Shown: piece by piece, positions 1 through 64,000 of the stretch | How the letters are laid out: each line of letters starts with the position of its first letter | How positions within the stretch are numbered: the first letter of the stretch is position 1 | Assembly: GCF_056712565.1 (NCBI RefSeq) | Contig: NZ_CM160072.1 | Reading direction: 5' to 3' (one strand) | Length of the DNA: 64,000 nucleotides | Program-made: the position numbers and the translations under genes | Notes under the pieces: model-generated | Database searches by the model: none | Told to the model about the DNA's origin: nothing | Seen by the model: the letters and a program-made list of their open reading frames with translations, nothing else

Positions 1-13811: not shown

Positions 13812-14675
13812 ATGATCCGCAGTATGACCGCCTACGCCCGGCGTGAAATCAAGGGTGAATGGGGGAGCGCAACCTGGGAAATGCGCTCGGTAAACCAGCG
13901 TTATCTGGAAACTTACTTTCGTCTGCCGGAGCAGTTCCGTAGCCTTGAACCTGTCGTTCGCGAGCGTATTCGTTCTCGCCTGACGCGCGGTAAAGTGGAA
14001 TGTACCCTGCGCTATGAGCCAGATGTTAGCGCGCAAGGTGAGCTGATCCTCAACGAAAAACTGGCTAAACAGCTGGTAACTGCCGCGAACTGGGTAAAAA
14101 TGCAGAGCGACGAAGGAGAAATCAACCCGGTTGATATTCTACGCTGGCCGGGCGTGATGGCAGCCCAGGAGCAAGATCTCGACGCGATTGCAGCTGAAAT
14201 TCTCGCGGCGTTGGATGGCACCCTGGATGACTTTATCATCGCGCGCGAAACCGAAGGTCAGGCGCTGAAAGTGTTGATTGAGCAGCGTCTGGAAGGCGTC
14301 ACCGCCGAAGTGGTCAAAGTCCGCGCCCATATGCCGGAAATCCTGCAATGGCAGCGTGAGCGTCTGGTAGCGAAGCTGGAAGATGCTCAGGTGCAACTGG
14401 AAAACAACCGTCTGGAGCAGGAGTTGGTTCTGCTGGCACAACGAATTGACGTTGCCGAAGAACTGGACCGCCTCGAAGCGCATGTCAAAGAGACCTACAA
14501 CATTCTGAAGAAAAAAGAAGCGGTTGGCCGTCGTCTGGACTTTATGATGCAGGAGTTCAACCGCGAGTCGAACACTCTTGCTTCGAAATCTATCAATGCC
14601 GAAGTGACGAATTCTGCCATCGAGCTGAAAGTGTTGATTGAGCAGATGCGCGAGCAGATCCAGAATATCGAATAA
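13812..14675 (+). CDS. yicC: YicC-family protein (UPF0701; YicC/YloC-type endoribonuclease family)
   Basis: 287-aa ORF MIRSMTAYARREIKGEWGSATWEMRSVNQRYLETYFRLPEQFR..., recognised as YicC. Confidence 0.85.
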   Translation: MIRSMTAYARREIKGEWGSATWEMRSVNQRYLETYFRLPEQFRSLEPVVRERIRSRLTRGKVECTLRYEPDVSAQGELILNEKLAKQLVTAANWVKMQSDEGEINPVDILRWPGVMAAQEQDLDAIAAEILAALDGTLDDFIIARETEGQALKVLIEQRLEGVTAEVVKVRAHMPEILQWQRERLVAKLEDAQVQLENNRLEQELVLLAQRIDVAEELDRLEAHVKETYNILKKKEAVGRRLDFMMQEFNRESNTLASKSINAEVTNSAIELKVLIEQMREQIQNIE

Positions 14676-14712
14676 GCTATCAGCAAAAATCACCAAGCAG
14701 CAAAAAACCATA

Positions 14713-14740
14713 AAGCCCGCGAAATGTCGGGCTTTTTTGT
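14713..14740 (+). terminator. rho-independent terminator of yicC
   Basis: aagcccgcgaaatgtcgggcttttttgt: 7-bp GC-rich stem, 7-nt loop, T-run. Confidence 0.75.
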
Positions 14741-14782
14741 TATCATGAGCTATCATAACGACGCAACAAAGCGCACAATATG

Positions 14783-14806
14783 CGTGTACATAGAGGTGTA
14801 CATAAT
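14783..14806. repeat. left boundary repeat of integrative element (putative attL or integrase arm-type sites): cgtgtacatagaggtgtacataat
   Basis: Matches 34696..34719 at 22 of 24 positions in direct orientation; contains two 12-bp units with a TGTACA palindromic core; additional degenerate copies at 14814..14836. Confidence 0.6.
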
Positions 14807-14863
14807 GACTTTCATGTACATTGCTTTATGTACACACCCATATTCGATATTCAGGTATTCGCA

Positions 14864-16132
14864 ATGCCAAAACTCACAGATATGCAGATCCGCGCATGGA
14901 TAAAGGCGGGAGACAGATTTGATGGCAAGGCAGACGGCAACGGCCTTTATATTTGCTACCCCAAAAACTACACAGTCCCGTTCTGGCGATTCCGATATAA
15001 GCTCGCAGGAAAACAGCGGGCTATGGTTATCGGCTCTTACTCCGAACTGTCACTATCAAAAGCCAGAGAAATAGCAAAAGAGCTGTCAGCCAGAGTTGCT
15101 CTTGGCTATGACGTAGCAGCAGAAAAACAGGAACGAAAAGCTGAAGCACTGGCAAAAATGGAGGCTGAGAAAAACGCCATGCGCGTTTCAGATCTGGCCG
15201 CCGAATACTTCGAGCGACAGATACTTCCGAGATGGAAACATCCCGATATCCTTCGCCGGAGAATTGATAAGGATATTAACCCCTGCATTGGGCATATGAA
15301 GGTAGAGGACGTTAAGCCACGCCACATTGACGACATGTTGAAAGGTATCGTTGACCGAGGAGCACCAACGATAGCAACAGATGTATTACGCTGGACACGC
15401 CGTATCTTTGACTATGGGATAAAACGCCACGCTCTGGAGATAAACCCTTGTTCAGCGTTTGAAGTATCTGATGCTGGTGGTAAAGAGGTTTCCCGCGACC
15501 GTTGGCTAACTCGCGATGAGCTTATCAGGCTATTCGAGGCTATGCGCACCGCAAAAGGATTCAGCCGCCAGAACGAACTGACATTTAAGCTATTGCTGGC
15601 ACTATGCGTTCGTAAGATGGAGTTATGCGCCGCACGATGGGAAGAGTTTGATTTAGATGGTGCGGTATGGCATTTGCCGGAAGAACGCAGCAAAAACGGA
15701 GACCCTATTGATATACCTCTACCTTCTCCTGCCGTTGAATGGTTGAGAGAGCTACACACCTTTTCATGTAATAGCGCATGGGTGCTTCCAGCCAGGAAGA
15801 TGCAAAACAGAATGATCCCACATATTCAGGAAAGCACTTTACCCGTAGCACTGGCTAAGGTTCGCGCCGAAATGCCGGATGTGCCTAATTTCACGATTCA
15901 CGACTTCCGGCGTACCGCACGTACTCATTTAGCAGCATTGGGTGTTGATCCTGTCGTAGCGGAACGATGCCTCAATCATCGCATTAAGGGTGTGGAGGGG
16001 ATTTATAACCGCCATCAGTATTTTGATGAGCGTAAAGCTGCGCTGGCACAGTGGGCTGATCTGCTGGTGGCACTGGAAAGCGGGAAAGACTACAACGTAA
16101 CGCCATTCGATAAAGCCCGGAGGCAAATGTGA
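14864..16132 (+). CDS. int: tyrosine site-specific integrase, P4-type (N-terminal arm-binding domain plus catalytic domain)
   Basis: 422 aa from ATG 14864 (MPKLTDMQIRAWIKAGDRFDGKADGNGLYIC...WRFRYKLAGKQR); C-terminal R..HDFRRT...Y catalytic signature (HDFRRTARTHL, IYNRHQY). Confidence 0.85.
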   Translation: MPKLTDMQIRAWIKAGDRFDGKADGNGLYICYPKNYTVPFWRFRYKLAGKQRAMVIGSYSELSLSKAREIAKELSARVALGYDVAAEKQERKAEALAKMEAEKNAMRVSDLAAEYFERQILPRWKHPDILRRRIDKDINPCIGHMKVEDVKPRHIDDMLKGIVDRGAPTIATDVLRWTRRIFDYGIKRHALEINPCSAFEVSDAGGKEVSRDRWLTRDELIRLFEAMRTAKGFSRQNELTFKLLLALCVRKMELCAARWEEFDLDGAVWHLPEERSKNGDPIDIPLPSPAVEWLRELHTFSCNSAWVLPARKMQNRMIPHIQESTLPVALAKVRAEMPDVPNFTIHDFRRTARTHLAALGVDPVVAERCLNHRIKGVEGIYNRHQYFDERKAALAQWADLLVALESGKDYNVTPFDKARRQM

Positions 16133-16779
16133 ACAACATCTTGAGAAAATCGCCAATCGAACGGCTTTGTTCATCTGTATCGATTACCCCTCATGAAATG
16201 GCTGTGGCCTTGGCTGGCCTAAACCCATCTATGCGCATTAGCGATGTGCCTGAGGAAAATTTCGAATATGTCGATTTTGTCAGAACTCATCTTGCCAGAG
16301 CTATCAAGGTGTACAGAGGTGAAAAAACTAGTAAAGACGAGCCTTGCCATGCCCTTGATATTTTCTTAGCTTCTTACCCATTTATTGACACAAATACACC
16401 AGAAATAATTGTTCAGAAAATATCAGAAGCGATTGATGATTTGCGTGGCACCAAGGGCTGGGAAGAAAAAGCCCGAAACCTTGGAGGACTCCAGTTAGTA
16501 AACTACATCAAAGAAACCAACCGCAGCGGACGTGGGCAGCATAGAAAGCAGGATGAGGAAAACGGGACAATGAAAATGATGGGGTTGATAGTACATCTGC
16601 TGATAAAAAAATCAGGCTCATCTTCCTACATCCAAAATGGGAAACCTAATCGCACAGCTATATACCGTGACATAGAAACCTTAATCAAGGATGAAGGGAT
16701 ATCCCATAAAGGAATAGCAAAAGCCACATTCCTAGAAAAAATCTCACGGGCTTTATTAGCTGTCCACGATCTCGACTAA
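16129..16779 (+). CDS. hypothetical protein, translationally coupled to int (GTG start overlapping int stop)
   Basis: 216-aa ORF starting inside the ATGTGA at the int stop; no family recognised. Confidence 0.5.
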   Translation: MNNILRKSPIERLCSSVSITPHEMAVALAGLNPSMRISDVPEENFEYVDFVRTHLARAIKVYRGEKTSKDEPCHALDIFLASYPFIDTNTPEIIVQKISEAIDDLRGTKGWEEKARNLGGLQLVNYIKETNRSGRGQHRKQDEENGTMKMMGLIVHLLIKKSGSSSYIQNGKPNRTAIYRDIETLIKDEGISHKGIAKATFLEKISRALLAVHDLD

Positions 16780-17250
16780 TCACTTTTCACGCCCCTCCAA
16801 AGCAATGGCGGGGCATTACCTGTTTACCCATCTCCACCAGCATAGATAATTCTATGCCTAGCCATTGCTATATCTGTTCGGCTTAGTTCATCTGTAATCA
16901 CCCCATCTCTAAAAGATACGCCAGCTATCATTAGCCATTTTAAGCCATCATGAGCCATTATAAACCGACTCAACCAATTGAATAATAAAAGATAAAAGGA
17001 AATGTAAAAACATGATGAATGACGATGAAAGATATAACTCTTTGATAAAACAATGATTTTTTAAACTGGTAACTAATTGAAAATAAAGAAAATAATTATC
17101 CCACCTGCATTTGCAATCTTTCAGTGGATCGGTATTTTTTCAATAGATTTATAATTTCTTTCAATAGATTCTAGTCTTAATAGAAATACTGTATGGGCAA
17201 CCACTAAACTTTAAGTAACTTCATGAGCTATCAGAGAGGTTACTAGAGAT

Positions 17251-17469
17251 ATGACAGCACACAAGCCAGCATCATCAGCTATCCCAACAACTGGATACAT
17301 CCGTCGCTTTCGCATGCCGGAATTGCTAGGTGTTTCACTGCCTACTATTGATAGATGGGTTAAAAATGGCACTCTTCCACGCCCAGTGAAGCTAACAGAT
17401 AACGTGACTGCGTTTGATGCGGTGGAAATTAATAACTGGCTGGCAGAACGCCGAAACACATCAGCCTGA
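17251..17469 (+). CDS. alpA: AlpA-family phage regulatory protein / excisionase-like HTH protein
   Basis: 72-aa ORF; RFRMPELLGVSLPTIDRWVKNGTLPRPVKL is the typical AlpA/Xis-type HTH signature. Confidence 0.8.
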   Translation: MTAHKPASSAIPTTGYIRRFRMPELLGVSLPTIDRWVKNGTLPRPVKLTDNVTAFDAVEINNWLAERRNTSA

Positions 17470-17543
17470 TTAAATGACTACGGGGGATGACGTTCAACCC
17501 CACCAGCAAACAAAAGTAACTTAATTTAATAGCAGGTGTTTTT

Positions 17544-18242
17544 ATGAAACTGCGAAAAACGCCCGTACAGGGGCAGGGCTTCGTTCGGCCTGAAACCAGC
17601 ATGAGCGATATTCTGGTTCGCCACAAAGCGGAGTCGCGCATTGATTCCCGCTTATTTGCTGAGCGTATTGGCATAAAGCACAAAAACCTTTATTCGCTCA
17701 TTCAGAAGCACAAAACCGGATTGCGTGAACTGGGCATCCTTCCGTTTCAAACGGAGCGATTAAAAACCCGTCAAAACGGGGAGCGTGAACATAAGTTTGC
17801 CCTCCTGAATAGCGATCAGTTTGATTACATGTGTCGCATTGTGCGCGGTCGTGATGATGAACGCATGAACCGCTTCAAGCTGGATGTTACGAAGGCATTC
17901 GCAAAACATCGCGCTACCGAGCCTGTACGCCGTGAATATCTGCCAGGCTATCACGAAAGCCGTGACGGGCTTAAAGCACTGGGCGCAGAACGTCACCATT
18001 ACATCAATCTGGCACGCGCAGAGAACCGTGTTACAGGTCTGGTAACTGGCGAACGAGGCACAGCCAGCGAGCAGCAGTTAGGCTTGCTGATTGTCATGCA
18101 GAAAATCGAACAGGCCGCATTTGAGGAGGCGATACAGAACGGCATGACACCTACCGAAGCAGTGCGGGAGGTTGCCCGACGCATGGAGACATTCGCCAGC
18201 CTGATGACATCTGAGCCGTATCTGGGGGTAAATCATGCTTAA
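17544..18242 (+). CDS. phage regulatory protein, Rha-like
   Basis: 232-aa ORF; N-terminal DSRLFAERIGIKHKNLYSLIQKH resembles the Rha family signature. Confidence 0.5.
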   Translation: MKLRKTPVQGQGFVRPETSMSDILVRHKAESRIDSRLFAERIGIKHKNLYSLIQKHKTGLRELGILPFQTERLKTRQNGEREHKFALLNSDQFDYMCRIVRGRDDERMNRFKLDVTKAFAKHRATEPVRREYLPGYHESRDGLKALGAERHHYINLARAENRVTGLVTGERGTASEQQLGLLIVMQKIEQAAFEEAIQNGMTPTEAVREVARRMETFASLMTSEPYLGVNHA

Positions 18243-18978
18243 GGATTTCGCCGCACTTATTCCGGTATCACCTGGCATTATTGGCGGACATGAAACAGCC
18301 ATTGTCAGCGCCAGAGCGTTACATAAGGCGCTTGGTGTGAAGCGTGATTTCACTACATGGATTAAAGGGCGTATTGATCAGTACGGATTTAAAAATGGCG
18401 TGGATTTTGAGTTTGTAGAAAATTTGACCTCCCCCAATCCGGTGAGCGCAAAATCTCGCCAACGTGTAGAGCACGACTACCTGAGTACCATCAACATGGC
18501 GAAAGAACTTGCGATGGTCGAGCGTACCGAACAGGGCCGCGCTATTCGTCAGTACTTCATCAAATGCGAGGAGGAGCTACACAAAGTAGCGCCAGTGCGT
18601 TCCGCAGCGTTACGCCGTGAACTGAAAGCCCGTATCACCGTTGCCAGCTACTTTAAGCCGATGTGTGCCGCGCTGGAGGCGTACCGCGCTGAACTGGGTA
18701 AAAACACGCTCCAGCACCACTACACCACGGAAGCCAATATGCTGGCGCGTATCGTGCTGGGTGGCATGACTGCAAAACAGTGGGCGCAGGCGAACGGCAT
18801 CACAGGCGAACCACGCGACCACATGAGCACGCTGCAGCTTGAGCACCTTTCTTACCTTGAGCAGAGCAATATCACGCTGATTGAGTTAGGCCAGGACTAC
18901 CACCAGCGGAAAGCTGAATTAATTCGTCTTTCGCAACGCTGGTTAGCCCGCCGCATGGAGGTGAGCAGCCATGCGTAA
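18235..18978 (+). CDS. phage antirepressor, AntA/KilAC-type
   Basis: 247-aa ORF; ARALHKALGVKRDFTTWIKGRIDQYGFKNGVDFEF resembles the AntA N-domain; start overlaps the stop of the upstream gene. Confidence 0.55.
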   Translation: MLKDFAALIPVSPGIIGGHETAIVSARALHKALGVKRDFTTWIKGRIDQYGFKNGVDFEFVENLTSPNPVSAKSRQRVEHDYLSTINMAKELAMVERTEQGRAIRQYFIKCEEELHKVAPVRSAALRRELKARITVASYFKPMCAALEAYRAELGKNTLQHHYTTEANMLARIVLGGMTAKQWAQANGITGEPRDHMSTLQLEHLSYLEQSNITLIELGQDYHQRKAELIRLSQRWLARRMEVSSHA

Positions 18979-19528
18979 ACCTGTCTTTTATGCCGGGCGC
19001 ACTGAAATCTCTGTCATTAAATTCGATGACATTCAGGTGCGCATAGTGAGTATCAACGGCGAGCCGTGGTTTGTTGGCGCTGATGTGTGTGCTGCGCTGG
19101 AAATCAGCAATGTTACTGATGCTGTTTCAGTTCTGGATAACGACGAGGTAATGACCCTAGCTTTAACCGAGGGGCATTCCGGTAAGCGTGGTGGTGCCAG
19201 AAGCTGGAATGTTGTCTCTGAATCAGGTTTCTACAAACTGATCGCCCGCAGCCGTAAAGCTTCCACACCTGGCACATTTGCGCACCGTTTCAGTAACTGG
19301 GTATTCCGCGAGGTTATTCCTTCAATCCGCAAAACGGGGAGTTATGGTGTTCCGTTTGCCATGCTGAATGATTTCAGTAAACGCCAGGCTGCATATCAAC
19401 AGGAAGCCAGCAAACGCGGTTACAGGTTACAGCAATGCAAAGAGGCAAAAGATGCACTGGAACGAGAAGAGCGGGCGCTATGGCGTAAATATCAGCCTGA
19501 TTTTCTGGAGGGTGAAAGCAATGTGTAA
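18971..19528 (+). CDS. Bro-N domain protein (phage antirepressor-like)
   Basis: 185-aa ORF; FDDIQVRIVSINGEPWFVGADVCAALEISN is a Bro-N-like signature. Confidence 0.55.
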   Translation: MRKPVFYAGRTEISVIKFDDIQVRIVSINGEPWFVGADVCAALEISNVTDAVSVLDNDEVMTLALTEGHSGKRGGARSWNVVSESGFYKLIARSRKASTPGTFAHRFSNWVFREVIPSIRKTGSYGVPFAMLNDFSKRQAAYQQEASKRGYRLQQCKEAKDALEREERALWRKYQPDFLEGESNV

Positions 19529-19696
19529 CGATCCGAACGTTACAGAAAGAAAAAGCGCCCCGTTGCTGGATAACAGGCAAAACAAAGGCGACCGGGATAG
19601 GTCGCCAGTGGGAACAAAGGAAATCAAACGCATCGCCAACAATGCCAGATTTGCGGCTGGTGGGCAATGTGATCAGTGTGCTGGCTTGCTGGTGGG

Positions 19697-19894
19697 CTAT
19701 TCCTGCTCTTTAGCATCGCCATACTGCGATGTTTTCCAGGTATGCGATCCCATTTTTGTGCGCCTGTACTCTTTTAAGAACTTCTCAAGGACAAACGCAC
19801 ATGGCGCAAATCTTTCCTGTTCTTGTTCGCTTACCGCATTTTTGCGTTGTTTTTTCCTGGATGAGGATAATTTCTTTAATGATTTGTCAGTCAT
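19697..19894 (-). CDS. small hypothetical protein (65 aa), tandem paralog 1, C-terminal ...GDAKEQE
   Basis: Same length and C-terminal KEQE tail as neighbouring ORF; 3-prime DNA similarity (tcctgctcttt); leftward, divergent from the replication operon. Confidence 0.45.
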   Translation of the reverse strand: MTDKSLKKLSSSRKKQRKNAVSEQEQERFAPCAFVLEKFLKEYRRTKMGSHTWKTSQYGDAKEQE

Positions 19895-19951
19895 CGTAGA
19901 TACCTGTAACCCTGTGCGCCACAGTTCACCGCACCACGGCGCTGGTGATGG

Positions 19952-20149
19952 TTACTCCTGCTCTTTGGCCTTCCGGCGCTGTTCATATTTTAATTTGCGT
20001 CCACAGGCATCTAAGACCCATGCGGAAAAATTAGCACTAGGATTAGTTAATTTTTCTTGTTCAACACTGGCATCAATCCCATCTATAAGCTCGTGCGGGA
20101 ATCGAATATTTTTCTTTGCTGATTTGTTGTTTGTGTTTCCGCTAGACAT
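19952..20149 (-). CDS. small hypothetical protein (65 aa), tandem paralog 2, possible DNA-binding regulator
   Basis: MSSGNTNNKSAKKNIRFPHELIDGIDASVEQEK...; adjacent to palindromic operator-like sites at 20178..20257. Confidence 0.45.
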   Translation of the reverse strand: MSSGNTNNKSAKKNIRFPHELIDGIDASVEQEKLTNPSANFSAWVLDACGRKLKYEQRRKAKEQE

Positions 20150-20177
20150 TGGTACACCTCACTTAAATGGATTTGAT

Positions 20178-20257
20178 GGGCGCACACAATACAGCAAAAA
20201 AAGTGAGAAGTTAAGTATTGACATGTGCGCACACATGATTTTAATCTGTGCGCACAG
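20178..20257. promoter_or_regulatory. operator-like region: three copies of palindrome TGTGCGCACA (core 20224..20233; perfect 12-bp palindrome ctgtgcgcacag 20246..20257; half-site copy 20178..20188)
   Basis: Read directly; palindromes bracket a near-consensus promoter. Confidence 0.6.
20218..20245 (+). promoter_or_regulatory. candidate sigma70 promoter of the rightward replication operon (TTGACA, 16 bp, TTTAAT)
   Basis: Perfect -35 hexamer at 20218..20223; -10-like tttaat at 20240..20245; overlapped by operator palindromes. Confidence 0.45.
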
Positions 20258-20354
20258 TTTGGGTTGCATTGCTCAAATTAAGCAACGCCCCGCAGTGCTC
20301 GCAACACATGCAGGGCGTCTAACCACCAACGATAGAAAGCGTATCGAGGTAGCT

Positions 20355-20558
20355 ATGTTAAATCATACCACACACCCGCAAGGGCGGGACTCGCACAACC
20401 TGAATAAATACATCTGGCGTTTTATCGCCCTGAGCACCGCACAACCACGCGTAATACACATCGAGGCCGCCAGCGAACAGGAAGCCCGTCAGCAATCCCC
20501 GGCTGGCTGCGTGATGGTATTTACTGCCCGCATCCGTCAGGGGGAATACTATGCGTGA
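20355..20558 (+). CDS. possible small ORF (67 aa) downstream of switch promoter; stop overlaps start of next gene
   Basis: ATG at 20355 in the frame of a long, otherwise implausible ORF-track ORF; translational coupling (ATGCGTGATGA) to the 85-aa gene. Confidence 0.25.
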   Translation: MLNHTTHPQGRDSHNLNKYIWRFIALSTAQPRVIHIEAASEQEARQQSPAGCVMVFTARIRQGEYYA

Positions 20559-20808
20559 TGAACGATTTATTCTTCTGGAGCAAAAATTCAGTGAAGCGCC
20601 AAAAAATGAAATTGATGCTCTTTTGCATATCGCGAATATGCTAAAAGTAGCAACGTTCCTTATAGTTTCGAATCTGGAGCATGAAACGGCGTTAGATATA
20701 CTGAACAGTGCTGTCGATTATTCTGAATATATTGCCGAGGATAAATACAGGCAATTACCAGATTTGTTAGCCCATAAATATAAAGAAGAACCTCACACCG
20801 GGAAATAA
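20551..20808 (+). CDS. hypothetical protein (85 aa)
   Basis: ORF in operon context upstream of replication gene. Confidence 0.45.
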   Translation: MRDERFILLEQKFSEAPKNEIDALLHIANMLKVATFLIVSNLEHETALDILNSAVDYSEYIAEDKYRQLPDLLAHKYKEEPHTGK

Positions 20809-20810
20809 AC

Positions 20811-21113
20811 ATGAAGAAGATTAAATTTACTGGCTTAAATGCCAGCGGACAGACTCACCCGAAAATCAGGATCGGGGATATTTTCCGGGATAAATATGGT
20901 GACAGCGTGGTTATTAATTCCGTGTATGAACGGCACATTACATACCGCCGCGCAGGGTACGACTATGACTGTGTGATGCCCGTTCATCAGTTCCGGCGTG
21001 ATTTTTCACTGGTATGTGCAGTACCACGCAGTAAGCCCACCAGTAAAGAGAAAGCACGGGCAAATATTCAGGTAATAAAGAACATGATTAACGCATTCAG
21101 GGGCAAGAAATGA
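20811..21113 (+). CDS. hypothetical protein (100 aa)
   Basis: ORF tightly packed between 85-aa ORF and replication gene (overlap ATGA at 21110). Confidence 0.45.
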   Translation: MKKIKFTGLNASGQTHPKIRIGDIFRDKYGDSVVINSVYERHITYRRAGYDYDCVMPVHQFRRDFSLVCAVPRSKPTSKEKARANIQVIKNMINAFRGKK

Positions 21114-23236
21114 AACGCGCACCGAATTTAAAGCACCAGCCGAAAGACAAAATGACGGAGGTGATTATCTTTGCGGGTAGTGATGCCTGGGCACATGCGA
21201 AAGAGTGGAGCGAATGGGCCGGAAAGCATATTGCGGCAGATGATACACATCCAGTTATTCTTGGACCGGAACAACTGGCGAGTCTGGCAGACACGCAAAT
21301 CATCGACAAAGGGCGCTATTACGTGCGCGTTTATCGTGCTGGTGAAATATCAGAGCAGCACCTTACACAGATAGCGACACTGCTTGCAGTGGCGGGTGTG
21401 AAGGAGGCGCGTTGCTACCGCAGCTTTGTTGATCAGCAGCCGGAGGACTGGACACCGCGCATGGCTGGACTGAAGGATGATGCGGAACGCGGTAACAGTC
21501 TGGTGATCAACCTTCCGGCGAAGACAAATTTCACCGGAAATTATGATGACGAATTAAAGCCTCGTGTTGAAAGTCGCGTCGATGGTGTTTTCTGGGTAAC
21601 GCCCAAAGTGGACAAGCAGTCAGGCGAAATTATCCGGCCTGAGACGTGGTTATGTTCTCCGCTTGAACTACTGGGAACAGGAACAATCGGCAAAGAGCAT
21701 TACCGCGTGATGCGCTGGAAAAAACCAGCAAACCATGAGGTCATTACAATGGCGGTCCCGTGCGGAGGCATTGGTGACCGTGACGGCTGGCGGTTGCTGA
21801 AAGACCACGGCCTTAACGTGACGACCAACGGCAAATACAGGGCTATCCTGGCTGACTGGATGCAGTTAAGCGGAAACCATGAGGAATGGCAGTTAAGCAC
21901 AACAACGGGGTGGCATTTTGGTGCGTACATCATGCCGGATGGTTCGGTCATTGGTGAATCAGAGAAACCCATCCTGTTTACCGGAAAAACTGCCGCTGTT
22001 AATGGCTATTCCGTGGCGGGAACAGCGGAGGGCTGGCGCGATACCGTGGCACGGCTGGCTGGTGGTAATCCGTCCATGATGCTGGGTGTGGCGGTATCGC
22101 TATCCGCACCATTAATCGGGCTGGTGGGTGCTGACGGCTTCGGGGTTCATCTTTTTGAGCAATCATCAGCAGGTAAAACCACCACACAGAACATTGCATC
22201 AAGTTTATGGGGAGAGCCGGACGCGCAACGGCTGACCTGGTACGGAACGGCGTTAGGTATCGCCAACGAGGCCGAAGCACATAATGACGGGCTGTTACCC
22301 CTGGATGAAATAGGCCAGGCCGGAAACGCGCGGGAGGTGTCCACGTCAGCCTATACGCTGTTTAACGGTTCCGGGAAATTACAGGGGGCGAAGGACGGCG
22401 GCAACAGGGAGATAAAACACTGGCGCACGGTGGCAATCAGCACCGGAGAAATGGACGTTGAAACATTCCTCAAAACGGAAGGGATAAAAATTAAAGCGGG
22501 GCAGCTTGTCCGTCTGCTTAACGTGCCGATGGAAAAGGCATCGCAGTTTCACGAATACAGCACCGGAAAGGCGCACGCAGACGCGTTAAAAGATGCCTGG
22601 ACAGAAAATCACGGGGCGGCAGGTCGTGAGTGGGTTAAATGGCTGGCAGGTCACCAGCAGGAGGCAAAGGACGCGGTAAGGGCATGTCGCGAGCGGTGGC
22701 GCAACCTGATACCGGAGAGCTACGGCGAGCAGGTTCACCGTGTGGGGGAAAGATTCGCCGTACTGGAGGCCGCGCTTGTGCTTTCCGGTCATGTTACAGG
22801 CTGGGATGTTCAGGCGTGCCGTGATGCAGTTCAGCATAACTTTAATGCCTGGGTGAAGGAATTCGGCACGGGCAACAGGGAATTTAAACAGATGGTTGAA
22901 CAGGCTGAGGCGTTTTTGTCGTCGTTCGGGTTCAGTCGATACCTTCCCTATCCAAACAGCGACGAGCGTGATTTACCGATTAAAGACCTTGCCGGATACA
23001 GAAAGGGGAGTATCAGAAACGAAGATGACGAGTTCCGTTTTTACACGTTCCCGCATGTGTTTGAGGGTGAGATAGCACAGGGATTTAATCCGTCTCACTT
23101 TGCCCGCGCGTTGAGTGCTGCCGGAATGCTGGAAGCGGGAGGCGACCGCCGTTACAAGAAAAAGGCGCTCGGCAGGATTGGCGGGAAGCAGCATATTTTT
23201 TACGTGCTGATGTTCCAGCCTGAAGCAGAAGATTAA
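21110..23236 (+). CDS. putative replication initiator: primase/helicase-like protein with P-loop motif (possibly DUF927-type)
   Basis: 708-aa ORF; P-loop-like FEQSSAGKTTTQ; followed immediately by iteron-like repeats and ssb. Confidence 0.55.
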   Translation: MKRAPNLKHQPKDKMTEVIIFAGSDAWAHAKEWSEWAGKHIAADDTHPVILGPEQLASLADTQIIDKGRYYVRVYRAGEISEQHLTQIATLLAVAGVKEARCYRSFVDQQPEDWTPRMAGLKDDAERGNSLVINLPAKTNFTGNYDDELKPRVESRVDGVFWVTPKVDKQSGEIIRPETWLCSPLELLGTGTIGKEHYRVMRWKKPANHEVITMAVPCGGIGDRDGWRLLKDHGLNVTTNGKYRAILADWMQLSGNHEEWQLSTTTGWHFGAYIMPDGSVIGESEKPILFTGKTAAVNGYSVAGTAEGWRDTVARLAGGNPSMMLGVAVSLSAPLIGLVGADGFGVHLFEQSSAGKTTTQNIASSLWGEPDAQRLTWYGTALGIANEAEAHNDGLLPLDEIGQAGNAREVSTSAYTLFNGSGKLQGAKDGGNREIKHWRTVAISTGEMDVETFLKTEGIKIKAGQLVRLLNVPMEKASQFHEYSTGKAHADALKDAWTENHGAAGREWVKWLAGHQQEAKDAVRACRERWRNLIPESYGEQVHRVGERFAVLEAALVLSGHVTGWDVQACRDAVQHNFNAWVKEFGTGNREFKQMVEQAEAFLSSFGFSRYLPYPNSDERDLPIKDLAGYRKGSIRNEDDEFRFYTFPHVFEGEIAQGFNPSHFARALSAAGMLEAGGDRRYKKKALGRIGGKQHIFYVLMFQPEAED

Positions 23237-23260
23237 CTTCCCTGTGTGAGGTAAAAAGTT

Positions 23261-23383
23261 GCGGGTTATGCGGGTTATCCTGTGCATAAGTTAATTAACT
23301 GCATGATTAAAAAGGAAATCAATAACCCGCACGTAACCCGCAAAACGGCAGTTATAACCCGCAAATGTGCGATTGTAACCCGC
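23261..23383. repeat. iteron-like cluster 1: two direct GCGGGTTAT copies (23261..23278) plus four inverted (A/G)TAACCCGC copies (23322..23383); candidate origin
   Basis: Read directly from sequence; between the replication protein gene and ssb. Confidence 0.7.
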
Positions 23384-23446
23384 AAAATTTCACTGTAAGA
23401 GTGTAAACAAGCGTAACTATCACGTTAAAACCGGAGAACAAACAGC

Positions 23447-23869
23447 ATGACGGCGCAAATATCAGCTTACGGGCGGCTGGTGGCTGACCCGCAGTTAAAG
23501 ACCACCAGCAAGGGCACACAAATGGCGATGGCGAGTATGGCGGTCCCCCTTCCATGCAATCAGGCAGATGACGGAACGGCGACGATGTGGTTATCCGTCC
23601 TGGCGTTTGGCAGACAGGCCGACGCACTGGCAAAACACCACAAAGGCGAACTGGTGAGCGTGGCGGGTAACATGCAGGTAAGCCAGTGGACAGGCCAGAA
23701 CGGCGAAACGCGGCAGGGCTGGCAGGTTATCGCAGACAGCGTAATCAGTGCGAGAACGGCGCGACCGGGCGGCAAAAAAGGCCAGCAAGGGCAGGCTACT
23801 GACGCACTGAACAGGGCAAAACAACAGGCGGGTAACGACGATCCGTACGGGGACGGGATACCGTTTTAA
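23447..23869 (+). CDS. ssb: single-stranded DNA-binding protein (SSB)
   Basis: 140-aa ORF with OB-fold-like N-terminus, Gly/Gln-rich linker and acidic C-terminal tip ...DDPYGDGIPF typical of SSB. Confidence 0.75.
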   Translation: MTAQISAYGRLVADPQLKTTSKGTQMAMASMAVPLPCNQADDGTATMWLSVLAFGRQADALAKHHKGELVSVAGNMQVSQWTGQNGETRQGWQVIADSVISARTARPGGKKGQQGQATDALNRAKQQAGNDDPYGDGIPF

Positions 23870-23905
23870 TTCACAACAGCGAACAGAGTAATTACAGGGG
23901 AAGGC

Positions 23906-24403
23906 ATGACAAAGCTGACCATAAACAGAAAACCGAAGGGCATTTACGGCACGCCGCAGAAAACAGCACAGGCGGCGCAGCAGCAGAATAAAACCACATC
24001 GGCGCATAAAGTGATGCCAGATAACCAGAACACACAGCAGAAGCTCACAGGAGCAACACCGCGGCGGCGTATGACCAAACAGCAGCGTAAAAACCGCAGA
24101 CGCGTTAACCGTCTTATTGAGCTATGGCCTGAATTATTCAGCCCGGAATCACCTAAGCCGCTTAAGGTGGGGATATTTGACGACCTGATACAGGATATTG
24201 CCGCGAGAGGTATTTCACTCGGACAGGGAACACTACGCGCAACGCTGGCGCGTTATGTGCAGACTCCGCGCTATTACCGCGCCCTGGTAGCTGGTGGCGC
24301 GCGTTACGACCTGAAAGGCCAGCCGTGCGGCGAGGTAACACCACTACAACAGACGCACGCAGGAAAACTACTGGAGGAGATGAATGGAAATAGTAAGAAA
24401 TGA
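23906..24403 (+). CDS. FinO/ProQ-domain RNA-binding protein
   Basis: 165-aa ORF; [82 protein letters not shown] matches the FinO/ProQ N-terminal domain pattern (PLKIGI...LR.AL..YT.S..YL....GA.R.DL.G...G.V). Confidence 0.7.
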
Positions 24404-24800
24404 TCACGCACATGGTCGCCGTGCAGGTGATCACATTGTGGATGAAATGGCGGAAAAACAAAGAGTTGACATTATTGTCAGTGTCACAGTCGAGAGCGCG
24501 AAGCGCCAAAATAAGCGTATAAATGATCGTTCAGATGTACATGGTGTGATCACTCGTTTACGCCAGACTTTTGTAACTCGTGAAGAGATGATTGAAGCTA
24601 TTGACCAGCATACAGCATGTATCAGCGTCAGGGATATACCGGAGGTCATTGCTAACTACTTCATGATCACCAGACGCCTTTACCGGAGAAAAGACAAGAG
24701 CACGGTTAACCGTCTCCTGATGTCTGATATTCGCGAATACCTGCAAGAAAGGGGCTATGTGAATCCACCAGAACAGCGCTACGGAAGAGTCGGAGGCTAA
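24384..24800 (+). CDS. hypothetical protein (138 aa), start overlaps FinO-like gene
   Basis: ORF with 20-bp overlap with upstream gene; no family recognised. Confidence 0.4.
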
Positions 24801-25166
24801 CTAAAACCCTGTACCGAAGAGCGGCGGCGCGATGGGGTGAAGTAATGCAGTTGGGAAACTGATAAGGAACGGTATTACATATCAATGCGACGACTGGAAT
24901 GTTCCAGGAAGGCACAGAGGCCACCGAAGCAACCGGATAATTTAGAAGACCTGAAACGGTCGCTTAAACGCACTGAAAAAGAAATGGGGATAGATGGGAT
25001 CGGGAAATCAGTATGGCGTAACTACCAGAAGTAAGCACAGAGCCGGAGCAATCCGGCTTTTTTTGGGGCTGAAATCAATCAATCTGTTTTTGTGATAGAA
25101 ATATGTTTATCTACCACTTTTTCAGATCAATAATGTGCATAGTTTAGTCAGTAAGAGGAAATTGCT

Positions 25167-25373
25167 GTGAATTGTATTAACGACCTGAACACAGGCGATG
25201 TCAGAGGTGGTTCCGTTCATCTGGATGCACAGACCGTGATGCGCATTAAGCAGTACAGAATCGACCATGTGAACAATCACCCTGATCAGCCATTACCAGG
25301 CGTGGCGCAGATTGTCAGACATGCCGTAAACGCCTGGCTTAATCAGAATGGTTTTGCATCGGGGGGTGAGTAA
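25167..25373 (+). CDS. small hypothetical protein (68 aa) upstream of large-protein operon
   Basis: ORF only; GTG/ATG start ambiguous. Confidence 0.3.
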   Translation: MNCINDLNTGDVRGGSVHLDAQTVMRIKQYRIDHVNNHPDQPLPGVAQIVRHAVNAWLNQNGFASGGE

Positions 25374-25469
25374 TGAATCGCTGGTACAGCATCAAAGCAG
25401 AGGGACGCCAATGTTATCTAACTCAGGTTTTATGAATTCTGACTCCCGATTCAAAATAGGAGGTTACTA

Positions 25470-28001
25470 ATGCCAGTCGTACCAACAGTATCCGGACGTC
25501 AGGTTGAGAGCCGTGGAGTTCAGTCAGCAGGCTTGCAGACGTTTTCTCAGCCAGGTATTAGTGATGCTTTTGTTCGTGCAGGAGCAGAGGCAATTGATGT
25601 TCTGGGTCAGGCAAAACAGCGTGCCAATATTGCCTTGGTTCAGGAGGCATCCCTTAAACTCAGTCAGACAGGCAGTGATCTGCTGAATAATCCTGAAACA
25701 GGATTGCTTAACCTGAAAGGGAAAAATGCTATTGGAAAAGGCCATGAGTATACGCAGCAGTTTGATGCTCAGGTCGAACAACTGGCTATGTCGCTGCCGG
25801 ATGAACAGGCCCGTAATGCTTTCATGCAGCAGGCACAGCAGCAGCGCATTCAGTTCACTACGCAGGCCGGGCGGTACGAGATCGGGCAAATAAATGCCTA
25901 CGAAGAAGGCCAGTTTCAGGCTACGCTGCTGAACAATGGTAAAAATGCCGCAGCATTGTATGGCGACAACGCCGCATACGTATTGGCTAATAAGCAAACT
26001 TTCCAGCAAATTGAGGAGTACGGCATTGCGCATGGCTGGAGCGACGAGCAGATTCGGGCCAGGAAAATCGAGTTTAAAGAAGCAACAGCAAAAGCAACTG
26101 CTCAAAATGCTATTGGAGCAAACTATCTTCAGGTAAGACAGCAAAACGGCGAGTTAAGCGATACTGCTGCTGGAGCTCGCCGTGCTGTAGCAGATAGTGG
26201 ATCTTCCGATCGTACCCGCGGTATACGCAACAATAACCCCGGCAATCTTGAATACAGCAAAACTAATCCGTGGGTTGGGCAGACTGGTGATGATGGTCGC
26301 TTTGCTAAATTCGAAACACCTGAACACGGTATTCGTGCATTAGGGCGGAACCTGATGTCGTATCAGCGGCAGGGTATTGATACCGTCAGCGAGATAATTA
26401 ATCGCTGGGCACCGCCTACTGATAAAAATGACACTATGTCGTATATCAAAGCAGTGTGCGAACAACTTGGCGTTTCTGCTGATGATCCTATAGATGCATC
26501 TAATCCGGATACCCTGAAGGCGCTTTGTGCAGCCATTATCCATCATGAAAACGGTAGCCAGCCATACAGTGATCAGCAGTTAACTGCAGGTGTTAGTGCT
26601 GCGCTGGGGCTTTCTCAGCTACCGACAAAAAATAAACGTTATACCGGTGTAGCCTGGTTCGATGCTTTAAGTGAATCGGATCAGGCCAGCGTGTTGCGAC
26701 AGACTGATGCACTAGCCAGACAACAGCAGGCTGAATATAAAACGATGCTCGACAGCCAGGTTCGCGATGCGACAGCTGCGTATATGCGTGGCGTTGAATT
26801 TCCTAACCCACCAGGTGAGGCTGATTTTATTGCAGCTTATGGCGTCAGAGAAGGAAACCTGCGATATACCGAGTTCAGAAATACGCAGATCGCCGGACAG
26901 TATATAGGCTCTTTCCGCAACATGCCGACAAGCAGCATTACCGCATATGTTGAGCAATTGCGCCCGGATACTGGTGAAACAGGGGAGGGGTATGCGTCTC
27001 GTGCGAAGTTATTCGACCGGGTATCGGCGGCAGCCACGAAGGTAATAACCCAGAGGCAGAATAATCCGTTTAGTGCAGCGGTGGAAATCGGAGCCTATAA
27101 GCCGATCACCAGCAACAACCCTGACGACATCACTGCCGAGGTGGCTAACCGTTTCTCGTCGCAGGAAAGCTTACGCGCGTTGGGAATTAATGCCCCAATC
27201 CTCAACAGTGAAGAGGCGGCTGCGCTGGCACAGCAGGTGCGCGGCACTCAAAACGTTGACCAGACAATTAAACTGTTGCAGAGCATGGGGGAAAAGCTAC
27301 CTGCGCCAGCAATACGGCAGGTGGCATCTGTAATTGCTCCGAACAGTGCAGCAACAGCCTATTCTGCGCTGCTGCTGGGCACGCCGGATAATCAGTACGA
27401 TAACACCAGGCCGTCGATCCCATATAGTCAGTTCATCGGGTATAAGCCGACGATGAACAAGTACGACGTTGCAAAGGTTATTCTTTCCGGTGACCAACTA
27501 CTGAATCCGACGAAGGCTATGAAGAATGCGGGCATAACTCCGGTACAGTTGCCGAGCGAAGATAAAATGAAGCGCGCTTTCGACGAACAGGTTGGTAATG
27601 CATTTGCCCGTAACCCAGAGACGCGCCAGATCAGTTATAGCCTTTTCAAAGCCGCTTACGCAGGAATCGCTTATCAGTCTGGTAATGCGTCTATGACGAG
27701 CACAGATGCGGTTAACTCCGATGTGGCGGAGAAAGCTGCGCAGTACGCAACAGGCGGTGTATACAAGAGATTTAATGGTGGTGATGTTGTAATGCCTTTC
27801 GGCATGGATGAATCCACTTTCAAAGATCGCTATACCACATCAGCGAAACAAGCACTGAAAGATGCCGGACTTAACGTAAATGCAGTGTCAAACTTCACAC
27901 CAGTTAATATCGGCAATAACCGGTATCGGCTGGTAAATGGTAGCGGACGCTGGGCAACAGATCCCAGAACCAATGAAGCTATTGTCGTGAGGGTTGAATA
28001 A
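25470..28001 (+). CDS. large hypothetical protein A (843 aa), Q/A-rich, with conserved central segment GIRNNNPGNLEYSKTNPWVGQ...WAPPTDKNDT...HHENG
   Basis: Strong SD (aggagg) 8 nt upstream of ATG; stop overlaps next start (TAATG). Composition resembles phage internal virion / ejection or polyvalent proteins; no family confidently assigned. Confidence 0.6.
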   Translation: MPVVPTVSGRQVESRGVQSAGLQTFSQPGISDAFVRAGAEAIDVLGQAKQRANIALVQEASLKLSQTGSDLLNNPETGLLNLKGKNAIGKGHEYTQQFDAQVEQLAMSLPDEQARNAFMQQAQQQRIQFTTQAGRYEIGQINAYEEGQFQATLLNNGKNAAALYGDNAAYVLANKQTFQQIEEYGIAHGWSDEQIRARKIEFKEATAKATAQNAIGANYLQVRQQNGELSDTAAGARRAVADSGSSDRTRGIRNNNPGNLEYSKTNPWVGQTGDDGRFAKFETPEHGIRALGRNLMSYQRQGIDTVSEIINRWAPPTDKNDTMSYIKAVCEQLGVSADDPIDASNPDTLKALCAAIIHHENGSQPYSDQQLTAGVSAALGLSQLPTKNKRYTGVAWFDALSESDQASVLRQTDALARQQQAEYKTMLDSQVRDATAAYMRGVEFPNPPGEADFIAAYGVREGNLRYTEFRNTQIAGQYIGSFRNMPTSSITAYVEQLRPDTGETGEGYASRAKLFDRVSAAATKVITQRQNNPFSAAVEIGAYKPITSNNPDDITAEVANRFSSQESLRALGINAPILNSEEAAALAQQVRGTQNVDQTIKLLQSMGEKLPAPAIRQVASVIAPNSAATAYSALLLGTPDNQYDNTRPSIPYSQFIGYKPTMNKYDVAKVILSGDQLLNPTKAMKNAGITPVQLPSEDKMKRAFDEQVGNAFARNPETRQISYSLFKAAYAGIAYQSGNASMTSTDAVNSDVAEKAAQYATGGVYKRFNGGDVVMPFGMDESTFKDRYTTSAKQALKDAGLNVNAVSNFTPVNIGNNRYRLVNGSGRWATDPRTNEAIVVRVE

Positions 28002-30061
28002 TGTCTGATGTTTTTTCTTTGGCTCCAGAAGGTCAGGCATGGATTGACGACAAAACAGTTGCCAACCCAGCAAGGCCAGAAGACTACGATCCGACTCCCT
28101 TCCAGGGTTCAGGTACTGCACTTTTGAGCGGCGTGGCGGAGGGGGCTCTCGGTCTCGCGCAGTCTGCCGTCGGATTCAGCAAGCGCCTGATTAGCGATCC
28201 GGCATTTACCGCAGACGTGGCACCGACTGTTAATATTTTTCGGGAGATGTTCCCTGATGCTGACAAAACACTGAATGATACATACGACACGATCGGAAAA
28301 CAGTTACAGGATGCCCGCAGCTATGTGAAGCCTGATGCAGGCAGTCAGGGAATGGCGGCTGAGGTATTAAATGAGCTTGGTAAATTTGTTCCTGCAATCG
28401 GAACAACTATGTTTGGCGGTCCCCTCATCGGCGCTGCTACAGCTTTCAGTTCTACGTATGAGCAGTCCTATCAGGATTTTAAAGGGAAGGGAGTAGACGA
28501 GGCTACGGCGCGTAACCTGGCAACGCAGCAAAGCCTTTTCAATGCTGTGGGTATGGCCTTACCCGCTGCCGTCGGCACCACACTGGCAACGCGCATTGCC
28601 TCAGGTGTGGCAATCAACACCGGATTCGGTGGACTGAACCGTTACTCTGTCGGCGCAACACTGGAGGAAAAAGGCTACACGGAGATGGCAAAACAGTACC
28701 GGGTATTTGACGGTCAGGCGATGTTAGTCGATGCCGTTTTAGGCGGGGTCTTTGGTGGCGTTCATCACCTGACTACCCATAATAACCATGATGGTACAGA
28801 GTCGAACATTTCTGCAGAAGAAATAAAATCAACTTTTGGTGAACATTATCAGCAATCTCCTGATGGTAACATTGAGTCAATGGTTCGTGATTTATCTGAT
28901 TCAGGAGTAATAGAACTTATTAATGAACCAGCAATAAAAAATAGTGATGGAGAAATACTTCTGAATAAAGGTCATGTGACAGTAGCTTCTGGAAAAGAAC
29001 CAATAATAAGAATAAATATTAATGGATTAAAAGATCATGAAGAACTGTTAGAAACCCTTCATCACGAGGCGCTTCATCTTGAGCAGCGCCATTACCCTGA
29101 CTGGAAGGCCAGAAAGCTAGCTAATGCTGTACTTAAATCTGCAAACAAGCATTCTGACTATCCTGAATTTGCATATGGGATGTCACAATATTATGAATAT
29201 AAGAAAAGGGGTGAGTACCCTGAAACATATCCTGAGTGGTTGTACGCTGAAGAAGTTGCCGCACATGCAGTAAATCCATCTCTAAAGACAAGCGTTTCAT
29301 CATGGGAAAAAATTATTTCAGGTTTTAAAGCCTATATATTCAGATACAGTGGTATTCAGGTTGGAACCGTTACACCTGAGCAGTTACGGTTACTCGTAAG
29401 TATGCGTCTTCGCAATATGAAACTGGAAGCCGCAGTCGAAAAAGTTTTTGGTATCCGGGCAAGGGAAAGAATAAAACCAAGCGATATTGATGCAGCCCAC
29501 ATTTTGAATGAGGGGCTTCATTACGATATTGAATCGTCACCAGTGCTTCACACCAGCAATGAGAGCATCAACAGCCATGTTGACGCCATGGATGAAGCAT
29601 ACAGGCAACTTAATGATGGTCAGCCTGTAAATGTTGGGGGGATGGCGCGAGGGCTTGATGGTCCATTGCGATCAGATATATCTGATACTTACCAAGAGCA
29701 ATACCATGAAATACAAAAGGTTTTTGAAGAAAATGGTGTCAGATATGAAACATCATCAGAGCCAATTAGTGAATCGCCTGTCCCTCGTGCTGAAAGTGCT
29801 TTCTCATCGGCTGGTGAACACAGAGGGGACGTCAGCGTTGATCCAGATACAGGGCAGGTTCTCTCATCCAACAGCTATGACCTTATGGCTGCCAGAGACA
29901 TGGCTGTTGCCAATCCTGAGCTGACTATAGCTCACCCGGAAACCGGAAACCCGACAAAACTTTCTGATCTCCTGGCTGAGTTGGATGAACAGATTAAGAC
30001 AGTCCAGAACGAATCGAAGGTTTATTCTGTAGCGGCAGCGTGCTTCTTGAGGAACCCATAA
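28001..30061 (+). CDS. large hypothetical protein B (686 aa) with glycine-zipper-like hydrophobic N-terminal region and HExxH zinc-metallopeptidase motif (LHHEALHLEQRH)
   Basis: Translationally coupled on both sides; HEALH motif encoded within a conspicuously AT-rich segment (about 28790..29350). Confidence 0.6.
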   Translation: MSDVFSLAPEGQAWIDDKTVANPARPEDYDPTPFQGSGTALLSGVAEGALGLAQSAVGFSKRLISDPAFTADVAPTVNIFREMFPDADKTLNDTYDTIGKQLQDARSYVKPDAGSQGMAAEVLNELGKFVPAIGTTMFGGPLIGAATAFSSTYEQSYQDFKGKGVDEATARNLATQQSLFNAVGMALPAAVGTTLATRIASGVAINTGFGGLNRYSVGATLEEKGYTEMAKQYRVFDGQAMLVDAVLGGVFGGVHHLTTHNNHDGTESNISAEEIKSTFGEHYQQSPDGNIESMVRDLSDSGVIELINEPAIKNSDGEILLNKGHVTVASGKEPIIRININGLKDHEELLETLHHEALHLEQRHYPDWKARKLANAVLKSANKHSDYPEFAYGMSQYYEYKKRGEYPETYPEWLYAEEVAAHAVNPSLKTSVSSWEKIISGFKAYIFRYSGIQVGTVTPEQLRLLVSMRLRNMKLEAAVEKVFGIRARERIKPSDIDAAHILNEGLHYDIESSPVLHTSNESINSHVDAMDEAYRQLNDGQPVNVGGMARGLDGPLRSDISDTYQEQYHEIQKVFEENGVRYETSSEPISESPVPRAESAFSSAGEHRGDVSVDPDTGQVLSSNSYDLMAARDMAVANPELTIAHPETGNPTKLSDLLAELDEQIKTVQNESKVYSVAAACFLRNP

Positions 30062-32817
30062 TGAAACAGGCATGTGTTGAAGCTATTGCGCAGACACTTG
30101 GTCGCCAGCCAAAGGCTGATGAGCTGAAAAATATCGAAGATCGTATCAAAGAAGCAGTGCAACATGTGCACAGAAAGAATGCAAAAGAAGGCAAAAGTGG
30201 TATTCCTGATGCTCAAACATACATGGATGCTGCAGAACTGGTACGCCAGCGTGTGGTTCATGATGTGTACAAGAAAAGACAGCGTGTTGCCCAGAATGCG
30301 ATCGCCATCAGTAAAATTACTGACACTCTCGATGCTAACATCCCGCCTGATCAGCAGACACCTGTTAATTTGCAGCAGTTTATTTTTGCTGGCCGACGAT
30401 CGAGAGACAAAGCTGATATCTCCGTTGCTTCTGCTGAAGAGCTTGCAATTGGGGCATATCAGGACTGGTCCCGTCAGCTCAGTGCTGAACTTCTAAAAGC
30501 AGGTGATGACGTCCGCAAATTCTTCGAGCAGAGCAGGGCGCTTGGAGAGCAGCGGTTTCGGAGTGTATTCGACAGGCAGGCGGCAAAGTCTGCACAACTC
30601 CAGATCCTGAAAGAAATTTATGGCGAAGATACCGGGAATCCCCTGGCGAAGAAAATTGCACAGATTTGGAAGGATGTAACAGGCCGTGTTCGTCATGAGA
30701 TGAACGACAACGGCTTTGACATAGGCCTGCGAGAAGACTGGCATACGCCATATGTGGATGATGCTGACCTTATTCGCAATGCCGGGCGCGAAGAATGGCT
30801 GGCATCGTTACCAGTGGCAGAGCAAGCTACAGCACGTCTTTCAGGTCGCCAGCCACCGATTGAGTTTGCCCGCCAGAAATGGGTTGATGACGCTTACAAC
30901 ACGCAGGATCGCAGCAATTACGTTAATCCTGACGGCAGCATTATGAATGACGTCGAGTACCGTCAGGCACTGGAAGCGATCTTTGAAACGAAGGCCACTG
31001 ATGGGGCAAACAAAATTGAGCCCGGTACATTTATGGGAGCCGGAGGAATAAAGAGCCGTGGTTCTCAGCACAGGGTGATGGCGTTCAAGGATGCGCAGTC
31101 ACACTTCGCCTATATGGAGCGATACACTCAGCAGCCGCTGGTGGGGGTGATGATGTCGCACCTGCAATCATCATCCAGGGATTTGGGCGTCGTTAAAGCC
31201 TTTGGTCCGGACGCCGAAAGAAACTTTTCCCTGGTACTGGATCGCATCTATAAGCGCGCAGTAACAGGCGGGAAACGCAAAAAAGAAATGGAGGATGAGG
31301 CCAAATTAGTAGCCCGTATGTTCAACTCAATGGCTGGCCTAAATGGTGTCGCTTCATCGAGTGTGTTCTCTTCAGCTGTTGGTGGTCTGCGTAACCTGAT
31401 GACCAGCGCCATGCTTGGCACCAGCGTACTGACAGCAACCAGCGACCAGGCAATTATGCGGGCAAATGCGCAGGCGCTGGGCTTTACCCGTGGTGGAATG
31501 CGGCTTTCCGTTAACACTATCAAAAACCTGTTTAGTGGAGATGCCAAAAAGGCGAATGCTGAACTCGGTCTGCTGGTGGATTCACATGCTGCTGTGGTTT
31601 CGAAAATGGGCGGGTTTGACTTGTCTCGCGGCATAACTGGCTGGTTCGCAGAGAAGACACTGAAGTGGTCCGGGCTGATCGCTATGGACCGCGCAAACAA
31701 AGCGTCGTTTGGTCTCCTGATGTACAAAAACATTGGCGAGCTGACCAGAAAATTTAAGACGCTGGACGATATGAAAGGAACCGATAAAACCATTCTGGCT
31801 AACAAGGGATGGAGCAATGAGGACTGGGCCATCATGGCAGCGGCAGAACTCAGGCCGATGACTACTGCCGGGCATATGGGGATGACGCCAGACGCGATTT
31901 ACGCTGTGCCCGATAACGTAATCGCCGACATTATGGCAGACCGTATTACCCGGATTCGTGCCGGGAGTGAAAAGGCACTGGCAGCACTTGGAGATCTCCC
32001 TCCAGAACGCCTGAAACGGATGAAAGAAGCATTCGACGCTGAGGCTGAGCAGACCATCACGCGCATGATTCGTAATGCACGCGCTGAAGCAGCCCATAAA
32101 TTGCTGGGAATTACGCACGGTGAGATGACCAATGCTGTGACCACCGCTACGGGTATTGATACATATGCCCGTGATGATGCTGGCGAGTTAATGAAGAGCT
32201 TCATGCTCTTCAAAACAACCCCATTTGCTGGATTTCGGCAACTTGTTAACAGAACACGGGATTTGGACACCGTTCCGGCCATTAAATTTCTGGCCTCATA
32301 TATCGGGGGAACAACTCTTGCTGGTATGTTTGCGATCCAGATGAACAGTTTGTTAAATGGTAATGATCCGCTGGATATGACAAAACCAACCACATGGGTT
32401 CAGGCTTTACTGAAAGGTGGTTCGTTCGGTATCTACGGTGATTTTATTTTCCAGGACCATACGCAATATGGCTCCAGCATCGGTGCCACTATGGGTGGCC
32501 CTGTGTTGAGCTTTGCAGAGCAGTTAACAAAATTACTGATTACTAACCCACAGAAGGCTCTACAGGGTGAAGAAACATCATTCGGTGCCGATGCACTGAA
32601 AACAGCCCGCATGATCACCCCATTCGCAAACCTGTGGTATGCGAAAGCGATAACCAATCACCTGATATTGCAACAACTTCAGGAGATGGCAAACCCTGGT
32701 TACAATGATCGAGTAAGGGACCGCGCGCAACGGGAGTTCGACATAACGAGTTGGTGGGAACCGGGTGCTATTGCGCCACGTAGAGCACCGGATTTTGGAA
32801 AGGCGGTAGGGGAATGA
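30061..32817 (+). CDS. large hypothetical protein C (about 918 aa)
   Basis: ATG at 30061 overlaps stop of protein B (TAATG); ORF track offers an upstream GTG at 30040. Stop overlaps start of the next small ORF (ATGA). Confidence 0.6.
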   Translation: MKQACVEAIAQTLGRQPKADELKNIEDRIKEAVQHVHRKNAKEGKSGIPDAQTYMDAAELVRQRVVHDVYKKRQRVAQNAIAISKITDTLDANIPPDQQTPVNLQQFIFAGRRSRDKADISVASAEELAIGAYQDWSRQLSAELLKAGDDVRKFFEQSRALGEQRFRSVFDRQAAKSAQLQILKEIYGEDTGNPLAKKIAQIWKDVTGRVRHEMNDNGFDIGLREDWHTPYVDDADLIRNAGREEWLASLPVAEQATARLSGRQPPIEFARQKWVDDAYNTQDRSNYVNPDGSIMNDVEYRQALEAIFETKATDGANKIEPGTFMGAGGIKSRGSQHRVMAFKDAQSHFAYMERYTQQPLVGVMMSHLQSSSRDLGVVKAFGPDAERNFSLVLDRIYKRAVTGGKRKKEMEDEAKLVARMFNSMAGLNGVASSSVFSSAVGGLRNLMTSAMLGTSVLTATSDQAIMRANAQALGFTRGGMRLSVNTIKNLFSGDAKKANAELGLLVDSHAAVVSKMGGFDLSRGITGWFAEKTLKWSGLIAMDRANKASFGLLMYKNIGELTRKFKTLDDMKGTDKTILANKGWSNEDWAIMAAAELRPMTTAGHMGMTPDAIYAVPDNVIADIMADRITRIRAGSEKALAALGDLPPERLKRMKEAFDAEAEQTITRMIRNARAEAAHKLLGITHGEMTNAVTTATGIDTYARDDAGELMKSFMLFKTTPFAGFRQLVNRTRDLDTVPAIKFLASYIGGTTLAGMFAIQMNSLLNGNDPLDMTKPTTWVQALLKGGSFGIYGDFIFQDHTQYGSSIGATMGGPVLSFAEQLTKLLITNPQKALQGEETSFGADALKTARMITPFANLWYAKAITNHLILQQLQEMANPGYNDRVRDRAQREFDITSWWEPGAIAPRRAPDFGKAVGE

Positions 32818-33155
32818 AAAAGTTAAATACACCAACCAAAAGAGTTGGGGGGCTTCTGATTGTCATTGGAATTATATTTATACTTGCATCTATAATAGAA
32901 ATATCAAGTAATGAGTTTGCTATTTCTGATAGTCCATATTATCGATCGCTAAATGCATATGATATTATTTTTATGTATTTAGAGCGAATTACAGATACTT
33001 TCATCATGACTCTAACATTTCAAACATGGAGTAGCCGTTTCAGTATATTAATGTTAGTAGGGTTTTGTTTATTTATTGTTGGTGTTCTTATTTCATATTT
33101 TTACGATGCTGGAATTGGCAGGGTTGTTAAGTGGATAAGAACGGGTAATTGGTGA
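32814..33155 (+). CDS. small hydrophobic protein (113 aa, two predicted TM segments), AT-rich gene
   Basis: Start ATG overlaps stop of protein C; hydrophobic stretches GLLIVIGIIFILASII and FSILMLVGFCLFIVGVLISYF; markedly lower GC than flanks. Confidence 0.5.
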   Translation: MKKLNTPTKRVGGLLIVIGIIFILASIIEISSNEFAISDSPYYRSLNAYDIIFMYLERITDTFIMTLTFQTWSSRFSILMLVGFCLFIVGVLISYFYDAGIGRVVKWIRTGNW

Positions 33156-33237
33156 TTATAAGCAAGCTATTGGTTTCATTGTTTATATCGTTGTCGGAAC
33201 TTTTTCAACTGACAGCAATCATAGCCGGGCTTGAATC

Positions 33238-33528
33238 GTGGTGGGGATTGCACTGGATAATTGCAGCCCCATTGCTTTCATCGTGAGCTATATTCCATTT
33301 GTTGGAGCGATTGTTGGTATGGTTGGCGCTATGGATGTATGGTGTTGGGAGTGGTGGCAGGCTGGCCTTCTATTCTTTGGTGGATCATCTTTGCTATTGT
33401 CAGCGGTGGAATGTCATCATTTTTCGAATGGCTATCATTCAGAAAAAGAGCGTGACATGTCACAGGCCGCTTTCGCGGCCTTGTTTTTAACGAATGCCAC
33501 CGCCGCCCGGGCGGGAATCCGCAGATAA
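33238..33528 (+). CDS. possible small membrane protein (96 aa); reading frame uncertain (three overlapping ORFs)
   Basis: Hydrophobic segments; alternative frames 33261..33455 and 33299..33490 also open. Confidence 0.3.
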   Translation: MVGIALDNCSPIAFIVSYIPFVGAIVGMVGAMDVWCWEWWQAGLLFFGGSSLLLSAVECHHFSNGYHSEKERDMSQAAFAALFLTNATAARAGIRR

Positions 33529-34156
33529 AAAAGCCCGCTGCACGGTTTTATTAATACTTATACCATTAGGATTGATCCTTCAATGGACAATCCTTCCATC
33601 GTGTGGCCAGCCATTCATATTCTTTGTCTTTTCTTCAGTACCGGCTTTGCATCTTCTACACCCTGAAAGATGTCGTTTTATGGTGTATCTGATGATTTAT
33701 TCCCTAACAATAGATATTCGAAAAATTAATCAGTTAAAACAATTATTTGGATAATTTCAGGTAAAAACTATCTTAATCTTCTGGTGGATCTCAATGCGCC
33801 GTGACGGTATCGGGATTAAGGGCGTGGATATTCGCGATATATGCCGCTACACCCCTCAACAGTAATAGATATGCGCTTTTCACGCTCTCCTTTCACTGCT
33901 GAGAACGGCAACAACGTGCCACAGGAACGCGCTGTAATCGATTCTGACGCACTTAATTGCGTTGGGTAATGGTTTGCCAGCCTGTGGGGGTAACTCTGTT
34001 TTATGAGGCTTTGGCTATAGTGCAAAAATGCACTTTGTCTTGCCTCTCAATTTGATGAGACTGGAACGACAACAGGACAGACCACCAGCAACAGTTACCG
34101 TATTCAGCCGTTCTGTGGCACCAGTGGAACTATCCACCCCTGCTTTCAGCAATGTG

Positions 34157-34311
34157 TTTGCGGGTTATTTTGGGGCGTTTGCGGGTTATTTGGGATGTTT
34201 TGCGGGTTATGCGATGCTTGAATAATGAACAGTGCATTTTGCAACATATTGATACTAAAGAACAAAAAATAGTTAGCACACTAAGATAACCCGGTAACCC
34301 GCATAACCCGC
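34157..34311. repeat. iteron-like cluster 2: three direct TTTGCGGGTTAT copies at 21-bp spacing (34157..34210) plus three contiguous inverted TAACCCG(C/G) copies (34286..34311)
   Basis: Read directly; same 9-mer as cluster 1, about 11 kb away near the right end of the element. Confidence 0.7.
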
Positions 34312-34695
34312 ACTGTTTTGTATATATATACGAAAAATTGCATTCAGGAGGGGGGATCGAAATCCCTACAACCCATTGCTTATGGGACCGCCGCCTCGTC
34401 AAATTTTTACACCCGCGAAATAAAAAATACTTCACGCTGGTGGGCATGATGCTGATATGAGAGGCTTCCATAACGCCACCATTCGAAACTATGCAAATCT
34501 GCATAGAAAAGGGGATGCCTGATACAATACCCTCGCCCGATAAAATCACACCGATAAACTCATCTGCCACGAGTAGAAAGAGCGAACGAACCCGATACGC
34601 AGTAATGCTGGTCGGGTCCAGCTTTTTAAGGCGGCTGTAGATATCAGGCCATCCGTGATCATCCACCAGCGTAATTGCTGAACGCTTTAAAAAAA

Positions 34696-34719
34696 CGTGT
34701 ACATAAGGGTGTACATAAT
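34696..34719. repeat. right boundary repeat of integrative element (putative attR or arm-type sites): cgtgtacataagggtgtacataat
   Basis: 22 of 24 identity with 14783..14806, direct orientation. Confidence 0.6.
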
Positions 34720-34960
34720 CAAAAACCGCATTAGAAAGAAACCAGATACAATGCGGCATTGAAGCCAACACTCTACAAACAGATCCAGAACATTGAATAA
34801 CTCGTAACGCCAATTCTTCCTTTTCAGCCTTCACAAATGCCGCCCACTCAAACAGAGCGGCATTTTTCCTCCCCGCAACATTCAATTCTGTTTTGCGTGC
34901 CTGCTCCAGATTTTGCGATGTTTTTTTGCCCAGCGCAGTGAGAACGTGAGATACTCACAA

Positions 34961-34976
34961 CTGTATATAAACACAG
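34961..34976 (+). promoter_or_regulatory. LexA (SOS) box of dinD: CTGTATATAAACACAG
   Basis: Matches CTGT-N8-ACAG consensus, 46 bp upstream of dinD start. Confidence 0.8.
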
Positions 34977-35021
34977 TTGTAAACTTACTTTCCTTGCAAT
35001 CGATATCATATGGAGTGGGCA

Positions 35022-35846
35022 ATGAACGAACATCATCAACCTTTTGAAGAAATACGGCATTATGGCACTGAAGGGCAAGAATTTTGGTCAGCGAGAGAAT
35101 TGGCACCGTTACTGGATTATCGGGACTGGCGCAATTTTCAAAAGGTACTGGCCCGCGCGACTCAAGCGTGCGAAGCCAGCAATCAAGCTGCATCTGACCA
35201 TTTCGTTGAAACCACCAAAATGGTTGTATTAGGTTCAGGGGCTCAACGAGAACTTGAAGATGTTCATCTCTCCCGCTATGCCTGTTACCTGGTAGTACAA
35301 AACGGCGACCCTGCGAAACCGGTTATTGCGGCAGGGCAAACTTATTTTGCTATCCAGACCCGACGGCAGGAGCTGGCTGACGATGAAGCTTTCAGGCAAC
35401 TTCGTGAAGACGAAAAGCGTCTTTTTCTGAGAAATGAGTTGAAAGAACATAACAAACAATTAGTTGAGGCAGCGCAGCAAGCTGGGGTAGCGACAGCTAT
35501 CGATTTCGCCATATTTCAGAATCATGGTTACCGGGGACTGTATGGTGGATTAGATCAGAAAGCCATCCATCAGCGGAAGGGGCTGAAAAAGAGTCAGAAG
35601 ATCCTGGATCATATGGGTTCAACAGAACTGGCGGCTAATCTCTTTCGAGCTACCCAAACAGAAGAAAAACTCAAGCGGGATGGCGTGAATTCAAAACAGC
35701 AAGCTAATACCACACACTTTGACGTGGGTCGCAAGGTGAGGCAAACCATTCAGGAACTTGGCGGAACCATGCCTGAGGAGTTGCCGACCCCGCAGGTCAG
35801 CATCAAGCAGTTGGAAAACAGTGTAAAAATTACAGAGAAGAAATAG
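35022..35846 (+). CDS. dinD: DNA damage-inducible protein D
   Basis: MNEHHQPFEEIRHYGTEGQEFWSARELAPLLDYRDWRNFQKVL... (274 aa), recognised as DinD; LexA box upstream. Confidence 0.85.
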   Translation: MNEHHQPFEEIRHYGTEGQEFWSARELAPLLDYRDWRNFQKVLARATQACEASNQAASDHFVETTKMVVLGSGAQRELEDVHLSRYACYLVVQNGDPAKPVIAAGQTYFAIQTRRQELADDEAFRQLREDEKRLFLRNELKEHNKQLVEAAQQAGVATAIDFAIFQNHGYRGLYGGLDQKAIHQRKGLKKSQKILDHMGSTELAANLFRATQTEEKLKRDGVNSKQQANTTHFDVGRKVRQTIQELGGTMPEELPTPQVSIKQLENSVKITEKK

Positions 35847-36137
35847 CAGAAAATAAAAACTCTTTTTGTTGATTGAGATACCCGATGCGTAAGCCAAAGT
35901 CCAGGTGCGGTGAACACAATGGCTAAACATTGCACCTTTCTTTTCCACCCCTCAATTTTAACCTATTTTTTCTTATGCATTTTCTCAGACAAGAAGTCAG
36001 AAGAATGCATCTACGCTACAGAAAATAGCGATTTCACATAACTACAAGTTATCAATTTCCTCTCACCTTAAAAAATCTCAATCGTGACAATACGCACAAA
36101 TCGCTACCCTGCCAGACAGATTTTTAGGGAGAGAACC

Positions 36138-38475
<2,338 letters not shown>

Positions 38476-38476
38476 G

Positions 38477-38526
<50 letters not shown>

Positions 38527-38581
38527 GAATCGTCTTTATTGCAGTGAATCACAGGCAAATGCGGAAGCAGCTACGCAAAAT

Positions 38582-39315
<734 letters not shown>

Positions 39316-39369
39316 ACCTGATTTCAGTATCATGCCCAGTCATTTCTTCACCTGTGGAGCTTTTTAAGT

Positions 39370-39645
39370 ATGGCACGCGTAACTGTTCAGGACGCTGTAG
39401 AGAAAATTGGTAACCGTTTTGACCTGGTACTGGTCGCCGCGCGTCGCGCTCGTCAGATGCAGGTAGGCGGAAAGGATCCGCTGGTACCGGAAGAAAACGA
39501 TAAAACCACTGTAATCGCGCTGCGCGAAATCGAAGAAGGTCTGATCAACAACCAGATCCTCGACGTTCGCGAACGCCAGGAACAGCAAGAGCAGGAAGCC
39601 GCTGAATTACAAGCCGTTACCGCTATTGCTGAAGGTCGTCGTTAA
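39370..39645 (+). CDS. rpoZ: RNA polymerase omega subunit
   Basis: 91-aa [48 protein letters not shown]... Confidence 0.9.
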
Positions 39646-39663
39646 TCACAAAGCGGGTCGCCC

Positions 39664-41772
39664 TTGTATCTGTTTGAAAGCCTGAATCAGCTGATTCAAA
39701 ACTACCTGCCGGAAGACCAAATCAAGCGTCTGCGGCAGGCGTATCTCGTTGCACGTGATGCTCACGAGGGGCAAACACGTTCAAGCGGTGAACCCTATAT
39801 CACGCACCCGGTGGCGGTTGCCTGCATTCTGGCCGAGATGAAACTCGACTATGAAACGCTGATGGCGGCGCTGCTGCATGATGTGATTGAAGATACACCC
39901 GCCACCTACCAGGACATGGAACAGCTTTTTGGTAAAAGCGTCGCCGAGCTGGTAGAGGGGGTGTCGAAACTTGATAAACTCAAGTTCCGCGATAAGAAAG
40001 AGGCGCAGGCCGAAAACTTTCGCAAGATGATTATGGCGATGGTGCAGGATATCCGCGTCATTCTCATCAAACTTGCCGACCGTACCCACAACATGCGCAC
40101 GCTGGGCTCACTTCGCCCGGACAAACGTCGCCGCATCGCCCGTGAAACTCTCGAAATATACAGCCCGCTGGCGCACCGTTTAGGTATCCACCACATTAAA
40201 ACCGAACTCGAGGAGCTGGGTTTTGAGGCGCTGTATCCCAACCGTTATCGCGTAATCAAAGAAGTGGTGAAAGCCGCGCGCGGCAACCGTAAAGAGATGA
40301 TCCAGAAGATTCTTTCTGAAATCGAAGGGCGTTTGCAGGAAGCGGGAATACCGTGCCGCGTCAGTGGTCGCGAAAAACATCTTTATTCGATTTACTGCAA
40401 AATGGTGCTCAAAGAGCAGCGTTTTCACTCAATCATGGACATCTACGCTTTCCGCGTGATCGTCAATGATTCTGACACCTGTTATCGCGTGCTGGGCCAG
40501 ATGCACAGCCTGTACAAGCCGCGTCCGGGCCGCGTGAAAGACTATATCGCCATTCCAAAAGCGAACGGCTATCAGTCTTTGCACACCTCGATGATTGGCC
40601 CGCACGGCGTGCCGGTTGAGGTCCAGATCCGTACCGAAGATATGGATCAGATGGCGGAGATGGGTGTTGCCGCGCACTGGGCTTATAAAGAGCACGGCGA
40701 AACCAGCACTACCGCGCAAATACGCGCCCAGCGCTGGATGCAAAGCCTGCTGGAGCTGCAACAGAGTGCCGGTAGCTCGTTTGAATTTATCGAGAGCGTT
40801 AAATCCGATCTCTTCCCGGATGAGATTTACGTTTTCACACCAGAAGGGCGCATTGTCGAACTGCCTGCCGGTGCAACGCCCGTCGACTTCGCTTATGCGG
40901 TGCATACCGATATCGGCCATGCCTGCGTGGGCGCACGCGTCGACCGCCAGCCTTACCCGCTGTCGCAGCCGCTTACTAGCGGTCAAACCGTTGAAATCAT
41001 TACCGCACCGGGTGCTCGCCCGAATGCCGCGTGGCTGAACTTTGTCGTCAGCTCGAAAGCGCGCGCCAAAATTCGTCAGTTGCTGAAAAACCTCAAGCGT
41101 GATGATTCTGTAAGCCTGGGCCGTCGTCTGCTCAACCATGCGTTGGGTGGTAGCCGTAAGCTCAATGAAATCCCGCAGGAAAATATTCAGCGCGAGCTGG
41201 ACCGCATGAAGCTGGCAACGCTTGACGATCTGCTGGCAGAAATCGGCCTTGGTAACGCAATGAGCGTGGTGGTCGCGAAAAATCTGCAACATGGGGACGC
41301 CTCCATTCCACCGGCAACCCAAAGTCACGGACATCTGCCCATTAAAGGTGCCGATGGCGTGCTGATCACCTTTGCGAAATGCTGCCGCCCAATTCCTGGC
41401 GACCCGATTATCGCCCACGTCAGCCCCGGTAAAGGTCTGGTGATCCACCATGAATCCTGCCGTAACATCCGTGGCTACCAGAAAGAGCCAGAGAAGTTTA
41501 TGGCTGTTGAATGGGATAAAGAGACGGCGCAGGAATTCATCACCGAAATCAAGGTGGAGATGTTCAATCATCAGGGCGCGCTGGCAAACCTGACGGCGGC
41601 AATTAACACCACGACCTCGAATATTCAAAGTTTGAATACGGAAGAGAAAGATGGTCGCGTCTATAGCGCCTTTATTCGTCTGACCGCCCGTGACCGTGTG
41701 CATCTGGCGAATATCATGCGCAAAATCCGCGTGATGCCAGACGTGATTAAAGTCACCCGAAACCGAAATTAA
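39664..41772 (+). CDS. spoT: bifunctional (p)ppGpp synthetase/hydrolase SpoT (TTG start)
   Basis: 702 aa; HD domain (HDVIEDT), RelA/SpoT synthetase and TGS/ACT regions; TTG start at 39664 as in E. coli spoT. Confidence 0.9.
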   Translation: MYLFESLNQLIQNYLPEDQIKRLRQAYLVARDAHEGQTRSSGEPYITHPVAVACILAEMKLDYETLMAALLHDVIEDTPATYQDMEQLFGKSVAELVEGVSKLDKLKFRDKKEAQAENFRKMIMAMVQDIRVILIKLADRTHNMRTLGSLRPDKRRRIARETLEIYSPLAHRLGIHHIKTELEELGFEALYPNRYRVIKEVVKAARGNRKEMIQKILSEIEGRLQEAGIPCRVSGREKHLYSIYCKMVLKEQRFHSIMDIYAFRVIVNDSDTCYRVLGQMHSLYKPRPGRVKDYIAIPKANGYQSLHTSMIGPHGVPVEVQIRTEDMDQMAEMGVAAHWAYKEHGETSTTAQIRAQRWMQSLLELQQSAGSSFEFIESVKSDLFPDEIYVFTPEGRIVELPAGATPVDFAYAVHTDIGHACVGARVDRQPYPLSQPLTSGQTVEIITAPGARPNAAWLNFVVSSKARAKIRQLLKNLKRDDSVSLGRRLLNHALGGSRKLNEIPQENIQRELDRMKLATLDDLLAEIGLGNAMSVVVAKNLQHGDASIPPATQSHGHLPIKGADGVLITFAKCCRPIPGDPIIAHVSPGKGLVIHHESCRNIRGYQKEPEKFMAVEWDKETAQEFITEIKVEMFNHQGALANLTAAINTTTSNIQSLNTEEKDGRVYSAFIRLTARDRVHLANIMRKIRVMPDVIKVTRNRN

Positions 41773-41778
41773 TGTTTT

Positions 41779-42468
41779 ATGAACCCAACACGTTATGCAC
41801 GCATCTGCGAAATGCTCGCCAGGCGGCAGCCTGATCTGACCGTCTGCATGGAGCAGGTCCACAAACCTCATAACGTTTCTGCGATTATTCGTACCGCAGA
41901 TGCCGTTGGCGTACATGAAGTTCATGCTGTCTGGCCTGGCAGCCGGATGCGCACCATGGCTTCGGCAGCTGCGGGTAGTAACAGCTGGGTACAGGTGAAA
42001 ACGCACCGCACCATTGGCGATGCCGTCGCTCATCTGAAAGGCCAGGGCATGCAGATTCTGGCAACCCATCTTTCTGATAACGCTGTTGATTTCCGCGAAA
42101 TTGATTACACTCGCCCGACCTGTATTTTGATGGGACAGGAGAAAACGGGCATCACGCAGGAAGCGTTGGCCCTGGCGGATCAGGATATCATCATTCCGAT
42201 GATCGGCATGGTGCAGTCGCTGAATGTTTCCGTTGCCTCAGCCCTCATTCTTTACGAAGCCCAGCGCCAGCGGCAAAATGCGGGCATGTACCTGCGTGAA
42301 AACAGCATGTTGCCGGAAGCCGAGCAACAACGCCTGCTGTTTGAAGGCGGCTATCCGGTGCTGGCGAAAGTCGCAAAACGCAAAGGTCTGCCCTACCCCC
42401 ACGTTAATCAGCAAGGCGAGATTGAAGCCGATGCTGACTGGTGGTCCACCATGCAGGCCGCAGGGTAA
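41779..42468 (+). CDS. trmH: tRNA (Gm18) 2-prime-O-methyltransferase TrmH (SpoU)
   Basis: 229-aa ORF MNPTRYARICEMLARRQPDLTVCMEQVHKPHNVSAIIRTADAVGV... Confidence 0.9.
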   Translation: MNPTRYARICEMLARRQPDLTVCMEQVHKPHNVSAIIRTADAVGVHEVHAVWPGSRMRTMASAAAGSNSWVQVKTHRTIGDAVAHLKGQGMQILATHLSDNAVDFREIDYTRPTCILMGQEKTGITQEALALADQDIIIPMIGMVQSLNVSVASALILYEAQRQRQNAGMYLRENSMLPEAEQQRLLFEGGYPVLAKVAKRKGLPYPHVNQQGEIEADADWWSTMQAAG

Positions 42469-42473
42469 GCGCG

Positions 42474-44555
42474 ATGAAAGGTCGCCTGTTAGATGCTGTC
42501 CCGCTCAGTTCCCTAACGGGCGTTGGCGCAGCGCTTAGTAACAAGCTGGCGAAAATCAACCTGCATACCGTACAGGATTTGCTCTTACACCTTCCTCTGC
42601 GCTACGAAGATCGCACACATCTCTACCCCATCGGTGAACTACTGCCGGGTGTTTATGCCACGGTGGAAGGCGAAGTGCTGAACTGCAATATCTCCTTCGG
42701 CGGTCGGCGGATGATGACCTGCCAGATCAGCGACGGTTCCGGCATTCTCACTATGCGCTTTTTCAACTTCAATGCGGCAATGAAAAATAGCCTGGCGACA
42801 GGCCGCCGCGTGCTGGCCTATGGCGAAGCAAAGCGCGGCAAATATGGTGCGGAGATGATCCACCCGGAATACCGCGTACAGGGCGATCTCAGCACGCCAG
42901 AGTTACAGGAAACGCTCACGCCGGTTTACCCAACTACGGAAGGCGTAAAGCAGGCTACGCTGCGTAAATTAACCGACCAGGCGCTGGATCTGCTCGACAC
43001 ATGCGCCATTGAAGAACTCCTGCCGCCGGAACTGTCACAAGGAATGATGACGCTACCGGAAGCGTTGCGCACTTTGCACCGCCCGCCGCCGACGCTACAG
43101 CTTAGCGATCTCGAAACCGGGCAGCATCCGGCACAACGCCGGCTGATTCTGGAAGAGTTGCTGGCGCACAACCTCAGCATGTTGGCGTTACGTGCCGGTG
43201 CACAACGTTTTCATGCTCAGCCGCTGAGCGCCAATGACGCGCTGAAAAATAAACTCCTCGCCGCCTTACCGTTCAAGCCAACGGGCGCACAGGCACGCGT
43301 AGTGGCGGAGATCGAGCGCGATATGGCGCTGGATGTGCCGATGATGCGTCTGGTGCAGGGCGATGTAGGTTCCGGTAAAACGCTGGTCGCTGCCCTCGCC
43401 GCGTTGCGTGCGGTTGCCCACGGCAAACAGGTGGCCCTGATGGCACCAACCGAATTACTCGCCGAGCAGCACGCCAATAACTTTCGTAACTGGTTTGCAC
43501 CGCTCGGTATCGAAGTAGGCTGGCTCGCCGGAAAACAGAAAGGTAAAGCACGACTGGCTCAGCAAGAAGCCATCGCCAGCGGTCAGGTGCAGATGATTGT
43601 TGGTACGCACGCCATTTTCCAGGAACAGGTGCAGTTTAACGGCCTGGCGCTGGTGATTATCGACGAACAGCATCGTTTTGGCGTACATCAGCGTCTGGCG
43701 TTATGGGAGAAAGGCCAGCAGCAGGGCTTCCATCCGCATCAGTTGATCATGACCGCCACGCCCATCCCCCGCACGCTGGCGATGACTGCGTATGCCGATC
43801 TCGATACCTCGGTGATAGATGAGCTGCCACCAGGCCGCACGCCAGTGACTACGGTCGCTATTCCTGATACCCGCCGTACCGATATCATTGACCGCGTGCG
43901 CCACGCCTGTATGACTGAAGGGCGTCAGGCGTACTGGGTTTGTACGTTGATTGAAGAGTCGGAATTACTGGAAGCGCAGGCGGCGGAAGCGACCTGGGAA
44001 GAGTTGAAACTGGCGCTACCAGAGTTGAATGTTGGCCTGGTACACGGACGGATGAAACCCGCCGAGAAACAGGCGGTGATGGCGTCGTTTAAACAAGGTG
44101 AACTACACCTGCTGGTTGCCACTACTGTCATTGAAGTCGGTGTTGATGTACCCAATGCCAGTCTGATGATTATCGAAAACCCGGAGCGTCTGGGTCTGGC
44201 GCAGTTACACCAGTTACGTGGCCGCGTGGGTCGTGGCGCGGTGGCCTCTCACTGCGTGCTGCTCTACAAAACGCCGCTCTCCAAAACCGCGCAAATCCGC
44301 CTGCAGGTACTACGCGACAGCAACGATGGTTTTGTGATTGCACAGAAAGATCTGGAGATTCGCGGCCCTGGCGAATTGTTAGGTACACGTCAGACGGGGA
44401 ATGCTGAATTTAAAGTGGCGGATTTACTGCGCGATCAGGCGATGATCCCGGAAGTTCAGCGCCTGGCGCGACATATTCACGAACGTTACCCACAACAGGC
44501 AAAAGCCCTGATAGAACGCTGGATGCCAGAAACAGAACGTTACTCGAATGCGTAA
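42474..44555 (+). CDS. recG: ATP-dependent DNA helicase RecG
   Basis: Start at ATG 42474 (MKGRLLDAVPLSSLTGVGAALSNKLAKI...), 693 aa; Walker A GDVGSGKT, DEQH box. Confidence 0.9.
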   Translation: MKGRLLDAVPLSSLTGVGAALSNKLAKINLHTVQDLLLHLPLRYEDRTHLYPIGELLPGVYATVEGEVLNCNISFGGRRMMTCQISDGSGILTMRFFNFNAAMKNSLATGRRVLAYGEAKRGKYGAEMIHPEYRVQGDLSTPELQETLTPVYPTTEGVKQATLRKLTDQALDLLDTCAIEELLPPELSQGMMTLPEALRTLHRPPPTLQLSDLETGQHPAQRRLILEELLAHNLSMLALRAGAQRFHAQPLSANDALKNKLLAALPFKPTGAQARVVAEIERDMALDVPMMRLVQGDVGSGKTLVAALAALRAVAHGKQVALMAPTELLAEQHANNFRNWFAPLGIEVGWLAGKQKGKARLAQQEAIASGQVQMIVGTHAIFQEQVQFNGLALVIIDEQHRFGVHQRLALWEKGQQQGFHPHQLIMTATPIPRTLAMTAYADLDTSVIDELPPGRTPVTTVAIPDTRRTDIIDRVRHACMTEGRQAYWVCTLIEESELLEAQAAEATWEELKLALPELNVGLVHGRMKPAEKQAVMASFKQGELHLLVATTVIEVGVDVPNASLMIIENPERLGLAQLHQLRGRVGRGAVASHCVLLYKTPLSKTAQIRLQVLRDSNDGFVIAQKDLEIRGPGELLGTRQTGNAEFKVADLLRDQAMIPEVQRLARHIHERYPQQAKALIERWMPETERYSNA

Positions 44556-44557
44556 AA

Positions 44558-44582
44558 AGCGGCGGTGAGAAGACCGCCGCTT
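44558..44582. terminator. hairpin between convergent recG and gltS (bidirectional terminator candidate)
   Basis: aagcggcggt gagaaga ccgccgctt, perfect 9-10 bp stem. Confidence 0.6.
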
Positions 44583-44588
44583 CATCGG

Positions 44589-45794
44589 TTAACCGGCAAA
44601 AATCGGCAACATCAAATACAGCTTAATCACCAGCGCATTGACGATATCGATAAAGAACGCACCGACCATCGGCACGACCAGGAACGCCATGTGCGACGGG
44701 CCAAAGCGTTCAGTGATCGCCTGCATGTTAGCGATTGCCGTTGGTGTCGCACCAAGGCCAAAGCCACAGTGACCCGCAGCCAGCACTGCCGCATCGTAGT
44801 TTTTGCCCATCATGCGCCAGGTAACGAAGATGGCATACAACGCCATGAAGATGGTCTGTACCACCAGAATCGCCAGCATCGGCAACGCCAGCGAAGCCAG
44901 CTCCCACAGTTTCAGCCCCATCAGCGCCATCGCCAGGAACAACGACAGGCTTACGTTACCCAGCACGGATACCGCTCGCTCAAAGACGCGGTAAAAGCCC
45001 ATCATTGACAGACCGTTGCTCAGAATCACGCCAACAAATAGTACACAGACAAAGGTCGGTAGTTCAAAAGCAGTACCAGCCAAAAGTTGCGCAACAATTT
45101 TCCCCACCGTCAGGCAGATAGCAATCAGCGCGATAGTTTCAATCAGCACCAGCGAGGTGATCATGCGGCCCACATCCGGCTTCTCGAACGCAGTCGGAAC
45201 TTCCTGATCATCCGGAATACCGTTCGGTGTGGTGGAGTGTTTCACCAGATAACGCGCCACCGGGCCACCGATCAGCCCGCCCAGCACCAAACCGAACGTT
45301 GCACAGGCCATCGCCACTTCTGTCGCATTGGTGAAGCCATAACGTTCAATGAACAATTTACTCCATGCAGCACCCGTACCGTGACCGCCCGAAAGCGTAA
45401 TAGAACCGGCCAGCAGCCCCATCAGCGGATCAAGCCCTAACAGGCTAGCCATACCAATGCCAATGGCATTTTGCATCACCAACAGGCCAACAACCACAAT
45501 CAGGAAAACCCCCACCACACGCCCACCAGCTCGCAGACTGGCAAGGTTGGCGTTCAGGCCAATGGTGGCGAAGAAAGCCAGCATCAACGGATCGCGCAGG
45601 GACATATCAAAGTTGACTTCCCAGCCCATGCTTTTTTTCAGTATCAGCAGCGCCAGCGCCACTAATAAACCACCCGCAACAGGTTCCGGTATGGTGTATT
45701 TTTTCAAAAAGGAGACGGAATGGACCAACTTGCGCCCGAGCAGCAACGTCAGCGTTGCGGCAACAAGCGTTGCTAAAGTATCGAGATGAAACAT
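44589..45794 (-). CDS. gltS: sodium/glutamate symporter GltS
   Basis: 401-aa ORF MFHLDTLATLVAATLTLLLGRKLVHSVSFLKKYTIPEPVAGG... Confidence 0.9.
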   Translation of the reverse strand: MFHLDTLATLVAATLTLLLGRKLVHSVSFLKKYTIPEPVAGGLLVALALLILKKSMGWEVNFDMSLRDPLMLAFFATIGLNANLASLRAGGRVVGVFLIVVVGLLVMQNAIGIGMASLLGLDPLMGLLAGSITLSGGHGTGAAWSKLFIERYGFTNATEVAMACATFGLVLGGLIGGPVARYLVKHSTTPNGIPDDQEVPTAFEKPDVGRMITSLVLIETIALIAICLTVGKIVAQLLAGTAFELPTFVCVLFVGVILSNGLSMMGFYRVFERAVSVLGNVSLSLFLAMALMGLKLWELASLALPMLAILVVQTIFMALYAIFVTWRMMGKNYDAAVLAAGHCGFGLGATPTAIANMQAITERFGPSHMAFLVVPMVGAFFIDIVNALVIKLYLMLPIFAG

Positions 45795-46073
45795 AGTTAC
45801 TCCTTTGTGTCCGCATCACTCTTTCATACTCGTCATACTTCATCGCGCATTTGCAGTAAGGCGAAATATGACGAGTATCGAGTCATGCTTTCCTGGTTCG
45901 AATTCTTAGCTGAAACTAGAAAAATGGCATGGATTTTAAGCAGAAAACAACTAAAAGTTATATAAAAAAGTACATTTATCTCATTTAAATATTTAGATGA
46001 GGATGTGGCAAACGTTTGCTTTTCTCTTTCGGTCAGCTAAAATGCCCGCTTTGCTACCACGGGATTGTTTTCG

Positions 46074-47465
46074 ATGTCTGTTTCCACCCTCGAGTCAGAA
46101 AATGCGCAACCGGTTGCGCAGACTCAAAACAGCGAACTGATTTACCGTCTTGAAGATCGTCCGCCGCTTCCTCAAACCCTGTTTGCCGCCTGTCAGCATT
46201 TGCTGGCGATGTTCGTTGCGGTGATCACGCCAGCGCTATTAATCTGCCAGGCGCTGGGTTTACCGGCACAAGACACGCAACACATTATTAGTATGTCGCT
46301 GTTTGCCTCCGGTGTGGCATCGATTATTCAAATTAAGGCCTGGGGTCCGGTTGGCTCCGGGTTGTTGTCTATTCAGGGCACCAGCTTCAACTTTGTTGCT
46401 CCGCTGATTATGGGCGGCACAGCGCTGAAGACCGGTGGTGCTGATGTTCCTACCATGATGGCAGCTTTGTTCGGCACGTTGATGCTGGCAAGTTGTACCG
46501 AGATGGTGATCTCCCGCGTTCTGCATCTGGCGCGCCGCATTATTACGCCGCTGGTTTCTGGCGTTGTGGTGATGATTATCGGCCTGTCGCTAATTCAGGT
46601 TGGGCTGACCTCCATTGGCGGCGGTTACGCAGCCATGAGCGATAACACCTTCGGCGCACCGAAAAATCTGCTGCTGGCAGGCGTGGTCTTAGCCTTAATT
46701 ATCCTGCTTAACCGTCAACGTAACCCTTACTTACGCGTGGCCTCACTGGTGATTGCGATGGCGGCCGGATATGCGCTGGCGTGGTTTATGGGCATGTTGC
46801 CAGAAAGCAACGAACCGATGACACAAGAACTGATTATGGTGCCAACGCCGCTCTATTACGGTCTTGGCATTGAATGGAGTCTGCTGCTGCCGCTGATGCT
46901 GGTCTTTATGATCACTTCGCTGGAAACCATTGGCGATATCACGGCGACCTCTGACGTTTCCGAACAGCCAGTGTCCGGTCCGCTGTACATGAAACGCCTG
47001 AAAGGCGGCGTACTGGCAAACGGCCTGAACTCGTTTGTCTCGGCGGTATTTAATACCTTCCCGAACTCCTGCTTCGGGCAGAACAACGGGGTGATCCAGT
47101 TAACCGGTGTTGCCAGCCGCTATGTCGGTTTTGTCGTCGCGCTGATGTTGATCGTGCTGGGTCTGTTCCCGGCAGTGAGCGGTTTTGTACAACACATTCC
47201 AGAACCGGTTCTGGGCGGCGCAACGCTTGTAATGTTTGGCACCATCGCCGCCTCCGGTGTGCGTATCGTTTCTCGTGAGCCGCTGAACCGCCGGGCGATT
47301 CTGATTATCGCGCTGTCGCTGGCGGTCGGTCTGGGCGTGTCTCAGCAGCCGCTGATTTTGCAGTTTGCCCCTGAATGGCTGAAAAACCTACTCTCCTCCG
47401 GGATTGCCGCGGGCGGTATTACTGCCATCGTGCTGAATCTGATTTTCCCACCAGAAAAACAGTAA
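46074..47465 (+). CDS. xanP: xanthine permease XanP (YicE), NCS2 family
   Basis: Start at ATG 46074 ([31 protein letters not shown]...), 463 aa. Confidence 0.9.
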
Positions 47466-47472
47466 TTCACTG

Positions 47473-47497
47473 GCGGCGGTAAGATAATTACCGCCGC
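47473..47497 (+). terminator. stem-loop downstream of xanP (terminator or REP-like hairpin)
   Basis: ggcggcggtaagataattaccgccgc inverted repeat; no strong T-run. Confidence 0.4.
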
Positions 47498-47585
47498 AGT
47501 CTCACCTCTTTCACCATTCCCGCCTTGAGGATTGCGCGTAAATCGTGCATAACTCCCTTATGTGCATTTCACGGGATGGAAGACC

Positions 47586-49295
47586 ATGAAATTTATTGGG
47601 AAGCTGCTTCTCTACATTCTCATCGCTCTGTTAGTGGTGATCGCTGGCCTCTATTTTCTTCTGCAAACTCGCTGGGGAGCAGAACATATCAGCGCATGGG
47701 TTTCCGAGAATAGCGACTATCATCTGGCCTTCGGGGCGATGGATCACCGTTTTTCCGCGCCATCTCATATCGTGCTGGAGAACGTCACGTTTGGCCGTGA
47801 TGGCCAGCCCGCGCCCCTGGTGGCAAAAAGTGTCGACATTGCGCTAAGCAGTCGGCAACTGACCGAACCACGCCATGTCGATACCATCCTGCTGGAAAAC
47901 GGGACGCTGAATCTCACCGACCAGACCGCGCCGCTACCGTTTAAAGCCGATCGTCTGCAACTGCGTGATATGGCGTTTAATAGCCCGAATAGCGAATGGA
48001 AACTGAGCGCGCAGCGGGTAAATGGCGGCGTGGTTCCGTGGTCACCAGAAGCCGGTAAAGTGCTGGGTACGAAGGCACAGATTCAGTTTAGTGCCGGATC
48101 GCTTTCGCTCAATGATGTTCCTGCCACCAATGTACTGATTGAAGGCAGTATTGATAACGATCGCGTTACGCTGACTAACCTGGGTGCCGACATCGCCCGC
48201 GGGACATTAACCGGAAACGCGCAGCGTAACGCTGACGGCAGCTGGCAAGTGGAAAACCTGCGCATGGCGGATATCCGTCTACAAAGCGAAAAATCGCTAA
48301 CCGACTTCTTTGCACCATTACGCTCTGTCCCGTCGTTGCAGATTGGTCGCCAGGAAGTCATCGACGCTCGTTTGCAAGGTCCGGACTGGGCGGTGGCCGA
48401 CCTCGATCTCAGCTTGCGCAACATGACCTTCAGTAAAGATGACTGGCAGACACAGGAAGGTAAACTGTCGATGAACGCCAGCGAGTTTATTTATGGCTCG
48501 CTGCATTTATTTGATCCGATTATAAACGCGGAATTTTCCCCGCAGGGCGTAGCACTGCGCCAGTTCACCAGCCGCTGGGAAGGGGGTATGGTCAGAACGT
48601 CAGGAAACTGGCAACGCGACGGGAAAACGCTGATCCTCGATGATGCGGCAATTGCCGGACTGGAATATACCTTGCCCAAAAACTGGCAACAGTTGTGGAT
48701 GGAAACGACACCCGGTTGGTTAAACAGCCTGCAACTGAAGAGATTTAGCGCCAGCCGCAATCTGATCATTGATATCGACCCTGACTTCCCGTGGCAGCTC
48801 ACCGCGCTCGATGGTTACGGTGCCAATCTGACGCTGGTTACCGATCATAAATGGGGCGTCTGGAGTGGCTCGGCGAATCTGAATGCCGCCGCCGCAACGT
48901 TTAATCGTGTTGATGTCCGTCGTCCGTCGCTGGCGCTAACTGCCAACAGCAGCACGGTGAATATCAGCGAACTGAGTGCATTTACTGAAAAAGGCATTCT
49001 GGAAGCCACCGCCAGTGTTTCACAAACGCCACAACGTCAGACCCATATCAGCCTGAATGGACGCGGTGTGCCGGTGAATATTTTGCAACATTGGGGATGG
49101 CCTGAATTACCGTTGACTGGCGACGGCAATATTCAGCTTACCGCCAGTGGCGATATTCAGGTCAATGTCCCGCTGAAACCTACGGTTAGCGGGCAATTGC
49201 ATGCCGTGAATGCCGCAAAGCAGCAAGTGACTCAAACCATGAATGCGGGCGTAGTTTCCAGTGGTGAAGTTACGTCGACGGAGCCGGTGCAGTAA
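47586..49295 (+). CDS. yicH: AsmA-family protein YicH
   Basis: Start at ATG 47586 (MKFIGKLLLYILIALLVVIAGLYFLLQTRWGAEHISAW...), 569 aa. Confidence 0.85.
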   Translation: MKFIGKLLLYILIALLVVIAGLYFLLQTRWGAEHISAWVSENSDYHLAFGAMDHRFSAPSHIVLENVTFGRDGQPAPLVAKSVDIALSSRQLTEPRHVDTILLENGTLNLTDQTAPLPFKADRLQLRDMAFNSPNSEWKLSAQRVNGGVVPWSPEAGKVLGTKAQIQFSAGSLSLNDVPATNVLIEGSIDNDRVTLTNLGADIARGTLTGNAQRNADGSWQVENLRMADIRLQSEKSLTDFFAPLRSVPSLQIGRQEVIDARLQGPDWAVADLDLSLRNMTFSKDDWQTQEGKLSMNASEFIYGSLHLFDPIINAEFSPQGVALRQFTSRWEGGMVRTSGNWQRDGKTLILDDAAIAGLEYTLPKNWQQLWMETTPGWLNSLQLKRFSASRNLIIDIDPDFPWQLTALDGYGANLTLVTDHKWGVWSGSANLNAAAATFNRVDVRRPSLALTANSSTVNISELSAFTEKGILEATASVSQTPQRQTHISLNGRGVPVNILQHWGWPELPLTGDGNIQLTASGDIQVNVPLKPTVSGQLHAVNAAKQQVTQTMNAGVVSSGEVTSTEPVQ

Positions 49296-49303
49296 AAATA
49301 AGG

Positions 49304-49330
49304 ACGCTAGCGGATATCAGCGCTAGCGTT
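49304..49330. terminator. hairpin between convergent yicH and cupin gene
   Basis: gacgctagcg gatatca gcgctagcgtt, 9-bp stem. Confidence 0.5.
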
Positions 49331-49338
49331 CCCCGTTA

Positions 49339-50019
49339 TTAGCGCAAAATTCCATACTCACCGCACAATAACCATTTCACCGGTTCATCTTCTTCTATCG
49401 CCGGAAAACGTCCTCCCGGCTCAAGAAAATAATTATCGTGTTGGTCATCATTTACCATCGAGATTTCCCAGCCGAGAACAAACGCTTTTTCCGCCCAGAA
49501 GCGATGATACAGACGCGGCGGCAGGCAAATGCCCTGCCCCGGCTTTAGCACCAGCGTTTCACCAGGTTTCATGGTACGCCGCTGACCATCAACACTCACG
49601 GTAATGACTCGTTGATCATCACAGAGATTGGCTTCGTTGGCCCAGGCCAACCGCATGCATAAGTCTCCACCGCCCCGATTGAGGATATCTTCCATTTTGT
49701 GGGTGTGAAAATGCCAGGGAGTCTGCTGATCTTGTTGGATCTGCAACATTTTCTCAGCATACGGTTTTGGATATGCCGCCGACCCCAGCGCGCCGTTGCG
49801 CATCGTTAGCAGTGTTAGTCCCGTTTGGTTGAAATCACCACGACCAAAATCGGTGATATCCCAACCGAGCTGTAAGTCGACCACTTCTTGCCAGTTATCC
49901 CGTTCCCGCTGCAGCCAGTCATCCACCGTAAAATAGGCGAACTCTGGCAAACAAACGCGGAAGGTCTGCGCAATGGCATGTGCTTTATCAATAACATAAT
50001 TAATTTGTGAACGTTTCAT
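49339..50019 (-). CDS. cupin-superfamily sugar isomerase-like protein (D-lyxose/mannose isomerase-like); last gene of PTS/aldolase operon
   Basis: ORF with cupin-like His/Glu-containing core; start trimmed to MKRSQINY...; 20-bp overlap with upstream kinase gene. Confidence 0.55.
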   Translation of the reverse strand: MKRSQINYVIDKAHAIAQTFRVCLPEFAYFTVDDWLQRERDNWQEVVDLQLGWDITDFGRGDFNQTGLTLLTMRNGALGSAAYPKPYAEKMLQIQQDQQTPWHFHTHKMEDILNRGGGDLCMRLAWANEANLCDDQRVITVSVDGQRRTMKPGETLVLKPGQGICLPPRLYHRFWAEKAFVLGWEISMVNDDQHDNYFLEPGGRFPAIEEDEPVKWLLCGEYGILR

Positions 50020-50932
50020 TGGCTTCTCCGTTGCGCATAGCAAGCCAGGCAGCGCCACGCATTCCGCTACTGTCGCCGTGCTGTGCTTTTACAATGGGAG
50101 TGGTGAATTGATCGGTGAAAACCAGTGGAGCGACTTCTGCGTTCAGATCGGTGATAAGCAGTTCCACATTCGAAAGCCCGCCGCCGATCACAATCACGCC
50201 AGGGTCAACAACATTAACGATGGTTGCCAGCGTGCGGGCAAGCTGTTGGCGAAAACGTGCCACCTGCTGCATGGCACAAGCATCACCACGTTGTGCCAGG
50301 GTGACAATCGCCGCAGGAGTGAGCAAGTTACCAGTCATCTGTTGATAGCGTTCACTAAAACCGCTGCCGGAAACAAACGACTCCACGCAGTTGTGTTTGC
50401 CGCAATAGCAACTGACTGATGGACCATCTTCCTGCTCCGTATAGCCTGGCAACGTGATATGACCGCATTCGGCAGCATTTCCCCAGGCCCCTATAAACGG
50501 TCGTTGCTTGATGGCAATGCCACCGCCGCAGCCCGTACCAAGCGTAATACCAAATACCACGTCATAATCTTGCCCGGCACCGTCGCAAGCTTCTGATAGC
50601 GCGAAACAGTTACCATCATTGGCTATCACCACCGGTTGCCCAAGCAATTGCTGCAAATCAGCCTGTAACGCATGACCGTTAATCACCTGAATATTCGCGT
50701 TTTTAATCAGGCCAGTGAGTGGCGAGATACTGCCGGGTAAGGCGATCCCTGTCAGCATCGGTCGTTGAACGTCCCGCCTAATCTGCTCGATAAGCGCCAC
50801 AACGCATGAGACAAATTGTTGATATGTCGACTTTTGCGTCGGGCAGCGGTAACGGCGAATCTCCCAGCCATGCGCATCCATGACAACGGCGGCGATTTTG
50901 GTCCCACCAATATCCAACCCCAGATAGTGCAT
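50000..50932 (-). CDS. ROK-family sugar kinase
   Basis: Start MHYLGLDIGGTKIAAVVMD (ROK ATP-binding N-terminus); Cys-rich zinc motif CGHITLPG...CYCGKHNC. Confidence 0.8.
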   Translation of the reverse strand: MHYLGLDIGGTKIAAVVMDAHGWEIRRYRCPTQKSTYQQFVSCVVALIEQIRRDVQRPMLTGIALPGSISPLTGLIKNANIQVINGHALQADLQQLLGQPVVIANDGNCFALSEACDGAGQDYDVVFGITLGTGCGGGIAIKQRPFIGAWGNAAECGHITLPGYTEQEDGPSVSCYCGKHNCVESFVSGSGFSERYQQMTGNLLTPAAIVTLAQRGDACAMQQVARFRQQLARTLATIVNVVDPGVIVIGGGLSNVELLITDLNAEVAPLVFTDQFTTPIVKAQHGDSSGMRGAAWLAMRNGEANETFTN

Positions 50933-50979
50933 ATCTCGTTCCTTGTTGCGTAAAAGGCGGGTCACCCCGCCCTTCTGGC

Positions 50980-51840
50980 TTAGTACAGTGATGCTTTACC
51001 GAGCGAACCGAACAGTTTCATTTTGTGGCGAATGACTTCCCGCGCCGCGTTAATCGCATCCGGATAGATGACGTTCGGGTCCCACCAGCTCTCTTTAGCG
51101 AGAATTTCACGCACTTTCTGGAAATAGGCGTATTTCATATCGCTGGAGATATTGATTTTGCCGACGCCGAGCGTAACTGATTCAGCAATCTCCGCGTCCG
51201 GGTTTGCCGAACCACCGTGTAGCACCAGCGGAATATCAATACGTCCGGCAATGTCGCGCAAAATGTCCATTTGCAGCTTCGGCTGCATCCCTTTTGGATA
51301 GATGCCATGCGCTGTACCAATCGCCACAGCCAGTGTGTCGGCACCTGTACGAGCAATAAAATCGGCGGCCTGCGCCGGATCTGTGTAGGTCACTTGTGAA
51401 ACACCACCTTCTACCGACGTTCCTGTTTGTCCGATGGTTCCCAGTTCACCCTCAACCGACACGCCAACCGCGTGAGCGAGGCGAACCACTTCTGCGGTCA
51501 GCGCCACGTTTTCTTCATACGGCAGCAGCGAACCGTCGATCATTACTGAGGTAAATCCGCAGCGAATCGCACGCAAAACATGCTCTACAGAGGCACCATG
51601 ATCGAGGTGCAGTACAAACGGGACCGGACTACGCTGGGTAATTTCGCGAACGTGAGCGAAAAAGGCATCGCCCACAAAATCATGTTCGCTGGGATGGATG
51701 GCAATAATCGCCGGAGTATTTGTCGCTTCTGCTTCATCCACGACTGCGCGAAGGAAACAGTTATCCGCCACATTAAATGCGCCAATGGCAAAGCCGTGCT
51801 GGCGGGTAGGTTGCAGTAATTCTTTCATCGAAACTAACAT
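50980..51840 (-). CDS. class II ketose-bisphosphate aldolase (tagatose/fructose-1,6-bisphosphate aldolase family)
   Basis: 286-aa ORF with class II aldolase motifs (HLDHG, GTAHG, LVLHGGS). Confidence 0.8.
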   Translation of the reverse strand: MLVSMKELLQPTRQHGFAIGAFNVADNCFLRAVVDEAEATNTPAIIAIHPSEHDFVGDAFFAHVREITQRSPVPFVLHLDHGASVEHVLRAIRCGFTSVMIDGSLLPYEENVALTAEVVRLAHAVGVSVEGELGTIGQTGTSVEGGVSQVTYTDPAQAADFIARTGADTLAVAIGTAHGIYPKGMQPKLQMDILRDIAGRIDIPLVLHGGSANPDAEIAESVTLGVGKINISSDMKYAYFQKVREILAKESWWDPNVIYPDAINAAREVIRHKMKLFGSLGKASLY

Positions 51841-51920
51841 GTTAAATCTCCAGTTTCAGCGTGTAGTCCGCCCTGCCGGTGCGTTATTGCACTGGCATAA
51901 AGGCCATGACAGAAAATGAA

Positions 51921-52772
51921 TCAGGCTTTGCCGATAGAGCCGCTCGCCTGTAAATACGGTGTAATCGCTTCTTCGAAGGCCAGTTCCATAGCTTTCAGCG
52001 CGTCCACCAGTTCAATGGATATATCGTGACAGAGGGTATGCAGGAGCGCGGATTTCCCCCGTTCAAAAATGGCCGCCCCCACGTTGATTTTTGCTACCCC
52101 CAGCGTCGTACAGAGCTGGAGCTGATCGAACGGCGTACCGCTACCGCCATGTAATGCCAGAGGCACGCTCGAGCAGCGCGAAATCTCCGCCAGACGCTGA
52201 AAATCAATAGCAGGTACAACGCCAGGCGCGTACATGCCGTGCGCCGTGCCTACCGAGACGGCCAGTAGATCAATGCCTGTCTGCGCGATAAACGGTTCCA
52301 CATCAGTGGGTTGCGTCATCAGGTCTGCATTGGCGGCCTGGTCGTAACGCGGCGCATCTGCCAGATGGCCCAGTTCGCCTTCCACGCAGAGCTGCGCGCT
52401 GGCGGCGAGTTCCACCACCGCCCTGGTCTGGCGCACGTTTTCCTCCAGGGGAAAAGCAGAAGCATCAATCATTAATCCGCTGAAACCAGCACGAAACGCC
52501 TGACGAATACAGTCCGGATTTTTGCCATGATCAAGCGCCAGAGCGACCGGTACTGAGGCAGATTCCGCGAGCGTTTTAACCACTGCCGCCGCGACGGGTG
52601 CAGGAAAATGCGCCAGATGCCCCTGATAGAGATTGAGAATGATCGGAGCGCGATTCTTCTCCGCCACGCGGATAGCTGCGTGAGCACTTTCCAGATTCAT
52701 ACAGTTGATCGCCAGCAAGGCGTAATGTTCATGCCAGGCTTTCATCACCATACTTTTCATATCGGCAAACAT
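51921..52772 (-). CDS. class II ketose-bisphosphate aldolase, second paralog
   Basis: 283-aa ORF with ALDHG, GTAHGMY, LALHGGSG motifs. Confidence 0.8.
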   Translation of the reverse strand: MFADMKSMVMKAWHEHYALLAINCMNLESAHAAIRVAEKNRAPIILNLYQGHLAHFPAPVAAAVVKTLAESASVPVALALDHGKNPDCIRQAFRAGFSGLMIDASAFPLEENVRQTRAVVELAASAQLCVEGELGHLADAPRYDQAANADLMTQPTDVEPFIAQTGIDLLAVSVGTAHGMYAPGVVPAIDFQRLAEISRCSSVPLALHGGSGTPFDQLQLCTTLGVAKINVGAAIFERGKSALLHTLCHDISIELVDALKAMELAFEEAITPYLQASGSIGKA

Positions 52773-52783
52773 AGGGCCTCCGG

Positions 52784-53875
52784 TTATTCGAGGGTGAAAG
52801 TGATCTCTTCATCTTTCAGCTTTTGATCGCTCAGTTCGTCAAACTCTTCGTCGCGTTCCGTTACCGGTTTCTTCCAGAGTGAAAGCATCACGCCACAAAT
52901 CACCGTGCCTATACCCAGCGCCAGGCAAAACAGCAGAGGATGGGTGAACAGAGGCACAACAAACATGCCGCCATGCGGAACCGGACTCTCCACGCCCCAC
53001 ACCATGATTAAGCCGCCCGCGACCGCCGATGCCACCACACAAGATCCCACTACTCGCAGCAGGTCACGCGCGGCGATCGGAATGACTCCTTCAGTGATCA
53101 TGCAGATCCCCATCGGAAACGCGGCTTTCAGCGCCTCGCGCTCCGCACGGGTGTATTTATGGCGTGTCAGTAAGAACGAAAGTGTGATGCCAAACGGAGG
53201 GATGATTGAGCCGACAAATTTCACGGCTTCTGGTCCGTAGACGCCACTGACCAGCAAGCCATCGGAAAACAGCGACATGGTTTTGTTGACCGGACCACCG
53301 AAATCGAAGGTTGCCATCGCGCCAAGTATGGCCCCCATCAGGAAGCGCGATCCGCCCTGCATCGACTCGAGCAAATGAATCAGTGCTTCTTGTAACCAGG
53401 CGATGGGTTTACCAATCAGCGTCATCATTAACAGCCCACCGATAATGGTGCTTAATACCGGCAACACCATGATTGGCATGAGTCCTTGCATCGACTGCGG
53501 CAGGCGGATATAGCGTTTAAGTAGCAAAATGGTGTAGCCCACCAGGAAACCACCCAACATACCGCCAATAAATCCGGTATGGATTTGCCCACAGAGAAAG
53601 CCGACAATCAGGCCCGGGGCAAATCCGGGACGATCGGCAATAGAATAGGCAATTGCCGCGCTAATCAGCGGCACAATCAGCCCCATTCCCCAGCCGCCAA
53701 TCTGATTAAGCATCCACGGGATTGTTCCTGTTTTTTCACCAACATCTGTACCGCCAAGAACTTGCCCCAACGCAATACATATCCCGGCGGCCACAATAAG
53801 GGGTATCATCCACGAGATGCCGGTTAATAAATGTTTTTTAATTTCCTGTGAAACCGGAATTTTATTTTCTTTCAT
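52784..53875 (-). CDS. PTS fructose-family EIIC permease
   Basis: 363-aa polytopic membrane protein in operon with EIIB and EIIA. Confidence 0.75.
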   Translation of the reverse strand: MKENKIPVSQEIKKHLLTGISWMIPLIVAAGICIALGQVLGGTDVGEKTGTIPWMLNQIGGWGMGLIVPLISAAIAYSIADRPGFAPGLIVGFLCGQIHTGFIGGMLGGFLVGYTILLLKRYIRLPQSMQGLMPIMVLPVLSTIIGGLLMMTLIGKPIAWLQEALIHLLESMQGGSRFLMGAILGAMATFDFGGPVNKTMSLFSDGLLVSGVYGPEAVKFVGSIIPPFGITLSFLLTRHKYTRAEREALKAAFPMGICMITEGVIPIAARDLLRVVGSCVVASAVAGGLIMVWGVESPVPHGGMFVVPLFTHPLLFCLALGIGTVICGVMLSLWKKPVTERDEEFDELSDQKLKDEEITFTLE

Positions 53876-53899
53876 ATTAAGATCCCTCCAGTATAAGGA

Positions 53900-54214
53900 T
53901 CATTTGTTTCCCAGTGATTTTTCGACCTTTTCAAGAAATTGAACGGGCGATTTAATGACGATCTCTGTCTTTACTCGCACAATACGTTTATTGGTGAAGC
54001 GTTCTTCTCCTTTTATTTTCACATCTACAGCAAGAATCACGACGTCAGCAGCAGAGATATCTGCCGCCTGTAATTCATTTTCTGTACCAATGGTTCCCTG
54101 GGTTTCAACTTTAATGGTATGGCCCAGAGCTTTTGCTCCTTTGATTAACTTTTCACGAGCAATATAGGTATGAGCAATACCCGCCGTACAGGCGGCAACA
54201 CAGACAATATTCAT
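53900..54214 (-). CDS. PTS fructose-family EIIB
   Basis: 104-aa ORF MNIVCVAACTAGIAHTYIAREKL... with phospho-cysteine motif (CVAACTAGIAHT). Confidence 0.8.
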   Translation of the reverse strand: MNIVCVAACTAGIAHTYIAREKLIKGAKALGHTIKVETQGTIGTENELQAADISAADVVILAVDVKIKGEERFTNKRIVRVKTEIVIKSPVQFLEKVEKSLGNK

Positions 54215-54231
54215 GACATACTCCCTGTTAT

Positions 54232-54702
54232 TTAGAAGACATCGGATTGTGCATACTGACTAAAGAGATCAATGATTTTTTGCGGACTCGTCTCAACTAA
54301 CAATTGTTCTATGATGTCATCATCCGCCAGCGCGCCCGCGACCTGGGAAAGTAAACGGATATGGGTGGTATTTTGATCTTCAAGACGTACCGCAAATAAA
54401 ATAATACAGCGCACGCTACTGCCATCCAGCGTTTCCCAGGGAATATCCTGGCGGGTACGGCCAATTGCCAGCGTAGTATTAATCACAGCTGAAGATTTAC
54501 CATGCGGGATCGCAATATGATTTTCAAAACCAGTCGAGCCTTCCGCTTCGCGCTGCCAGACATCTTTAATAAAGGTTTCCCGACAATCGATCGCACCATC
54601 TTTTTTGAGAAGATTAGTTAATTCTTCAATCGCCTCCGCTTTATTCGTCGCTTGCATATCTAAAATAACGCGATTCGTATTCAGGATTTTTGTTATGTCC
54701 AT
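54232..54702 (-). CDS. PTS fructose/mannitol-family EIIA
   Basis: 156-aa ORF with conserved His region (IAIPHGKS). Confidence 0.8.
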   Translation of the reverse strand: MDITKILNTNRVILDMQATNKAEAIEELTNLLKKDGAIDCRETFIKDVWQREAEGSTGFENHIAIPHGKSSAVINTTLAIGRTRQDIPWETLDGSSVRCIILFAVRLEDQNTTHIRLLSQVAGALADDDIIEQLLVETSPQKIIDLFSQYAQSDVF

Positions 54703-54728
54703 TCGTCATACCTCATAAAATTCTGACA

Positions 54729-56282
54729 TTAAATTTCAACGACCCGAGACGTCGCATGATGTAATTTTTCCGTAATCACCATTTCAGTGACCCGCTTAAT
54801 ATCGGCATCATTAAAAAAAGCGGTAACATAAGCGACCGGCATAGTGACTGTAGGCAAATTAATGGTCGAAATAATCAGTTCGATATTGTCAGGCAAAACC
54901 TGTGATAAATTCGCTGCTGAAATAACATCAACAATCGTCCATTCAGGAAATGCTCGCAGAATACGGCTTTTCAGTAGATGCGAAGTTCCGATTCCGGTTG
55001 AACAGACCAGTAATACACGTTTACGGGCAATTTGCCGCTCCATCGCAGCCTGAAAATGAACGGTCAGGTAACCCACTTCATCCTCGCTCACTGCATTCTC
55101 ACCCCAGGTTTTAAATACCTGATTCACCACATATTGCGTCAACCGCCAGACATCCGCTAATTCTGCTTTAATATCTTCCAGCAATGGATTACGGATATGA
55201 ATGCGATAATTTAGACGGTTAATCAGCGGCTTAATATGCACCAATAAGCCATCATATAATGCGCTGTCTTCACTAAAATCGCAGTCCACGATGTCACTGA
55301 ATACCGTAATTAAACGCCAGGTAATCAGACGCGCTTCATTGCTGGCCTGCATATGTGAAATAATGCTAACATCTTTTTGTCCATCAATCGCCACACCTGA
55401 TGAAATGATATATTGATAAATAAACCAGACTTCATCATCGGGCAATGTATGTGCAATTCGTTGTTCTATCTTATGAATCATCTGACTGGCAACATTAAAG
55501 ATATTTTCATCATATTGTCTGGTTTGATCTTCTTCTCTTGATAACGCATTCCCGTGCGTGTTGCGATACATCATAATAAGGATGTGAGTAAAAATGTTAA
55601 CGTAATAAGGTTCTCCCAAAGACCAACTTAATTCATTTTCCATATCCAGTAACAATGACTGGACAAATAACACCTCTTCTTCTCCAAAATAATGGACTAA
55701 TGCTTTATAGCTTCCGGGATCCAGACGTGAATACACGACACCTTGCGGCTCATTATGGTTAATAATGCCGTTAATCAGTAATGCCATTGCCTGTCGGACT
55801 TGCCCTTCACTACCTTCAATATGCGTACCACTTGGACTGCGGATCAACGATAACCCCAACGGCGCAAGCCAGGACTCAATTACTCTCAGGTCATTAACAA
55901 TAGAGGCTCCGCTGATAAAGTAGCGTTCTGACAATTTACTGATCGACGTTTCATTCGGTGTTTCACTTAATAACTGCGACGCTATTTTAACGCGCCTGGC
56001 ATTATTCATTACACCATCAATCTCTTCACATTCTGCCACCAACAAATGATCAAGATGCAGCAAATCAGCAATATTCTCCGCACTTAACATCACACCCGCG
56101 CCAGCACGCTTCTCAACATTTATTCTCCATTGTCCCAGCCATTGCTCAAGTAAACGTAAATCACGTTGAATGGTTTTTTCCGAAACATTTAAATAGCCGG
56201 CAATCGTAACAATAGTCGTATATTCCCTTCGAGGTAAAAGGAATCGTAATAATCTGTTTTGTCGCGAGGTAATCATTTGCAT
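54729..56282 (-). CDS. PTS-operon transcriptional activator (Mga/MtlR-like HTH, probable PRD-containing)
   Basis: 517-aa ORF; N-terminal HTH (TIVTIAGYLNVSEKTIQRDLRLLEQ); size and position typical of PRD-type regulators. Confidence 0.65.
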   Translation of the reverse strand: MQMITSRQNRLLRFLLPRREYTTIVTIAGYLNVSEKTIQRDLRLLEQWLGQWRINVEKRAGAGVMLSAENIADLLHLDHLLVAECEEIDGVMNNARRVKIASQLLSETPNETSISKLSERYFISGASIVNDLRVIESWLAPLGLSLIRSPSGTHIEGSEGQVRQAMALLINGIINHNEPQGVVYSRLDPGSYKALVHYFGEEEVLFVQSLLLDMENELSWSLGEPYYVNIFTHILIMMYRNTHGNALSREEDQTRQYDENIFNVASQMIHKIEQRIAHTLPDDEVWFIYQYIISSGVAIDGQKDVSIISHMQASNEARLITWRLITVFSDIVDCDFSEDSALYDGLLVHIKPLINRLNYRIHIRNPLLEDIKAELADVWRLTQYVVNQVFKTWGENAVSEDEVGYLTVHFQAAMERQIARKRVLLVCSTGIGTSHLLKSRILRAFPEWTIVDVISAANLSQVLPDNIELIISTINLPTVTMPVAYVTAFFNDADIKRVTEMVITEKLHHATSRVVEI

Positions 56283-56576
56283 TTTTTACCCTTATCACAG
56301 ATTAAGAAGCCCCATATGGAAGAGCTTCAGTTGCCATCTCTGAGGGTAAATATAAAGCAGAATAATTTCACAACAATACTAAAATCTGTCCGTAATCCGG
56401 ACAGTGATAAAACAAAGCAAGGCGGTTAAGGGATATTTTTCAACACAGATCACATTTTCGTGATGAATAATCGTGATCATGCTCGCAAATACGATGGAAG
56501 AAATATTTATTACCAGATGTGAGATTATTTACCGGATACGACACAAAACCATTCGTATCCGGCATTCTTCAATAGA

Positions 56577-64000: not shown

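Follow-up and report, generated by a model that had tools for sequence, protein, structure and literature searches.

A satellite-type island of about 20 kb at the 3′ end of yicC in Escherichia coli, with putative integrase arm sites and an epsilon15-type ejection cassette

What occupies the gap between yicC and dinD in this strain, and where does it begin and end? The window analysed is a 64,000-nt stretch of NZ_CM160072.1 (GCF_056712565.1), identical over its whole length (100%) to E. coli ExPEC XM NZ_CP025328.1. A preliminary description reported an integrative element of about 20 kb in this gap, with a P4-type integrase gene first, and Pfam matches and the flanking genes agree. It also took two 24-bp direct repeats as the bounds of the element and placed the target in the intergenic region, next to an SOS promoter. 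The junctions obtained from empty-site genomes lie elsewhere:

13812-14675, plus strand: yicC, host gene (RefSeq annotation), whose last 21 nt are the attachment core
14655-14675, plus strand: attL core CAGATCCAGAATATCGAATAA (B-O-P′), from the empty-site comparison
34780-34800, plus strand: attR core CAGATCCAGAACATTGAATAA (P-O-B′), from the empty-site comparison
35022-35846: dinD, flanking host gene

The alignment had been proposed in the preliminary description itself, with displaced junctions to count against it, and when run on UTI89 and MG1655 it did displace them. Homology breaks off at 14675 and starts again at 34780, and the element ends in a 21-bp imperfect direct repeat, CAGATCCAGAAYATYGAATAA, which is the final 21 nt of yicC including the stop codon. 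In silico deletion of 14655-34779, joining 14654 to 34780, yields the UTI89 sequence with 100% identity over 2,400 bp. The left flank differs from UTI89 at two positions only, both wobble bases of the core, and identity is 100% rightwards from the start of the attR core. Very probably, then, what lies here is a satellite-type island, 20,125 bp long, placed in the final 21 nt of yicC by a tyrosine integrase of the P4 family.

No direct repeat that flanks the island is longer than the 24-bp pair, and chance would yield none; this would suit a reading in which the pair is the att core of an element spanning exactly 14783-34719 in the yicC-dinD spacer. The empty-site genomes contain neither these repeats (TGTAC count in the empty spacer, 0) nor the stretches of 108 bp and 60 bp that separate them from the true junctions; it is excision at the 21-bp yicC repeat that restores UTI89 perfectly, and attP contigs, described below, carry both repeats on one molecule around a yicC-like core. 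The repeats are thus rejected as att core on the empty-site comparison, and the chance that this reading is correct is negligible.

Within the core, strand exchange falls in the leftmost 11 nt (CAGATCCAGAA), so that attL takes the synonymous wobble bases of the element and attR keeps those of the host. The left 11 nt of the attL core are indeed the same as in attB, and its two wobble differences (T and C) are element-derived; its AATATC alleles are also present in the attP contigs. Because the exchanged bases are synonymous, the YicC protein is unchanged, and accession WP_000621332.1 is common to the occupied strain and to UTI89. The target is therefore not intergenic; it is the coding 3′ end of yicC, rebuilt by the element with synonymous codons. 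The gene also gets a replacement terminator from the element, while the native yicC terminator (34839-34861) is host DNA, the same as at the empty site. The LexA box (34961-34976) is likewise unchanged host DNA; no link between the element and the dinD SOS promoter was found. A 251-aa RefSeq ORF across attR is probably spurious.

The preliminary description was right that no tRNA is targeted: the sole tRNA of the window is tRNA-Sec at 60580, and none lies within 25 kb of the island. A tRNA 3′ end is the typical, not universal, core of P4-family integrase modules, and here the core is yicC. A target other than a tRNA is no rarity in this family; the yicC 3′ end has been published as an att site and put to experimental use (PMC4344509, PMC8409611).

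If the 24-bp repeats are not the core, what are they? The features of the two arms are:

14783-14806, plus strand: left 24-bp repeat CGTGTACATAGAGGTGTACATAAT, putative arm-type sites P′1 (14784-14792) and P′2 (14796-14804), 12 bp apart
14814-14835, no strand: further putative arm-type sites, a degenerate ATGTACATT (14814-14822) and an inverted GTGTACATA (14827-14835)
14841-14855, minus strand: inverted core copy, TATTCGATATTCAGG against CCAGAATATCGAATA (14/15), just before the int start
14864-16132, plus strand: int, P4-family tyrosine integrase, 422 aa (Pfam PF13356, PF22022, PF00589)
34672-34695, plus strand: left edge of the exchangeable int-attP cassette
34696-34719, plus strand: right 24-bp repeat CGTGTACATAAGGGTGTACATAAT, putative arm-type sites P1 (34697-34705) and P2 (34709-34717)
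34726-34756, no strand: inverted repeat in the P arm, CCGCATT / AATGCGG

As first reported, the two repeats differ by 2 mismatches and each consists of two 12-bp units with a TGTACA centre. A search of the window allowing up to 3 mismatches returns no further match, and 100 dinucleotide-preserving shuffles give a chance expectation of 0.00. Exact GTGTACATA occurs five times in the 64 kb, always in the two arms (14784, 14796, 34697 and 34709 on the plus strand; 14827 inverted). Both repeats are internal to the element, 108 bp (left) and 60 bp (right) from the cores. Most likely they are tandem pairs of arm-type sites with the consensus TGTAC(A/C)YA and a 12-bp pitch, putative targets of Int. 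The preliminary description had hedged that they might be arm-type sites rather than the crossover core, a caution that the evidence bears out.

A close parallel is phage P4, for which Pierson and Kahn reportedly gave the primary description of the integration module in 1987. In the P4 annotation (NC_001609) the features named “attP arm sequence repeats”, 12 bp each, form two tandem pairs, one on the int side at 112 bp from the 20-bp core and one on the opposite side at 53 bp, with an inverted copy where int begins; the matching distances in the island are 108 and 60 bp. The integrase domain architecture (Arm-DNA-bind_3, Phage_int_M, Phage_integrase) is also common to both, at 25% identity between the two Int proteins (E 3e-20). 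The arm-binding domain PF13356 covers Int residues 4-90 (E 1.3e-18) and the catalytic domain PF00589 residues 213-385 (E 1.4e-16); the translation and motif positions point to R250, H346-x-x-R349, H372 and Y381 as candidate catalytic residues. The two systems differ in target (tRNA-Leu in P4, the yicC 3′ end here) and in arm motif (GGGGGCA against TGTACAYA).

By analogy with lambda and P4, a bivalent integrase would form an intasome by contacting arm and core sites at once, with two arm sites on the distal P arm, 60 bp off the core, and two sites plus the degenerate and inverted copies on the int-proximal P′ arm, from 108 bp off the core. Lambda Int and IntS/TorI of KplE1 (PMC2951348) are similar in having a bivalent integrase with 2 P-arm and at least 3 P′-arm sites, and in KplE1 the region upstream of int overlaps attL arm sites and candidate RDF sites as it does here; these integrases belong to another subfamily, and for the island such regulation is only proposed. 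TGTACATA is most likely the candidate site for the N-terminal Arm-DNA-binding domain of Int (about residues 1-90), an assignment drawn from analogy and from co-variation that partly reflects shared ancestry.

That co-variation was seen among relatives in other genera and at other sites. All 37 integrase relatives at least about 41% identical adjoin yicC, about 190 bp downstream. In the clade with TGTAC sites, 29 of 29 members have three to four of them in the 100 bp before int, the first two always 12 bp apart (29/29); the background is 0.08 per 100 bp and none of 1,622 windows reached three sites. More distant clades have GTGCAC or TGTAGCT four times at this position. In the Oki/90-3040 element, GTGTACCCA occurs twice in attL and TGTACACA twice in attR, and closer variants drift in step; the 90-3040 variant also has another inverted pair at the P-arm place of CCGCATT / AATGCGG. 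A sister element at tRNA-Gly (L009) has a body about 98% identical (window 17500-34671), an Int 29% identical to that of the island and its own arm motif, GTGTATAG, whose pairs stand 114 bp and 59 bp off the core of that element, and an inverted copy is found at the ATG of int. P4, the sister element and the 29 relatives all have an inverted site at the matching relative position. Homology to the sister element stops at 34671, and homology among yicC-type elements with other cargo starts at about 34689.

In this exchange int is replaced along with the ORF beside it and the HTH gene, so the comparison cannot by itself name the protein that reads the motif. The other genes concerned, and the signals next to the core, are:

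14677-14755, plus strand: second repeat family (CTATCA 14677, AATCAC 14688, TTATCA 14740, CTATCA 14750)
14712-14741, plus strand: element-borne rho-independent terminator, AAAGCCCG..CGGGCTTT plus T-run, replacing the native yicC terminator
16129-16779, plus strand: orf216, overlapping the int stop codon
17251-17469, plus strand: AlpA/Vis-like HTH protein, 72 aa (Pfam Phage_AlpA 6.9e-6, HTH_17; phrog_66)

The TGTACA repeats could instead be operators of an AlpA-like HTH protein, orf216 or a host factor controlling int or excision. A palindrome fits an HTH protein that binds as a dimer, int begins just downstream of the sites, and the HTH gene and adjacent ORF did change with int in the sister element. 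The motif and its 12-bp pitch are nevertheless kept in 29 of 29 relatives, although orf216, which matched no known domain in profile comparison, is missing from most relatives in other genera and AlpA either drops to 31-38% identity or escapes detection. AlpA is instead tracked by a different repeat family (TATCA or ACTCC), the sites occur on both arms in the geometry of the annotated P4 arm repeats, and the integrase has a dedicated arm-binding domain. An operator role is accordingly improbable, and from these comparisons the TGTAC motif tracks Int, not the other cassette proteins.

The second repeats have a 10-11 bp pitch and flank the terminator, whose hairpin is kept in cross-genus relatives, on both sides. 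With an AlpA homologue of at least 58% identity they read TATCA, and with one of 34-38% identity ACTCC, present five times (L022, L026), which makes them candidate binding sites of an AlpA-like directionality factor. The 72-aa protein is a candidate excisionase and regulator, as phrog_66 is labelled “excisionase and transcriptional regulator”, and it would probably act as directionality factor through these repeats, between core and arm sites. Int probably represses its own gene, as in P4 and KplE1, a proposal made because the P′ sites lie directly upstream of int. No sigma-70 promoter came up in a consensus scan of the region before int, so autoregulation has no support from the sequence. We infer by analogy which protein binds which site, and likewise autoregulation and the control of excision.

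Excision and circularization would give an attP of about 300 bp: window 34689-34779, the core, then 14676-14863. Exactly this junction was found in three metagenome contigs, in which 34689-34800 is joined to 14655 and continues into int, with both 24-bp repeats on a single molecule flanking a yicC-like core. Like the boundaries, the core, the site geometry, its conservation and its co-variation, the attP junction is a direct observation. The three contigs could represent tandem arrays instead of excised circles, and tandem yicC::DUP insertions are documented for MGIVflInd1 (PMC4344509). The junction was absent from the IMG/VR viral contigs searched.

The remainder of the island contains the following:

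17544-24403, plus strand: regulation and replication module (Rha, AntA/B, BRO-N, Icd-like, DUF4222, SSB, ProQ/FinO)
21110-23236, plus strand: DUF927 primase-helicase, within this module
within 17544-24403, minus strand: YlcI/YnfO, in the same module
25459-33525, plus strand: podovirus late-operon cassette (phrog_992, phrog_1145, phrog_684 and two small ORFs)
34157-34312, no strand: iterons, TTTGCGGGTTAT three times at a 21-bp pitch with inverted ATAACCCGC-type copies, flanking an AT-rich stretch

The order of int, an alpA-type regulator and primase/replicase is that conserved in Gram-negative PICI. The iteron region is a candidate replication origin judging from its repeats. The cassette, which has nucleotide matches to epsilon15 and phiV10, encodes homologues of epsilon15 gp15 (843 aa, lytic transglycosylase), gp16 (686 aa) and gp17 (918 aa in RefSeq; 925 aa as the mechanical ORF). 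No capsid, terminase, tail or lysis genes were found on the island, nor any capsid-morphogenesis, small-terminase or packaging-redirection family; a 138-aa ORF has a weak N-terminal match to phrog_1711 “terminase”. With P4 the island shares an AlpA/Vis-type small HTH protein, an Icd-like protein and a primase-helicase, and differs in its podovirus core cargo, in having no recognised cos region and in lacking the psu-delta-sid capsid-hijacking operon (capsid-size module), absent from the annotation and from PHROG scans. It resembles PICIs in having int at one end, alpA, primase/replicase, a candidate iteron origin and a yicC location, and int, AlpA and primase with neither a capsid-morphogenesis gene nor a small terminase correspond to a Type C PICI as SatelliteFinder defines it. 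At 20 kb it exceeds typical PICIs (about 10-15 kb), and its three large virion core/ejection genes fall outside PICI definitions. As a whole it looks like a PICI/P4-like satellite with epsilon15-type core/ejection genes.

The missing capsid, terminase, tail and lysis genes, a frameshifted PerC, an 11-bp deletion in the attR core of the E272 variant and the lack of attP in viral contigs would fit a decayed prophage/satellite chimera, fixed in place with att-like features as functionless relics. Such decay is unlikely, as int, alpA, primase and the three large cassette ORFs have stayed intact (dN/dS 0.07-0.15 when satellite copies are compared), and one body is found at two att sites, each time with another int cassette. 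Near-identical backgrounds differ in whether the site is occupied (UTI89 is empty with flanks 99.8-100% identical), attP-configured junctions of family members occur, and there is a strong association with a candidate helper prophage.

This candidate helper is a phiV10-like prophage. In the same strain, the ejection cassette has 27-71% protein identity to the resident phiV10-like prophage, and the DNA bracketing it is 96.5% and 92.5% identical. Islands co-occurred with phiV10-like prophages in 25 of 36 genomes (baseline 9.5%). It is possible, if still doubtful, that the island works as a satellite of phiV10/epsilon15-like podoviruses (Uetakevirus), with its own alternative set of three core/ejection proteins and no capsid-remodelling genes. 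Its 20.1 kb amount to roughly half the genome of a helper, so that two copies joined as a dimer would fill the helper head. The cassette might serve as ejection machinery for satellite particles, poison the virions of the helper, or pass ejection-protein alleles to the helper by recombination. Most described satellites have myo- or siphovirus helpers. If the satellite reading is true, podoviruses would join the known helper families, and a podovirus satellite bringing its own ejection proteins would be a hijacking strategy absent from the literature searched.

Other islands at the yicC 3′ end include MGIVflInd1, MGIVmi1, SGI1-like IEs (IEEcoMOD1, IESenUSA1) and Shewanella GI21/GISpuPO1 (PMC4344509, PMC8409611, PMC8978831). 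They likewise insert through a tyrosine integrase with a small directionality factor, use the site in E. coli and exchange the int/att module between backbones. The published ones are mobilised by conjugation (oriT mimicry, mobI, or mpsA/traG/traN), whereas the present island has phage-satellite content, and mobI, mpsA, traG, traN and sgaC were found neither among its 25 annotated genes nor among PHROG hits. This integrase adjoins yicC in about 9% of complete E. coli genomes, so the true ends given here correct the annotation of a common island. The yicC locus is conserved, non-tRNA, non-disruptive and present from Enterobacterales to Betaproteobacteria, and the defined attP of arm sites and core could be used for site-specific integration there.

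In its integration module this is an ordinary P4-family integrase island, and its cargo, a second set of podovirus DNA-ejection proteins, is the more unusual part. A second yicC-type island, in E272, has a P22 gp20-like ejection protein at the matching position, which hints that carrying ejection proteins may be a general habit of yicC-type islands.

The preliminary description of this island reported a pair of 24-bp direct repeats between yicC and dinD, and these are present, both on the + strand and two mismatches apart. The window holds no further match at up to three mismatches (0.00 in 100 shuffles), and the 9-mer GTGTACATA has five exact copies in the 64 kb, all within the two repeat regions, three on the left (two direct and one inverted) and two on the right. 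That observation is confirmed and its interpretation is supported in part. The repeats had been taken to bound the element, in an intergenic target; the alignment with empty-site genomes proposed there was run against UTI89 and MG1655 and places the junctions elsewhere, at attL and attR, which are copies of the end of yicC itself. The suggestion that the repeats might instead be arm-type sites proved right, as judged by geometry, co-variation and comparison with P4. E. coli ExPEC strain XM (NZ_CP025328.1) matches the window at 100% identity.

Features of the island and its flanks (window positions)
14655-14675, attL, left end of the element; yicC ends at 14675
14712-14741, rho-independent terminator
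14783-14806, + strand, left 24-bp repeat
14827-14835, inverted copy of the 9-mer
14841-14855, inverted copy of the core
14864, start of the integrase gene int
16129-16779, orf216, the ORF after int
24809-25034, PerC-family regulator gene
25459-33525, cargo cassette with podovirus homologues
34130-34885, - strand, WP_170991934.1, probably a spurious gene call
34157-34312, iteron cluster, candidate replication origin
34696-34719, + strand, right 24-bp repeat
34726-34756, inverted repeat CCGCATT/AATGCGG in the P arm (the far side of attP)
34780-34800, attR, right end of the element
34839-34861, native yicC terminator
34961-34976, dinD LexA box
35022, start of dinD
60580-60674, selC (tRNA-Sec), the sole tRNA in the window

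Both junctions were compared with 5,426 complete E. coli genomes. Where the island is absent, left-flank homology ends at 14675-14677 and right-flank homology begins at 34780, and the empty sites in UTI89 and MG1655 read ...GAGCAGATCCAGAACATTGAATAActcgtaacg... Alignment of attL, attR and the two empty sites defines a 21-bp imperfect direct repeat, CAGATCCAGAAYATYGAATAA (two matches observed versus 0.02 expected), consisting of the 3' terminal 21 nt of yicC, stop codon included. Since the ends of the element are this repeat, its length is 20,125 bp, and an in silico join of 14654 to 34780 reproduces UTI89 at 100% over 2,400 bp without gaps. The 24-bp repeats are internal, at distances of 108 bp from the attL core and 60 bp from the attR core, and the empty yicC-dinD spacer has zero copies of TGTAC.

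The left flank differs from UTI89 at only two positions, both wobble bases within the core. As attL has AATATC and attR the host's AACATT, strand exchange must lie within the leftmost 11 nt, CAGATCCAGAA. Either version translates as N-I-E-stop, and a single accession (WP_000621332.1) covers YicC of XM and of UTI89. A strong terminator hairpin supplied by the element directly follows the rebuilt stop codon, while the native yicC terminator and the dinD LexA box lie in host DNA and are unaltered. A hairpin at the position of the element's terminator is also kept in relatives from other genera. In the 90-3040 variant, CCGCATT/AATGCGG between the right-hand arm sites and the core is replaced by another inverted pair, TTATTAC/GTAATGA, which suggests that the P-arm inverted repeat is a conserved structural or protein-binding element. 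Just before the int start codon, the inverted core copy matches 14660-14674 at 14 of 15 positions. About 10 close lineages have a related TATTCAATGTTCAGG, which is missing from the distant clades, and across 33 loci the copy and the local yicC end did not co-vary consistently. Possible explanations are an additional core-type site for Int and a role in regulatory pairing.

Five independent sequence comparisons point to the 24-bp repeats as arm-type sites of the integrase. The layout is that of P4, whose integrase shares 25% identity with the one in the island. In the P4 record, the 12-bp "attP arm sequence repeats" comprise one tandem pair on the int side, 112 bp from the 20-bp core, another on the far side at 53 bp, and an inverted copy at the start of int; the island has spacings of 108 and 60 bp and an inverted copy 29 bp before int. 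Of the 40 genomes listed, about 20 match the body of the island (window 17500-34671, ~98% identity) but not its int cassette. In the one inspected, which carries the sister element L009, the body lies at tRNA-Gly, and int, the ORF next to it and the HTH gene are all different. Its Int is 29% identical to that of the island, and its arms have GTGTATAG instead of the window motif, as a tandem pair 114 bp from the tRNA-derived core, an inverted copy abutting the int ATG and a far-side tandem pair 59 bp from the core. Homology between the window and L009 stops at 34671, 25 bp to the left of the right repeat, and in yicC-type elements with unrelated cargo right-end homology begins ~7 bp to the left of the same repeat. 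The Oki/90-3040 element, whose left junction including the 5' part of int has ~85% DNA identity to the window, carries two copies of GTGTACCCA in attL and two of (G/A)TGTACACA in attR.

A cross-genus scan using one genome per species yielded 68 loci. Integrase relatives of at least ~41% identity were all found ~190 bp downstream of yicC and on the same strand (37 loci), in Enterobacterales, Aeromonas, Tolumonas, Zobellella, Vogesella, Azonexus, Rhodocyclaceae and MAGs. Each of the 29 loci of the TGTAC clade has three to four TGTAC/GTACA sites in the 100 bp before int, the first two exactly 12 bp apart and the final one inverted, compared with a background of 0.08 sites per window and none of 1,622 windows with three. 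In more divergent clades this position is taken by GTGCAC or by four TGTAGCT.

Arm-DNA-bind_3 occupies residues 4-90 of the integrase and is accompanied by a central domain and a catalytic domain of the tyrosine-recombinase type. The N-terminal domain would bind TGTAC(A/C)YA and the C-terminal domains the core, with Int bridging arm and core to assemble an intasome like those of lambda and P4. TGTAC is kept in relatives that lack orf216 and in those whose AlpA-like protein is only 31-38% identical or undetectable. The orf216 gene, which overlaps the int stop codon (ATGA) and accompanies this int in E. coli variants, matches no Pfam domain, and most relatives from other genera lack it. A second repeat family on both sides of the terminator varies along with AlpA, being TATCA at AlpA identities of at least 58% and five copies of ACTCC at 34-38%, and is a candidate for the sites of the directionality factor. 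The AlpA-like protein itself (72 aa) matches Phage_AlpA, HTH_17 and phrog_66, "excisionase and transcriptional regulator", and may drive excision via the TATCA repeats. The sites on the int side (P'), directly upstream of int, may allow Int to repress its own synthesis. Self-repression from upstream sites is described for the KplE1 Int (PMC2951348) and for that of P4 (Piazzolla et al. 2006, as cited by PMC2951348). This regulatory part is the weakest step of the model because no promoter is predicted upstream of int by a consensus scan of 14500-15000.

Excision should join the left side of attR to the right side of attL, giving ...CTCTACAAA-CAGATCCAGAATATCGAATAA-GCTATCAG... with the 21-bp core in the middle. 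This attP junction had no match in IMG/VR and is present exactly in three metagenome contigs from E272-type relatives, in each of which 34689-34800 is joined via one core to 14655 and continues into int. Both TGTACATA pairs lie on one molecule, and the core has the predicted AATATC. The three contigs show neither terminal overlap nor periodicity and may be circles left by excision, concatemers or tandem arrays; MGIVflInd1 is a documented case of tandem insertion at yicC (PMC4344509).

The feature is a P4-family int/attP module specific for the yicC 3' end. That end is an established integration target, so it is nothing new for a P4-type integrase to use a site other than a tRNA. This integrase adjoins yicC in ~9% of complete E. 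coli genomes (496/5,426), and only 18 genomes share the right end of the island. Cargo varies within the family, whose members measure 10.5 kb in E272, ~16 kb in Oki/90-3040 and 20.1 kb in the window. No mobilisation genes are annotated in the island, which excludes it from the MGIs and IMEs, and the absence of psu, delta and sid sets it apart from canonical P4-like satellites. Its content of int, AlpA and primase fits the "Type C PICI" class, which SatelliteFinder excludes (PMC10085698).

The 8-kb cargo cassette contains intact homologues of epsilon15 gp15, gp16 and gp17, which are internal core/ejection proteins of Uetakevirus podoviruses. These genes and the small ORFs after them correspond to the end of the epsilon15/phiV10 late operon. 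The gp15 homologue is a lytic transglycosylase, and the PHROG matches are phrog_992 (E 2e-298), phrog_1145 and phrog_684 (E 6e-295). No capsid, terminase or tail genes were found in the surrounding PICI/P4-like island. Strain XM also has a complete-looking phiV10-like prophage beside guaA (NZ_CP025328.1, 2.796-2.834 Mb) with a K1 endosialidase tailspike; the island gp15, gp16 and gp17 are 71%, ~29% and 27% identical to its proteins. A chimeric query against the 5,426 genomes found island-type gp17 in 36, of which 25 (69%) had a second match, a phiV10-type portal in the six cross-checked, versus a baseline of 517/5,426 (9.5%). The association has an odds ratio of 23 (Fisher p = 4e-18, uncorrected for clonality). 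At the cassette position, the E272-type island (10.5 kb, same int/attP) has a P22 gp20-like ejection protein (phrog_917). A truncated gene follows it, and the attR core there is 11 bp shorter than expected. DNA flanking the cassette is nevertheless 96.5% (25459-27004) and 92.5% (33143-33525) identical to the XM prophage. None of the large ORFs is interrupted, and dN/dS between the copies at yicC and at tRNA-Gly is 0.07-0.15. Taken together, these comparisons support, without proving, that the island is a podovirus satellite with its own ejection-protein set; it may instead be a recombinational relic. Our literature search found no paper on satellites that carry ejection or core proteins or are tied to phiV10/epsilon15.

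A defence-island reading was rejected, with zero PADLOC matches for the three large ORFs, orf216 and the 113-aa, 96-aa and 251-aa ORFs; for the large ORFs it is also contradicted by PHROGs, which identify virion proteins. NCBIfam gave no matches for the cargo ORFs and Rfam none in 14000-35500 at E up to 0.1. The 251-aa RefSeq "hypothetical protein" WP_170991934.1 starts in host DNA and crosses the attR core, arm sites and iterons. It is a Cys-rich, low-quality translation with no family match, and probably a spurious gene call. The iteron cluster has three copies of TTTGCGGGTTAT at a 21-bp pitch and inverted ATAACCCGC-type copies across an AT-rich stretch, and is a candidate origin at which the DUF927 primase-helicase would act. 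In the window and in the tRNA-Gly sister element alike, the annotation marks the PerC-family regulator gene as frameshifted. Near the window end lies selC, a classic island integration site, and OkiPb01679 has an integrase pseudogene after selC.

What the first reader, a model, noticed from the sequence alone, without database searches (positions are those of the whole stretch)
16129..16779. Unknown 216-aa ORF translationally fused to the integrase stop codon
The GTG start overlaps the int ATGTGA, implying obligate co-expression with the integrase. No family recognised. Integrase-proximal positions in satellites are hotspots for accessory genes such as defence, exclusion or directionality factors. 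The downstream 470-bp AT-rich gap (16780..17250) may hold promoters.
Basis: inference. Interest (0 to 1): 0.45.

Follow-up and report, generated by a model that had tools for sequence, protein, structure and literature searches.

The report
Integrase-coupled orphan gene of phage satellites
This is a real, well-conserved 216-aa gene of unknown function that sits directly after the integrase gene in a group of enterobacterial phage satellites. It is a fixed part of the element's integration and regulation module, not swappable defence cargo, and its predicted fold matches nothing known.

Summary
The ORF at 16129-16779 starts with a GTG that overlaps the integrase stop codon by 4 nt (GTGA). A GGAGG Shine-Dalgarno sequence lies 5 nt upstream. 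RefSeq annotates the same ORF as WP_001059729.1, "hypothetical protein".

The ORF lies in a ~20.1-kb PICI-type satellite inserted into the 3' end of yicC in E. coli.

It has no Pfam, NCBIfam or PADLOC match. It matches only PHROG 30524, which has no known function. A confident AlphaFold model (pLDDT 89.8, all-alpha) has no meaningful neighbour in PDB, AFDB50 or BFVD outside its own family.

The gene is not hotspot cargo. In 15 of 15 distinct variants examined, a homologue (23-83% identity) lies directly after a P4-type integrase on the same strand. In 11 of the 15 the junction is between a 4-nt overlap and a 2-nt gap. These variants come from PICI, capsid-forming PICI-like and P4-like satellites. 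Where variable cargo occurs, it is inserted after this gene.

Among close relatives the gene's sequence tracks AlpA, not the integrase.

Function remains inferred. My best guess (confidence about 0.3) is a non-enzymatic regulator made together with integrase that keeps the AlpA induction switch off.

Interest is moderate. It is an undescribed third component of a known module.

The parts
14655..14675 (.). attL core. A 21-bp copy of the 3' end of yicC, duplicated at attR 34780-34800. These mark the ends of the ~20.1-kb satellite.
   Evidence: BLAST of the uninterrupted K-12 yicC-dinD region against the window shows K-12 bases 121-141 present at both junctions.
14784..14835 (.). Probable integrase arm-type sites (GTGTACATA x3 exact, plus a fourth TGTACA) directly upstream of int. 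Two more lie at 34697-34717 near attR.
   Evidence: The same layout is seen in seven related islands. Assignment to Int is an inference from the P4 attP annotation.
14864..16132 (+). int, a P4-type tyrosine integrase (422 aa).
   Evidence: RefSeq annotation. Homologues carry Arm-DNA-bind_3, Phage_int_M and Phage_integrase.
16119..16123 (+). GGAGG Shine-Dalgarno sequence, 5 nt upstream of the GTG start, inside the end of int.
   Evidence: Read directly from the sequence.
16129..16779 (+). The 216-aa ORF (WP_001059729.1; PHROG 30524 family). All-alpha, nine helices. The most conserved block is residues 131-160, which includes the motif SGRGxHRKxDE.
16791..16857 (+). Two stem-loops just after the ORF stop codon, with no U-tract. 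A G+C-rich hairpin at this position recurs in related islands.
   Evidence: RNA fold gives -26.4 kcal/mol, z = -3.4.
16923..16962 (+). Four tandem 10-bp repeats: AGCTATCATT AGCCATTTTA AGCCATCATG AGCCATTATA.
   Evidence: Comparable 10-bp-phased arrays occur in 11 related islands but not in L030, L009 or L029. What binds them is unknown.
16963..17116 (.). AT-rich tract (GC about 0.28) between the 10-bp array and the repeats next to alpA.
17117..17186 (+). Three to four copies of TTTCA(A/G)T(A/G)GAT at about 21-bp spacing, directly upstream of alpA. Probably activator (AlpA) sites at the alpA promoter.
   Evidence: The motif is conserved upstream of alpA in the related loci. In L030 and L009 a different triple repeat stays with alpA, not with the ORF. 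Assignment to AlpA is an inference from the positive autoregulation reported in PMC6092414.
17251..17469 (+). alpA, an HTH_17/Phage_AlpA regulator (72 aa).

Best explanation
The ORF encodes a small, non-enzymatic, all-alpha protein. It is a fixed third component of the int-alpA 'integration zone' in a sub-class of enterobacterial phage satellites (PICI, capsid-forming PICI-like and some P4-like elements).

Proposed mechanism:
- It is transcribed from the integrase promoter and translated by coupling or re-initiation at the int stop codon. It is therefore made whenever integrase is made, that is at establishment and at a low level in the integrated, quiescent state.
- I propose it acts as a negative regulator, a quiescence or immunity factor, of the adjacent AlpA-driven induction switch.
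- It would do this either by binding DNA in the switch region downstream of it, or by binding AlpA. This would stop the self-activating alpA promoter from firing without a helper phage.

Shown: the gene, its coupling to int, its conservation and synteny, its orphan fold, and its co-variation with AlpA rather than Int.

Inferred: co-transcription with int, any regulatory activity, its sign, and its target.
For: 1. Invariant position. In 15 of 15 distinct variants the homologue lies directly 3' of a P4-type integrase on the same strand. In 11 of the 15 the junction is between a 4-nt overlap and a 2-nt gap. This holds even where the integrases are only 24-29% identical.

2. It behaves as part of the regulatory module.
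- Among seven close islands, ORF identity correlates with AlpA identity (Spearman 0.59) and not with Int identity (-0.11).
- Int 88% / ORF 36% in L007, but Int 65% / ORF 71% / AlpA 86% in L025.
- Nucleotide identity drops at the int/ORF boundary in L007.
- Such allele mosaicism next to a conserved integrase resembles phage immunity regions.

3. The conservation pattern is not that of an enzyme. There is no invariant catalytic-type residue. The conserved positions are Gly, Pro and basic residues, with a basic hairpin tip (SGRGxHRKxDE) and a C-terminal KG[IL]xK[SA]TF motif that resembles HTH recognition helices. Family pI is mostly 8.3-9.5.

4. The other repeat sets in the island are already accounted for. 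Replication iterons are TAACCCGC and probable Int arm sites are GTGTACATA. This leaves the 10-bp array and an AGCTATCA motif without an assigned binder. AGCTATCA occurs 5 times on the + strand within 14675-17233; the whole window has 7 matches against 1.3 expected.

5. The literature states that no global repressor is known for Gram-negative PICIs and that alpA is positively autoregulated (PMC6092414). A threshold-setting antagonist is therefore a logical gap.
Against: - The C-terminal 'HTH-like' motif sits in a helix / 8-residue loop / helix arrangement, not a classical HTH.
- The 10-bp arrays are not universal. They are absent after the ORF in L030, L009 and L029.
- Within the closest subgroup the AlpA DNA-binding region is identical, so AlpA cannot be excluded as the binder of the arrays.
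- Satellites without this gene exist. EcCIMP1, which is inducible and mobilised by its helper phage (PMC11773190), and P4 have no such gene between int and alpA/vis, as does the cryptic prophage CP4-57. EcCICFT073 appears to lack it too: the text of PMC6092414 calls the gene after alpA 'ORF3'. It therefore cannot be a general requirement of AlpA-type satellites.
- The only invariant linkage is to int, not to alpA.
- There are no expression or mutant data.
Confidence: 0.3

Rival explanations
1. It is an integrase accessory factor. A protein made in fixed ratio with Int would take part in the recombination complex itself, for example as an architectural or stabilising partner, or in control of integration versus excision.
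For: Adjacency to int is the single invariant feature (15 of 15 variants). Start-stop overlap is common, which is typical of physically interacting partners. The gene stays next to int even when alpA is 3.4 kb away (L030) or not detected (L008). The most conserved block (residues 131-160) could contact a conserved surface of Int.
Against: Among close relatives there is no co-variation with Int: Int 84-91% identical against ORF 31-69%, Spearman -0.11. Islands at the same attB (yicC) with near-identical arm sites and att layout carry very different alleles. Related P4-type integrases work without such a partner (P4, EcCIMP1). AlpA already fills the directionality role (PMC6092414, PMC11773190).
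Confidence: 0.2
2. It is an accessory 'moron': a single-gene anti-phage, exclusion or anti-satellite function expressed constitutively from the int promoter. This is what the first reader suspected.
For: In canonical P4-like satellites the region 3' of int is a documented defence hotspot, and P4's own gop-beta-cII there protects against lambda and P1 (PMC9122126). Defence-type genes do land at this locus (Abi_alpha and Mrr_cat in L009). The protein evolves faster than Int (dN about 2-5 times higher). It is an orphan with a narrow taxonomic range.
Against: It is conserved in position and architecture across three satellite classes. Variable cargo is inserted after it, not in its place. There is no PADLOC hit, no enzymatic or NTPase motif and no homology to P4 cII (hhalign probability 0.2%).
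Confidence: 0.15
3. It is a replication, copy-number or plasmid-state maintenance factor that binds the 10-bp-phased repeats and AT-rich tract downstream. This region resembles the ori region of P4, which lies upstream of vis and contains three tandem 10-bp 'type 2' repeats.
For: P4's annotated ori lies directly upstream of its alpA homologue vis and contains three tandem 10-bp repeats plus an AT-rich stretch. Eleven related islands have 10-bp arrays plus an AT-rich tract in the same relative position. A 12,152-bp circular record carries the same module.
Against: The island's real iterons (TAACCCGC) lie after the primase gene and at the right end, and they differ from the arrays. The arrays are absent in L030, L009 and L029 although the gene is present. 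No partition NTPase is nearby.
Confidence: 0.07

Closest known systems
Stl / Rpr master repressors of Gram-positive PICIs (SaPIs)
   Same: [quoted passage not shown] Both would be expressed in the quiescent island. Both are very divergent between islands that otherwise share modules. The role proposed here, holding the induction switch off, is the one Stl plays.
   Different: There is no sequence or fold similarity and no HTH was detected. The gene is not divergently arranged against the lytic operon; it is co-directional with alpA. It is absent from some functional Gram-negative PICIs. No repressor activity has been shown. This is a resemblance in how it might work, not family membership.
P4 cII and the gop-beta-cII / psu-int defence hotspot of P4-like satellites
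   Same: The position is the same: the gene immediately 3' of a P4-type integrase, on the same strand. This is where P4-like elements carry anti-phage cargo (PMC9122126).
   Different: It is not homologous to cII. Hotspot content is hypervariable, with more than 300 arrangements, whereas this family is constant at its position. There is no PADLOC match.
AlpA / Vis / Xis recombination directionality factors and regulators
   Same: It belongs to the same integration module and co-varies with AlpA. Overlap of a small gene with int recalls the lambda xis-int overlap (from my own knowledge of lambda).
   Different: It is 216 aa and all-alpha with a long helical hairpin, not a 60-100-aa winged helix. 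It has no HTH_17 or Phage_AlpA match. It lies downstream of int, not upstream. The module already contains AlpA.
PHROG 30524
   Same: Full-length profile match (residues 11-209 to profile positions 14-213 of 220, E = 3e-34). This is the only catalogued family that contains it.
   Different: The PHROG has no annotated function, so membership adds no mechanism.

Membership tests
PHROG 30524 (uncharacterised phage/satellite protein family) | Full-length match to the family profile. | tested here: met
   E = 3e-34, 119.5 bits, protein residues 11-209 to profile positions 14-213 of 220.
   Found in the window and in 14 further distinct variants.
   Alignment of 27 sequences. Invariant: P91, G136, G195. 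Nearly invariant: T90, G119, L123, R135, E143, K149, L154, I178, K204.
Gram-negative PICI (the host element) | Unidirectional int, alpA and primase genes; ori after the primase; size about 10-20 kb; site-specific insertion with duplicated att core. | tested here: met
   Annotation. Iterons after the primase gene. att cores at 14655-14675 and 34780-34800, giving ~20.1 kb. A circular 12.2-kb relative exists.
Gram-negative PICI (the host element) | Induction, excision and packaging that depend on a helper phage. | not testable with these tools
   Needs experiments. No helper was identified.
Excisionase / RDF (Xis, Vis, AlpA; HTH_17, Phage_AlpA) | Small winged-helix DNA-binding protein that matches these Pfam families. 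| tested here: not met
Known anti-phage defence systems (PADLOC-DB v2) | Match to a defence-protein model. | tested here: not met
   0 families at E <= 1.
Satellite defence-hotspot cargo | Gene content at the locus varies between otherwise related elements. | tested here: not met
   The same family sits at the same position in 15 of 15 variants. Variable genes sit downstream of it.
HTH-type phage/satellite repressors (CI, Cro, Stl-like) | Recognisable HTH DNA-binding domain. | tested here: not met
P4 cII (sce7726 family), the positional analogue in P4 | Sequence homology. | tested here: not met
   hhalign probability 0.2%. tblastn of the phage collection did not hit P4.

The most novel reading that the evidence does not exclude
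The family is the missing negative regulator, or immunity determinant, of a large sub-class of AlpA-controlled Gram-negative satellites. It would be a functional counterpart of the SaPI Stl repressor but with an unrelated, previously unseen fold. It would be made together with integrase and hold the self-activating alpA switch off until a helper-phage signal overcomes it. Its divergent alleles at a shared attachment site would define immunity or helper-specificity types.
Probability: 0.15. Interest if true: 0.7.

Novelty: new variant of a known kind. Interest (0 to 1): 0.4.

Why it matters
How Gram-negative PICIs and their relatives stay silent, and how a helper phage switches alpA on, is an open question. 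[quoted passage not shown]

This work identifies a conserved gene that is tied to int, co-varies with AlpA, has an orphan fold and sits at the head of the switch region. None of the satellite papers I could read describes it. That gives a concrete, easily deleted candidate to test.

The gene is widespread:
- By nucleotide search it is in at least 202 of 5,426 complete E. coli genomes.
- Further divergent alleles sit at ssrA and near leuX, each seen on at least 1,000 contigs or in clusters of more than 1,300 member sequences.
- It also occurs in Salmonella, Klebsiella, Citrobacter, Serratia, Pantoea and other genera.

Even if it turns out to be an Int cofactor or an exclusion factor, it would add a component to the standard map of these elements. 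It would also improve satellite annotation, because it marks the left border of a cargo insertion point.

Tried and rejected
1. Annotation by homology. Pfam on the protein and on 27 family members, NCBIfam, PADLOC, and PDB sequence searches with both a single sequence and a profile all gave nothing.

3. Exhaustive phmmer over 1.84 billion representatives, and a profile search. Both found only 28 and 44 relatives. All are unnamed. The only 'domains' come from IS or integrase fusions.

4. The idea that the 10-bp arrays are the protein's operators, tested by co-variation.
- In favour: they differ from the primase iterons and the probable Int arm sites, and they travel with the int-ORF-alpA module when the primase differs (62% identity in L002).
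- Against: the arrays are missing in L030, L009 and L029. In the closest subgroup the arrays share a core motif while the AlpA DNA-binding region is identical, so AlpA cannot be excluded.
- I therefore dropped it as evidence and kept it only as a lead.

5. The idea that the conserved TCAATAGAT repeats are the protein's sites. I rejected this as a general claim. In L030 and L009 the equivalent triple repeat has a different sequence and stays with alpA, 3-4 kb from the ORF.

6. Homology to P4 cII, the gene after int in P4: none.

7. Identity with EcCIMP1_002, the gene between int and alpA in a studied PICI. It is not related. That locus has only a short ORF and no homologue.

8. The search for related loci with the diverse alignment failed because no stretch was conserved enough. 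The single-protein scan of viral contigs gave only six close loci.

9. Rfam search of the island at gathering threshold gave no RNA family.
Full report
**Where we are.** The window is E. coli chromosome. Positions 14700-17300 are 100% identical to several complete genomes, for example ExPEC XM NZ_CP025328.1. RefSeq annotation of that record gives the following order:
- slmA, pyrE, rph, yicC
- a tyrosine integrase, a hypothetical protein (WP_001059729.1), and an HTH regulator (AlpA-type)
- Rha, AntA/B and BRO-N proteins
- an Icd-like protein, DUF4222, a DUF927 primase/helicase, SSB, ProQ/FinO and PerC
- three large proteins
- dinD

Comparison with the uninterrupted K-12 yicC-dinD region shows that 21 bp of the 3' end of yicC are duplicated at 14655-14675 and 34780-34800. 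The element is therefore a ~20.1-kb island inserted into the end of yicC. Its gene order is that of a Gram-negative phage-inducible chromosomal island as described in PMC6092414 and PMC10111431: integration, Bro, replication and late zones.

**The observation.** The ORF at 16129-16779 exists.
- Its GTG (16129-16131) overlaps the integrase stop TGA (16130-16132), so the two genes share the four bases GTGA.
- A GGAGG lies at 16119-16123, five bases upstream.
- The RefSeq pipeline calls the same start. Homologues that begin with ATG align from the same first residue.
- The simple promoter scan finds no promoter-like site on the + strand in the 3' part of int. Co-transcription with int is therefore plausible, but it is an inference.
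- The gap to alpA is 471 bp with GC 0.34, falling to 0.28.

**What the protein is not.**
- It has no Pfam match, either alone or for any of 27 relatives, no NCBIfam match and no PADLOC match.
- PDB sequence searches, with a single sequence and with a profile, found nothing.
- The only catalogued family is PHROG 30524, function unknown (E = 3e-34, full length).
- An AlphaFold2 model built on a 27-sequence alignment is confident (mean pLDDT 89.8; pTM 0.59). It is all-alpha with nine helices, including a long hairpin at 111-134/137-162.
- Foldseek against AFDB50 returns only uncharacterised members of the same family. Foldseek against BFVD returns nothing.
- On present evidence this is an orphan fold.

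**The family.**
- An exhaustive phmmer search of 1.84 billion representatives finds 28 relatives. A profile search of 5.8 billion clusters finds 44.
- All named ones are 'hypothetical'. They come from Escherichia, Salmonella, Klebsiella, Citrobacter, Enterobacter, Serratia, Pantoea, Buttiauxella, Raoultella, Pectobacterium, Xenorhabdus, Erwinia and Gilliamella.
- Nucleotide search finds two alleles in 202 of 5,426 complete E. coli genomes: 99% or more in 113 records and about 69% in 91 records, the latter including O157:H7. More divergent alleles are also abundant.
- Conserved positions are Gly, Pro and basic residues and short motifs: TPE, LGG..L, SGRGxHRKxDE at the hairpin tip, and KGxxKSTF near the C-terminus. 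The best conserved block is residues 131-160.
- This is not the pattern of an enzyme. Family pI is mostly 8.3-9.5.
- dN between relatives is 0.12-0.22 with saturated synonymous sites. The gene is therefore under purifying selection, although it changes 2-5 times faster than int.

**Genomic context.** This is the strongest result. In all 15 distinct variants whose surroundings I could read, the gene lies directly after a P4-type integrase on the same strand. The 15 variants are:
- the window
- the O157:H7 island at yicC
- islands at yicC in Serratia, Pantoea and other genomes
- an island next to the GTPase gene der
- an island at ssrA
- a P4-like element near leuX
- the induced 16.5-kb element vB_KppS-Ant, which carries capsid, portal and terminase genes
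- metagenomic contigs, including the most distant relative (E = 7e-4)

The junction is a 4-nt overlap in six variants, a 1-nt overlap in two, a gap of 1-2 nt in three, and a gap of 9-98 nt in four. An AlpA/HTH_17 gene follows directly in twelve. It follows after inserted cargo in two: Abi_alpha and Mrr_cat in L009, and three unrelated genes in L030. In one (L008) none was detected downstream. The gene is thus a constant anchor next to int, and the variable slot is downstream of it. A 12,152-bp circular record in one assembly carries the same int-ORF-alpA module at 99.5% identity with different downstream genes. It is presumably an excised satellite.

**Which partner does it follow?** Among seven islands with close integrases, ORF identity tracks AlpA identity (Spearman 0.59) and not Int identity (-0.11).
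- L007: Int 88%, ORF 36%, AlpA 59%.
- L025: Int 65% (a different attachment site), ORF 71%, AlpA 86%.
- In L007 nucleotide identity falls from about 77% to about 55% at the int/ORF boundary.

The pairs are not independent, so the P value is only indicative. Still, the pattern argues against tight co-evolution with Int. It favours membership of the regulatory module, with allele mosaicism like that of phage immunity regions.

**The gap.**
- It contains four tandem 10-bp repeats (16923-16962), then an AT-rich tract, then three to four copies of TTTCAATAGAT at about 21-bp spacing just before alpA.
- Eleven related islands share this layout. The 10-bp arrays are partly island-specific, and the TCAATAGAT-type repeats are conserved.
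- The arrays are not the replication iterons. Those are TAACCCGC, with six copies after the primase gene and five near the right end, an arrangement like P4 ori/crr.
- The arrays are not the probable Int arm sites either, which are GTGTACATA.
- I tested whether the arrays could be operators for the ORF and could not sustain the idea. They are absent after the ORF in L030, L009 and L029. In the closest subgroup they share a core motif while the AlpA DNA-binding region is identical.
- The triple repeat next to alpA stays with alpA when cargo separates it from the ORF, and it changes sequence with a different AlpA. It is most simply the AlpA autoregulation site reported for EcCICFT073 (PMC6092414).
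The alpA promoter and its upstream sites are there.

**Limits on generality.** Three elements have no such gene between int and alpA/vis: EcCIMP1, which is inducible and mobilised by its helper (PMC11773190), the cryptic prophage CP4-57, and P4. EcCICFT073 appears to lack it as well (text of PMC6092414). P4's positional analogue cII is not homologous. The satellite papers I could read define the integration zone as Int plus AlpA and do not mention this gene.

**Interpretation.** The gene is a core, not accessory, component of one type of int-alpA module.
- I rank first (about 0.3) a non-enzymatic regulator made with Int that restrains the self-activating AlpA switch during establishment and quiescence.
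- Second (about 0.2) is a recombination accessory factor. Its invariant linkage to int supports this, but the lack of co-variation with Int weakens it.
- Third (about 0.15) is a constitutive exclusion or defence function.
- Fourth (about 0.07) is a replication or maintenance role.

None of these is demonstrated. The experiments listed under next steps would separate them quickly.

**Verdict.** This is an undescribed, orphan-fold third member of a known satellite module. It is of moderate interest now, and of higher interest if it proves to be the negative regulator these elements are thought to lack.

Noticed in passing
window 14655-14675 and 34780-34800: The satellite is inserted into the 3' end of yicC and rebuilds it. 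A 21-bp core is duplicated at both ends, giving an island of about 20.1 kb. The island supplies its own terminator hairpin at 14712-14735 just inside attL.
   Followed up: yes
window 23261-23383 and 34160-34311: There are two clusters of the 8-mer TAACCCGC: 6 copies after the primase gene and 5 near the right end. These account for 11 of the 12 matches in the window, against 1.6 expected. The two-part arrangement is like ori and crr of P4. Related islands use other iterons after their primase genes, including the exact P4 type-1 repeat TGTTCACC in L004 and L005.
   Followed up: partly
window 14675, 14748, 16299, 16923, 17226: The 8-mer AGCTATCA occurs five times on the + strand within 2.6 kb (7 in the window against 1.3 expected). 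The sites are next to the attL core, between the terminator and the arm sites, inside the ORF, in the first unit of the 10-bp array, and in the alpA leader. A 13-nt stretch, TCATGAGCTATCA, is identical at 14744 and 17221. This may be the site of AlpA acting at both att and its own gene, as Vis does in P4. The binder was not determined.
   Followed up: partly
window 25470-32817: The three large genes of the island's late zone (843, 686 and 918 aa) match phage virion or internal/ejection protein families (phrog_992, phrog_1145, phrog_684; E down to 1e-298). They do not match defence models. They are probably late genes captured from a helper phage and could point to the helper.
   Followed up: partly
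L002 (NZ_CP148430.1, whole 12,152-bp record): A circular 'plasmid' in a chicken E. coli assembly is a satellite. It carries the same int-ORF-alpA module (99.5% identity) but a different Bro zone and a 62%-identical primase. The same strain also has a chromosomal copy (H22). It looks like an excised or replicating island caught in the assembly.
   Followed up: partly
L018 versus L020 (IMG/VR contigs), 100-300 bp after the ORF stop: Two islands with identical ORF proteins differ in the copy number of their 10-bp repeats. TCCGTGCCAG is present 4 times against 2, and AGCGAGTCAT about once against 3 times. The arrays therefore expand and contract quickly.
   Followed up: no
L009 1963-4895 and L030 7995-10759: In two distant relatives, variable genes are inserted between this ORF and alpA. 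L009 has Abi_alpha, a 271-aa protein and an Mrr_cat nuclease. L030 has 390-aa, 179-aa and HHH_2 proteins. This marks a cargo insertion point just downstream of the conserved gene.
   Followed up: partly
protein cluster of the window ORF: The 90%-identity cluster that holds this 216-aa protein has a 431-aa representative and many 417-447-aa integrases as members. Int-ORF fusion calls across the overlapping ATGTGA junction have probably merged the two families in that database.
   Followed up: no
window ~24809-25034 and 60580-60674: RefSeq marks a frameshifted PerC-family regulator gene in the island. Separately, tRNA-Sec (selC) lies at 60580-60674 with a RhuM-family gene just after it, a second classic island insertion site in the same window.
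   Followed up: no

Follow-up and report, generated by a model that had tools for sequence, protein, structure and literature searches.

We report that a run of four genes at positions 17251-19528 of the window (the 64,000-nucleotide stretch of contig NZ_CM160072.1, RefSeq assembly GCF_056712565.1, that was analysed here) appears to mark where the integration zone gives way to the 'Bro zone' in a satellite of the PICI type, 20.1 kb long and related to EcCIMP1, and that the three proteins encoded downstream of alpA (Rha, AntA and a Bro-N domain protein) are probably DNA-binding regulators and not a sensor. We place the probability of this reading at about 0.6. The features on which it draws are collected in Table 1.

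Table 1. Features of the island and its borders, in window coordinates.
Feature	Position	Strand	Evidence or remark
attL core	14655-14675	+	last 21 nt of yicC, CAGATCCAGAATATCGAATAA; direct repeat of 34780-34800
Doubled GTGTACATA motif, left copy; candidate integrase arm-type site	14783-14806	+	24-nt direct repeat
Tyrosine integrase (int)	14864-16132	+	phrog_1 3.8e-64; RefSeq annotation
216-aa hypothetical protein, integration zone	16129-16779	+	phrog_30524 3e-34
AT-rich region upstream of alpA	16780-17250	+	TTTCAATAGATT repeats 17135-17170 around TATAAT
alpA, AlpA-like HTH regulator/excisionase; closes the integration zone	17251-17469	+	Pfam, phrog_66
rha, Rha-family Bro-network protein; winged helix followed by a helical domain	17544-18242	+	
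antA, AntA-family Bro-network protein; belongs to the conserved core of the zone	18235-18978	+	
bro, Bro-N domain protein with short helical tail	18971-19528	+	Pfam, phrog_2593
Intrinsic-terminator-like hairpin, for the minus-strand small genes	19587-19606	-	
65-aa conserved small protein	19697-19894	-	phrog_21027 6e-46; RefSeq annotated
YlcI/YnfO-family (DUF3950) small protein	19952-20149	-	NCBIfam YlcI_YnfO_N 3.5e-16; Pfam DUF3950
Three TG(T/G)GCGCACA palindromes (TGTGCGCACA sites), candidate operators	20177-20256		at 20177, 20224, 20247
Icd-like, 85-aa, DUF4222 and DUF927 helicase genes (replication zone)	20223-23236	+	
TGCGGGTTA/TAACCCGCA iteron-like arrays, candidate origin	23260-23387		3' of the DUF927 gene
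SSB, ProQ/FinO-like, 138-aa protein, frameshifted PerC	23447-25023	+	
Late zone: three epsilon15-type internal virion (ejection/core) genes	25470-32817	+	PHROGs
Doubled GTGTACATA motif, right copy	34696-34719	+	24-nt direct repeat of 14783-14806
attR core	34780-34800	+	direct repeat of 14655-14675

The four genes are real and not chance open reading frames. Their products, of 72 (AlpA), 232 (Rha), 247 (AntA) and 185 (Bro-N) amino acids, carry the Pfam domains Phage_AlpA (6.9e-6) with HTH_17 (6.2e-5), Phage_pRha (7.4e-7, residues 33-120), AntA (8.9e-23, residues 24-98) and Bro-N (9e-18, residues 22-117), respectively. The PHROGs assignments agree, naming an excisionase/regulator, a Rha-like regulator, the anti-repressor Ant (4.9e-37) and an anti-repressor (phrog_2593, 3.1e-55) in the same order, and identical islands in RefSeq bear the same gene names, such that the first-pass annotation, which described a stack of AlpA plus Rha-like, AntA-like and Bro-N regulators, was exact in its coordinates and sound in its domains. 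Both rha/antA and antA/bro overlap by 8 nt. AntA and Rha belong to large conserved families (829 and 235 clusters), and in its Bro-N domain the bro product shares about 50% identity with N15 gp30 and as much with its counterpart in an epsilon15-like prophage; a special kinship with the latter, helper-type protein was rejected, its 50% identity being no higher than that of N15 gp30.

That the element is a phage satellite, as had been proposed, is borne out by its att-bounded structure, its gene order and its homology to the validated EcCIMP1. The island measures 20,125 bp and is inserted in the 3' end of E. coli yicC, with both junctions placed at the 21-bp core by alignment to the empty yicC-dinD site of K-12. 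In the circular form the att core would have the GTGTACATA copies at distances of about 130 bp and 83 bp, and a comparable layout is described for another PICI integrase clade in PMC10111431. Of the hallmarks by which PICIs are recognised (Fillol-Salom 2018; de Sousa 2023), the island has an end integrase with att repeats and an alpA beside int in the same orientation, alpA sharing its strand with int and with the genes that follow. From left to right the island reads int, alpA, the Bro-network genes, an Icd-like/DUF4222/DUF927/SSB/ProQ series and late genes, and this matches the Gram-negative PICI plan of four zones (Integration, Bro, Replication and Late) set out in the same paper. The Bro-network genes lie between the end of alpA (17469) and the Icd-like/DUF927 operon (from 20223), and the earlier remark that such a stack is typical of satellites corresponds to the 'Bro zone' that, in PMC10111431, follows alpA in Gram-negative PICIs.

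The replication zone includes a DUF927 protein that matches phrog_1139 ('DNA primase', 2e-174), is named DUF927 domain-containing in RefSeq and shares 62% identity with the C-terminal 560 aa of the EcCIMP1 primase, with the TOPRIM/Zn-ribbon N-terminus missing. The candidate origin lies on the side expected from PMC10111431, where Gram-negative PICI origins are downstream of pri. A terminase role for the 138-aa reading frame was rejected, its only support being a weak terminase-like PHROG match, with none in Pfam or NCBIfam. The late zone overturns the earlier statement that the element has no structural genes: the reading frames at 25470-28001 (843 aa), 28001-30061 (686 aa) and 30040-32817 (925 aa) belong to the virion families phrog_992 (2e-298), phrog_1145 (2e-136) and phrog_684 (6e-295), the first product is 80% identical in amino acids to a protein of Salmonella phage E15, and the first 1.4 kb of the zone is 96% identical in nucleotides to the gp15 homologue of the epsilon15-like prophage of APEC O1. 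These large reading frames had also been considered as defence cargo, which was rejected: neither they nor the other island proteins gave a PADLOC match, and they proved to be virion proteins. Judged on sequence, the helper is likely to be an epsilon15-like temperate podophage. An epsilon15-like endosialidase K1 prophage was confirmed in one island-bearing strain, APEC E18055; its island and the present one are 99.9% identical.

EcCIMP1 is an experimentally proven PICI of E. coli MP1, mobilised by the podophage Kapi1, in which excision and transduction occur only on Kapi1 induction and the alpA promoter is helper-induced (PMC11773190). By homology to it, the present island would be expected to excise, to depend on a helper and to be packaged. 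Among the island proteins, PHROGs and NCBIfam recognise none of the packaging-hijack genes (terS, capsid morphogenesis/remodelling or rpp/ppi), and the same deficit makes EcCIMP1 a 'Type C' PICI; because no terS, capsid-remodelling or rpp gene is recognisable, the island would likewise be graded only 'Type C' by SatelliteFinder-type scoring.

The first-pass annotation took the stack for a module that senses the helper phage, which is unlikely: in the Gram-negative PICIs tested so far the helper signal works on the alpA promoter (PMC6092414; PMC11773190), with alpA expression in EcCICFT073 dependent on the helper and independent of SOS (PMC6092414), and the three genes lie downstream of alpA. 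A simple promoter scan, which speaks against this view, detected no strong sigma-70 promoter immediately 5' of alpA. The AT-rich region there is a candidate helper-responsive, AlpA-autoregulated promoter, by analogy with the alpA promoter reporters in EcCICFT073 and EcCIMP1. No plus-strand terminator is predicted between alpA and bro, so that rha, antA and bro, being downstream of alpA, are more likely outputs than sensors. We propose that sensing of the helper takes place at the alpA promoter, with alpA as the helper-responsive gene of master activator/excisionase type. The three genes apparently form one transcription unit with alpA and are probably translationally coupled, in which case Rha, AntA and Bro-N would appear only once alpA has been turned on by the helper.

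The name 'antirepressor', also given to the three proteins at first, is a family name attached to N-terminal modules of DNA-binding type: Pfam gives one domain each in Rha, AntA and Bro-N, and neither ANT/KilAC (PF03374) nor P22_AR_N/P22_AR_C is among them. The AlphaFold models of Rha and AntA find their best match in the DNA-binding protein DdrC (14-18% identity, a moderate fold similarity that suggests DNA binding and is no proof of sequence specificity), and each is modelled as an N-terminal winged-helix-type module followed by a helical C-terminal domain; by Pfam, the Bro-N protein carries an equivalent N-terminal module. A sequence search for relatives of solved structure drew a blank for Rha and Bro-N, while its AntA matches were chance ones to apolipoproteins. 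The literature yielded no experiments on this island, nor on the Bro-zone genes of any E. coli PICI. The three proteins most likely bind DNA, and their targets may be the transcription of the satellite's replication/late operon, helper genes, or both, a role for which CapR of PLE and the AntA domain of Listeria AriS would be precedents. AntA, Bro-N and pRha can stand in for one another as N-terminal modules, and in AriS the AntA domain regulates genes of the phage that encodes it (PMC9043618). The set is fast-evolving, swaps as cassettes and probably tunes the satellite to particular helpers.

The foremost alternative, which we consider unlikely, is that the proteins are true antirepressors, at least one of them binding a CI-type repressor encoded by a resident prophage, epsilon15-like or other, and inducing that prophage, so that the satellite would trigger or reinforce lytic growth of the helper. 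It would account for the family names and PHROG annotations; AntA is, moreover, the N-terminal domain of P1/P7 Ant (PMC9043618), the Ash/epsilon antirepressor is a core gene of P4-like satellites (PMC10085698), Phage_ASH genes occur in the same zone of EcCIMP1 and of the Morganella relatives, and a resident prophage of an island-bearing strain does encode a CI-like repressor, WP_000836290. However, the three proteins have no ANT/KilAC, P22_AR or Phage_ASH domain, the folds of Rha and AntA resemble a DNA-binding protein, EcCIMP1 left helper induction and lytic replication unaltered, and if expression needs a helper-activated alpA then the helper is already induced. Precedents for the antirepression of a helper are nevertheless to be found in P4 epsilon, with which a satellite acts on its helper by inactivating the P2 C repressor, and in P1 Ant, which acts on C1; P1/P7 Ant, with its AntA domain, and other members of the family are antirepressors by way of protein contacts, and by analogy a protein-binding role for Rha, AntA and Bro-N is possible.

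A second set of alternatives concerns the region that adjoins the stack. On the minus strand lie two small genes, their terminator-like hairpin having no T-run on the plus strand, and the YlcI/YnfO protein, WP_000094456, is, from its sequence pattern, a candidate ribbon-helix-helix (RHH) repressor. The palindromes surround a TTGACA promoter pointing to the Icd-like/replication operon. In the island variants L007 and L008 the three-site layout is kept with different site sequences, and operator sequence and YlcI variant change together across the three island variants. This candidate repressor with its co-varying putative operators is the most interesting lead to come from the analysis. We know of no master repressor in the described Gram-negative PICIs, and in SaPIs a logic of repressor and antirepressor operates. 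This PICI lineage may, unlike those, be silenced by its own YlcI/YnfO RHH-like repressor at three operators, which would define immunity types, the silencing being lifted after helper sensing either by the alpA-driven Rha/AntA/Bro-N or by operon read-through; we hold this to be distinctly unlikely, but if true it would be a two-step cascade in which the 'activator' logic known from Gram-negative PICIs is combined with the 'repressor/antirepressor' logic known from SaPIs. The narrower proposal of self-derepression, that Rha/AntA/Bro-N themselves inactivate the candidate repressor and so open the replication and late operon after alpA, we find quite improbable. A repressor-operator-like switch does adjoin the stack, the co-variation of operators and YlcI is as the proposal would have it, and the alpA operon converges on the ylcI genes with no plus-strand terminator. 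In L008, however, a Bro trio that is 98% identical in nucleotides stands beside a YlcI of 39% identity and different operators, from which it follows that a specific pairing of antirepressor and repressor is not conserved. Read-through from alpA could give the same effect with no antirepressor at all, EcCIMP1 has AntA and lacks an annotated YlcI gene, and the RHH repressor function of YlcI is itself a prediction.

The preferred reading, of DNA-binding regulators expressed after alpA, must also be weighed against the mobility of the genes themselves, since comparison of related islands indicates that the stack is a swappable cassette. The junction of exchange with other islands lies just 3' of alpA, near 17500, with the gene for the 216-aa protein moving together with int and alpA. 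Close relatives differ in whether they have Rha, and in an otherwise near-identical island the AntA slot holds a GIY-YIG gene that keeps the last ~20 codons. Rha and the long forms of AntA have a common 27-aa leader; paralogy of the two was rejected, BLASTP finding none and a profile comparison aligning this N-terminal leader only. In Morganella, Serratia and Yersinia, islands of the form int-alpA-...-primase carry orthologues of Rha and AntA immediately behind alpA. It might be argued, then, that these are selfish or interference cassettes, mobile 'Bro network' genes derived from homing endonucleases, retained through their spread by recombination or through interference with helper or rival phages, with no regulatory part in the satellite cycle. 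To this the nuclease-family gene in the AntA slot, with its conserved recombination junctions, and the variable presence of Rha would both be congenial, as would the nuclease relationships and domain swapping noted in PMC10111431 and the contribution of EcCIMP1 to superinfection immunity. We nevertheless judge it very improbable: AntA and the primase are the most conserved genes of EcCIMP1-like elements, the position of AntA after alpA is kept across genera, Pfam finds no nuclease domain in the island's Rha, AntA or Bro-N, and a PADLOC scan of the other island proteins (these three not included) gave no match.

Scarcely credible is a reading in which the element is no satellite, and its regulators are leftovers of a decayed prophage or of an integrative mobilizable element, for although the island holds phage virion genes and no recognised packaging genes, and plasmid leading regions also carry SSB and ProQ/FinO, the att sites and integrase are intact, the same backbone is found at a second integration site with a different integrase, EcCIMP1 is homologous, and alpA beside an inward-facing int is a PICI and not a prophage signature in PMC10111431. 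An integrative mobilizable element of the PIME type was rejected on the absence of tra and trb from the island proteins, none of which matched tra, trb, traJ/relaxase or conjugation families in PHROGs or NCBIfam, genes that PIMEs do carry.

The stack is a textbook case of a recently described satellite module, and the island a convenient test system, in that it occurs in sequenced APEC/ExPEC K1 strains, with a plausible helper in APEC E18055, and comes with natural variants (with or without Rha, AntA or GIY-YIG, and three operator/repressor types). Knowledge of the binding targets would reveal the link between podophage satellites and their helpers, and whether the widespread annotation of AntA, Bro-N and Rha as 'antirepressors' misleads. 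For annotation, the lessons are that such stacks after alpA mark PICI-type satellites and that large genes further along, listed as 'hypothetical', can encode ejection proteins captured from a helper.

Among known systems, the early region of P4 consists of a vis/alpA homologue, eta/kil, the CI RNA, the epsilon/Ash antirepressor and the alpha primase, and the island resembles it in the succession of an alpA-like gene, Bro-network genes and primase/helicase. It differs in its type of helper and in that the CI/seqA RNA, psu, delta, sid and Ash/epsilon were not detected in the island: psu-delta-sid and Ash/epsilon are absent among the PHROG, NCBIfam and RefSeq names of its reading frames, a search for P4/P1-type immunity RNA (Rfam C4, IsrK) found none in 14000-36000 at E<=1, and the fold of the alpA-rha spacer with the leader is no stronger than that of shuffled sequences (z -0.99). 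AriS and P1/P7 Ant share the same three N-terminal modules, with AntA acting on genes of the encoding element, but carry the ANT/KilAC C-domain, of SOS-inhibiting and antirepressor-associated activity, that the island's three proteins lack (PMC9043618). The best experimental precedent is CapR of the Vibrio PLE, which is satellite-encoded, Bro-network-related and DNA-binding and represses a helper gene; the likeness drawn here is one of proposed role. CapR differs in being derived from a homing endonuclease, and PLE in being induced by a lytic phage.

To EcCIMP1 (PMC11773190) the island is related through its AntA (60% identity) and DUF927 (62%) proteins and through the order int - alpA - AntA - DUF4222/Icd-like - DUF927 - PerC - podophage ejection genes, which is the same; both elements are of about 20 kb and lack terS and capsid genes. 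EcCIMP1 differs in having a single AntA plus an Ash gene with no Rha or Bro-N, a full TOPRIM primase, a tRNA-Thr site, a second alpA copy, ejection proteins that are Kapi1-like and not epsilon15-like, and no annotated YlcI-type genes. With the Bro zones described in PMC10111431 the stack shares its position between int/alpA and primase/SSB, its Phage_pRha, AntA and Bro-N content, its domain and cassette swapping, and a late zone with captured helper late genes. Immunity RNA is present in only some of those zones; the island, in place of a C4/IsrK-type RNA, has the divergent small-gene pair and palindromic candidate operators, and neither the yicC 3' end site nor epsilon15-type ejection genes figure among the examples consulted in that paper. 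The module has already been described as a 'Bro zone', to which the island adds another member, with a yicC site.

The general plan of Gram-negative PICIs, a class of phage-inducible satellites, comprises four ordered zones: Integration (int and AlpA), Bro, Replication (primase and SSB) and Late, the last consisting of captured helper late genes (PMC10111431). The Bro zone is dynamic and encodes proteins that belong to the Bro-N network and swap domains, with Pfams including AntA, Bro-N, Phage_pRha, Phage_ASH, ANT and KilA-N (PMC10111431). The regulator stack corresponds to a Bro zone plus the final gene of the integration zone, and we are confident that this Bro zone is that of a PICI-type satellite. 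Our overall reading, with a probability of roughly 0.6, is of a PICI Bro zone whose products are regulators that bind DNA, are produced once alpA has been induced and act on promoters of the satellite, the helper or both.

The first-pass annotation had placed alpA here, followed by Rha, AntA and Bro-N domain genes, and all four ORFs are found at the positions given, with Pfam, PHROGs and RefSeq annotation agreeing on their names (see table). The alpA and rha genes are spaced by 74 nt, rha/antA and antA/bro each overlap by 8 nt, and the + strand has no predicted terminator from alpA to bro. Rha, AntA and Bro-N each come from a large family conserved at full length across the Enterobacterales.

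Features of the island and its surroundings (window positions; L007 and L008, variant islands, and L009, a further locus, serve for comparison)
Feature	Position	Strand	Size	Evidence or detail	Comparison loci
att core copies	14655-14675; 34780-34800		21 bp		
Regions with doubled GTGTACATA motif	14655-14806; 34696-34800				
alpA-like ORF	17251-17469	+	72 aa	Pfam Phage_AlpA 6.9e-6, HTH_17 6.2e-5	
Rha ORF	17544-18242	+	232 aa	Pfam Phage_pRha 7.4e-7	
AntA ORF	18235-18978	+	247 aa	Pfam AntA 8.9e-23	
Bro-N ORF	18971-19528	+	185 aa	Pfam Bro-N 9e-18	
Conserved cassette junctions	17544-17625; 18915-18978			27-codon leader; AntA last ~20 codons	L007 5036-5812; L009 5045-5869
Candidate switch	19952-20260			Divergent YlcI/YnfO gene, TTGACA promoter, three palindromic sites (TGTGCGCACA here)	L007 6745-7030; L008 7412-7700
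DUF927 gene	21110-23236		708 aa		
Iteron-like arrays	23260-23387			TGCGGGTTA/TAACCCGCA, 21-bp period	
Recurring arrays	34156-34312			TGCGGGTTA/TAACCCGCA	
Large ORF	25470-28001	+	843 aa	Phage virion protein family, 2e-298	
Large ORF	28001-30061	+	686 aa	Phage virion protein family, 2e-136	
Large ORF	30040-32817	+	925 aa	Phage virion protein family, 6e-295	
tRNA-SeC (selC)	60580-60674				
ORF starting within tRNA-SeC	60598-61764				

The stack had also been described as a helper-sensing module of antirepressors. In the tested PICIs, however, helper sensing occurs at the alpA promoter (PMC11773190, PMC6092414), and rha, antA and bro lie downstream of alpA; they are therefore more likely to be outputs of helper sensing than sensors. 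Induction of alpA would lead to the production of Rha, AntA and Bro-N as DNA-binding regulators, whose targets would be promoters of the satellite, the helper or both, with CapR of PLE as a precedent. We give this molecular role about even odds, and hold it less firmly than the identity of the Bro zone. A Pfam search of the three proteins bore out the expected pRha, AntA and Bro-N modules but not an antirepressor effector, the ANT/KilAC and P22_AR domains being absent. Work on AriS of Listeria shows that N-terminal modules of the AntA, Bro-N and pRha types can replace one another; in AriS the AntA module targets genes of the phage that encodes it, and the other activity lies in the KilAC domain (PMC9043618). 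The foremost alternative, that the three proteins act like P4 epsilon as antirepressors against the helper's repressor, is unlikely in view of the missing effector domains and the timing, and an antirepressor mechanism for the stack is unproven.

Immediately after the stack lie two small conserved minus-strand genes, one encoding a YlcI/YnfO (DUF3950) protein that looks, by its sequence, like a ribbon-helix-helix (RHH) DNA-binding protein. Between this gene and the + strand Icd-like/DUF927 operon, a TTGACA promoter is set within three TG(T/G)GCGCACA palindromes. The YlcI proteins of L007 and L008 are only 39% identical to that of this island, and their three palindromic sites keep their positions with a changed sequence, L007 having the TGTAAGACA type and L008 the TGGGCCACA type. 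Site sequence and YlcI variant change together across the three island variants whereas the Bro genes do not; because the Bro trio of L008 is 98% identical in nucleotides to that of this island despite the changed YlcI and sites, the putative operator specificity goes with the small protein rather than with the Bro proteins. This pattern suggests a candidate repressor/operator 'immunity' switch controlling the replication and late genes; whether Gram-negative PICIs have a master repressor has been called unclear (PMC6092414). The candidate YlcI repression may be lifted by the Bro proteins or simply by read-through of the alpA operon. That Rha, AntA and Bro-N serve as antagonists of the island's own repressor is unlikely, somewhat more so than the P4 epsilon-like alternative, as the co-variation is lacking.

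The Bro zone here works as a system of cassettes. Sister islands at tRNA-Gly share the backbone, with a different int/alpA set, and carry either Rha, AntA and Bro-N or AntA and Bro-N only, and at the same yicC site in strain TUM9803 a GIY-YIG nuclease-family gene replaces AntA, of which the last ~20 codons alone are retained. The N-terminal 27 residues of Rha are the same as those of the long forms of AntA found immediately after alpA where Rha is absent. The stack genes could be selfish or interference cassettes, an improbable explanation given that the position of AntA is conserved across genera.

The window is chromosomal DNA of E. coli, and the stack lies inside a 20,125-bp insertion in the yicC-dinD interval, both junctions of which were mapped, by alignment with the empty K-12 site, to a 21-bp repeat, CAGATCCAGAAyATyGAATAA, the att core and the final 21 nt of yicC. 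These intact att sites, together with homology to EcCIMP1, the validated PICI of E. coli MP1, make it very improbable that the element is not a satellite. In the reconstructed attP the doubled GTGTACATA motif flanks the core at ~130 bp on one side and 83 bp on the other, near the 132/81 bp described as a peculiarity of the helper-embedded PICI integrase clade; a similar arrangement of arm motifs is reported for a PICI integrase clade other than that of this island (PMC10111431). The genes run in the order integrase, a 216-aa hypothetical protein and alpA; Rha, AntA, Bro-N and the pair of small genes on the minus strand; Icd-like, an 85-aa protein, DUF4222, DUF927 helicase, SSB, ProQ/FinO-like, a 138-aa protein and PerC (frameshifted); and lastly the three large and two small ORFs. 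The islands of ExPEC XM and PU-1 are identical to this one, that of APEC E18055 is 99.9% identical, and among 5,426 complete genomes of E. coli 17 carry the island with coverage of at least 80% of the query. Close to the end of the window lies selC, a classic site of island integration; GC falls to 0.34 at 62-63 kb, and the ORF starting within the tRNA found no match in an NCBIfam search.

The iteron-like arrays directly 3' of the DUF927 gene are a likely candidate origin. Arrays of the same kind recur towards the island's right end, within an ORF of 251 aa on the minus strand; this ORF extends across attR and probably does not represent a genuine gene.

The element had been thought to have no structural genes, which is wrong, since the three large ORFs match phage virion families. 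The first encodes a protein 80% identical in amino acids to one of Salmonella phage E15 (Uetakevirus), and in E. coli prophages of epsilon15 type homologues of these ORFs come after a gene annotated 'T7 gp14 family virion core protein', so that the three are internal virion (ejection) proteins. They fit late gene capture from a helper, for which the evidence points to an epsilon15-like podophage: the initial 1.4 kb of the late zone is 96% identical in nucleotides to its homologue in the epsilon15-like prophage of APEC O1, which carries a K1 endosialidase, and APEC E18055, with its 99.9% identical island, has an epsilon15-like prophage adjoining guaA. Of 5,426 genomes, 507 contain the structural gene module of such prophages. 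The E18055 prophage (NZ_CP126940.1, 1451809-1492257) has a P22-like immI-type region of its own, encoding Arc-family and 'phage antirepressor N-terminal domain' proteins; further products are a YafO toxin, a Bro-N protein and a K1 endosialidase tailspike.

For EcCIMP1, excision, circularisation and transduction occur only upon induction of its helper podophage Kapi1 and require alpA, whose promoter responds to the helper but not to DNA damage (PMC11773190). Its AntA is 60% identical to that of the island at full length, its primase and the DUF927 protein share 62% identity over 560 aa, and DUF4222, Icd-like, PerC and podophage ejection-protein genes are also present; among EcCIMP1-like elements, conservation is highest for the antirepressor, Ash and primase genes (PMC11773190). 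The EcCIMP1 primase (918 aa) and those of the relatives in Morganella and Serratia (about 900-930 aa) have a Zn-ribbon/TOPRIM N-terminus, whereas the DUF927 protein lacks this primase N-terminus and its initial ~146 residues are unrelated to these counterparts. The ejection-type genes of EcCIMP1 resemble those of Kapi1 while those of the island are of epsilon15 type, and it thus seems that the ejection proteins carried by podophage satellites correspond to those of their helper. No terS, capsid or rpp genes were recognised in the island, which formal PICI scoring would therefore place in 'Type C', as EcCIMP1. In int-alpA-...-primase islands, a Rha orthologue directly follows alpA in Morganella, as do AntA orthologues in Serratia and Yersinia, and only one of 769 AntA-matching phage records covers at least 80% of the protein, so the full-length AntA architecture is mainly an island feature. 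The first-pass interpretation is thus partly right: a satellite with a typical regulator stack is upheld in kind by the four-zone plan (PMC10111431) and the homology to EcCIMP1, while the points on structural genes and on sensing are not. The module is an already known feature of a known class, of which the island itself is a new member.

Follow-up and report, generated by a model that had tools for sequence, protein, structure and literature searches.

INTRODUCTION

The replicon of SaPIs and PICIs reportedly pairs a Rep protein, which is a self-loading helicase, with an iteron origin 3' of rep (work of Ubeda, Penades, and Novick; Fillol-Salom 2018; Qiao 2022). In satellite P4, ori and crr are both needed in cis for replication. 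In iteron plasmids such as R6K (gamma, alpha, and beta) and P1 (incC and incA), a single initiator binds iterons that are far apart on one molecule, and the bound sites loop or pair with each other. The PICI/SaPI origin is described as a single unit next to rep, consisting of iterons, an AT-rich region, and further iterons, and it is defined by an AT-rich region that has two or more iterons to its left and to its right, with the two sets pointing in opposite directions (PMC6092414, PMC9371898). For EcCICFT073, autonomous replication from rep plus ori was examined via a plasmid maintenance assay (PMC6092414).

Here, we analyzed a stretch of 64,000 nucleotides from contig NZ_CM160072.1 (assembly GCF_056712565.1), which we refer to as the window. 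The original prediction proposed that two distant clusters of repeats in this DNA might be iterons of a 708-aa replication protein, in a layout reminiscent of the ori and crr of P4. Our analysis indicated that the locus resembles the SaPI/PICI replicon: its Rep is homologous to the SaPI Rep structure and to Cch, an origin lies 3' of rep, iterons flank an AT-rich region and point inward, iteron specificity appears to track the C-terminal domain of Rep, and the island has PICI-like genes and a listed PICI att site. It differs from the SaPI/PICI replicon in having two complete, mirror-oriented modules instead of one, which are 10.8 kb apart, with the second module fused to cos. We found no description of a two-module mirror origin with a distant, cos-fused second module in the literature that we searched. 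The clusters are probably two modules of a composite, mirror-symmetric Rep origin, with the second module moved to the island's right end beside cos and with Rep acting at both.

RESULTS

The window contains a PICI-type satellite

The window contained a 20.1-kb PICI-type satellite that was integrated in the 3' end of yicC, and yicC-dinD is a listed PICI att site. An alignment with the empty K-12 site fixed the island junctions at both att cores. The attL core (CAGATCCAGAATATCGAATAA; positions 14655 to 14675, plus strand), at which the yicC 3' end was rebuilt by the island, and the attR core (CAGATCCAGAACATTGAATAA; positions 34780 to 34800, plus strand) were direct repeats of one another. Copies of another repeat, GTGTACATA, were located near attL (three copies, positions 14784 to 14835) and near attR (two copies, positions 34697 to 34717, plus strand). 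All five exact copies in the window fell at these two island ends, and they are probably integrase arm-type sites.

The tyrosine integrase gene of the island (positions 14864 to 16132, plus strand) was identified through strain M21170, whose identical region is annotated in RefSeq. The annotated gene content included int, an AlpA-type HTH gene, an Icd-like gene, and PerC, with transcription running rightwards. This was the context of a PICI, namely, an integrase, an att site unused by prophages, one-way rightward transcription, and no lysis or tail genes. It was not that of a cf-PICI: the island had no capsid, portal, protease, HNH, TerS, or TerL gene of its own, and such genes were present in five relatives (L023 among them). 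As cargo, the island carried three large genes of the podovirus internal-virion or ejection type (positions 25470 to 32817, plus strand), which separated the two modules described below and matched PHROG families 992, 1145, and 684. The cargo block showed approximately 78% nucleotide identity to epsilon15, and the ends of the block showed 90 to 96% identity to phiV10-like phages. We searched the literature on satellites that carry epsilon15-type genes and on the origins of cf-PICIs and found nothing relevant.

An Rfam scan of the window identified no RNA family at either cluster and, elsewhere, only tRNA-Sec and a JUMPstart element. The GC skew of the island was positive across the co-oriented genes, with no switch at module 1 or 2, and was uninformative. 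RefSeq annotates a 234-aa minus-strand ORF over cluster 2 (positions 34130 to 34834). We rejected this ORF as a real gene because it runs through module 2, cos, and the attR core, has no PHROG hit, and lies in DNA whose homologues are mostly unannotated.

The two clusters are mirror-image origin modules in layout

The 8-mer GCGGGTTA occurred 12 times in the window: 11 copies were in the clusters at positions 23261 to 23383 and 34160 to 34311, and the remaining 63.7 kb contained a single copy. The 9-mer GCGGGTTAT occurred eight times, always within the two clusters, compared to 0.54 expected copies and a maximum of two copies in 100 shuffles. In 204 kb of E. coli DNA, the isolated-copy background was 0.05 per kb.

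Module 1 (cluster 1) started 25 bp past the stop codon of rep and ended 64 bp short of ssb (positions 23447 to 23869, plus strand), the first gene 3' of the module. It consisted of two abutting plus-strand copies of GCGGGTTAT (positions 23261 to 23278; copies at 23261 and 23270), a 43-bp AT-rich spacer with a GC content of 30% (positions 23279 to 23321), and four inverted iterons on the minus strand (positions 23322 to 23383; copies at 23323, 23334, 23355, and 23376, a spacing of 11/21/21 bp). Under the SaPI/PICI model, the spacer is a candidate melting site (PMC9371898, PMC6092414). The outer flank of module 1 was an alternating purine-pyrimidine tract plus an A-run (CTGTGTGAGGTAAAAAGTT; positions 23242 to 23260, plus strand). 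A similar motif was found at the same place in relatives with other iterons, and the flank mirrored the (TA)5 flank of module 2.

Module 2 (cluster 2) consisted of three plus-strand iterons exactly 21 bp apart (positions 34160 to 34210; copies at 34160, 34181, and 34202), a 76-bp AT-rich spacer with a GC content of 32% (positions 34211 to 34286), and three abutting inverted iterons on the minus strand (positions 34287 to 34311; copies at 34287, 34295, and 34304). The first inverted iteron, CCGGGTTA, had one mismatch, and the spacer was partly conserved with that of the adjacent-type module 2 of Sakai Sp7 and ST361. The reverse complement of cluster 2 had the architecture of cluster 1; that is, the clusters were mirror images. 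The modules were separated by approximately 10.8 kb of cargo; on the excised circle, the opposite route between them measured approximately 9.1 kb.

Each module fit the SaPI/PICI origin definition, with two plus-strand and four minus-strand copies around the AT-rich spacer of module 1 and three and three around that of module 2, and module 1 lay directly 3' of rep, as a SaPI/PICI origin should. The direct and inverted copies, their positions, and the 21-bp spacing had been described accurately in the original prediction, and its reading of cluster 1 as the origin was supported; the AT-rich spacers, the single mismatch, and the mirror relationship of the clusters had been omitted. The second site that had been proposed at cluster 2 shared the specificity of the first and was not a chance or degenerate copy, but it was a complete origin-like module and not a bare array.

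Rep belongs with SaPI Rep and Cch

The rep gene (positions 21110 to 23236, plus strand) encoded the 708-aa protein, a putative self-loading helicase of the SaPI-Rep/Cch type. The protein matched Pfam DUF927 (E = 3.6e-46), and DUF927 only. In the PDB, it matched 8tch ("Pathogenicity island protein"; E = 1.7e-14) and the Cch helicase 5dgk (E = 9e-4), and its match to NCBIfam Cch1 (E = 9.6e-10) was below the curated cut-off. Judged by these similarities, Rep belongs with SaPI Rep and Cch, the DUF927, MCM-like AAA+ initiators of SaPI/PICI-type replicons.

The 708-aa protein is not a primase-helicase of the P4 alpha type: BLASTP detected no similarity between Rep and P4 alpha (E = 0.11), and TIGR01613 (P4-family) matched alpha and the Rep of EcCICFT073 and not the Rep in the window. 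Because Rep was not a homologue of alpha, the comparison with P4 ori/crr is a functional analogy only, and not membership. In each element, two separated regions share an 8-bp repeat; one region follows the replicase gene immediately, and the other lies kilobases from it. The P4 annotation likewise indicates that a crr unit opens with a pair of repeats at a 9-bp spacing, after which come inverted copies. In contrast to the island, P4 encodes a primase-type, P4-family replicase to which Rep is dissimilar, and P4 crr is formed by two direct 120-bp repeats instead of a mirror-image module. In addition, going by position, it is module 1, beside the replicase gene, that corresponds to crr, which reverses the equation of cluster 1 with ori in P4 terms.

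The initiator type also bears on the comparison with iteron plasmids. The island shares with R6K and P1 the presence of the same iterons at distant sites on one molecule, and iteron plasmids generally use such arrays in copy control. Module 2 might be a negative copy-control locus that titrates Rep or handcuffs module 1, as P1 incA or the R6K iterons do, but we consider this very improbable. The plasmid initiators are winged-helix proteins of the RepA/Pi type that recruit host DnaB, whereas the initiator here is itself a helicase. Neither a RepA-type initiator nor a plain array without an unwinding element, the two features of a P1 incA-type locus, was found in the window island; its second site has the full anatomy of an origin, with an AT-rich spacer and converging arms. 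Moreover, limiting the copy number would hardly benefit a satellite that has to amplify once induced.

The C-terminal domain of Rep tracks the iteron word

Sequence comparison pointed to rep codons 601 to 708 (positions 22910 to 23233, plus strand), which encode the C-terminal domain, as the part of the gene that tracks iteron specificity. The Rep in the window was 95% identical to the Reps of the E. albertii and OSUCMP42NDM islands over residues 169 to 600, compared to 37% over residues 601 to 708, and this C-terminal switch coincided with a change of the iteron to GGGACAAG. Among GCGGGTTA-type Reps, the core was 94 to 98% identical and the C-terminal domain was 86 to 94% identical. This co-variation suggests that iteron specificity maps to the last ~108 residues of Rep, and it supports the prediction that the repeats are iterons of the island replication protein. 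In SaPI/PICI-type replicons, the part of Rep that reads the iterons is a C-terminal winged-helix domain. For the window Rep, an AlphaFold model of the C-terminal domain, based on an 11-sequence alignment, had a low-confidence pLDDT of 50.7 and was too poor for a fold search.

We also considered whether the repeats bind another island, helper, or host protein, such as a regulator or a small terminase, instead of Rep. The location of module 2 near cos and the orphan copies in islands with other Reps (described below) would fit this idea. However, the repeat word and the C-terminal domain of Rep switched together, whereas neither the remainder of Rep nor the cos flank changed, module 1 was located exactly where SaPI/PICI origins lie, and the phiP27 cos has no such repeats. 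We regard binding by a protein other than Rep as extremely improbable. The regulator or packaging-factor sites that the original prediction had named as an alternative are likewise disfavored by the co-variation with Rep, although cluster 2 abuts cos and occurs as an orphan.

The modules are adjacent in relatives and split in a subset of islands

The motif scan of related islands that had been proposed found both modules, side by side and sharing one word, directly 3' of rep in 12 relatives. These were Sakai Sp7 (an EcCIEDL933-type island), ST361, TKEC21-17, ECCHD184, FELIX_MS533, GCUET01, and six loci from other genera. The modules kept the same geometry, with a 9-bp spacing in one arm and an 11/21/21-bp spacing in the other. 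Six iteron words were found (GCGGGTTA, GTGGGTTA, GTTGGTTC, GGGAyAAG, GGGACrAC/GAGACAAC, and yyGGTTCA); the word changed by lineage and was always identical in modules 1 and 2 of one relative. Two of the relatives, ECCHD184 and FELIX_MS533, contained a full adjacent origin (GGGACrAC) and a third module at the right end, whose word differed at positions 8 and 9. When diverged copies of module 2 were compared, the iteron columns were 95 to 98% identical, versus 68 to 75% for the other columns. The alignments showed that module 2 of the window island is homologous to the adjacent second module of the relatives.

Sakai Sp7, a cf-PICI (bioRxiv 10.1101/2022.09.08.507074), had the same type of Rep as the window island (94% identity in the core and 86% in the C-terminal domain). 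It also used the GCGGGTTA iteron, and its two modules were homologous to those of the window island. In contrast to the window island, the Sp7 modules were adjacent and the Sp7 cos was located upstream of terS; the window island lacked the capsid and terminase genes, carried podovirus ejection-type genes, and had module 2 beside a phiP27-type cos.

In a census of 5,426 E. coli genomes, the adjacent form was present in approximately 141 to 145 genomes, and the split form, in which module 2 was displaced by 2 to 11 kb, was present in approximately 100. About 94 of these ~100 split-form genomes also held a GCGGGTTA module 2 beside cos. Islands with module 1 only were rare, and the sole case examined was truncated by IS1. 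All 10 of the intact split islands that we examined, which were at five att sites, had matching iterons in both modules. They comprised a GCGGGTTA set (window, UMNF18, EC416, 042, and APEC37) and a GGGACAAG set (E. albertii, OSUCMP42NDM, MB51, LH13-b, and EF7-18-51), and they represented few independent lineages, with every GGGACAAG case at one att site. The intact DUF927-Rep islands examined always had both modules, either adjacent or split.

Module 2 is joined to a phiP27-type cos site

The junction of module 2 with the cos module was a conserved flank, GTTTTG-(TA)5-CGAAAAATTG (positions 34315 to 34340, plus strand). It was followed by a phiP27-type cos site (positions 34347 to 34428, plus strand), which was 85.9% identical to the annotated cos-site of phage phiP27 (E = 1e-13). 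A tRNA-like reading of the sequence to the right of cluster 2 was discarded when that sequence turned out to be the cos site. Irrespective of the iteron, this flank followed module 2 without variation in both the adjacent and the split islands, and ACGAAAAATTG was also the left edge of a cos module (locus L029) that is without module 2. Given that such cos modules occur, module 2 is not merely a portion of cos; we rejected the idea that it is an integral part, as the phiP27 cos and the cos of the cq9 island lack it.

Module 2 could mainly be a regulatory or packaging-coupling element that is controlled by Rep and is not an initiation site, with its abutting iterons overlapping a promoter-like or unwinding (TA)5 motif. 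In adjacent islands, the (TA)5 element precedes the ssb operon, 15 to 25 bp before an RBS and start codon. In split islands, it abuts cos, and in the window island it points through cos and attP toward int. The invariance of GTTTTG-(TA)5-CGAAAA after module 2, whatever the iteron, would be consistent with such a role. However, when the surroundings of both modules were scanned for sigma-70 promoters and terminators, neither the (TA)5 motif nor the spacers gave a hit, and no promoter was called at (TA)5 because there was no match to a -35 element; the scans thus lent the promoter idea no direct support. Furthermore, an operator would not need the full layout of two arms plus a spacer, and cos works without module 2 elsewhere (L029 and phiP27). 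We view a mainly regulatory or packaging-coupling role as improbable.

Orphan copies of module 2 occur in islands without the cognate Rep

Intact GCGGGTTA copies of module 2 with cos (six of six iterons perfect) were also present at the right end of islands that lacked the cognate Rep. The BH100N island had a primase-family Rep with CTGTCTACC iterons, the GF66.1 island had a primase-like Rep with TGTTCACC iterons, and rep was truncated in the STEC306 island. Orphans made up approximately one-third of right-end GCGGGTTA modules, and hence the intactness of module 2 is no proof of its current use. Module 2 plainly travels with the cos end by recombination, and part of the pattern is modular hitch-hiking.

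It is conceivable, though in our view unlikely, that module 2 of the window island is itself a hitch-hiking relic that arrived with a cos-bearing right end, that it matches module 1 owing to the Rep type of the donor, and that module 1 is the entire functional origin. Orphans with perfect iterons in islands with an unrelated or decayed rep would fit this idea, mosaicism is rampant (L023 and L025 have the same right end with different replication modules at one att site), and module 1 by itself has the canonical layout of a PICI origin. For this last reason, module 2 could be redundant. Against a relic, the 10 intact DUF927-Rep split islands, which cover two specificity classes, showed no gross iteron mismatch, and intact islands with module 1 only were not found even though cos ends without module 2 exist. 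Between diverged copies of module 2, the iterons were better conserved than the spacers, and the second module of the adjacent form was conserved across genera.

A more speculative reading of the orphans, to which we give little credence, is that any island acquiring the portable end (module 2 plus cos), even if its own rep is unrelated or dead, could rely on a co-resident satellite, whose DUF927 Rep would amplify it in trans, and on a P27-type terminase for packaging. The mirror halves would work at a distance, the gap between them would be a slot for cargo, and the orphans would be the footprint of this process.

DISCUSSION

We favor a split composite origin as the explanation for the two clusters. 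In most relatives, the modules abut one another directly 3' of rep. In the lineage of the window island, module 2 would have been relocated to the right end and joined to the phiP27-type cos at the short shared ACGAAAAATTG, after the (TA)5 tract. The C-terminal ~108 residues of Rep would read the 8- to 9-bp iteron GCGGGTTA(T), and each module would offer Rep an abutting-iteron arm and a 21-bp-phased arm that converge on the AT-rich spacer. After induction, Rep would bind both modules via its C-terminal domain, oligomerize on the flanks of each AT-rich spacer, melt the spacer, and then load itself as the replicative helicase. Replication may then initiate at each module separately, or Rep may bridge the modules into a single looped complex, in the way that P4 alpha links ori and crr.

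By these comparisons, the enterobacterial DUF927-Rep islands have a conserved two-module, mirror-symmetric origin, and a C-terminal cassette of Rep, ~108 residues long, is exchanged along with the iteron specificity. The split islands represent a P4-like layout of an origin plus a distant partner in a different family of elements. They also set up a natural experiment: does a self-loading helicase require both modules, and do the modules communicate by looping? P4 ori/crr poses the same question in an unrelated replicase family. Should module 2 turn out not to be needed, what remains is a case of modular shuffling at satellite ends. In practical terms, the pattern supplies rules for annotating the origins and cos sites of satellites and for anticipating which satellites in one cell will be incompatible in replication or engage in cross-talk. 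If islands with orphan ends are indeed amplified in trans, they would be a case of satellites exploiting satellites.

Results

The 9-mer GCGGGTTAT occurred eight times in the 64-kb window, and all eight copies were within 23261-23383 or 34160-34311; shuffling gave an expectation of 0.54 copies and a maximum of 2. The 8-mer GCGGGTTA occurred 12 times, with 11 copies within the clusters. Cluster 1 consisted of two abutting plus-strand copies (23261 and 23270), a 43-bp spacer (30% GC), and four minus-strand copies with a spacing of 11/21/21 (23323, 23334, 23355, and 23376). Cluster 2 consisted of three plus-strand copies spaced exactly 21 bp apart (34160, 34181, and 34202), a 76-bp spacer (32% GC), and three abutting minus-strand copies (34287, which was CCGGGTTA, 34295, and 34304). 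When reverse-complemented, cluster 2 had the same layout as cluster 1, with abutting copies followed by an AT-rich spacer and then phased copies. When we re-derived the repeat counts, positions, and spacing, the original prediction's account of both clusters was correct. Across 204 kb of retrieved E. coli DNA, the background of isolated copies was 0.05 per kb.

The DNA was from E. coli, and the region was 100% identical to strain M21170. Both clusters were inside an island located between yicC and dinD, which is among the listed PICI attachment sites. Alignment with the empty K-12 site placed the island ends at a 21-bp direct repeat (CAGATyCAGAAyATyGAATAA) formed by the 3' end of yicC; the copies were at 14655-14675 (left) and 34780-34800 (right), which gave an island size of 20.1 kb. 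The window contained five exact copies of GTGTACATA, all of them just inside these ends (14784-14835 and 34697-34717); they are probably integrase arm-type sites. The island genes, all rightward, were those for an integrase, HTH, Rha, AntA/B, Bro-N, Icd-like, DUF4222, and 708-aa DUF927 protein (Rep), followed by ssb, ProQ/FinO, a frameshifted PerC gene, and three large genes. Genes for capsid, terminase, tail, or lysis functions were absent from the island annotation.

The three large genes (25470-32817; 843, 686, and 918 aa) were of the podovirus internal-virion/ejection type, and one contained a transglycosylase region. They showed ~78% nucleotide identity to epsilon15, and the ends of the block were 90-96% identical to phiV10-like E. 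coli phages. The ejection-type genes were cargo in a PICI-type backbone without capsid, terminase, or tail genes, which seems unusual for a satellite; the same cargo was present in island L026, which is located at tRNA-Gly and has another integrase. Between cos and attR, a 70-bp segment (34558-34628) was 83% identical to part of P1/P7 rlfB (rapB). A RefSeq 234-aa hypothetical protein (34130-34834, minus strand) had no PHROG match and is probably spurious; its start was outside the island, and it ran across the attR core, cos, and cluster 2. The flanking chromosome outside the island contained a JUMPstart element (5312-5350, minus strand) and tRNA-Sec (selC; 60580-60674).

DUF927 was the single Pfam domain in Rep. 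Among solved structures, the protein matched 8tch ("Pathogenicity island protein"; E = 1.7e-14) and 5dgk, the SCCmec helicase Cch (E = 9e-4); it did not resemble P4 alpha (E = 0.11). TIGR01613, a model of P4-family primases, matched alpha and the EcCICFT073 Rep but not the window Rep. These results place Rep among the SaPI-Rep/Cch-type self-loading helicases. In this family, the origin is immediately after rep and contains an AT-rich region flanked on both sides by two or more iterons, in opposite directions, and SaPI/PICI iterons are read by the C-terminal winged-helix domain of Rep (PMC9371898; PMC6092414). Judged by sequence, cluster 1 was an exact fit to these origin rules, and cluster 2 by itself likewise fit them.

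Over residues 169-600, the Reps of E. albertii and OSUCMP42NDM shared 95% identity with the window Rep, compared with only 37% over the tail (residues 601-708), and the iteron of this Rep type was GGGACAAG. The tails of other Reps sharing GCGGGTTA were 86-94% identical to that of the window Rep. On this pattern, iteron specificity maps to the C-terminal end of Rep. The predicted structure of the tail (pLDDT 50.7) was too uncertain to confirm a winged helix.

In Sp7, a prophage-like element of Sakai that is a capsid-forming PICI of the EcCIEDL933 type, homologues of the two clusters (modules 1 and 2) were side by side directly after the DUF927 gene (L002:14560-14877). This adjacent layout was also found in additional E. 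coli islands and, via the Rep protein, in seven species of other genera. The layout was constant. Specifically, module 1 had two abutting plus iterons, an AT-rich spacer, and four minus iterons with a spacing of 11/21/21; one extra minus iteron and two plus iterons 21 bp apart came next, and module 2 ended with an AT-rich spacer and two or three abutting minus iterons. Beyond these came the motif GTTTTGTwTATATATACGAAAA, then an RBS, and then the following gene. On its outer side, module 1 had a flank (CTGTGTGAGGTAAAAA) that mirrored the (TA)5 flank beside module 2, and the whole origin was therefore a ~350-bp imperfect palindrome. Iteron words differed by lineage (GCGGGTTA, GTGGGTTA, GTTGGTTC, GGGAyAAG, GGGACrAC / GAGACAAC, and yyGGTTCA), and the word was always identical between the two modules of adjacent-form relatives.

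Ten intact islands had the split form, in which module 1 led directly to ssb and module 2 was 2.2-10.8 kb downstream at the right end. The iteron was GCGGGTTA in the window, UMNF18, EC416, 042, and APEC37 and GGGACAAG in E. albertii, OSUCMP42NDM, MB51, LH13-b, and EF7-18-51. These islands occupied five attachment sites, and the DNA between the modules varied from ssb-ProQ-PerC only to a full capsid module or, in the window, the ejection-type genes. The iterons of modules 1 and 2 matched in all 10. The split form was recurrent. The module 2 spacers of the split and adjacent versions were homologous too, and divergence began exactly after TATATATACGAAAAATTG.

The stretch of ~80 bp directly to the right of module 2 (34347-34428) was 85.9% identical to the annotated cos of phage phiP27 and shared CGCC(C)GCC(C)C-GTCAAATTTTTAC with it. 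Capsid-forming relatives had their own cos upstream of terS, and the phiP27-type cos was additional. Because strain cq9 had a cos module starting ...ACGAAAAATTGCATTCAGG without module 2, the likely point of fusion between module 2 and cos was the short sequence ACGAAAAATTG common to both, and module 2 does not belong to cos. The presence of a phiP27-type cos in a terminase-less island suggests that the helper for packaging is a phiP27-like phage or a P27-type terminase encoded by a capsid-forming PICI.

The capsid-forming PICIs of E. coli EC416 (L014, 1-17189) and 042 (L016, 5323-22325) were inside terL of a resident prophage that carried HNH and P27-family terS genes and whose large-terminase gene was split in two by the insertion. 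Two tandem cos-like sequences, ~350 bp apart, were found at the right end of the capsid-forming islands of APEC37 (L023, 14170-14650) and GF66.1 (L027, 13170-13420); the cos upstream of terS was present as well.

Of the 5,426 complete E. coli genomes, ~141-145 had the adjacent GCGGGTTA origin and ~100 had the split form. In a class sample of 60 evenly spaced rows out of 377 matching genomes, 23 had the adjacent form, 15 had a right-end module 2 and a second place (module 1), 13 had cos only, 8 had a right-end module 2 only, and 1 had module 1 only. The sole module-1-only case examined was a window-type island at tRNA-Gly that had lost its right end to IS1.

The "module 2 only" class was real, as BH100N, GF66.1, and STEC306 each had a GCGGGTTA module at the right end (next to cos in GF66.1) whose six iterons were all perfect, and their genomes lacked a cognate Rep. 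BH100N had a primase-family Rep and CTGTCTACC iterons, and rep was truncated in STEC306. The GF66.1 capsid-forming PICI had a primase-like Rep and an origin (L027, 4140-4440) of TGTTCACC repeats, which we take to be the P4 type-1 repeat word. The orphan modules look like recent right-end exchanges because they were nearly identical to copies in matched islands at the same attachment sites. They showed that module 2 travels with cos and that intact iterons by themselves are no proof of use.

Such orphans would be expected if module 2 were a hitch-hiker of the cos end, which is the main alternative but an unlikely one. The second module was conserved across genera, the iteron word co-varied between the modules and with the Rep tail, module 2 iteron columns were 95-98% conserved compared to 68-75% for spacers, and no intact module-1-only island was found in the census sample. 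All of these findings argue for a continuing role for module 2.

ECCHD184 and FELIX_MS533 had a complete adjacent origin (GGGACrAC) and a third module at the right end, with a word that differed at positions 8-9; their Rep tails were 88% identical to the GGGACAAG type. In ECCHD184 (L018, 14140-24196), ssb was broken by a ~10-kb insertion between the origin and the right-end module. The insertion, a candidate defence cassette, carried genes for a class I SAM-dependent DNA methyltransferase, a DEAD/DEAH helicase, a GIY-YIG nuclease, and an ISL3 transposase.

Discussion

The two clusters had originally been likened to the ori and crr of satellite P4. In the P4 record, crr is directly 3' of alpha and ori is 4.7 kb off, both with the same 8-bp repeats, and the crr units have two repeats 9 bp apart at the start and then inverted copies. 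The likeness held for layout, since the window also has two separated regions with the same repeats. It did not hold for the replicase, which is unrelated to alpha, or for the modules, which are mirror images in the window and direct repeats in P4. By position, module 1 corresponds to crr. The window system would be P4-like at most by analogy and does not belong to the P4 family.

We favor, with some reservation, the idea that both clusters are modules of one composite Rep-dependent origin. The origin halves would have been separated by rearrangement, with module 2 ending up beside cos, and both modules would be Rep targets in the window island, either firing independently or joining in a looped complex. 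We gave less weight to handcuffing by module 2, to a promoter or packaging-coupling element under Rep control at the (TA)5 motif, and to binding of the clusters by another protein. The PICI and cf-PICI literature searched contained no account of an origin that is split or has two modules.

Follow-up and report, generated by a model that had tools for sequence, protein, structure and literature searches.

Which RNA, if any, does a FinO/ProQ-family protein serve when its gene sits beside the replication genes of a chromosomal island in Escherichia coli? Among bacterial RNA matchmakers, FinO/ProQ proteins form the second major class, and to our knowledge ligands have been assigned to only a few of them (FinO, FopA, PcnR, RocC, ProQ, and NMB1681). 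The gene considered here encodes a 165-aa protein already named "ProQ/FINO family protein" in RefSeq. No study of this finO subfamily was found within the PMC/bioRxiv library, where the link between phage-inducible chromosomal islands (PICIs) and FinO/ProQ proteins appeared only as a one-line mention for Vibrio satellite-plasmids.

The Island and Its Replication Genes

The window, that is, the whole 64,000-nt stretch of DNA analyzed, is E. coli chromosome, and finO lies in an integrase-bearing island of ∼20 kb between yicC and dinD (Table 1). The gene content and gene order of the island match those of EcCIMP1 and cf-PICI relatives, and the element that carries finO appears to be a chromosomally integrated phage satellite of the PICI type, a kind common in E. 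coli. Elements of this type are defined by an integrase, an AlpA-type regulator, a primase/rep with ori, a size of ∼10–20 kb, a lack of lysis and tail genes, and helper-dependent induction. The DUF927 primase-helicase, identified as the replication protein of the island by its sequence, is followed in order by the iterons, in which copies of TAACCCGCA are spaced by 11 and 21 nt, ssb, and finO. The initial annotation had placed finO inside a replication module, and the gene does adjoin the primase, origin, and ssb. The element appears to be an integrated satellite and not a plasmid-like replicon, and to judge from its genes it replicates with a DUF927 primase-helicase and iterons and not with a RepZ/Inc system.

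Table 1. Features of the finO region, with positions in the window.
Feature	Position	Strand	Evidence or description
Candidate countertranscript (ctRNA), ∼85 nt	20273–20361	-	Folding, covariation
ctRNA U-rich tail	20274–20283	-	
ctRNA terminator hairpin	20284–20319	-	
ctRNA stem-loop A	20320–20355	-	
Putative extended -10 promoter for ctRNA, TGGTATGAT	20362–20370	-	Conserved at fixed distance
icd-like gene	20355–20558	+	First of the same-strand block icd-hyp-DUF4222-primase
DUF927 primase-helicase	21110–23236	+	phrog_1139 DNA primase, E=2e-174
Origin-like iterons	23259–23396		TAACCCGCA repeated, inverted copies TGCGGGTTA
ssb, 140 aa	23447–23869	+	C-terminal ...DGIPF; ORF list, profile matches, RefSeq
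Shine-Dalgarno of finO-like CDS	23896–23904	+	AGGGGAAGG
finO-like CDS, 165 aa	23906–24403	+	ORF list, sequence, Pfam, phmmer, AF2/Foldseek; RefSeq WP_021543045
N-terminal extension, residues 1–57	23906–24076	+	Predicted disordered, basic, pI 11.6
FinO/ProQ domain, Pfam residues 64–162	24095–24391	+	PF04352, phmmer, AF2/Foldseek
Shine-Dalgarno of ORF138	24373–24379	+	GGAGGAG, 4 nt ahead of ATG
ORF138, 138 aa	24384–24800	+	Chimera, overlaps finO by 20 nt
perC pseudogene	24809–25034	+	N-terminus missing, frameshifted
Intrinsic terminator	25039–25066	+	9-bp stem, -14.5 kcal/mol, U7
Conserved 68-aa ORF	25167–25373		phrog_4934

The 36-nt spacer between the end of ssb and the start of finO contained no terminator-like hairpin, and ssb and finO are therefore likely co-transcribed. 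No strong plus-strand terminators were found between 20250 and 25039, and this is the sole ground for a single-operon model in which icd-hyp-DUF4222-primase-ori-ssb-finO-orf138 would form a single long transcription unit closed by the intrinsic terminator listed in Table 1, with finO probably near its distal end. Weak minus-strand terminator-like sites also occur in ssb and finO; these have poor stems and stem from runs of Lys/Arg codons.

The order icd-DUF4222-DUF927-[ori]-(ssb)-finO-(perC) was found in nearly all of 78 IMG/VR loci. This position directly after primase, ori, and ssb would suit a replication accessory factor that binds the RNA primers of the DUF927 primase, RNA-DNA hybrid ends, or ssDNA structures at the iteron origin, and the FinO pocket reads a 3′-OH ribose end beside a helix, as would be found at a primer terminus (PMC9674577). 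However, finO is absent from most sister islands that share this primase, ori, and ssb, and the gene is tied more tightly to perC than to ssb, which is missing from many finO-positive loci. We also know of no FinO-family protein that acts in DNA replication on primers or origin ssDNA, and we give this role little credence.

Sequence and Predicted Structure of the FinO-Like Protein

The protein (18.6 kDa, pI 10.65) matched PF04352 with an i-E of 1.6e-23 (83.2 bits, model positions 5–102 of 109), and phmmer recovered 1929 cluster representatives at E≤1e-3; among PDB sequences, the best matches were the ProQ NTD (5nb9, 2e-14) and FinO (1dvo, 4e-11), followed by Lpp1663, NMB1681, and RocC. An AF2 model computed from an alignment of 80 diverse homologs had a pLDDT of 84.6 overall and >94 over domain residues 60–160, whereas an alternative input of 20 close homologs gave a poor model (pLDDT 57). 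The former model, with helices at residues 58–73, 90–101, 107–118, 121–129, and 146–164 and strands at 132–134 and 140–143, matches the FinO fold of approximately five α-helices and a two-stranded β-hairpin in a shallow bowl. All 26 of the Foldseek matches in the PDB at E≤1e-3 were FinO-domain structures, including FinO (1dvo, rmsd 2.0 Å over 102 columns, 29% identity) and RocC (target-normalized TM 0.70–0.84). The FinO-like domain claimed in the initial annotation was thus borne out by Pfam and by the structural matches, and the basic character of its N-terminal tail was likewise confirmed: residues 1–57 contain 11 K+R and 1 D+E, have low pLDDT and no secondary structure in the model, and include a 15-residue motif that is kept throughout the island family.

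In RocC, the 3′-nucleotide pocket consists of Gly52, Tyr87, and Arg97, with Arg75 at the N-cap, and in the RocC-RocR crystal structure both the pocket and the N-cap Arg touch the terminator (PMC9674577). The counterparts in the island protein are G89, Y123, R133, and R111, the first three of which align with KIGIF, WRY, and TRVD of ProQ and with SY and CRYD of FinO. Y123 is invariant in the 80-sequence family alignment, in which G89 and R133 are ≥90% conserved, and both Y123 and R133 are invariant in the island subfamily. In the family, the helix N-cap motif (S-K-T/S...R) contacts the phosphates of the hairpin. Here it retains R111, and the N-terminus of the N-cap helix is present in the AF2 model; the S-K-T of ProQ is replaced by G106-Q107-G108, a G-x-G that is conserved within the island subfamily. 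The basic C-terminal tail of most homologs is absent from this protein, the C-terminal half of which is mosaic, and the chain stops at residue 165 with no linker or Tudor-like C-terminal domain. Scores were below the NCBIfam cut-offs for both FinO (NF010317, 55.7 bits, cut-off 136) and ProQ (NF003434, 57.5 bits, cut-off 127, profile positions 9–107 of 205 only). As judged from sequence and model, the gene encodes a FinO/ProQ-domain protein with a FinO fold and a disordered, basic N-terminal extension but without a Tudor-type C-terminal domain, and functional-looking RNA binding is predicted for it.

Synonymous-site diversity was uniformly low over 48 distinct finO alleles, with no outlier window that would indicate a hidden RNA element inside the gene, and PADLOC returned no defense-system match for FinO, ORF138, ORF68, or the large ORFs.

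Distribution and Downstream Partners of finO

Of 5426 complete E. coli genomes, 1077 (∼20%) carried a homolog of finO, always on the chromosome and, by DNA search, never on a plasmid. Carriers of the present type include E. coli M21170 and ExPEC XM, and 55989 carries the perC-coupled type. True plasmid FinO is 31–34% identical to the island protein, plasmid homologs overall are ∼30% identical, and matches of >60% identity in the plasmid collection were found only in chromosome-sized records. No close homologs were found among sequenced phages, where matches had ≤45% identity over half of the protein. The subfamily is always inside satellite or pathogenicity islands, often adjoining the virulence regulator perC.

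In the majority of related islands, finO shares a stop/start overlap with an intact perC. Here, the overlapping partner is ORF138, in the coupling-type arrangement that had been described for the two genes, and the RefSeq limits of both CDSs are the same as those of the ORFs. ORF138 resembles the N-terminus of P1/P7-family PacA at residues 7–68 and the N-terminus of P1 Ant1 at residues 59–138, is restricted to the closest relatives of the present island, and is a lineage-specific insertion that displaced perC, the usual finO partner. If this insertion broke the finO-perC unit, the present finO could be a passenger or decaying gene whose allele is inactive or irrelevant, as the frameshifted, N-terminally truncated perC and the lost basic tail and mosaic C-terminal half of FinO would suggest. 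The finO ORF is nonetheless intact, with a good Shine-Dalgarno sequence and all pocket residues retained, and the exact protein, whose sequence cluster has 93 members, occurs on at least 1000 contigs, the locus DNA being 98.5–100% identical in many unrelated E. coli strains, all of which makes decay improbable.

The perC remnant lies in the stretch 24800–25470, which had been described as non-coding and which turned out to hold, in addition, the intrinsic terminator and the conserved 68-aa ORF. The terminator came from the folding analysis and was not listed by a separate terminator scan; it is likely the 3′ end of the ssb-finO-orf138 transcript and is a possible FinO-domain ligand. The initial annotation had suggested that the RNA partner might be a small convergent transcript in this stretch or in 23237–23446. 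The terminator is indeed a FinO-type structure, and a weak minus-strand promoter-like site is found at 23399–23372, but the first stretch is occupied by the perC remnant and the conserved ORF, and the second is the iteron origin. Both are replaced wholesale among related islands, homology starting only ∼15–20 nt ahead of the finO ATG, and Rfam gave no match at gathering score, while none of four matches at E≤5 (14500–35000) lies in either stretch. A partner from these two stretches is accordingly quite unlikely.

A Candidate Antisense RNA Opposite icd

A single conserved, covarying RNA structure was found in the island, ∼3.5 kb upstream of finO, where the candidate ctRNA would be antisense to the leader, Shine-Dalgarno sequence, and start codon (20355) of icd. 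Its consensus structure is 98.3% paired with compensatory changes at nine pairs, and none of 500 shuffles matched the observed values. The minus-strand hairpin was the more stable in 28 of 28 distinct variants (mean -23.6 vs. -16.9 kcal/mol), C·A mismatches of the sense strand correspond to G·U pairs in the minus-strand RNA, and U-rich tracts 3′ of the hairpin are present on the minus strand only. For the 88-nt sequence of the window itself, the folding energy was -38 kcal/mol (z=-5.3) as minus-strand RNA, compared to -24 kcal/mol (z=-2.6) for the plus strand. The putative promoter ends 4 nt before the complement of the icd start codon; TATGAT/TATAAT was found in 90 and TG at -15/-14 in 88 of 93 distinct type-1 leader regions, a conservation that is confounded by the position of the signal within icd codons 3–6. 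Both the promoter and the 3′ end of the ctRNA are predictions, and its target is icd, not the primase directly.

At gathering thresholds, Rfam searches of the whole window identified no known RNA family in the island, nor did the four weak matches obtained at E≤5 over 14.5–35 kb. RF00043 (R1162, the IncQ repA-leader/countertranscript) scored 16.8–18.3 bits in three variants, a reproducible match that is below any significance threshold. A P1 C4 or P4 CI-type immunity RNA upstream of icd was rejected: no C4 match was obtained even in a 291-nt search, the ctRNA model did not match P1 immI, and the structure is on the strand opposite to that of a C4-type RNA.

Among the ctRNA-bearing islands with ≥6.5 kb of downstream sequence, 20 of 85 encode a FinO-domain protein and 65 do not, with tblastn and HMM in agreement. 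These related islands were chosen independently of FinO, and finO is an accessory and not a core gene of the island family. The hairpin sequence classes are common to FinO-positive and FinO-negative islands and are not sorted by FinO, and with FinO in 20 of 85 this rules out an obligate co-occurrence of FinO and ctRNA; FinO homologs were also found in islands without a ctRNA match (L003, L004).

A Possible FinO-ctRNA Circuit and Alternative Ligands

The reading we prefer, tentatively and at somewhat less than an even chance, is that the FinO-like protein binds the minus-strand ctRNA, which would damp icd and the replication genes; a FinO-ctRNA pairing is plausible. By homology, the FinO domain would grip an RNA hairpin at its base and enclose the 3′-OH end of a short single-stranded tail, as found on an intrinsic terminator. 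The ∼85-nt cis-antisense ctRNA, which would cover the icd Shine-Dalgarno sequence and start codon and whose predicted 3′ end, a strong terminator hairpin with a U-rich tail, would be a standard FinO-domain ligand, is the most likely candidate. Binding would stabilize the ctRNA and speed its pairing with the icd leader, so that early and replication genes would be translated less and island replication would be damped after induction. Because finO lies in the gene block that the ctRNA would control, the circuit would form a negative feedback loop, with an architecture like that of FinO-FinP-traJ and FopA/PcnR-Inc-rep, and host ProQ could stand in where an island lacks finO. FinO/FinP, FopA/Inc, and PcnR provide the precedent for a FinO protein with an antisense RNA (PMC9977716). 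Counting against the ctRNA model are the 65 of 85 ctRNA islands that lack FinO, the G-x-G in place of the Ser-Lys-Thr of the ProQ N-cap, and the loss of the basic C-terminal tail.

Alternatively, the ligands could be other RNAs, and the satellite would then rewire post-transcriptional control of its host or helper and not its own replication. Candidates are the terminator of its own operon, the terminator of the divergent RHH-repressor operon (19587–19606, minus strand), and possibly host ProQ-class sRNAs, 3′UTRs, or antisense RNAs encoded by a helper phage or a competing one. FinO domains read structure (hairpin and 3′ tail), not sequence (PMC9977716, PMC9674577), and the island has two strong terminators; moreover, finO is accessory, is usually coupled to a known regulator of host virulence genes (perC), is also present in non-replicative island contexts without the ctRNA, and is coupled here to a P1 PacA/Ant1-like chimera. 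The sequence, however, nominates no specific host or helper RNA, and the characterized FinO proteins of mobile elements (FinO, FopA, and PcnR) each serve the cis-antisense RNA of their own element, and we regard other ligands as somewhat unlikely.

Comparison with Known FinO-Domain Systems

FinO of F-like plasmids shares with the island protein the fold, a basic and disordered N-terminal extension, and a mobile element as carrier. In F, finO closes the block of genes whose leader is the target of the antisense RNA, and the island finO is proposed to be placed likewise. The island protein differs in its score below the FinO cut-off and in its N-cap (G-x-G vs. S-H-K in FinO), and it is encoded by an integrated phage satellite with no tra operon or FinP. 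ProQ of Enterobacteria, the best sequence match among solved structures, has the same 3′-end pocket residues, but it is a core gene, whereas the island gene is horizontally mobile, scores below the ProQ cut-off, and lacks the linker and Tudor C-terminal domain. RocC of Legionella (7rgu, bound to the RocR terminator) likewise shares the Gly/Tyr/Arg pocket and N-cap Arg; it is encoded on the chromosome, regulates competence, and has a long C-terminal extension, and its biology is unrelated.

By analogy, FopA (pCol1B9) and PcnR (IncI2) are functionally closest to the ctRNA model. In these systems, plasmid replication is repressed through Inc antisense RNA, and both are FinO-domain proteins of mobile elements for which help to a cis-antisense RNA against a replication-gene leader has been proposed or shown (PMC9977716; PMC8053102). 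The island differs in having a DUF927 primase-helicase and iterons and not RepZ/RepA with Inc, in the ∼30% identity of its protein to plasmid homologs, and in a candidate ctRNA that faces icd at the head of the primase block and is also found in islands without FinO.

Two phage satellites offer the nearest genomic comparisons. A ProQ/FinO-like regulator gene is present in Vibrio episomal satellite-plasmids (cf-PISP), which are episomal elements with parA/repA (PMC13230959). EcCIMP1 shares with the present island int, antirepressors, icd, DUF4222, the DUF927 primase, perC, and homologs of podovirus ejection proteins, but it has neither finO nor a match to the ctRNA model (PMC11773190). Neither paper reports a test of the FinO-like protein (PMC13230959; PMC11773190).

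Implications

At its broadest, the proposal would be that PICI-type satellites of E. coli run a plasmid-style countertranscript against the icd leader and that approximately a quarter of them add a FinO-family chaperone of their own, in most cases coupled to perC, wresting the switch from host ProQ. Such a circuit of RNA and chaperone would be the first described for a phage satellite and would be evolutionarily linked to antisense control of the IncQ (R1162) and F/IncI types. We consider this generalization doubtful. Should FinO not partner the ctRNA, the locus would simply add to the FinO-domain genes that automatic annotation has assigned to mobile elements. If it does partner the conserved antisense element before icd-primase, the replication or induction of these satellites would be under plasmid-like RNA control, a defined protein, an ∼85-nt RNA, and a reporter-ready leader would make up a testable system, and the question of competition between island-encoded FinO proteins and host ProQ would be raised.

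Organization of the finO region and its host island

The window is E. coli chromosome, with 100% identity to several complete E. coli genomes over 23200-25500, and the annotation of an identical genome places finO, the gene for a FinO/ProQ-domain protein, in a ∼20-kb island flanked by yicC and dinD. The three large ORFs that follow the replication genes are homologs of internal-virion/ejection proteins of phiV10/epsilon15-type podophages, one with a transglycosylase region, and are carried without capsid, tail, or lysis genes. Ejection-type genes were likewise reported as an oddity in EcCIMP1, an experimentally mobilized E. coli PICI with helper-like DNA-transfer proteins noted 3′ of its primase (PMC11773190); its architecture is the same as that of the window island, except that EcCIMP1 lacks finO. 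The spacer before ssb contains TAACCCGCA as direct repeats at 11- and 21-nt spacing, plus inverted copies, and reads as a typical iteron origin. A GTGCGCAC-type palindrome occurs three times in the divergent promoter region that separates the RHH-like YlcI/YnfO-family gene from icd. The copies lie around and partly over a TTGACA-16-TTTAAT promoter and are likely the operator set for the island repressor; among island lineages this palindrome is constant in position and variable in sequence.

Features of the island and of the rest of the window
Feature	Position	Strand	Description
Island start			Integrase, hypothetical gene
Next in island			AlpA-like HTH, then antirepressor-type genes Rha, AntA/AntB, Bro-N
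Divergent pair		-	Hypothetical gene, YlcI/YnfO-family protein
Repressor operon terminator	19587-19606	-	
Palindrome trio	20150-20260		Putative operator set
Candidate ctRNA	20273-20361	-	Two stem-loops, terminator-like 3′ hairpin, U-rich tail
Early block	icd from 20355	+ (icd)	icd-like, hypothetical gene, DUF4222, DUF927 primase-helicase
After primase			Iterons, ssb, finO, ORF138, frameshifted perC, 68-aa ORF
Iteron spacer	23237-23446		Putative origin
finO	23906-24403	+	165 aa
ORF138	24384-24800	+	138 aa
perC remnant	24809-25034	+	N-terminally truncated, frameshifted
Intrinsic terminator	25039-25066	+	9-bp GC-rich stem, -14.5 kcal/mol, U7
ORF68	25167-25373	+	68 aa
Three large ORFs	25470-32817	+	843, 686, ∼918 aa; phrog_992, phrog_1145, phrog_684
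tRNA-Sec (selC)	60580-60674	+	Classical island insertion site; ORFs start directly 3′
JUMPstart element	5312-5350	-	5′ of waa/rfaQ operon; ordinary

Both ORFs described in the initial annotation, finO and ORF138, are present, overlap by 20 nt, and coincide with RefSeq CDS calls, the finO product being listed as “ProQ/FINO family protein” (WP_021543045). The finO ATG directly follows AGGGGAAGG, and that of ORF138 is preceded by GGAGGAG at 4 nt. ORF138 has no Pfam domain; tblastn aligns residues 7-68 with the N-terminus of P1/P7-family PacA (61-69% identity) and residues 59-138 with that of P1-family Ant1 (50-74% identity), so the ORF reads as a chimera of the two N-termini, and P1-like phage packaging or immunity might be what it interferes with or exploits. 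Among 78 IMG/VR loci, ORF138 is confined to the closest relatives of the window island. Most homologs of the finO product have a basic C-terminal tail that is missing from the window allele; the gain of ORF138 cost FinO this tail and perC its N-terminus.

A partner RNA had been suggested to lie in the iteron spacer or in 24800-25470, the latter taken to be non-coding, but this stretch in fact holds the perC remnant, an intrinsic terminator, and ORF68. This terminator, the clearest in the region, was missed by the automated promoter/terminator scan, which cautions against using the scan by itself; it was spotted by eye and confirmed by folding. ORF68 belongs to phrog_4934 (E = 1e-31) and in sister islands stands 5′ of the capsid or ejection module. 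No Rfam family matched in the island at gathering thresholds, a scan of 14500-35000 at E ≤ 5 gave four weak matches, none inside either proposed region, and synonymous-site diversity along finO gave no sign of an embedded RNA element.

FinO fold and predicted RNA-binding pocket

The finO product is almost certainly a FinO-domain protein, as had been claimed. Pfam PF04352 matches residues 64-162 (i-E = 1.6e-23), and phmmer against PDB sequences recovered the ProQ N-terminal domain (5nb9, 2e-14), FinO (1dvo, 4e-11), Lpp1663, NMB1681, and RocC. Both the ProQ and the FinO model of NCBIfam are matched at 1e-15; the scores (57.5 bits vs. a curated cut-off of 127, and 55.7 vs. 136) are so far below the cut-offs that the protein is neither ProQ nor FinO proper. 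AlphaFold2 gave a weak model from 20 close homologs (pLDDT 57) and a good one (84.6 overall, >94 across the FinO domain) from 80 diverse homologs, taken from 1929 matches at E ≤ 1e-3 among the 1.8 billion cluster representatives searched. All 26 significant Foldseek neighbors of this model in the PDB are FinO-domain structures (1dvo, rmsd 2.0 Å; RocC, target-normalized TM 0.70-0.84), the next matches having E > 3.

In the RocC-RocR crystal structure, the 3′-nucleotide pocket is formed by Gly52, Tyr87, and Arg97, with Arg75 in an N-cap helix (PMC9674577). The aligned residues are G89, Y123, R133, and R111. In the 80-sequence alignment, Y123 never varies, and conservation of G89 and R133 is 90% or higher; the model and alignment indicate an intact terminator-binding pocket. 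The N-cap reads G-Q-G vs. S-K-T in ProQ, and G-x-G is kept throughout the subfamily. The basic N-terminal tail of the initial annotation is borne out by residues 1-57, which are strongly basic (pI 11.6), unstructured in the model, and open with a 15-residue motif conserved within the subfamily. The protein very probably binds RNA hairpins with 3′ tails.

A structured antisense element opposite the icd leader

In aligned icd leaders, a covarying hairpin precedes an invariant CTAACCA(CCAACG), after which comes another, small hairpin that abuts the icd Shine-Dalgarno sequence. The hairpin is more stable on the minus strand in 28/28 distinct variants (mean -23.6 vs. -16.9 kcal/mol), where C·A mismatches of the sense strand become G·U pairs, and U-rich tracts such as UUGCUUAAUUU, UUGUUUUUUUU, and UUUGCUUUUUU follow it on the minus strand and are absent on the plus strand. 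In the window, the folding energy of the 88-nt RNA is -38.0 kcal/mol (z = -5.3) for the minus strand and -24.0 (z = -2.6) for the plus strand. RNAalifold, run on 33 distinct minus-strand sequences, gave a consensus of 23 pairs in which 98.3% of cells are paired, G·U pairs are frequent, and nine pairs have compensatory changes; these values were never reached in 500 column shuffles, and every slid register collapses. The structure can thus be assigned to the minus strand, and the alignments point to a conserved, covarying structure with terminator features opposite the icd ribosome-binding site.

A -10-like hexamer lies 4 nt upstream of the icd start-codon complement in 93/93 distinct type-1 leader regions (TATGAT in 81, TATAAT in nine), with TG at -15/-14 in 88, forming a putative extended -10 promoter whose conservation is only suggestive because the hexamer overlaps icd codons 3-6. 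No minus-strand gene lies upstream of the terminator; therefore, the simplest reading is a dedicated ∼85-nt countertranscript (ctRNA) covering the icd Shine-Dalgarno sequence and start codon.

The element has no Rfam entry. Three leader variants gave reproducible, full-length matches to RF00043, sub-threshold at 16.8-18.3 bits vs. a gathering score of 55. RF00043 represents the R1162/IncQ locus, where a 75-nt countertranscript is known to control copy number, and shares the hairpin-CUAACCACCAAC-hairpin-SD-AUG layout, a resemblance that we regard as a lead rather than evidence. The covariance model built for the element gave scores of 90 bits for the window and 78 bits for E. coli 55989 (L002 5100-5187, minus strand), found no match in EcCIMP1 or in two non-replicative finO contexts, and gave a single weak match in P1 immI (12.1 bits, E = 0.008), distant from c4-icd. 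By blastn, the element occurs in at least 1585/5426 E. coli genomes, and it is also present in about 150 IMG/VR loci; none of 12 sampled matches listed an annotated RNA feature beneath it.

Distribution of finO and its association with the ctRNA

A DNA search found finO homologs in 1077/5426 complete E. coli genomes at 1542 places, all chromosomal. Sequenced phages and true plasmids carried no close relative. The order icd-DUF4222-DUF927-[ori]-(ssb)-finO-(perC) recurs in nearly all of the 78 IMG/VR loci, which were collected using the finO protein as query; perC stands directly 3′ of finO in most of them and immediately downstream in 47/66 non-redundant finO+ loci, and in E. coli 55989 the two genes share an ATGA stop/start overlap. 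Most sister islands have an intact perC coupled to finO in this way. The position of finO after the primase, ori, and ssb is thus conserved and coupling to perC usual; a product serving as a replication accessory would sit in such a module, a role we consider improbable. In remnants of pathogenicity islands, finO has a second, non-replicative setting, with AlpA-type HTH, YfjJ/YagK-family, and related genes as neighbors. At the distal end of the finO+ island of E. coli 55989, an AAA ATPase gene is paired with a DUF4435 gene (L002 13438-15394), a putative PARIS-type anti-phage system.

Among 120 IMG/VR stretches selected for an exact match to a 17-mer from the ctRNA core, irrespective of FinO, 85 islands had ≥6.5 kb of downstream sequence, and only 20 of these encoded a FinO-domain protein, with the same result from tblastn and from a FinO HMM on six-frame ORFs; an obligatory FinO-ctRNA association is thereby ruled out. 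The FinO-less islands have ssb (±perC) followed by a capsid module and so look like capsid-forming PICIs, which together with the 20/85 presence marks finO as an accessory gene at the boundary of the replication and morphogenesis modules. A passenger status for the window gene, whose pocket residues are conserved, is improbable. Hairpin sequence classes are common to FinO+ and FinO- islands, and the commonest capsid type occurs in 0/66 finO+ vs. 23/40 finO- non-redundant loci. The sister islands that share the icd-primase-ssb module comprise capsid-forming, ejection-protein, and other groups (IMG/VR loci L084-L203 vs. L006-L083); the capsid-forming ones have either of two distinct major-capsid families or a fusion of ClpP to the capsid protein.

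Possible role of the island-borne FinO protein

Since RefSeq already names the finO product, the domain identification is not new, and mobile elements are already known to carry FinO-domain genes (PMC9977716). The searchable literature yielded no characterization of the island-borne subfamily or of any role that FinO proteins play in PICIs of E. coli, and as far as it shows, these are the uncharacterized part. The main rival to a ctRNA partner is that the ligands are other terminators, of its own operon or the repressor operon, or host or helper RNAs; the hairpin-binding fold would suit these as well, and we judge this reading somewhat less likely. Our preferred, still tentative reading as a whole is that the minus-strand structure would be transcribed as the ctRNA and that icd through finO would form a single transcription unit, as suggested by finding no strong plus-strand terminator between about 20250 and 25039 and by the 36-nt ssb-finO spacer. 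FinO would then bind the ctRNA hairpin and tail, stabilizing it and promoting pairing; in FinO-less islands, host ProQ could stand in. The outcome would be negative feedback on early/replication gene expression, of the same kind as in FinO-FinP-traJ and FopA/PcnR-Inc (PMC9977716).

Follow-up and report, generated by a model that had tools for sequence, protein, structure and literature searches.

The window analysed here is a stretch of 64,000 nucleotides from contig NZ_CM160072.1 of the NCBI RefSeq assembly GCF_056712565.1, in which an element of 19.9 kb is found between the genes yicC and dinD. Its att sites form a 24-bp imperfect direct repeat with 2 mismatches, the copies of which are 19,913 bp apart. 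The ends of the element and the genes of its backbone are the following:

14783–14806, plus strand: attL core (CGTGTACATAGAGGTGTACATAAT), directly after yicC
14864–16132, plus strand: tyrosine integrase (RefSeq annotation of an identical locus; phrog_1, E 1.6e-64)
17251–17469, plus strand: AlpA-family HTH regulator (Pfam Phage_AlpA PF05930, i-E 6.9e-6; phrog_66)
17544–19528, plus strand: Rha-like regulator, AntA/AntB antirepressor and BRO-N antirepressor (RefSeq names; PHROG anti-repressor families)
20355–21113, plus strand: Icd-like protein, small ORF and DUF4222 protein (RefSeq)
21110–23236, plus strand: DUF927 replicase of the primase/helicase family (phrog_1139 DNA primase, E 2e-174)
23447–24800, plus strand: SSB, ProQ/FinO-family protein and 138-aa ORF (RefSeq; the ProQ and FinO NCBIfam matches are both under the curated cut-offs)
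24809–25034, plus strand: PerC-family regulator, frameshifted in the annotation (RefSeq)
25167–25373, plus strand: small ORF U, 68 aa (phrog_4934, E 1e-31), a backbone gene 5′ of the morphogenesis slot
34696–34719, plus strand: attR core, the partner of attL, with dinD next

The set made of the Icd-like protein, the small ORF and the DUF4222 protein recurs in EcCIMP1, the PICI of E. coli MP1 (19,963 bp), and in other E. coli islands, while the PerC gene is a pseudogene according to RefSeq in all four sister loci inspected. In other E. coli islands the segment of ORF U, with 87–89% nt identity, stands in front of a ClpP-protease/major-capsid fusion gene. The 138-aa ORF has a weak N-terminal match to a PHROG "terminase" family (1.5e-10) and none in Pfam. 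Neither the RefSeq annotation nor tblastn against epsilon15 revealed capsid, portal, terminase, tail or lysis genes between 14783 and 34719, as the original prediction had held for the first four of these classes, and no gene for packaging redirection or capsid remodelling was identified in the element. When all its ORFs were compared by tblastn with epsilon15, matches were obtained only for the integrase, the HTH protein and the proteins A, B and C described below. To judge from its genes, the element between yicC and dinD is a PICI-type phage satellite; the capsid-forming PICIs (cf-PICIs) were considered as a class for it and discarded, because capsid, portal and terminase genes of its own are absent.

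Downstream of ORF U the satellite carries an operon of three large and two small ORFs (25470–33528), which spans 8,059 bp, or about 40% of the element:

25402–25469, plus strand: left breakpoint of the cassette, with the remnant of the 3′ end of a gp14 gene (T7 gp14-family core protein), an intergenic spacer and the Shine-Dalgarno sequence
25459–27004, plus strand: left homology arm, 96.5% nt identity to the E. coli epsilon15-like prophage L009
25470–28001, plus strand: ORF of protein A, 843 aa, mosaic homologue of epsilon15 gp15
26211–26678, plus strand: aa 248–403 of A, a peptidoglycan hydrolase domain of lysozyme fold, with the block RTRGIRNNNPGN...HHENG
28001–30061, plus strand: ORF of protein B, 686 aa, homologue of epsilon15 gp16 with the middle replaced
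28814–29437, plus strand: orphan insert in B (aa ~272–479), containing HEALH and absent from epsilon15 gp16
30061–32817, plus strand: ORF of protein C, 918 aa from the ATG, homologue of epsilon15 gp17 (IVP-D, T7 gp16 class)
32814–33155, plus strand: ORF D, 113 aa, ATGA-coupled to C, in a variable small-membrane-protein slot
33143–33525, plus strand: right homology arm, containing ORF E; 92.5% nt identity to the prophage L009 segment behind gp17
33238–33528, plus strand: ORF E, the 3′ part of a frameshifted 98-aa membrane-protein gene, joined to unrelated sequence
33464–33481, plus strand: terminator-like hairpin (AGGCCGC-TTTC-GCGGCCT, followed by a T run), at the operon end and inside E

The stop and start codons overlap as TAATG at the A/B (GAATAATGTCT) and B/C (CCATAATGAAA) junctions and as ATGA at the C/D junction (GGGGAATGAAA), and a Shine-Dalgarno sequence, AGGAGG, is located 7 nt 5′ of the ATG of A; the ORF sizes, the coupling, the Shine-Dalgarno sequence and the share of the element had all been described correctly beforehand. 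For C, an upstream GTG is an alternative start that would give a protein of 925 aa. No sigma-70-like promoter was predicted upstream of A, and the hairpin is the top-scoring terminator-like site within 24700–35000. Of the two small hydrophobic ORFs originally noticed, D stands as a sound gene, with hydrophobic segments at aa 6–38 and 71–102; it is identical at locus L003, its place is taken by an unrelated 104-aa ORF at locus L004, and the slot is occupied in epsilon15 by gp18, a 64-aa membrane protein. E, by contrast, is a frameshifted remnant, the source of which is an intact 98-aa membrane protein found behind gp17 in E. coli epsilon15-like prophages, as seen when the intact protein is aligned with the window, and its two halves match two different PHROGs.

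Proteins A, B and C gave no significant match in Pfam and NCBIfam searches, and they had been regarded as a candidate novel cargo with no recognisable family. This description does not hold, since all three have full-length matches in PHROGs (A with phrog_992, E 2e-298; B with phrog_1145, E 2e-136; C with phrog_684, E 5e-295 to 5.5e-295) and close relatives in phage epsilon15. The aa identity is 80% between A and gp15 over the full length, 83% over the first 281 aa and 74% over the last 207 aa between B and gp16, and 88.9% across the 918 aa of C in the comparison with gp17. The three epsilon15 genes (12141–14669, 14669–16573 and 16573–19329) have the same order and the same stop/start overlaps, and the DNA homology to epsilon15 covers exactly 25469–32817, minus the insert in B. 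In the classification of internal virion proteins (IVPs), gp17 belongs to the IVP-D family and gp15/gp16 stand at the IVP-C position (PMC4819975). A, B and C are homologues of the epsilon15 internal virion (ejection) proteins gp15, gp16 and gp17, and the stylistic resemblance to internal-virion and ejection proteins noted at first sight was well founded. Homologues of gp12, gp13 (IVP-A) and gp14 (IVP-B) were not found in the element, where a stretch of ~68 nt from the 3′ end is all that remains of gp14, and the cassette does not stand, as such genes do in phages, in a morphogenesis operon behind tubular tail B, IVP-A and IVP-B. Since gp13 and gp14 are absent, the set formed by A, B and C could not work alone.

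A block in A that had been singled out as conserved-looking, without a family, is part of the segment of aa 248–403, for which PDB matches were obtained with the Enc34 phage endolysin (catalytic domain, 7q47_A, E 3e-17), an enzyme whose fold and activity have been reported (PMC8943055), and with Gp29 (9vvp_L, E 2.6e-38). A is thereby a predicted muralytic internal virion protein with a lysozyme-fold muramidase domain. It is also a mosaic: aa 1–509 are 95–99% identical to gp15 of the E. coli prophage L009, whereas aa 510–843 side with epsilon15 gp15 (87% identity, against just 25% with the allele of the E. coli prophage).

B differs from gp16 by its orphan insert, which 36 of 5426 E. coli genomes contain, always with at least 99% identity. 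The insert contains the single HExxH of the protein (HEALH, aa 355), about 0.05 occurrences being expected from the composition of B. No homologue was retrieved by two large protein searches, Pfam gave no match, and a sequence search of the PDB gave nothing relevant; tblastn against phages returned only matches with E 2e-3, among them a marginal one of 59 aa to "DarB-like antirestriction" proteins of Ralstonia phages. The AF2 model of the insert is of low confidence (pLDDT 57), and Foldseek found nothing relevant to it, the best E-value being 0.2, with unrelated proteins. Thus, of the zincin proposed for B, the motif is there, while its reading as a peptidase finds no support in Pfam, PDB, sequence or fold searches of this orphan insert. 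The insert is moreover missing from the satellite of strain F11 and from a satellite lineage in IMG/VR, so it is not the defining part of the cassette.

The limits of the cassette can be read from its scars. On the left, podoviral prophage homology begins at 25402, under genes annotated as "virion core protein, T7 gp14 family", and on the right it extends into the small membrane-protein gene of which E is a relic. The F11 satellite, whose backbone proteins have the same accessions as those of L003, carries a different allele set of 837/600/824 aa, in which the homologues of B and C are 98–99% identical to those of a complete epsilon15-like prophage with an endosialidase tailspike. Pac-like DNA common to satellite and prophage was not found.

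Of 5426 E. coli genomes, 43 have the junction between the backbone and A, with two different integrases upstream of it; the sister elements have the same architecture with a different integrase and a tRNA-Gly att site. The A, B and C ORFs (7.3 kb) are intact in every copy inspected, from two att sites and three or more lineages of the backbone. The divergence between two satellite lineages is largely synonymous: dN/dS is 0.15 for A, 0.07 for B and 0.15 for C, with few substitutions (dS 0.02–0.03 for B and C), and in the comparison with epsilon15 it is 0.03–0.13, with dS saturated. In IMG/VR there is a third lineage with the cassette, in which C is 87–88% identical and gp12–14 are absent; its replicase is only 61% identical and its backbone ~78–80% identical at the nt level to the E. 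coli genomes. These data indicate that the cassette is maintained and not decaying.

Candidate helpers are found in some of the same hosts. ExPEC XM has an operon copy essentially identical to that of the window together with a complete epsilon15-like prophage at yfgI, whose gp16 and gp17 are only ~25–38% identical to B and C and whose core may not be compatible with them; in AH19D088 the satellite and an epsilon15-like prophage are likewise co-resident. A second gp15-like copy occurs in up to 24 of the 43 satellite genomes and in 353 of the 5383 others, a count that takes each such copy as a prophage (two genomes were checked) and ignores clonal relatedness. In APEC E18055, an exact match to the window, there is no second gp15-like copy.

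Taken together, we consider it probable that the 8-kb block is a satellite-encoded, epsilon15-type ejection-protein cassette, the products of which would be loaded into helper capsids. Among the possibilities first put forward, proteins of a satellite packaged into helper virions is the one that fits the homology to gp15–17 and a PICI-type satellite with no structural genes; since capsid and tail genes are absent, the satellite would seemingly steal the shell of the helper phage and bring its own injection machinery. The homology to virion proteins, if joined by structural genes just outside the repeats, was to have marked an ordinary prophage remnant. The homology is there, but the flanks are yicC and dinD, and the element is therefore not such a remnant.

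The cassette could still be the fragment of a dead epsilon15-like prophage, caught by recombination and hitch-hiking without function on the satellite. The breakpoints inside the gp14 gene on the left and the small membrane-protein gene on the right, with the scars left there, would be expected from such an inert passenger, and so would the lack of gp13 and gp14, the PerC gene annotated as frameshifted and the absence of a predicted promoter 5′ of A. This explanation is nevertheless quite improbable, given 7.3 kb of ORFs intact across att sites and backbone lineages, the low dN/dS among satellite copies (0.07–0.15), a swapped-in second allele set which is likewise intact, and a related backbone that independently holds a non-homologous ejection module. 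Interference with helpers is common among satellites, and A, B and C, or D, might act against the helper, either by poisoning its virions as dominant-negative core subunits or by stopping incoming phage DNA at the envelope of the satellite-carrying cell; D is a small protein with two membrane segments coupled to C, and in ExPEC XM B and C differ in allele type from those of the resident prophage. We regard this as unlikely: EcCIMP1, the one relative tested, leaves helper titres undiminished after induction, a point against virion poisoning, D is not conserved and gives way to unrelated ORFs in sister satellites, the F11 allele, 98–99% identical to that of a phage, is no specialised poison, PADLOC finds nothing, and strong purifying selection over all of A, B and C suits a structural role.

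It was also proposed that the locus encodes an effector, with B as a zincin protease toxin or counter-defence protein and D and E as its membrane immunity partners. A lone HExxH within a satellite-specific insert of 200 aa, the marginal DarB-like match and the existence of podovirus IVPs with enzymatic cargo acting in the cell, such as N4 gp50 and H66 gp60 (PMC4819975), speak for it. An insert with no homologue in Pfam, PDB or large databases, with a low-confidence model and an empty fold search, and which the F11 and IMG/VR lineages lack, speaks against it; as for the immunity partners, D is exchanged in sister elements and E is only the scar of a pseudogene. With PADLOC again silent, an effector or a toxin with its immunity is very improbable.

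If the block is an ejection-protein cassette, its use may be pictured as follows. When the helper, an epsilon15-like temperate podovirus, turns lytic, the satellite would excise and replicate, and A, B and C would be expressed within its long plus-strand transcription unit. They would then be loaded into procapsids built by the helper, which would also supply gp13 and gp14, and contact with the helper's core or portal may be made by the N-terminal 509 aa of A, which are helper-like. A dimer of the satellite, which is about half as long as the helper genome, could occupy a head of full size. Upon infection of the next cell, A would digest the peptidoglycan and B and C would form a trans-envelope conduit for the satellite DNA, possibly delivering the B insert to the recipient as well. 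As to why the satellite should have its own set, the reading we prefer, and the least certain step, is that divergent ejection proteins may allow entry into cells whose prophage excludes its own kind. A precedent is found in P22, in which SieA blocks injection via the ejection proteins gp16 and gp20 and hybrid phages with foreign ejection-protein genes partially escape it; a SieA homologue was not identified in the analysis of the window. On this basis we tentatively propose, as a speculative extension, a distinct form of piracy, by which an enterobacterial satellite family would steal the capsid, tail and motor of a podovirus and use ejection proteins of its own, renewed by cassette exchange with phages, the divergent set bypassing prophage exclusion and the E. 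coli lineage co-injecting a satellite-specific orphan domain.

Among known systems, the epsilon15 set gp15-gp16-gp17 (Uetakevirus; IVP-C/IVP-D in the T7 scheme) resembles A, B and C in order, sizes, coupling and the muralytic domain of the first protein. It stands, however, among portal, capsid, tubular tail, gp13, gp14 and tailspike genes, all lacking in the satellite; moreover, gp16 has a linker-like middle where B has its orphan insert, and A, unlike gp15, is a mosaic with an N-terminal half of the E. coli-prophage type. The P22 proteins gp7, gp20 and gp16 are functional analogues, which form a virion-internal DNA conduit and to which exclusion specificity maps, with no detectable sequence relation to A, B and C.

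A related satellite is EcCIMP1, which has been mobilised experimentally by the podovirus vB_EcoP_Kapi1 (Pick, Stadel & Raivio 2025, PMC11773190). It shares with the window element the size of ~20 kb, the integrase, the AlpA-type HTH, AntA/B, DUF4222, Icd-like and PerC proteins and the DUF927 replicase (62% identity over 560 aa between the window replicase and the TOPRIM/DUF927 protein of EcCIMP1), and it too has virion "DNA transfer" genes downstream of the replicase and is devoid of capsid, tail and lysis genes. The module in that slot is of the P22/Lederbergvirus type, with a DUF2824 protein, a small protein, a "DNA ejection protein" and a 906-aa transglycosylase-domain protein, the last being 46–52% identical to the gp16-class "DNA transfer proteins" of CUS-3, HK620 and epsilon34. 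Neither the 906-aa protein nor its set has sequence similarity to A, and the module seemingly includes the small proteins for assembly and core that the window element lacks. Dependence on a helper is demonstrated for EcCIMP1 and predicted for the window element; the transduction rate of EcCIMP1 was low, and its authors proposed for the module a role in packaging, not in ejection (PMC11773190). A backbone of this kind, with the same slot behind the replicase and ORF U, is also found in cf-PICIs and in other E. coli PICIs that have morphogenesis genes of helper origin; in island L007 the slot is occupied by the ClpP-protease/major-capsid fusion gene and fragments of tail genes. The cf-PICIs build capsids of their own and rob the helper of tails only, whereas the window element has no identified capsid or packaging genes and encodes only proteins of the capsid interior, and the two thus carry complementary subsets.

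The block at 25470-33528, in an E. coli chromosome, is 100% identical to its counterpart in APEC/ExPEC O2:K1 strains. The original prediction had described three long, translationally coupled ORFs (A, B and C) behind a Shine-Dalgarno sequence, in a block making up about 40% of the element, and this observation was largely correct: the stop/start junctions along A-B-C-D are TAATG, TAATG and ATGA, AGGAGG is located 7 nt ahead of the A start, and the block takes up 8,059 bp of a 19.9-kb element delimited by the two copies of an imperfect 24-bp direct repeat, CGTGTACATA(GA/AG)GGTGTACATAAT, at 14783-14806 and 34696-34719. The element is flanked by yicC and dinD. A promoter scan found none in front of A, sigma-70-like sites being fewer than in shuffled sequence, and no Rfam family was matched in the element, either at the gathering threshold over the window or at E <= 0.1 over the element.

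Features of the block (window coordinates)
25470-28001, plus strand: A, 843 aa
28001-30061, plus strand: B, 686 aa
30061-32817, plus strand: C, 918 aa counted from its ATG
32814-33155, plus strand: D, 113 aa, two hydrophobic segments, overlaps the C stop codon
33238-33528, plus strand: E, not a sound gene

No significant Pfam domain was found in A, B or C, and no NCBIfam match in A-E, in the small ORF preceding A (U) or in a 138-aa ORF further upstream, which explains why RefSeq labels the A-C genes as "hypothetical". PDB sequence searches with B and C gave nothing useful. In PHROGs, A, B and C are matched end to end by phrog_992 (E 2e-298), phrog_1145 (2e-136) and phrog_684 (5.5e-295), respectively, and a tblastn search of phage genomes aligns C with gp17 of Salmonella phage epsilon15 at 88.9% identity across all 918 aa. 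Upstream of gp17, epsilon15 encodes gp15 (842 aa) and gp16 (634 aa), with stop/start overlaps arranged as they are here. Along its entire length A shares 80% identity with gp15; B shares 83% with gp16 in its first 281 aa and 74% in its last 207 aa, the middle being unaligned. Nucleotide similarity between the element and epsilon15 is confined to 25469-28770 and 29470-32817, that is, from one base before the ATG of A to the stop of C, without the middle of B. Epsilon15 gp17 has been placed in the IVP-D family (T7 gp16 class) by Hardies et al., who assign the IVP-C position to gp15 and gp16 and regard gp14 as IVP-B and the acetyltransferase ahead of it as IVP-A (PMC4819975). Internal virion proteins are packed in podovirus capsids, ejected, and form a trans-envelope conduit for the DNA (PMC8954989). 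Judged by homology, A, B and C belong to a well-defined virion protein family, and the earlier view of a novel cargo system with no recognisable family was wrong. We suggest that they be annotated as internal virion/ejection proteins instead of hypothetical proteins.

The remainder of the element encodes, from left to right, a tyrosine integrase, a 216-aa protein, an AlpA-family HTH protein (Pfam PF05930), a Rha-like regulator, AntA/B and BRO-N antirepressors, an Icd-like protein, a DUF4222 protein, a DUF927 replicase, an SSB, a ProQ/FinO protein, the 138-aa ORF, a PerC gene annotated as frameshifted, and the 68-aa ORF U. This backbone has the gene content of a Gram-negative phage-inducible chromosomal island (PICI). 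When the element ORFs were compared with epsilon15 by tblastn, the sole matches were the integrase, the HTH protein and A-C; terminase, portal, protease, capsid, tubular tail, tailspike and lysis genes were not found, in line with the predicted lack of capsid, portal, terminase and tail genes, and the element has no gp14 homologue either. Among ten element proteins examined with PADLOC, B, D and E gave no match, the sole match being PDC-S22 on the AntA/B protein.

Several features of the backbone deserve mention in their own right. U (25167-25373, phrog_4934) and the DNA upstream of it to about 25051 are shared at 87-89% nucleotide identity with many other E. coli islands, in which a gene fusing a ClpP-like prohead protease to a major capsid protein directly follows U, in the slot held here by the A-C cassette; U seems to flag a shared site at which various morphogenesis modules derived from helpers are inserted. 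The PerC-family gene (24809-25034) carries the "frameshifted" annotation in all four sister satellites inspected, and a frameshift common to diverged copies could be programmed or an annotation artefact rather than decay. The 138-aa ORF (24384-24800), which overlaps the end of the ProQ/FinO gene, matches in PHROGs an anti-repressor Ant family (9e-27) and, with its N-terminal part, a "terminase" family (1.5e-10), with nothing in Pfam, and is a possible packaging-specificity factor. Just 5' of the AlpA-family gene, at 17135-17170, two copies of TT(T/C)TTTCAATAGATT spaced by 21 bp may form an operator or iteron-like site. A 251-aa minus-strand ORF (34130-34885), annotated as hypothetical and without a PADLOC match, is situated between attR and the terminator of the operon and contains three tandem copies of about 21 bp of GTTTGCGGGTTAT... 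at 34156-34213. In the satellite of strain 22-250, a GIY-YIG nuclease family gene (7797-8573 of locus L004) stands in place of AntA/AntB and BRO-N is frameshifted, so that the regulatory module is a variable slot too.

Elsewhere in the window, a tRNA-Sec gene (Rfam RF01852, 83.8 bits) is present at 60580-60670, after which come a 388-aa ORF and a segment of 33.6% GC (62001-63000); there may be another stretch of horizontally acquired DNA downstream. A JUMPstart element (RF01707, 55.2 bits) lies on the minus strand at 5312-5350 in a low-GC region (about 35% GC at 1-2000) that looks like a cluster for polysaccharide or LPS-core biosynthesis and is unconnected with the cassette.

Similarity to podoviral prophages starts at about 25402-25459, under the 3' end of a gene for a "virion core protein, T7 gp14 family", and the left breakpoint of the captured block therefore falls inside gp14. 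The satellite of strain F11 has the same integrase, Rha, AntA, DUF4222 and DUF927 accessions as that of strain 2022E04-002, and its three big genes (837, 600 and 824 aa) are of another allele set. E. coli B20123 has a complete epsilon15-like prophage with an endosialidase tailspike, and the F11 homologues of B and C share 98% and 99% identity with the corresponding proteins of that prophage, as against only about 25-38% with the window's own B and C. A of the window is itself a mosaic, in which aa 1-509 are 95-99% identical to gp15 of the B20123 prophage (dS 0.06-0.12), whereas aa 510-843 share 87% identity with epsilon15 gp15 and no more than 25% with that of B20123. By blastn, the whole element and the B20123 prophage have exactly two segments in common, 25459-27004 (96.5%) and 33143-33525 (92.5%), and thus the variable part (the C-terminal third of A, B, C and D) lies between arms of homology to epsilon15-like prophages. 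A pac-like segment common to both was sought in this comparison, which yielded the two arms only. This layout is expected if satellites and phages swap the cassette via homologous recombination.

The right-hand side of the block was only partly as foreseen. Of the two small hydrophobic ORFs originally proposed, D stands, with its two hydrophobic segments and its coupling to C, and occupies the position that in epsilon15 corresponds to a 64-aa membrane protein, gp18. E does not: from about 33158 onwards the DNA reads like a start-less, frameshifted copy of a 98-aa membrane protein that comes after gp17 in E. coli prophages, each half of E matches a PHROG of its own, and E also contains a strong terminator-like hairpin (33464-33481). 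E represents the scar left by the right-hand recombination arm. Nor are the small membrane ORFs constant beside A-C in related islands, since D is identical in 2022E04-002 but replaced by an unrelated 104-aa ORF in 22-250.

The insert in B (about aa 272-479) is found in place of a linker-like, Pro/Ala/Gln-rich stretch of gp16. It is present in 36 of 5426 E. coli genomes, in every case at >=99% identity, and absent from the F11 satellite and from an IMG/VR lineage with a phage-like B middle. A word-indexed search of 5.8 billion proteins returned no match, phmmer against 1.84 billion representatives nothing but a 74-aa fragment that matched the query exactly in the 54 aa aligned, and tblastn against 50,697 phage records only 59-aa matches (E 2e-3) to "DarB-like" proteins of Ralstonia phages, which were treated as chance-level. 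Single-sequence AlphaFold2 models were unusable for full-length B (pLDDT 39) and poor for the insert (pLDDT 57), with which the best Foldseek hits in the PDB (E-value 0.2) were unrelated proteins. The HExxH motif noted earlier is real (HEALH) and lies in this insert, but nothing except the motif backs a zincin, which is unsupported rather than disproved.

An ordinary prophage remnant was rejected, given that core genes flank the element and its remaining DNA is a satellite backbone; prophage finders that label such an island "incomplete prophage" should label it a satellite instead. The cassette could also be a decaying phage fragment within the satellite, and several results argue against this. 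The junction between backbone and A is found in 43 of 5426 complete E. coli genomes, and the 2022E04-002 satellite, with another integrase and at a tRNA-Gly site, has an identical architecture with all three genes intact. Between it and the window, dN/dS is 0.15 for A, 0.07 for B and 0.15 for C, on few substitutions (dS 0.02-0.03 for B and C); against epsilon15 it is 0.03-0.13, with dS saturated. An IMG/VR survey with protein C gave 71 loci, mostly phage contigs of about 40 kb with gp12-gp14 upstream, and five of them carry the satellite replicase motif instead, as scored by script in about half of the loci and by a degenerate DNA pattern in the rest. Three of these five loci (L053, L055, L063) form a distinct lineage in which A/B/C are intact (837/632/918 aa) and gp12-14 absent, with a replicase only 61% identical and a backbone at only about 78-80% nucleotide identity to E. 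coli genomes.

A candidate helper, i.e., the phage whose particles the satellite would use, is found in ExPEC XM, which matches the window over the operon with 100% coverage and about 100% identity. The candidate, which adjoins yfgI in this strain (NZ_CP025328.1 2795541-2829866), is an epsilon15-like prophage with a complete gene set: terminase, portal, capsid, gp14-family core protein, gp15/16/17 of the 837/600/824 type, lysis genes and an endosialidase (K1-capsule-type) tailspike. The yfgI site holds the same prophage type in B20123 and an epsilon15-like prophage with another tailspike in CFIAFB20190172. Satellite and epsilon15-like prophage are also both present in AH19D088. With the first 1.5 kb of A as query, 396 genomes were matched, 24 records having two copies; if all 24 represent satellite plus prophage (two cases were inspected, and genomes were counted regardless of clonal relatedness), co-residence amounts to 24/43 vs. 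353/5383, an odds ratio of 18. The genome matching the window exactly has a single gp15-like copy.

Taking together protein identity, satellite context, conservation, cassette structure, the swapped allele set and prophage co-residence in two genomes, the best-supported reading is that the satellite encodes ejection-type proteins that are packaged into helper virions, a side-guess of the original prediction that gains weight from the epsilon15 gp15-17 homology and the satellite context. Helper induction would lead to excision and replication of the satellite and expression of A-C, which would enter helper procapsids together with the helper gp14, possibly with the helper-like N-terminal half of A as the docking part. 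A head might hold two satellite copies, at 19.9 kb vs. the 39.7-kb epsilon15 genome, and in the next cell A would open the peptidoglycan while B and C would provide the conduit. The satellite would bear the cost of 7.3 kb of genes already present in the helper. If this reading is true, selection acts at the step of DNA entry, which is little known for satellites and at which prophage superinfection exclusion acts. As a hypothesis only, a divergent set could benefit a satellite entering helper lysogens, and P22 provides a precedent. Its prophage encodes an inner-membrane protein, SieA, that stops injection via the ejection proteins gp16 and gp20, and this block is partly evaded by hybrid phages in which the ejection-protein genes are foreign (PMC10461980). 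The mosaic A offers a natural test of which ejection-protein parts must match the helper core.

The closest described element, and the sole published relative, is EcCIMP1, a 19,963-bp PICI of E. coli MP1 that excises only upon induction of the temperate podovirus Kapi1, is transduced by it, does not lower helper titres and increases the superinfection immunity of lysogens (PMC11773190). By RefSeq annotation it resembles the element in integrase, HTH, AntA/B, DUF4222, Icd-like, TOPRIM/DUF927 replicase (62% identical) and PerC genes. The genes immediately downstream of its replicase encode a DUF2824 protein, a small protein, a "phage DNA ejection protein" and a 906-aa transglycosylase-domain protein, a block provisionally read by its authors as a packaging module (PMC11773190). 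The 906-aa protein shares 46-52% identity with the gp16-class "DNA transfer proteins" of CUS-3, HK620 and epsilon34 and has no similarity to A. In the same slot, two related backbones thus have ejection-protein modules that are equivalent in function without being homologous and that come from two different podovirus lineages, and on gene content the element can be described as an EcCIMP1-type PICI with an epsilon15-type ejection-protein cassette. Reading both blocks as ejection-protein cassettes provides a concrete, testable explanation for both.

Among known satellites, P4, SaPIs and PLE remodel helper capsids, and cf-PICIs build their own capsids and steal tails. If the reading as packaged ejection proteins is true, a third arrangement is added, in which a satellite carries only proteins packed within the capsid. 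Satellites that carry and exchange ejection-protein cassettes are a theme barely recognised in the literature searched, and one that is experimentally tractable.
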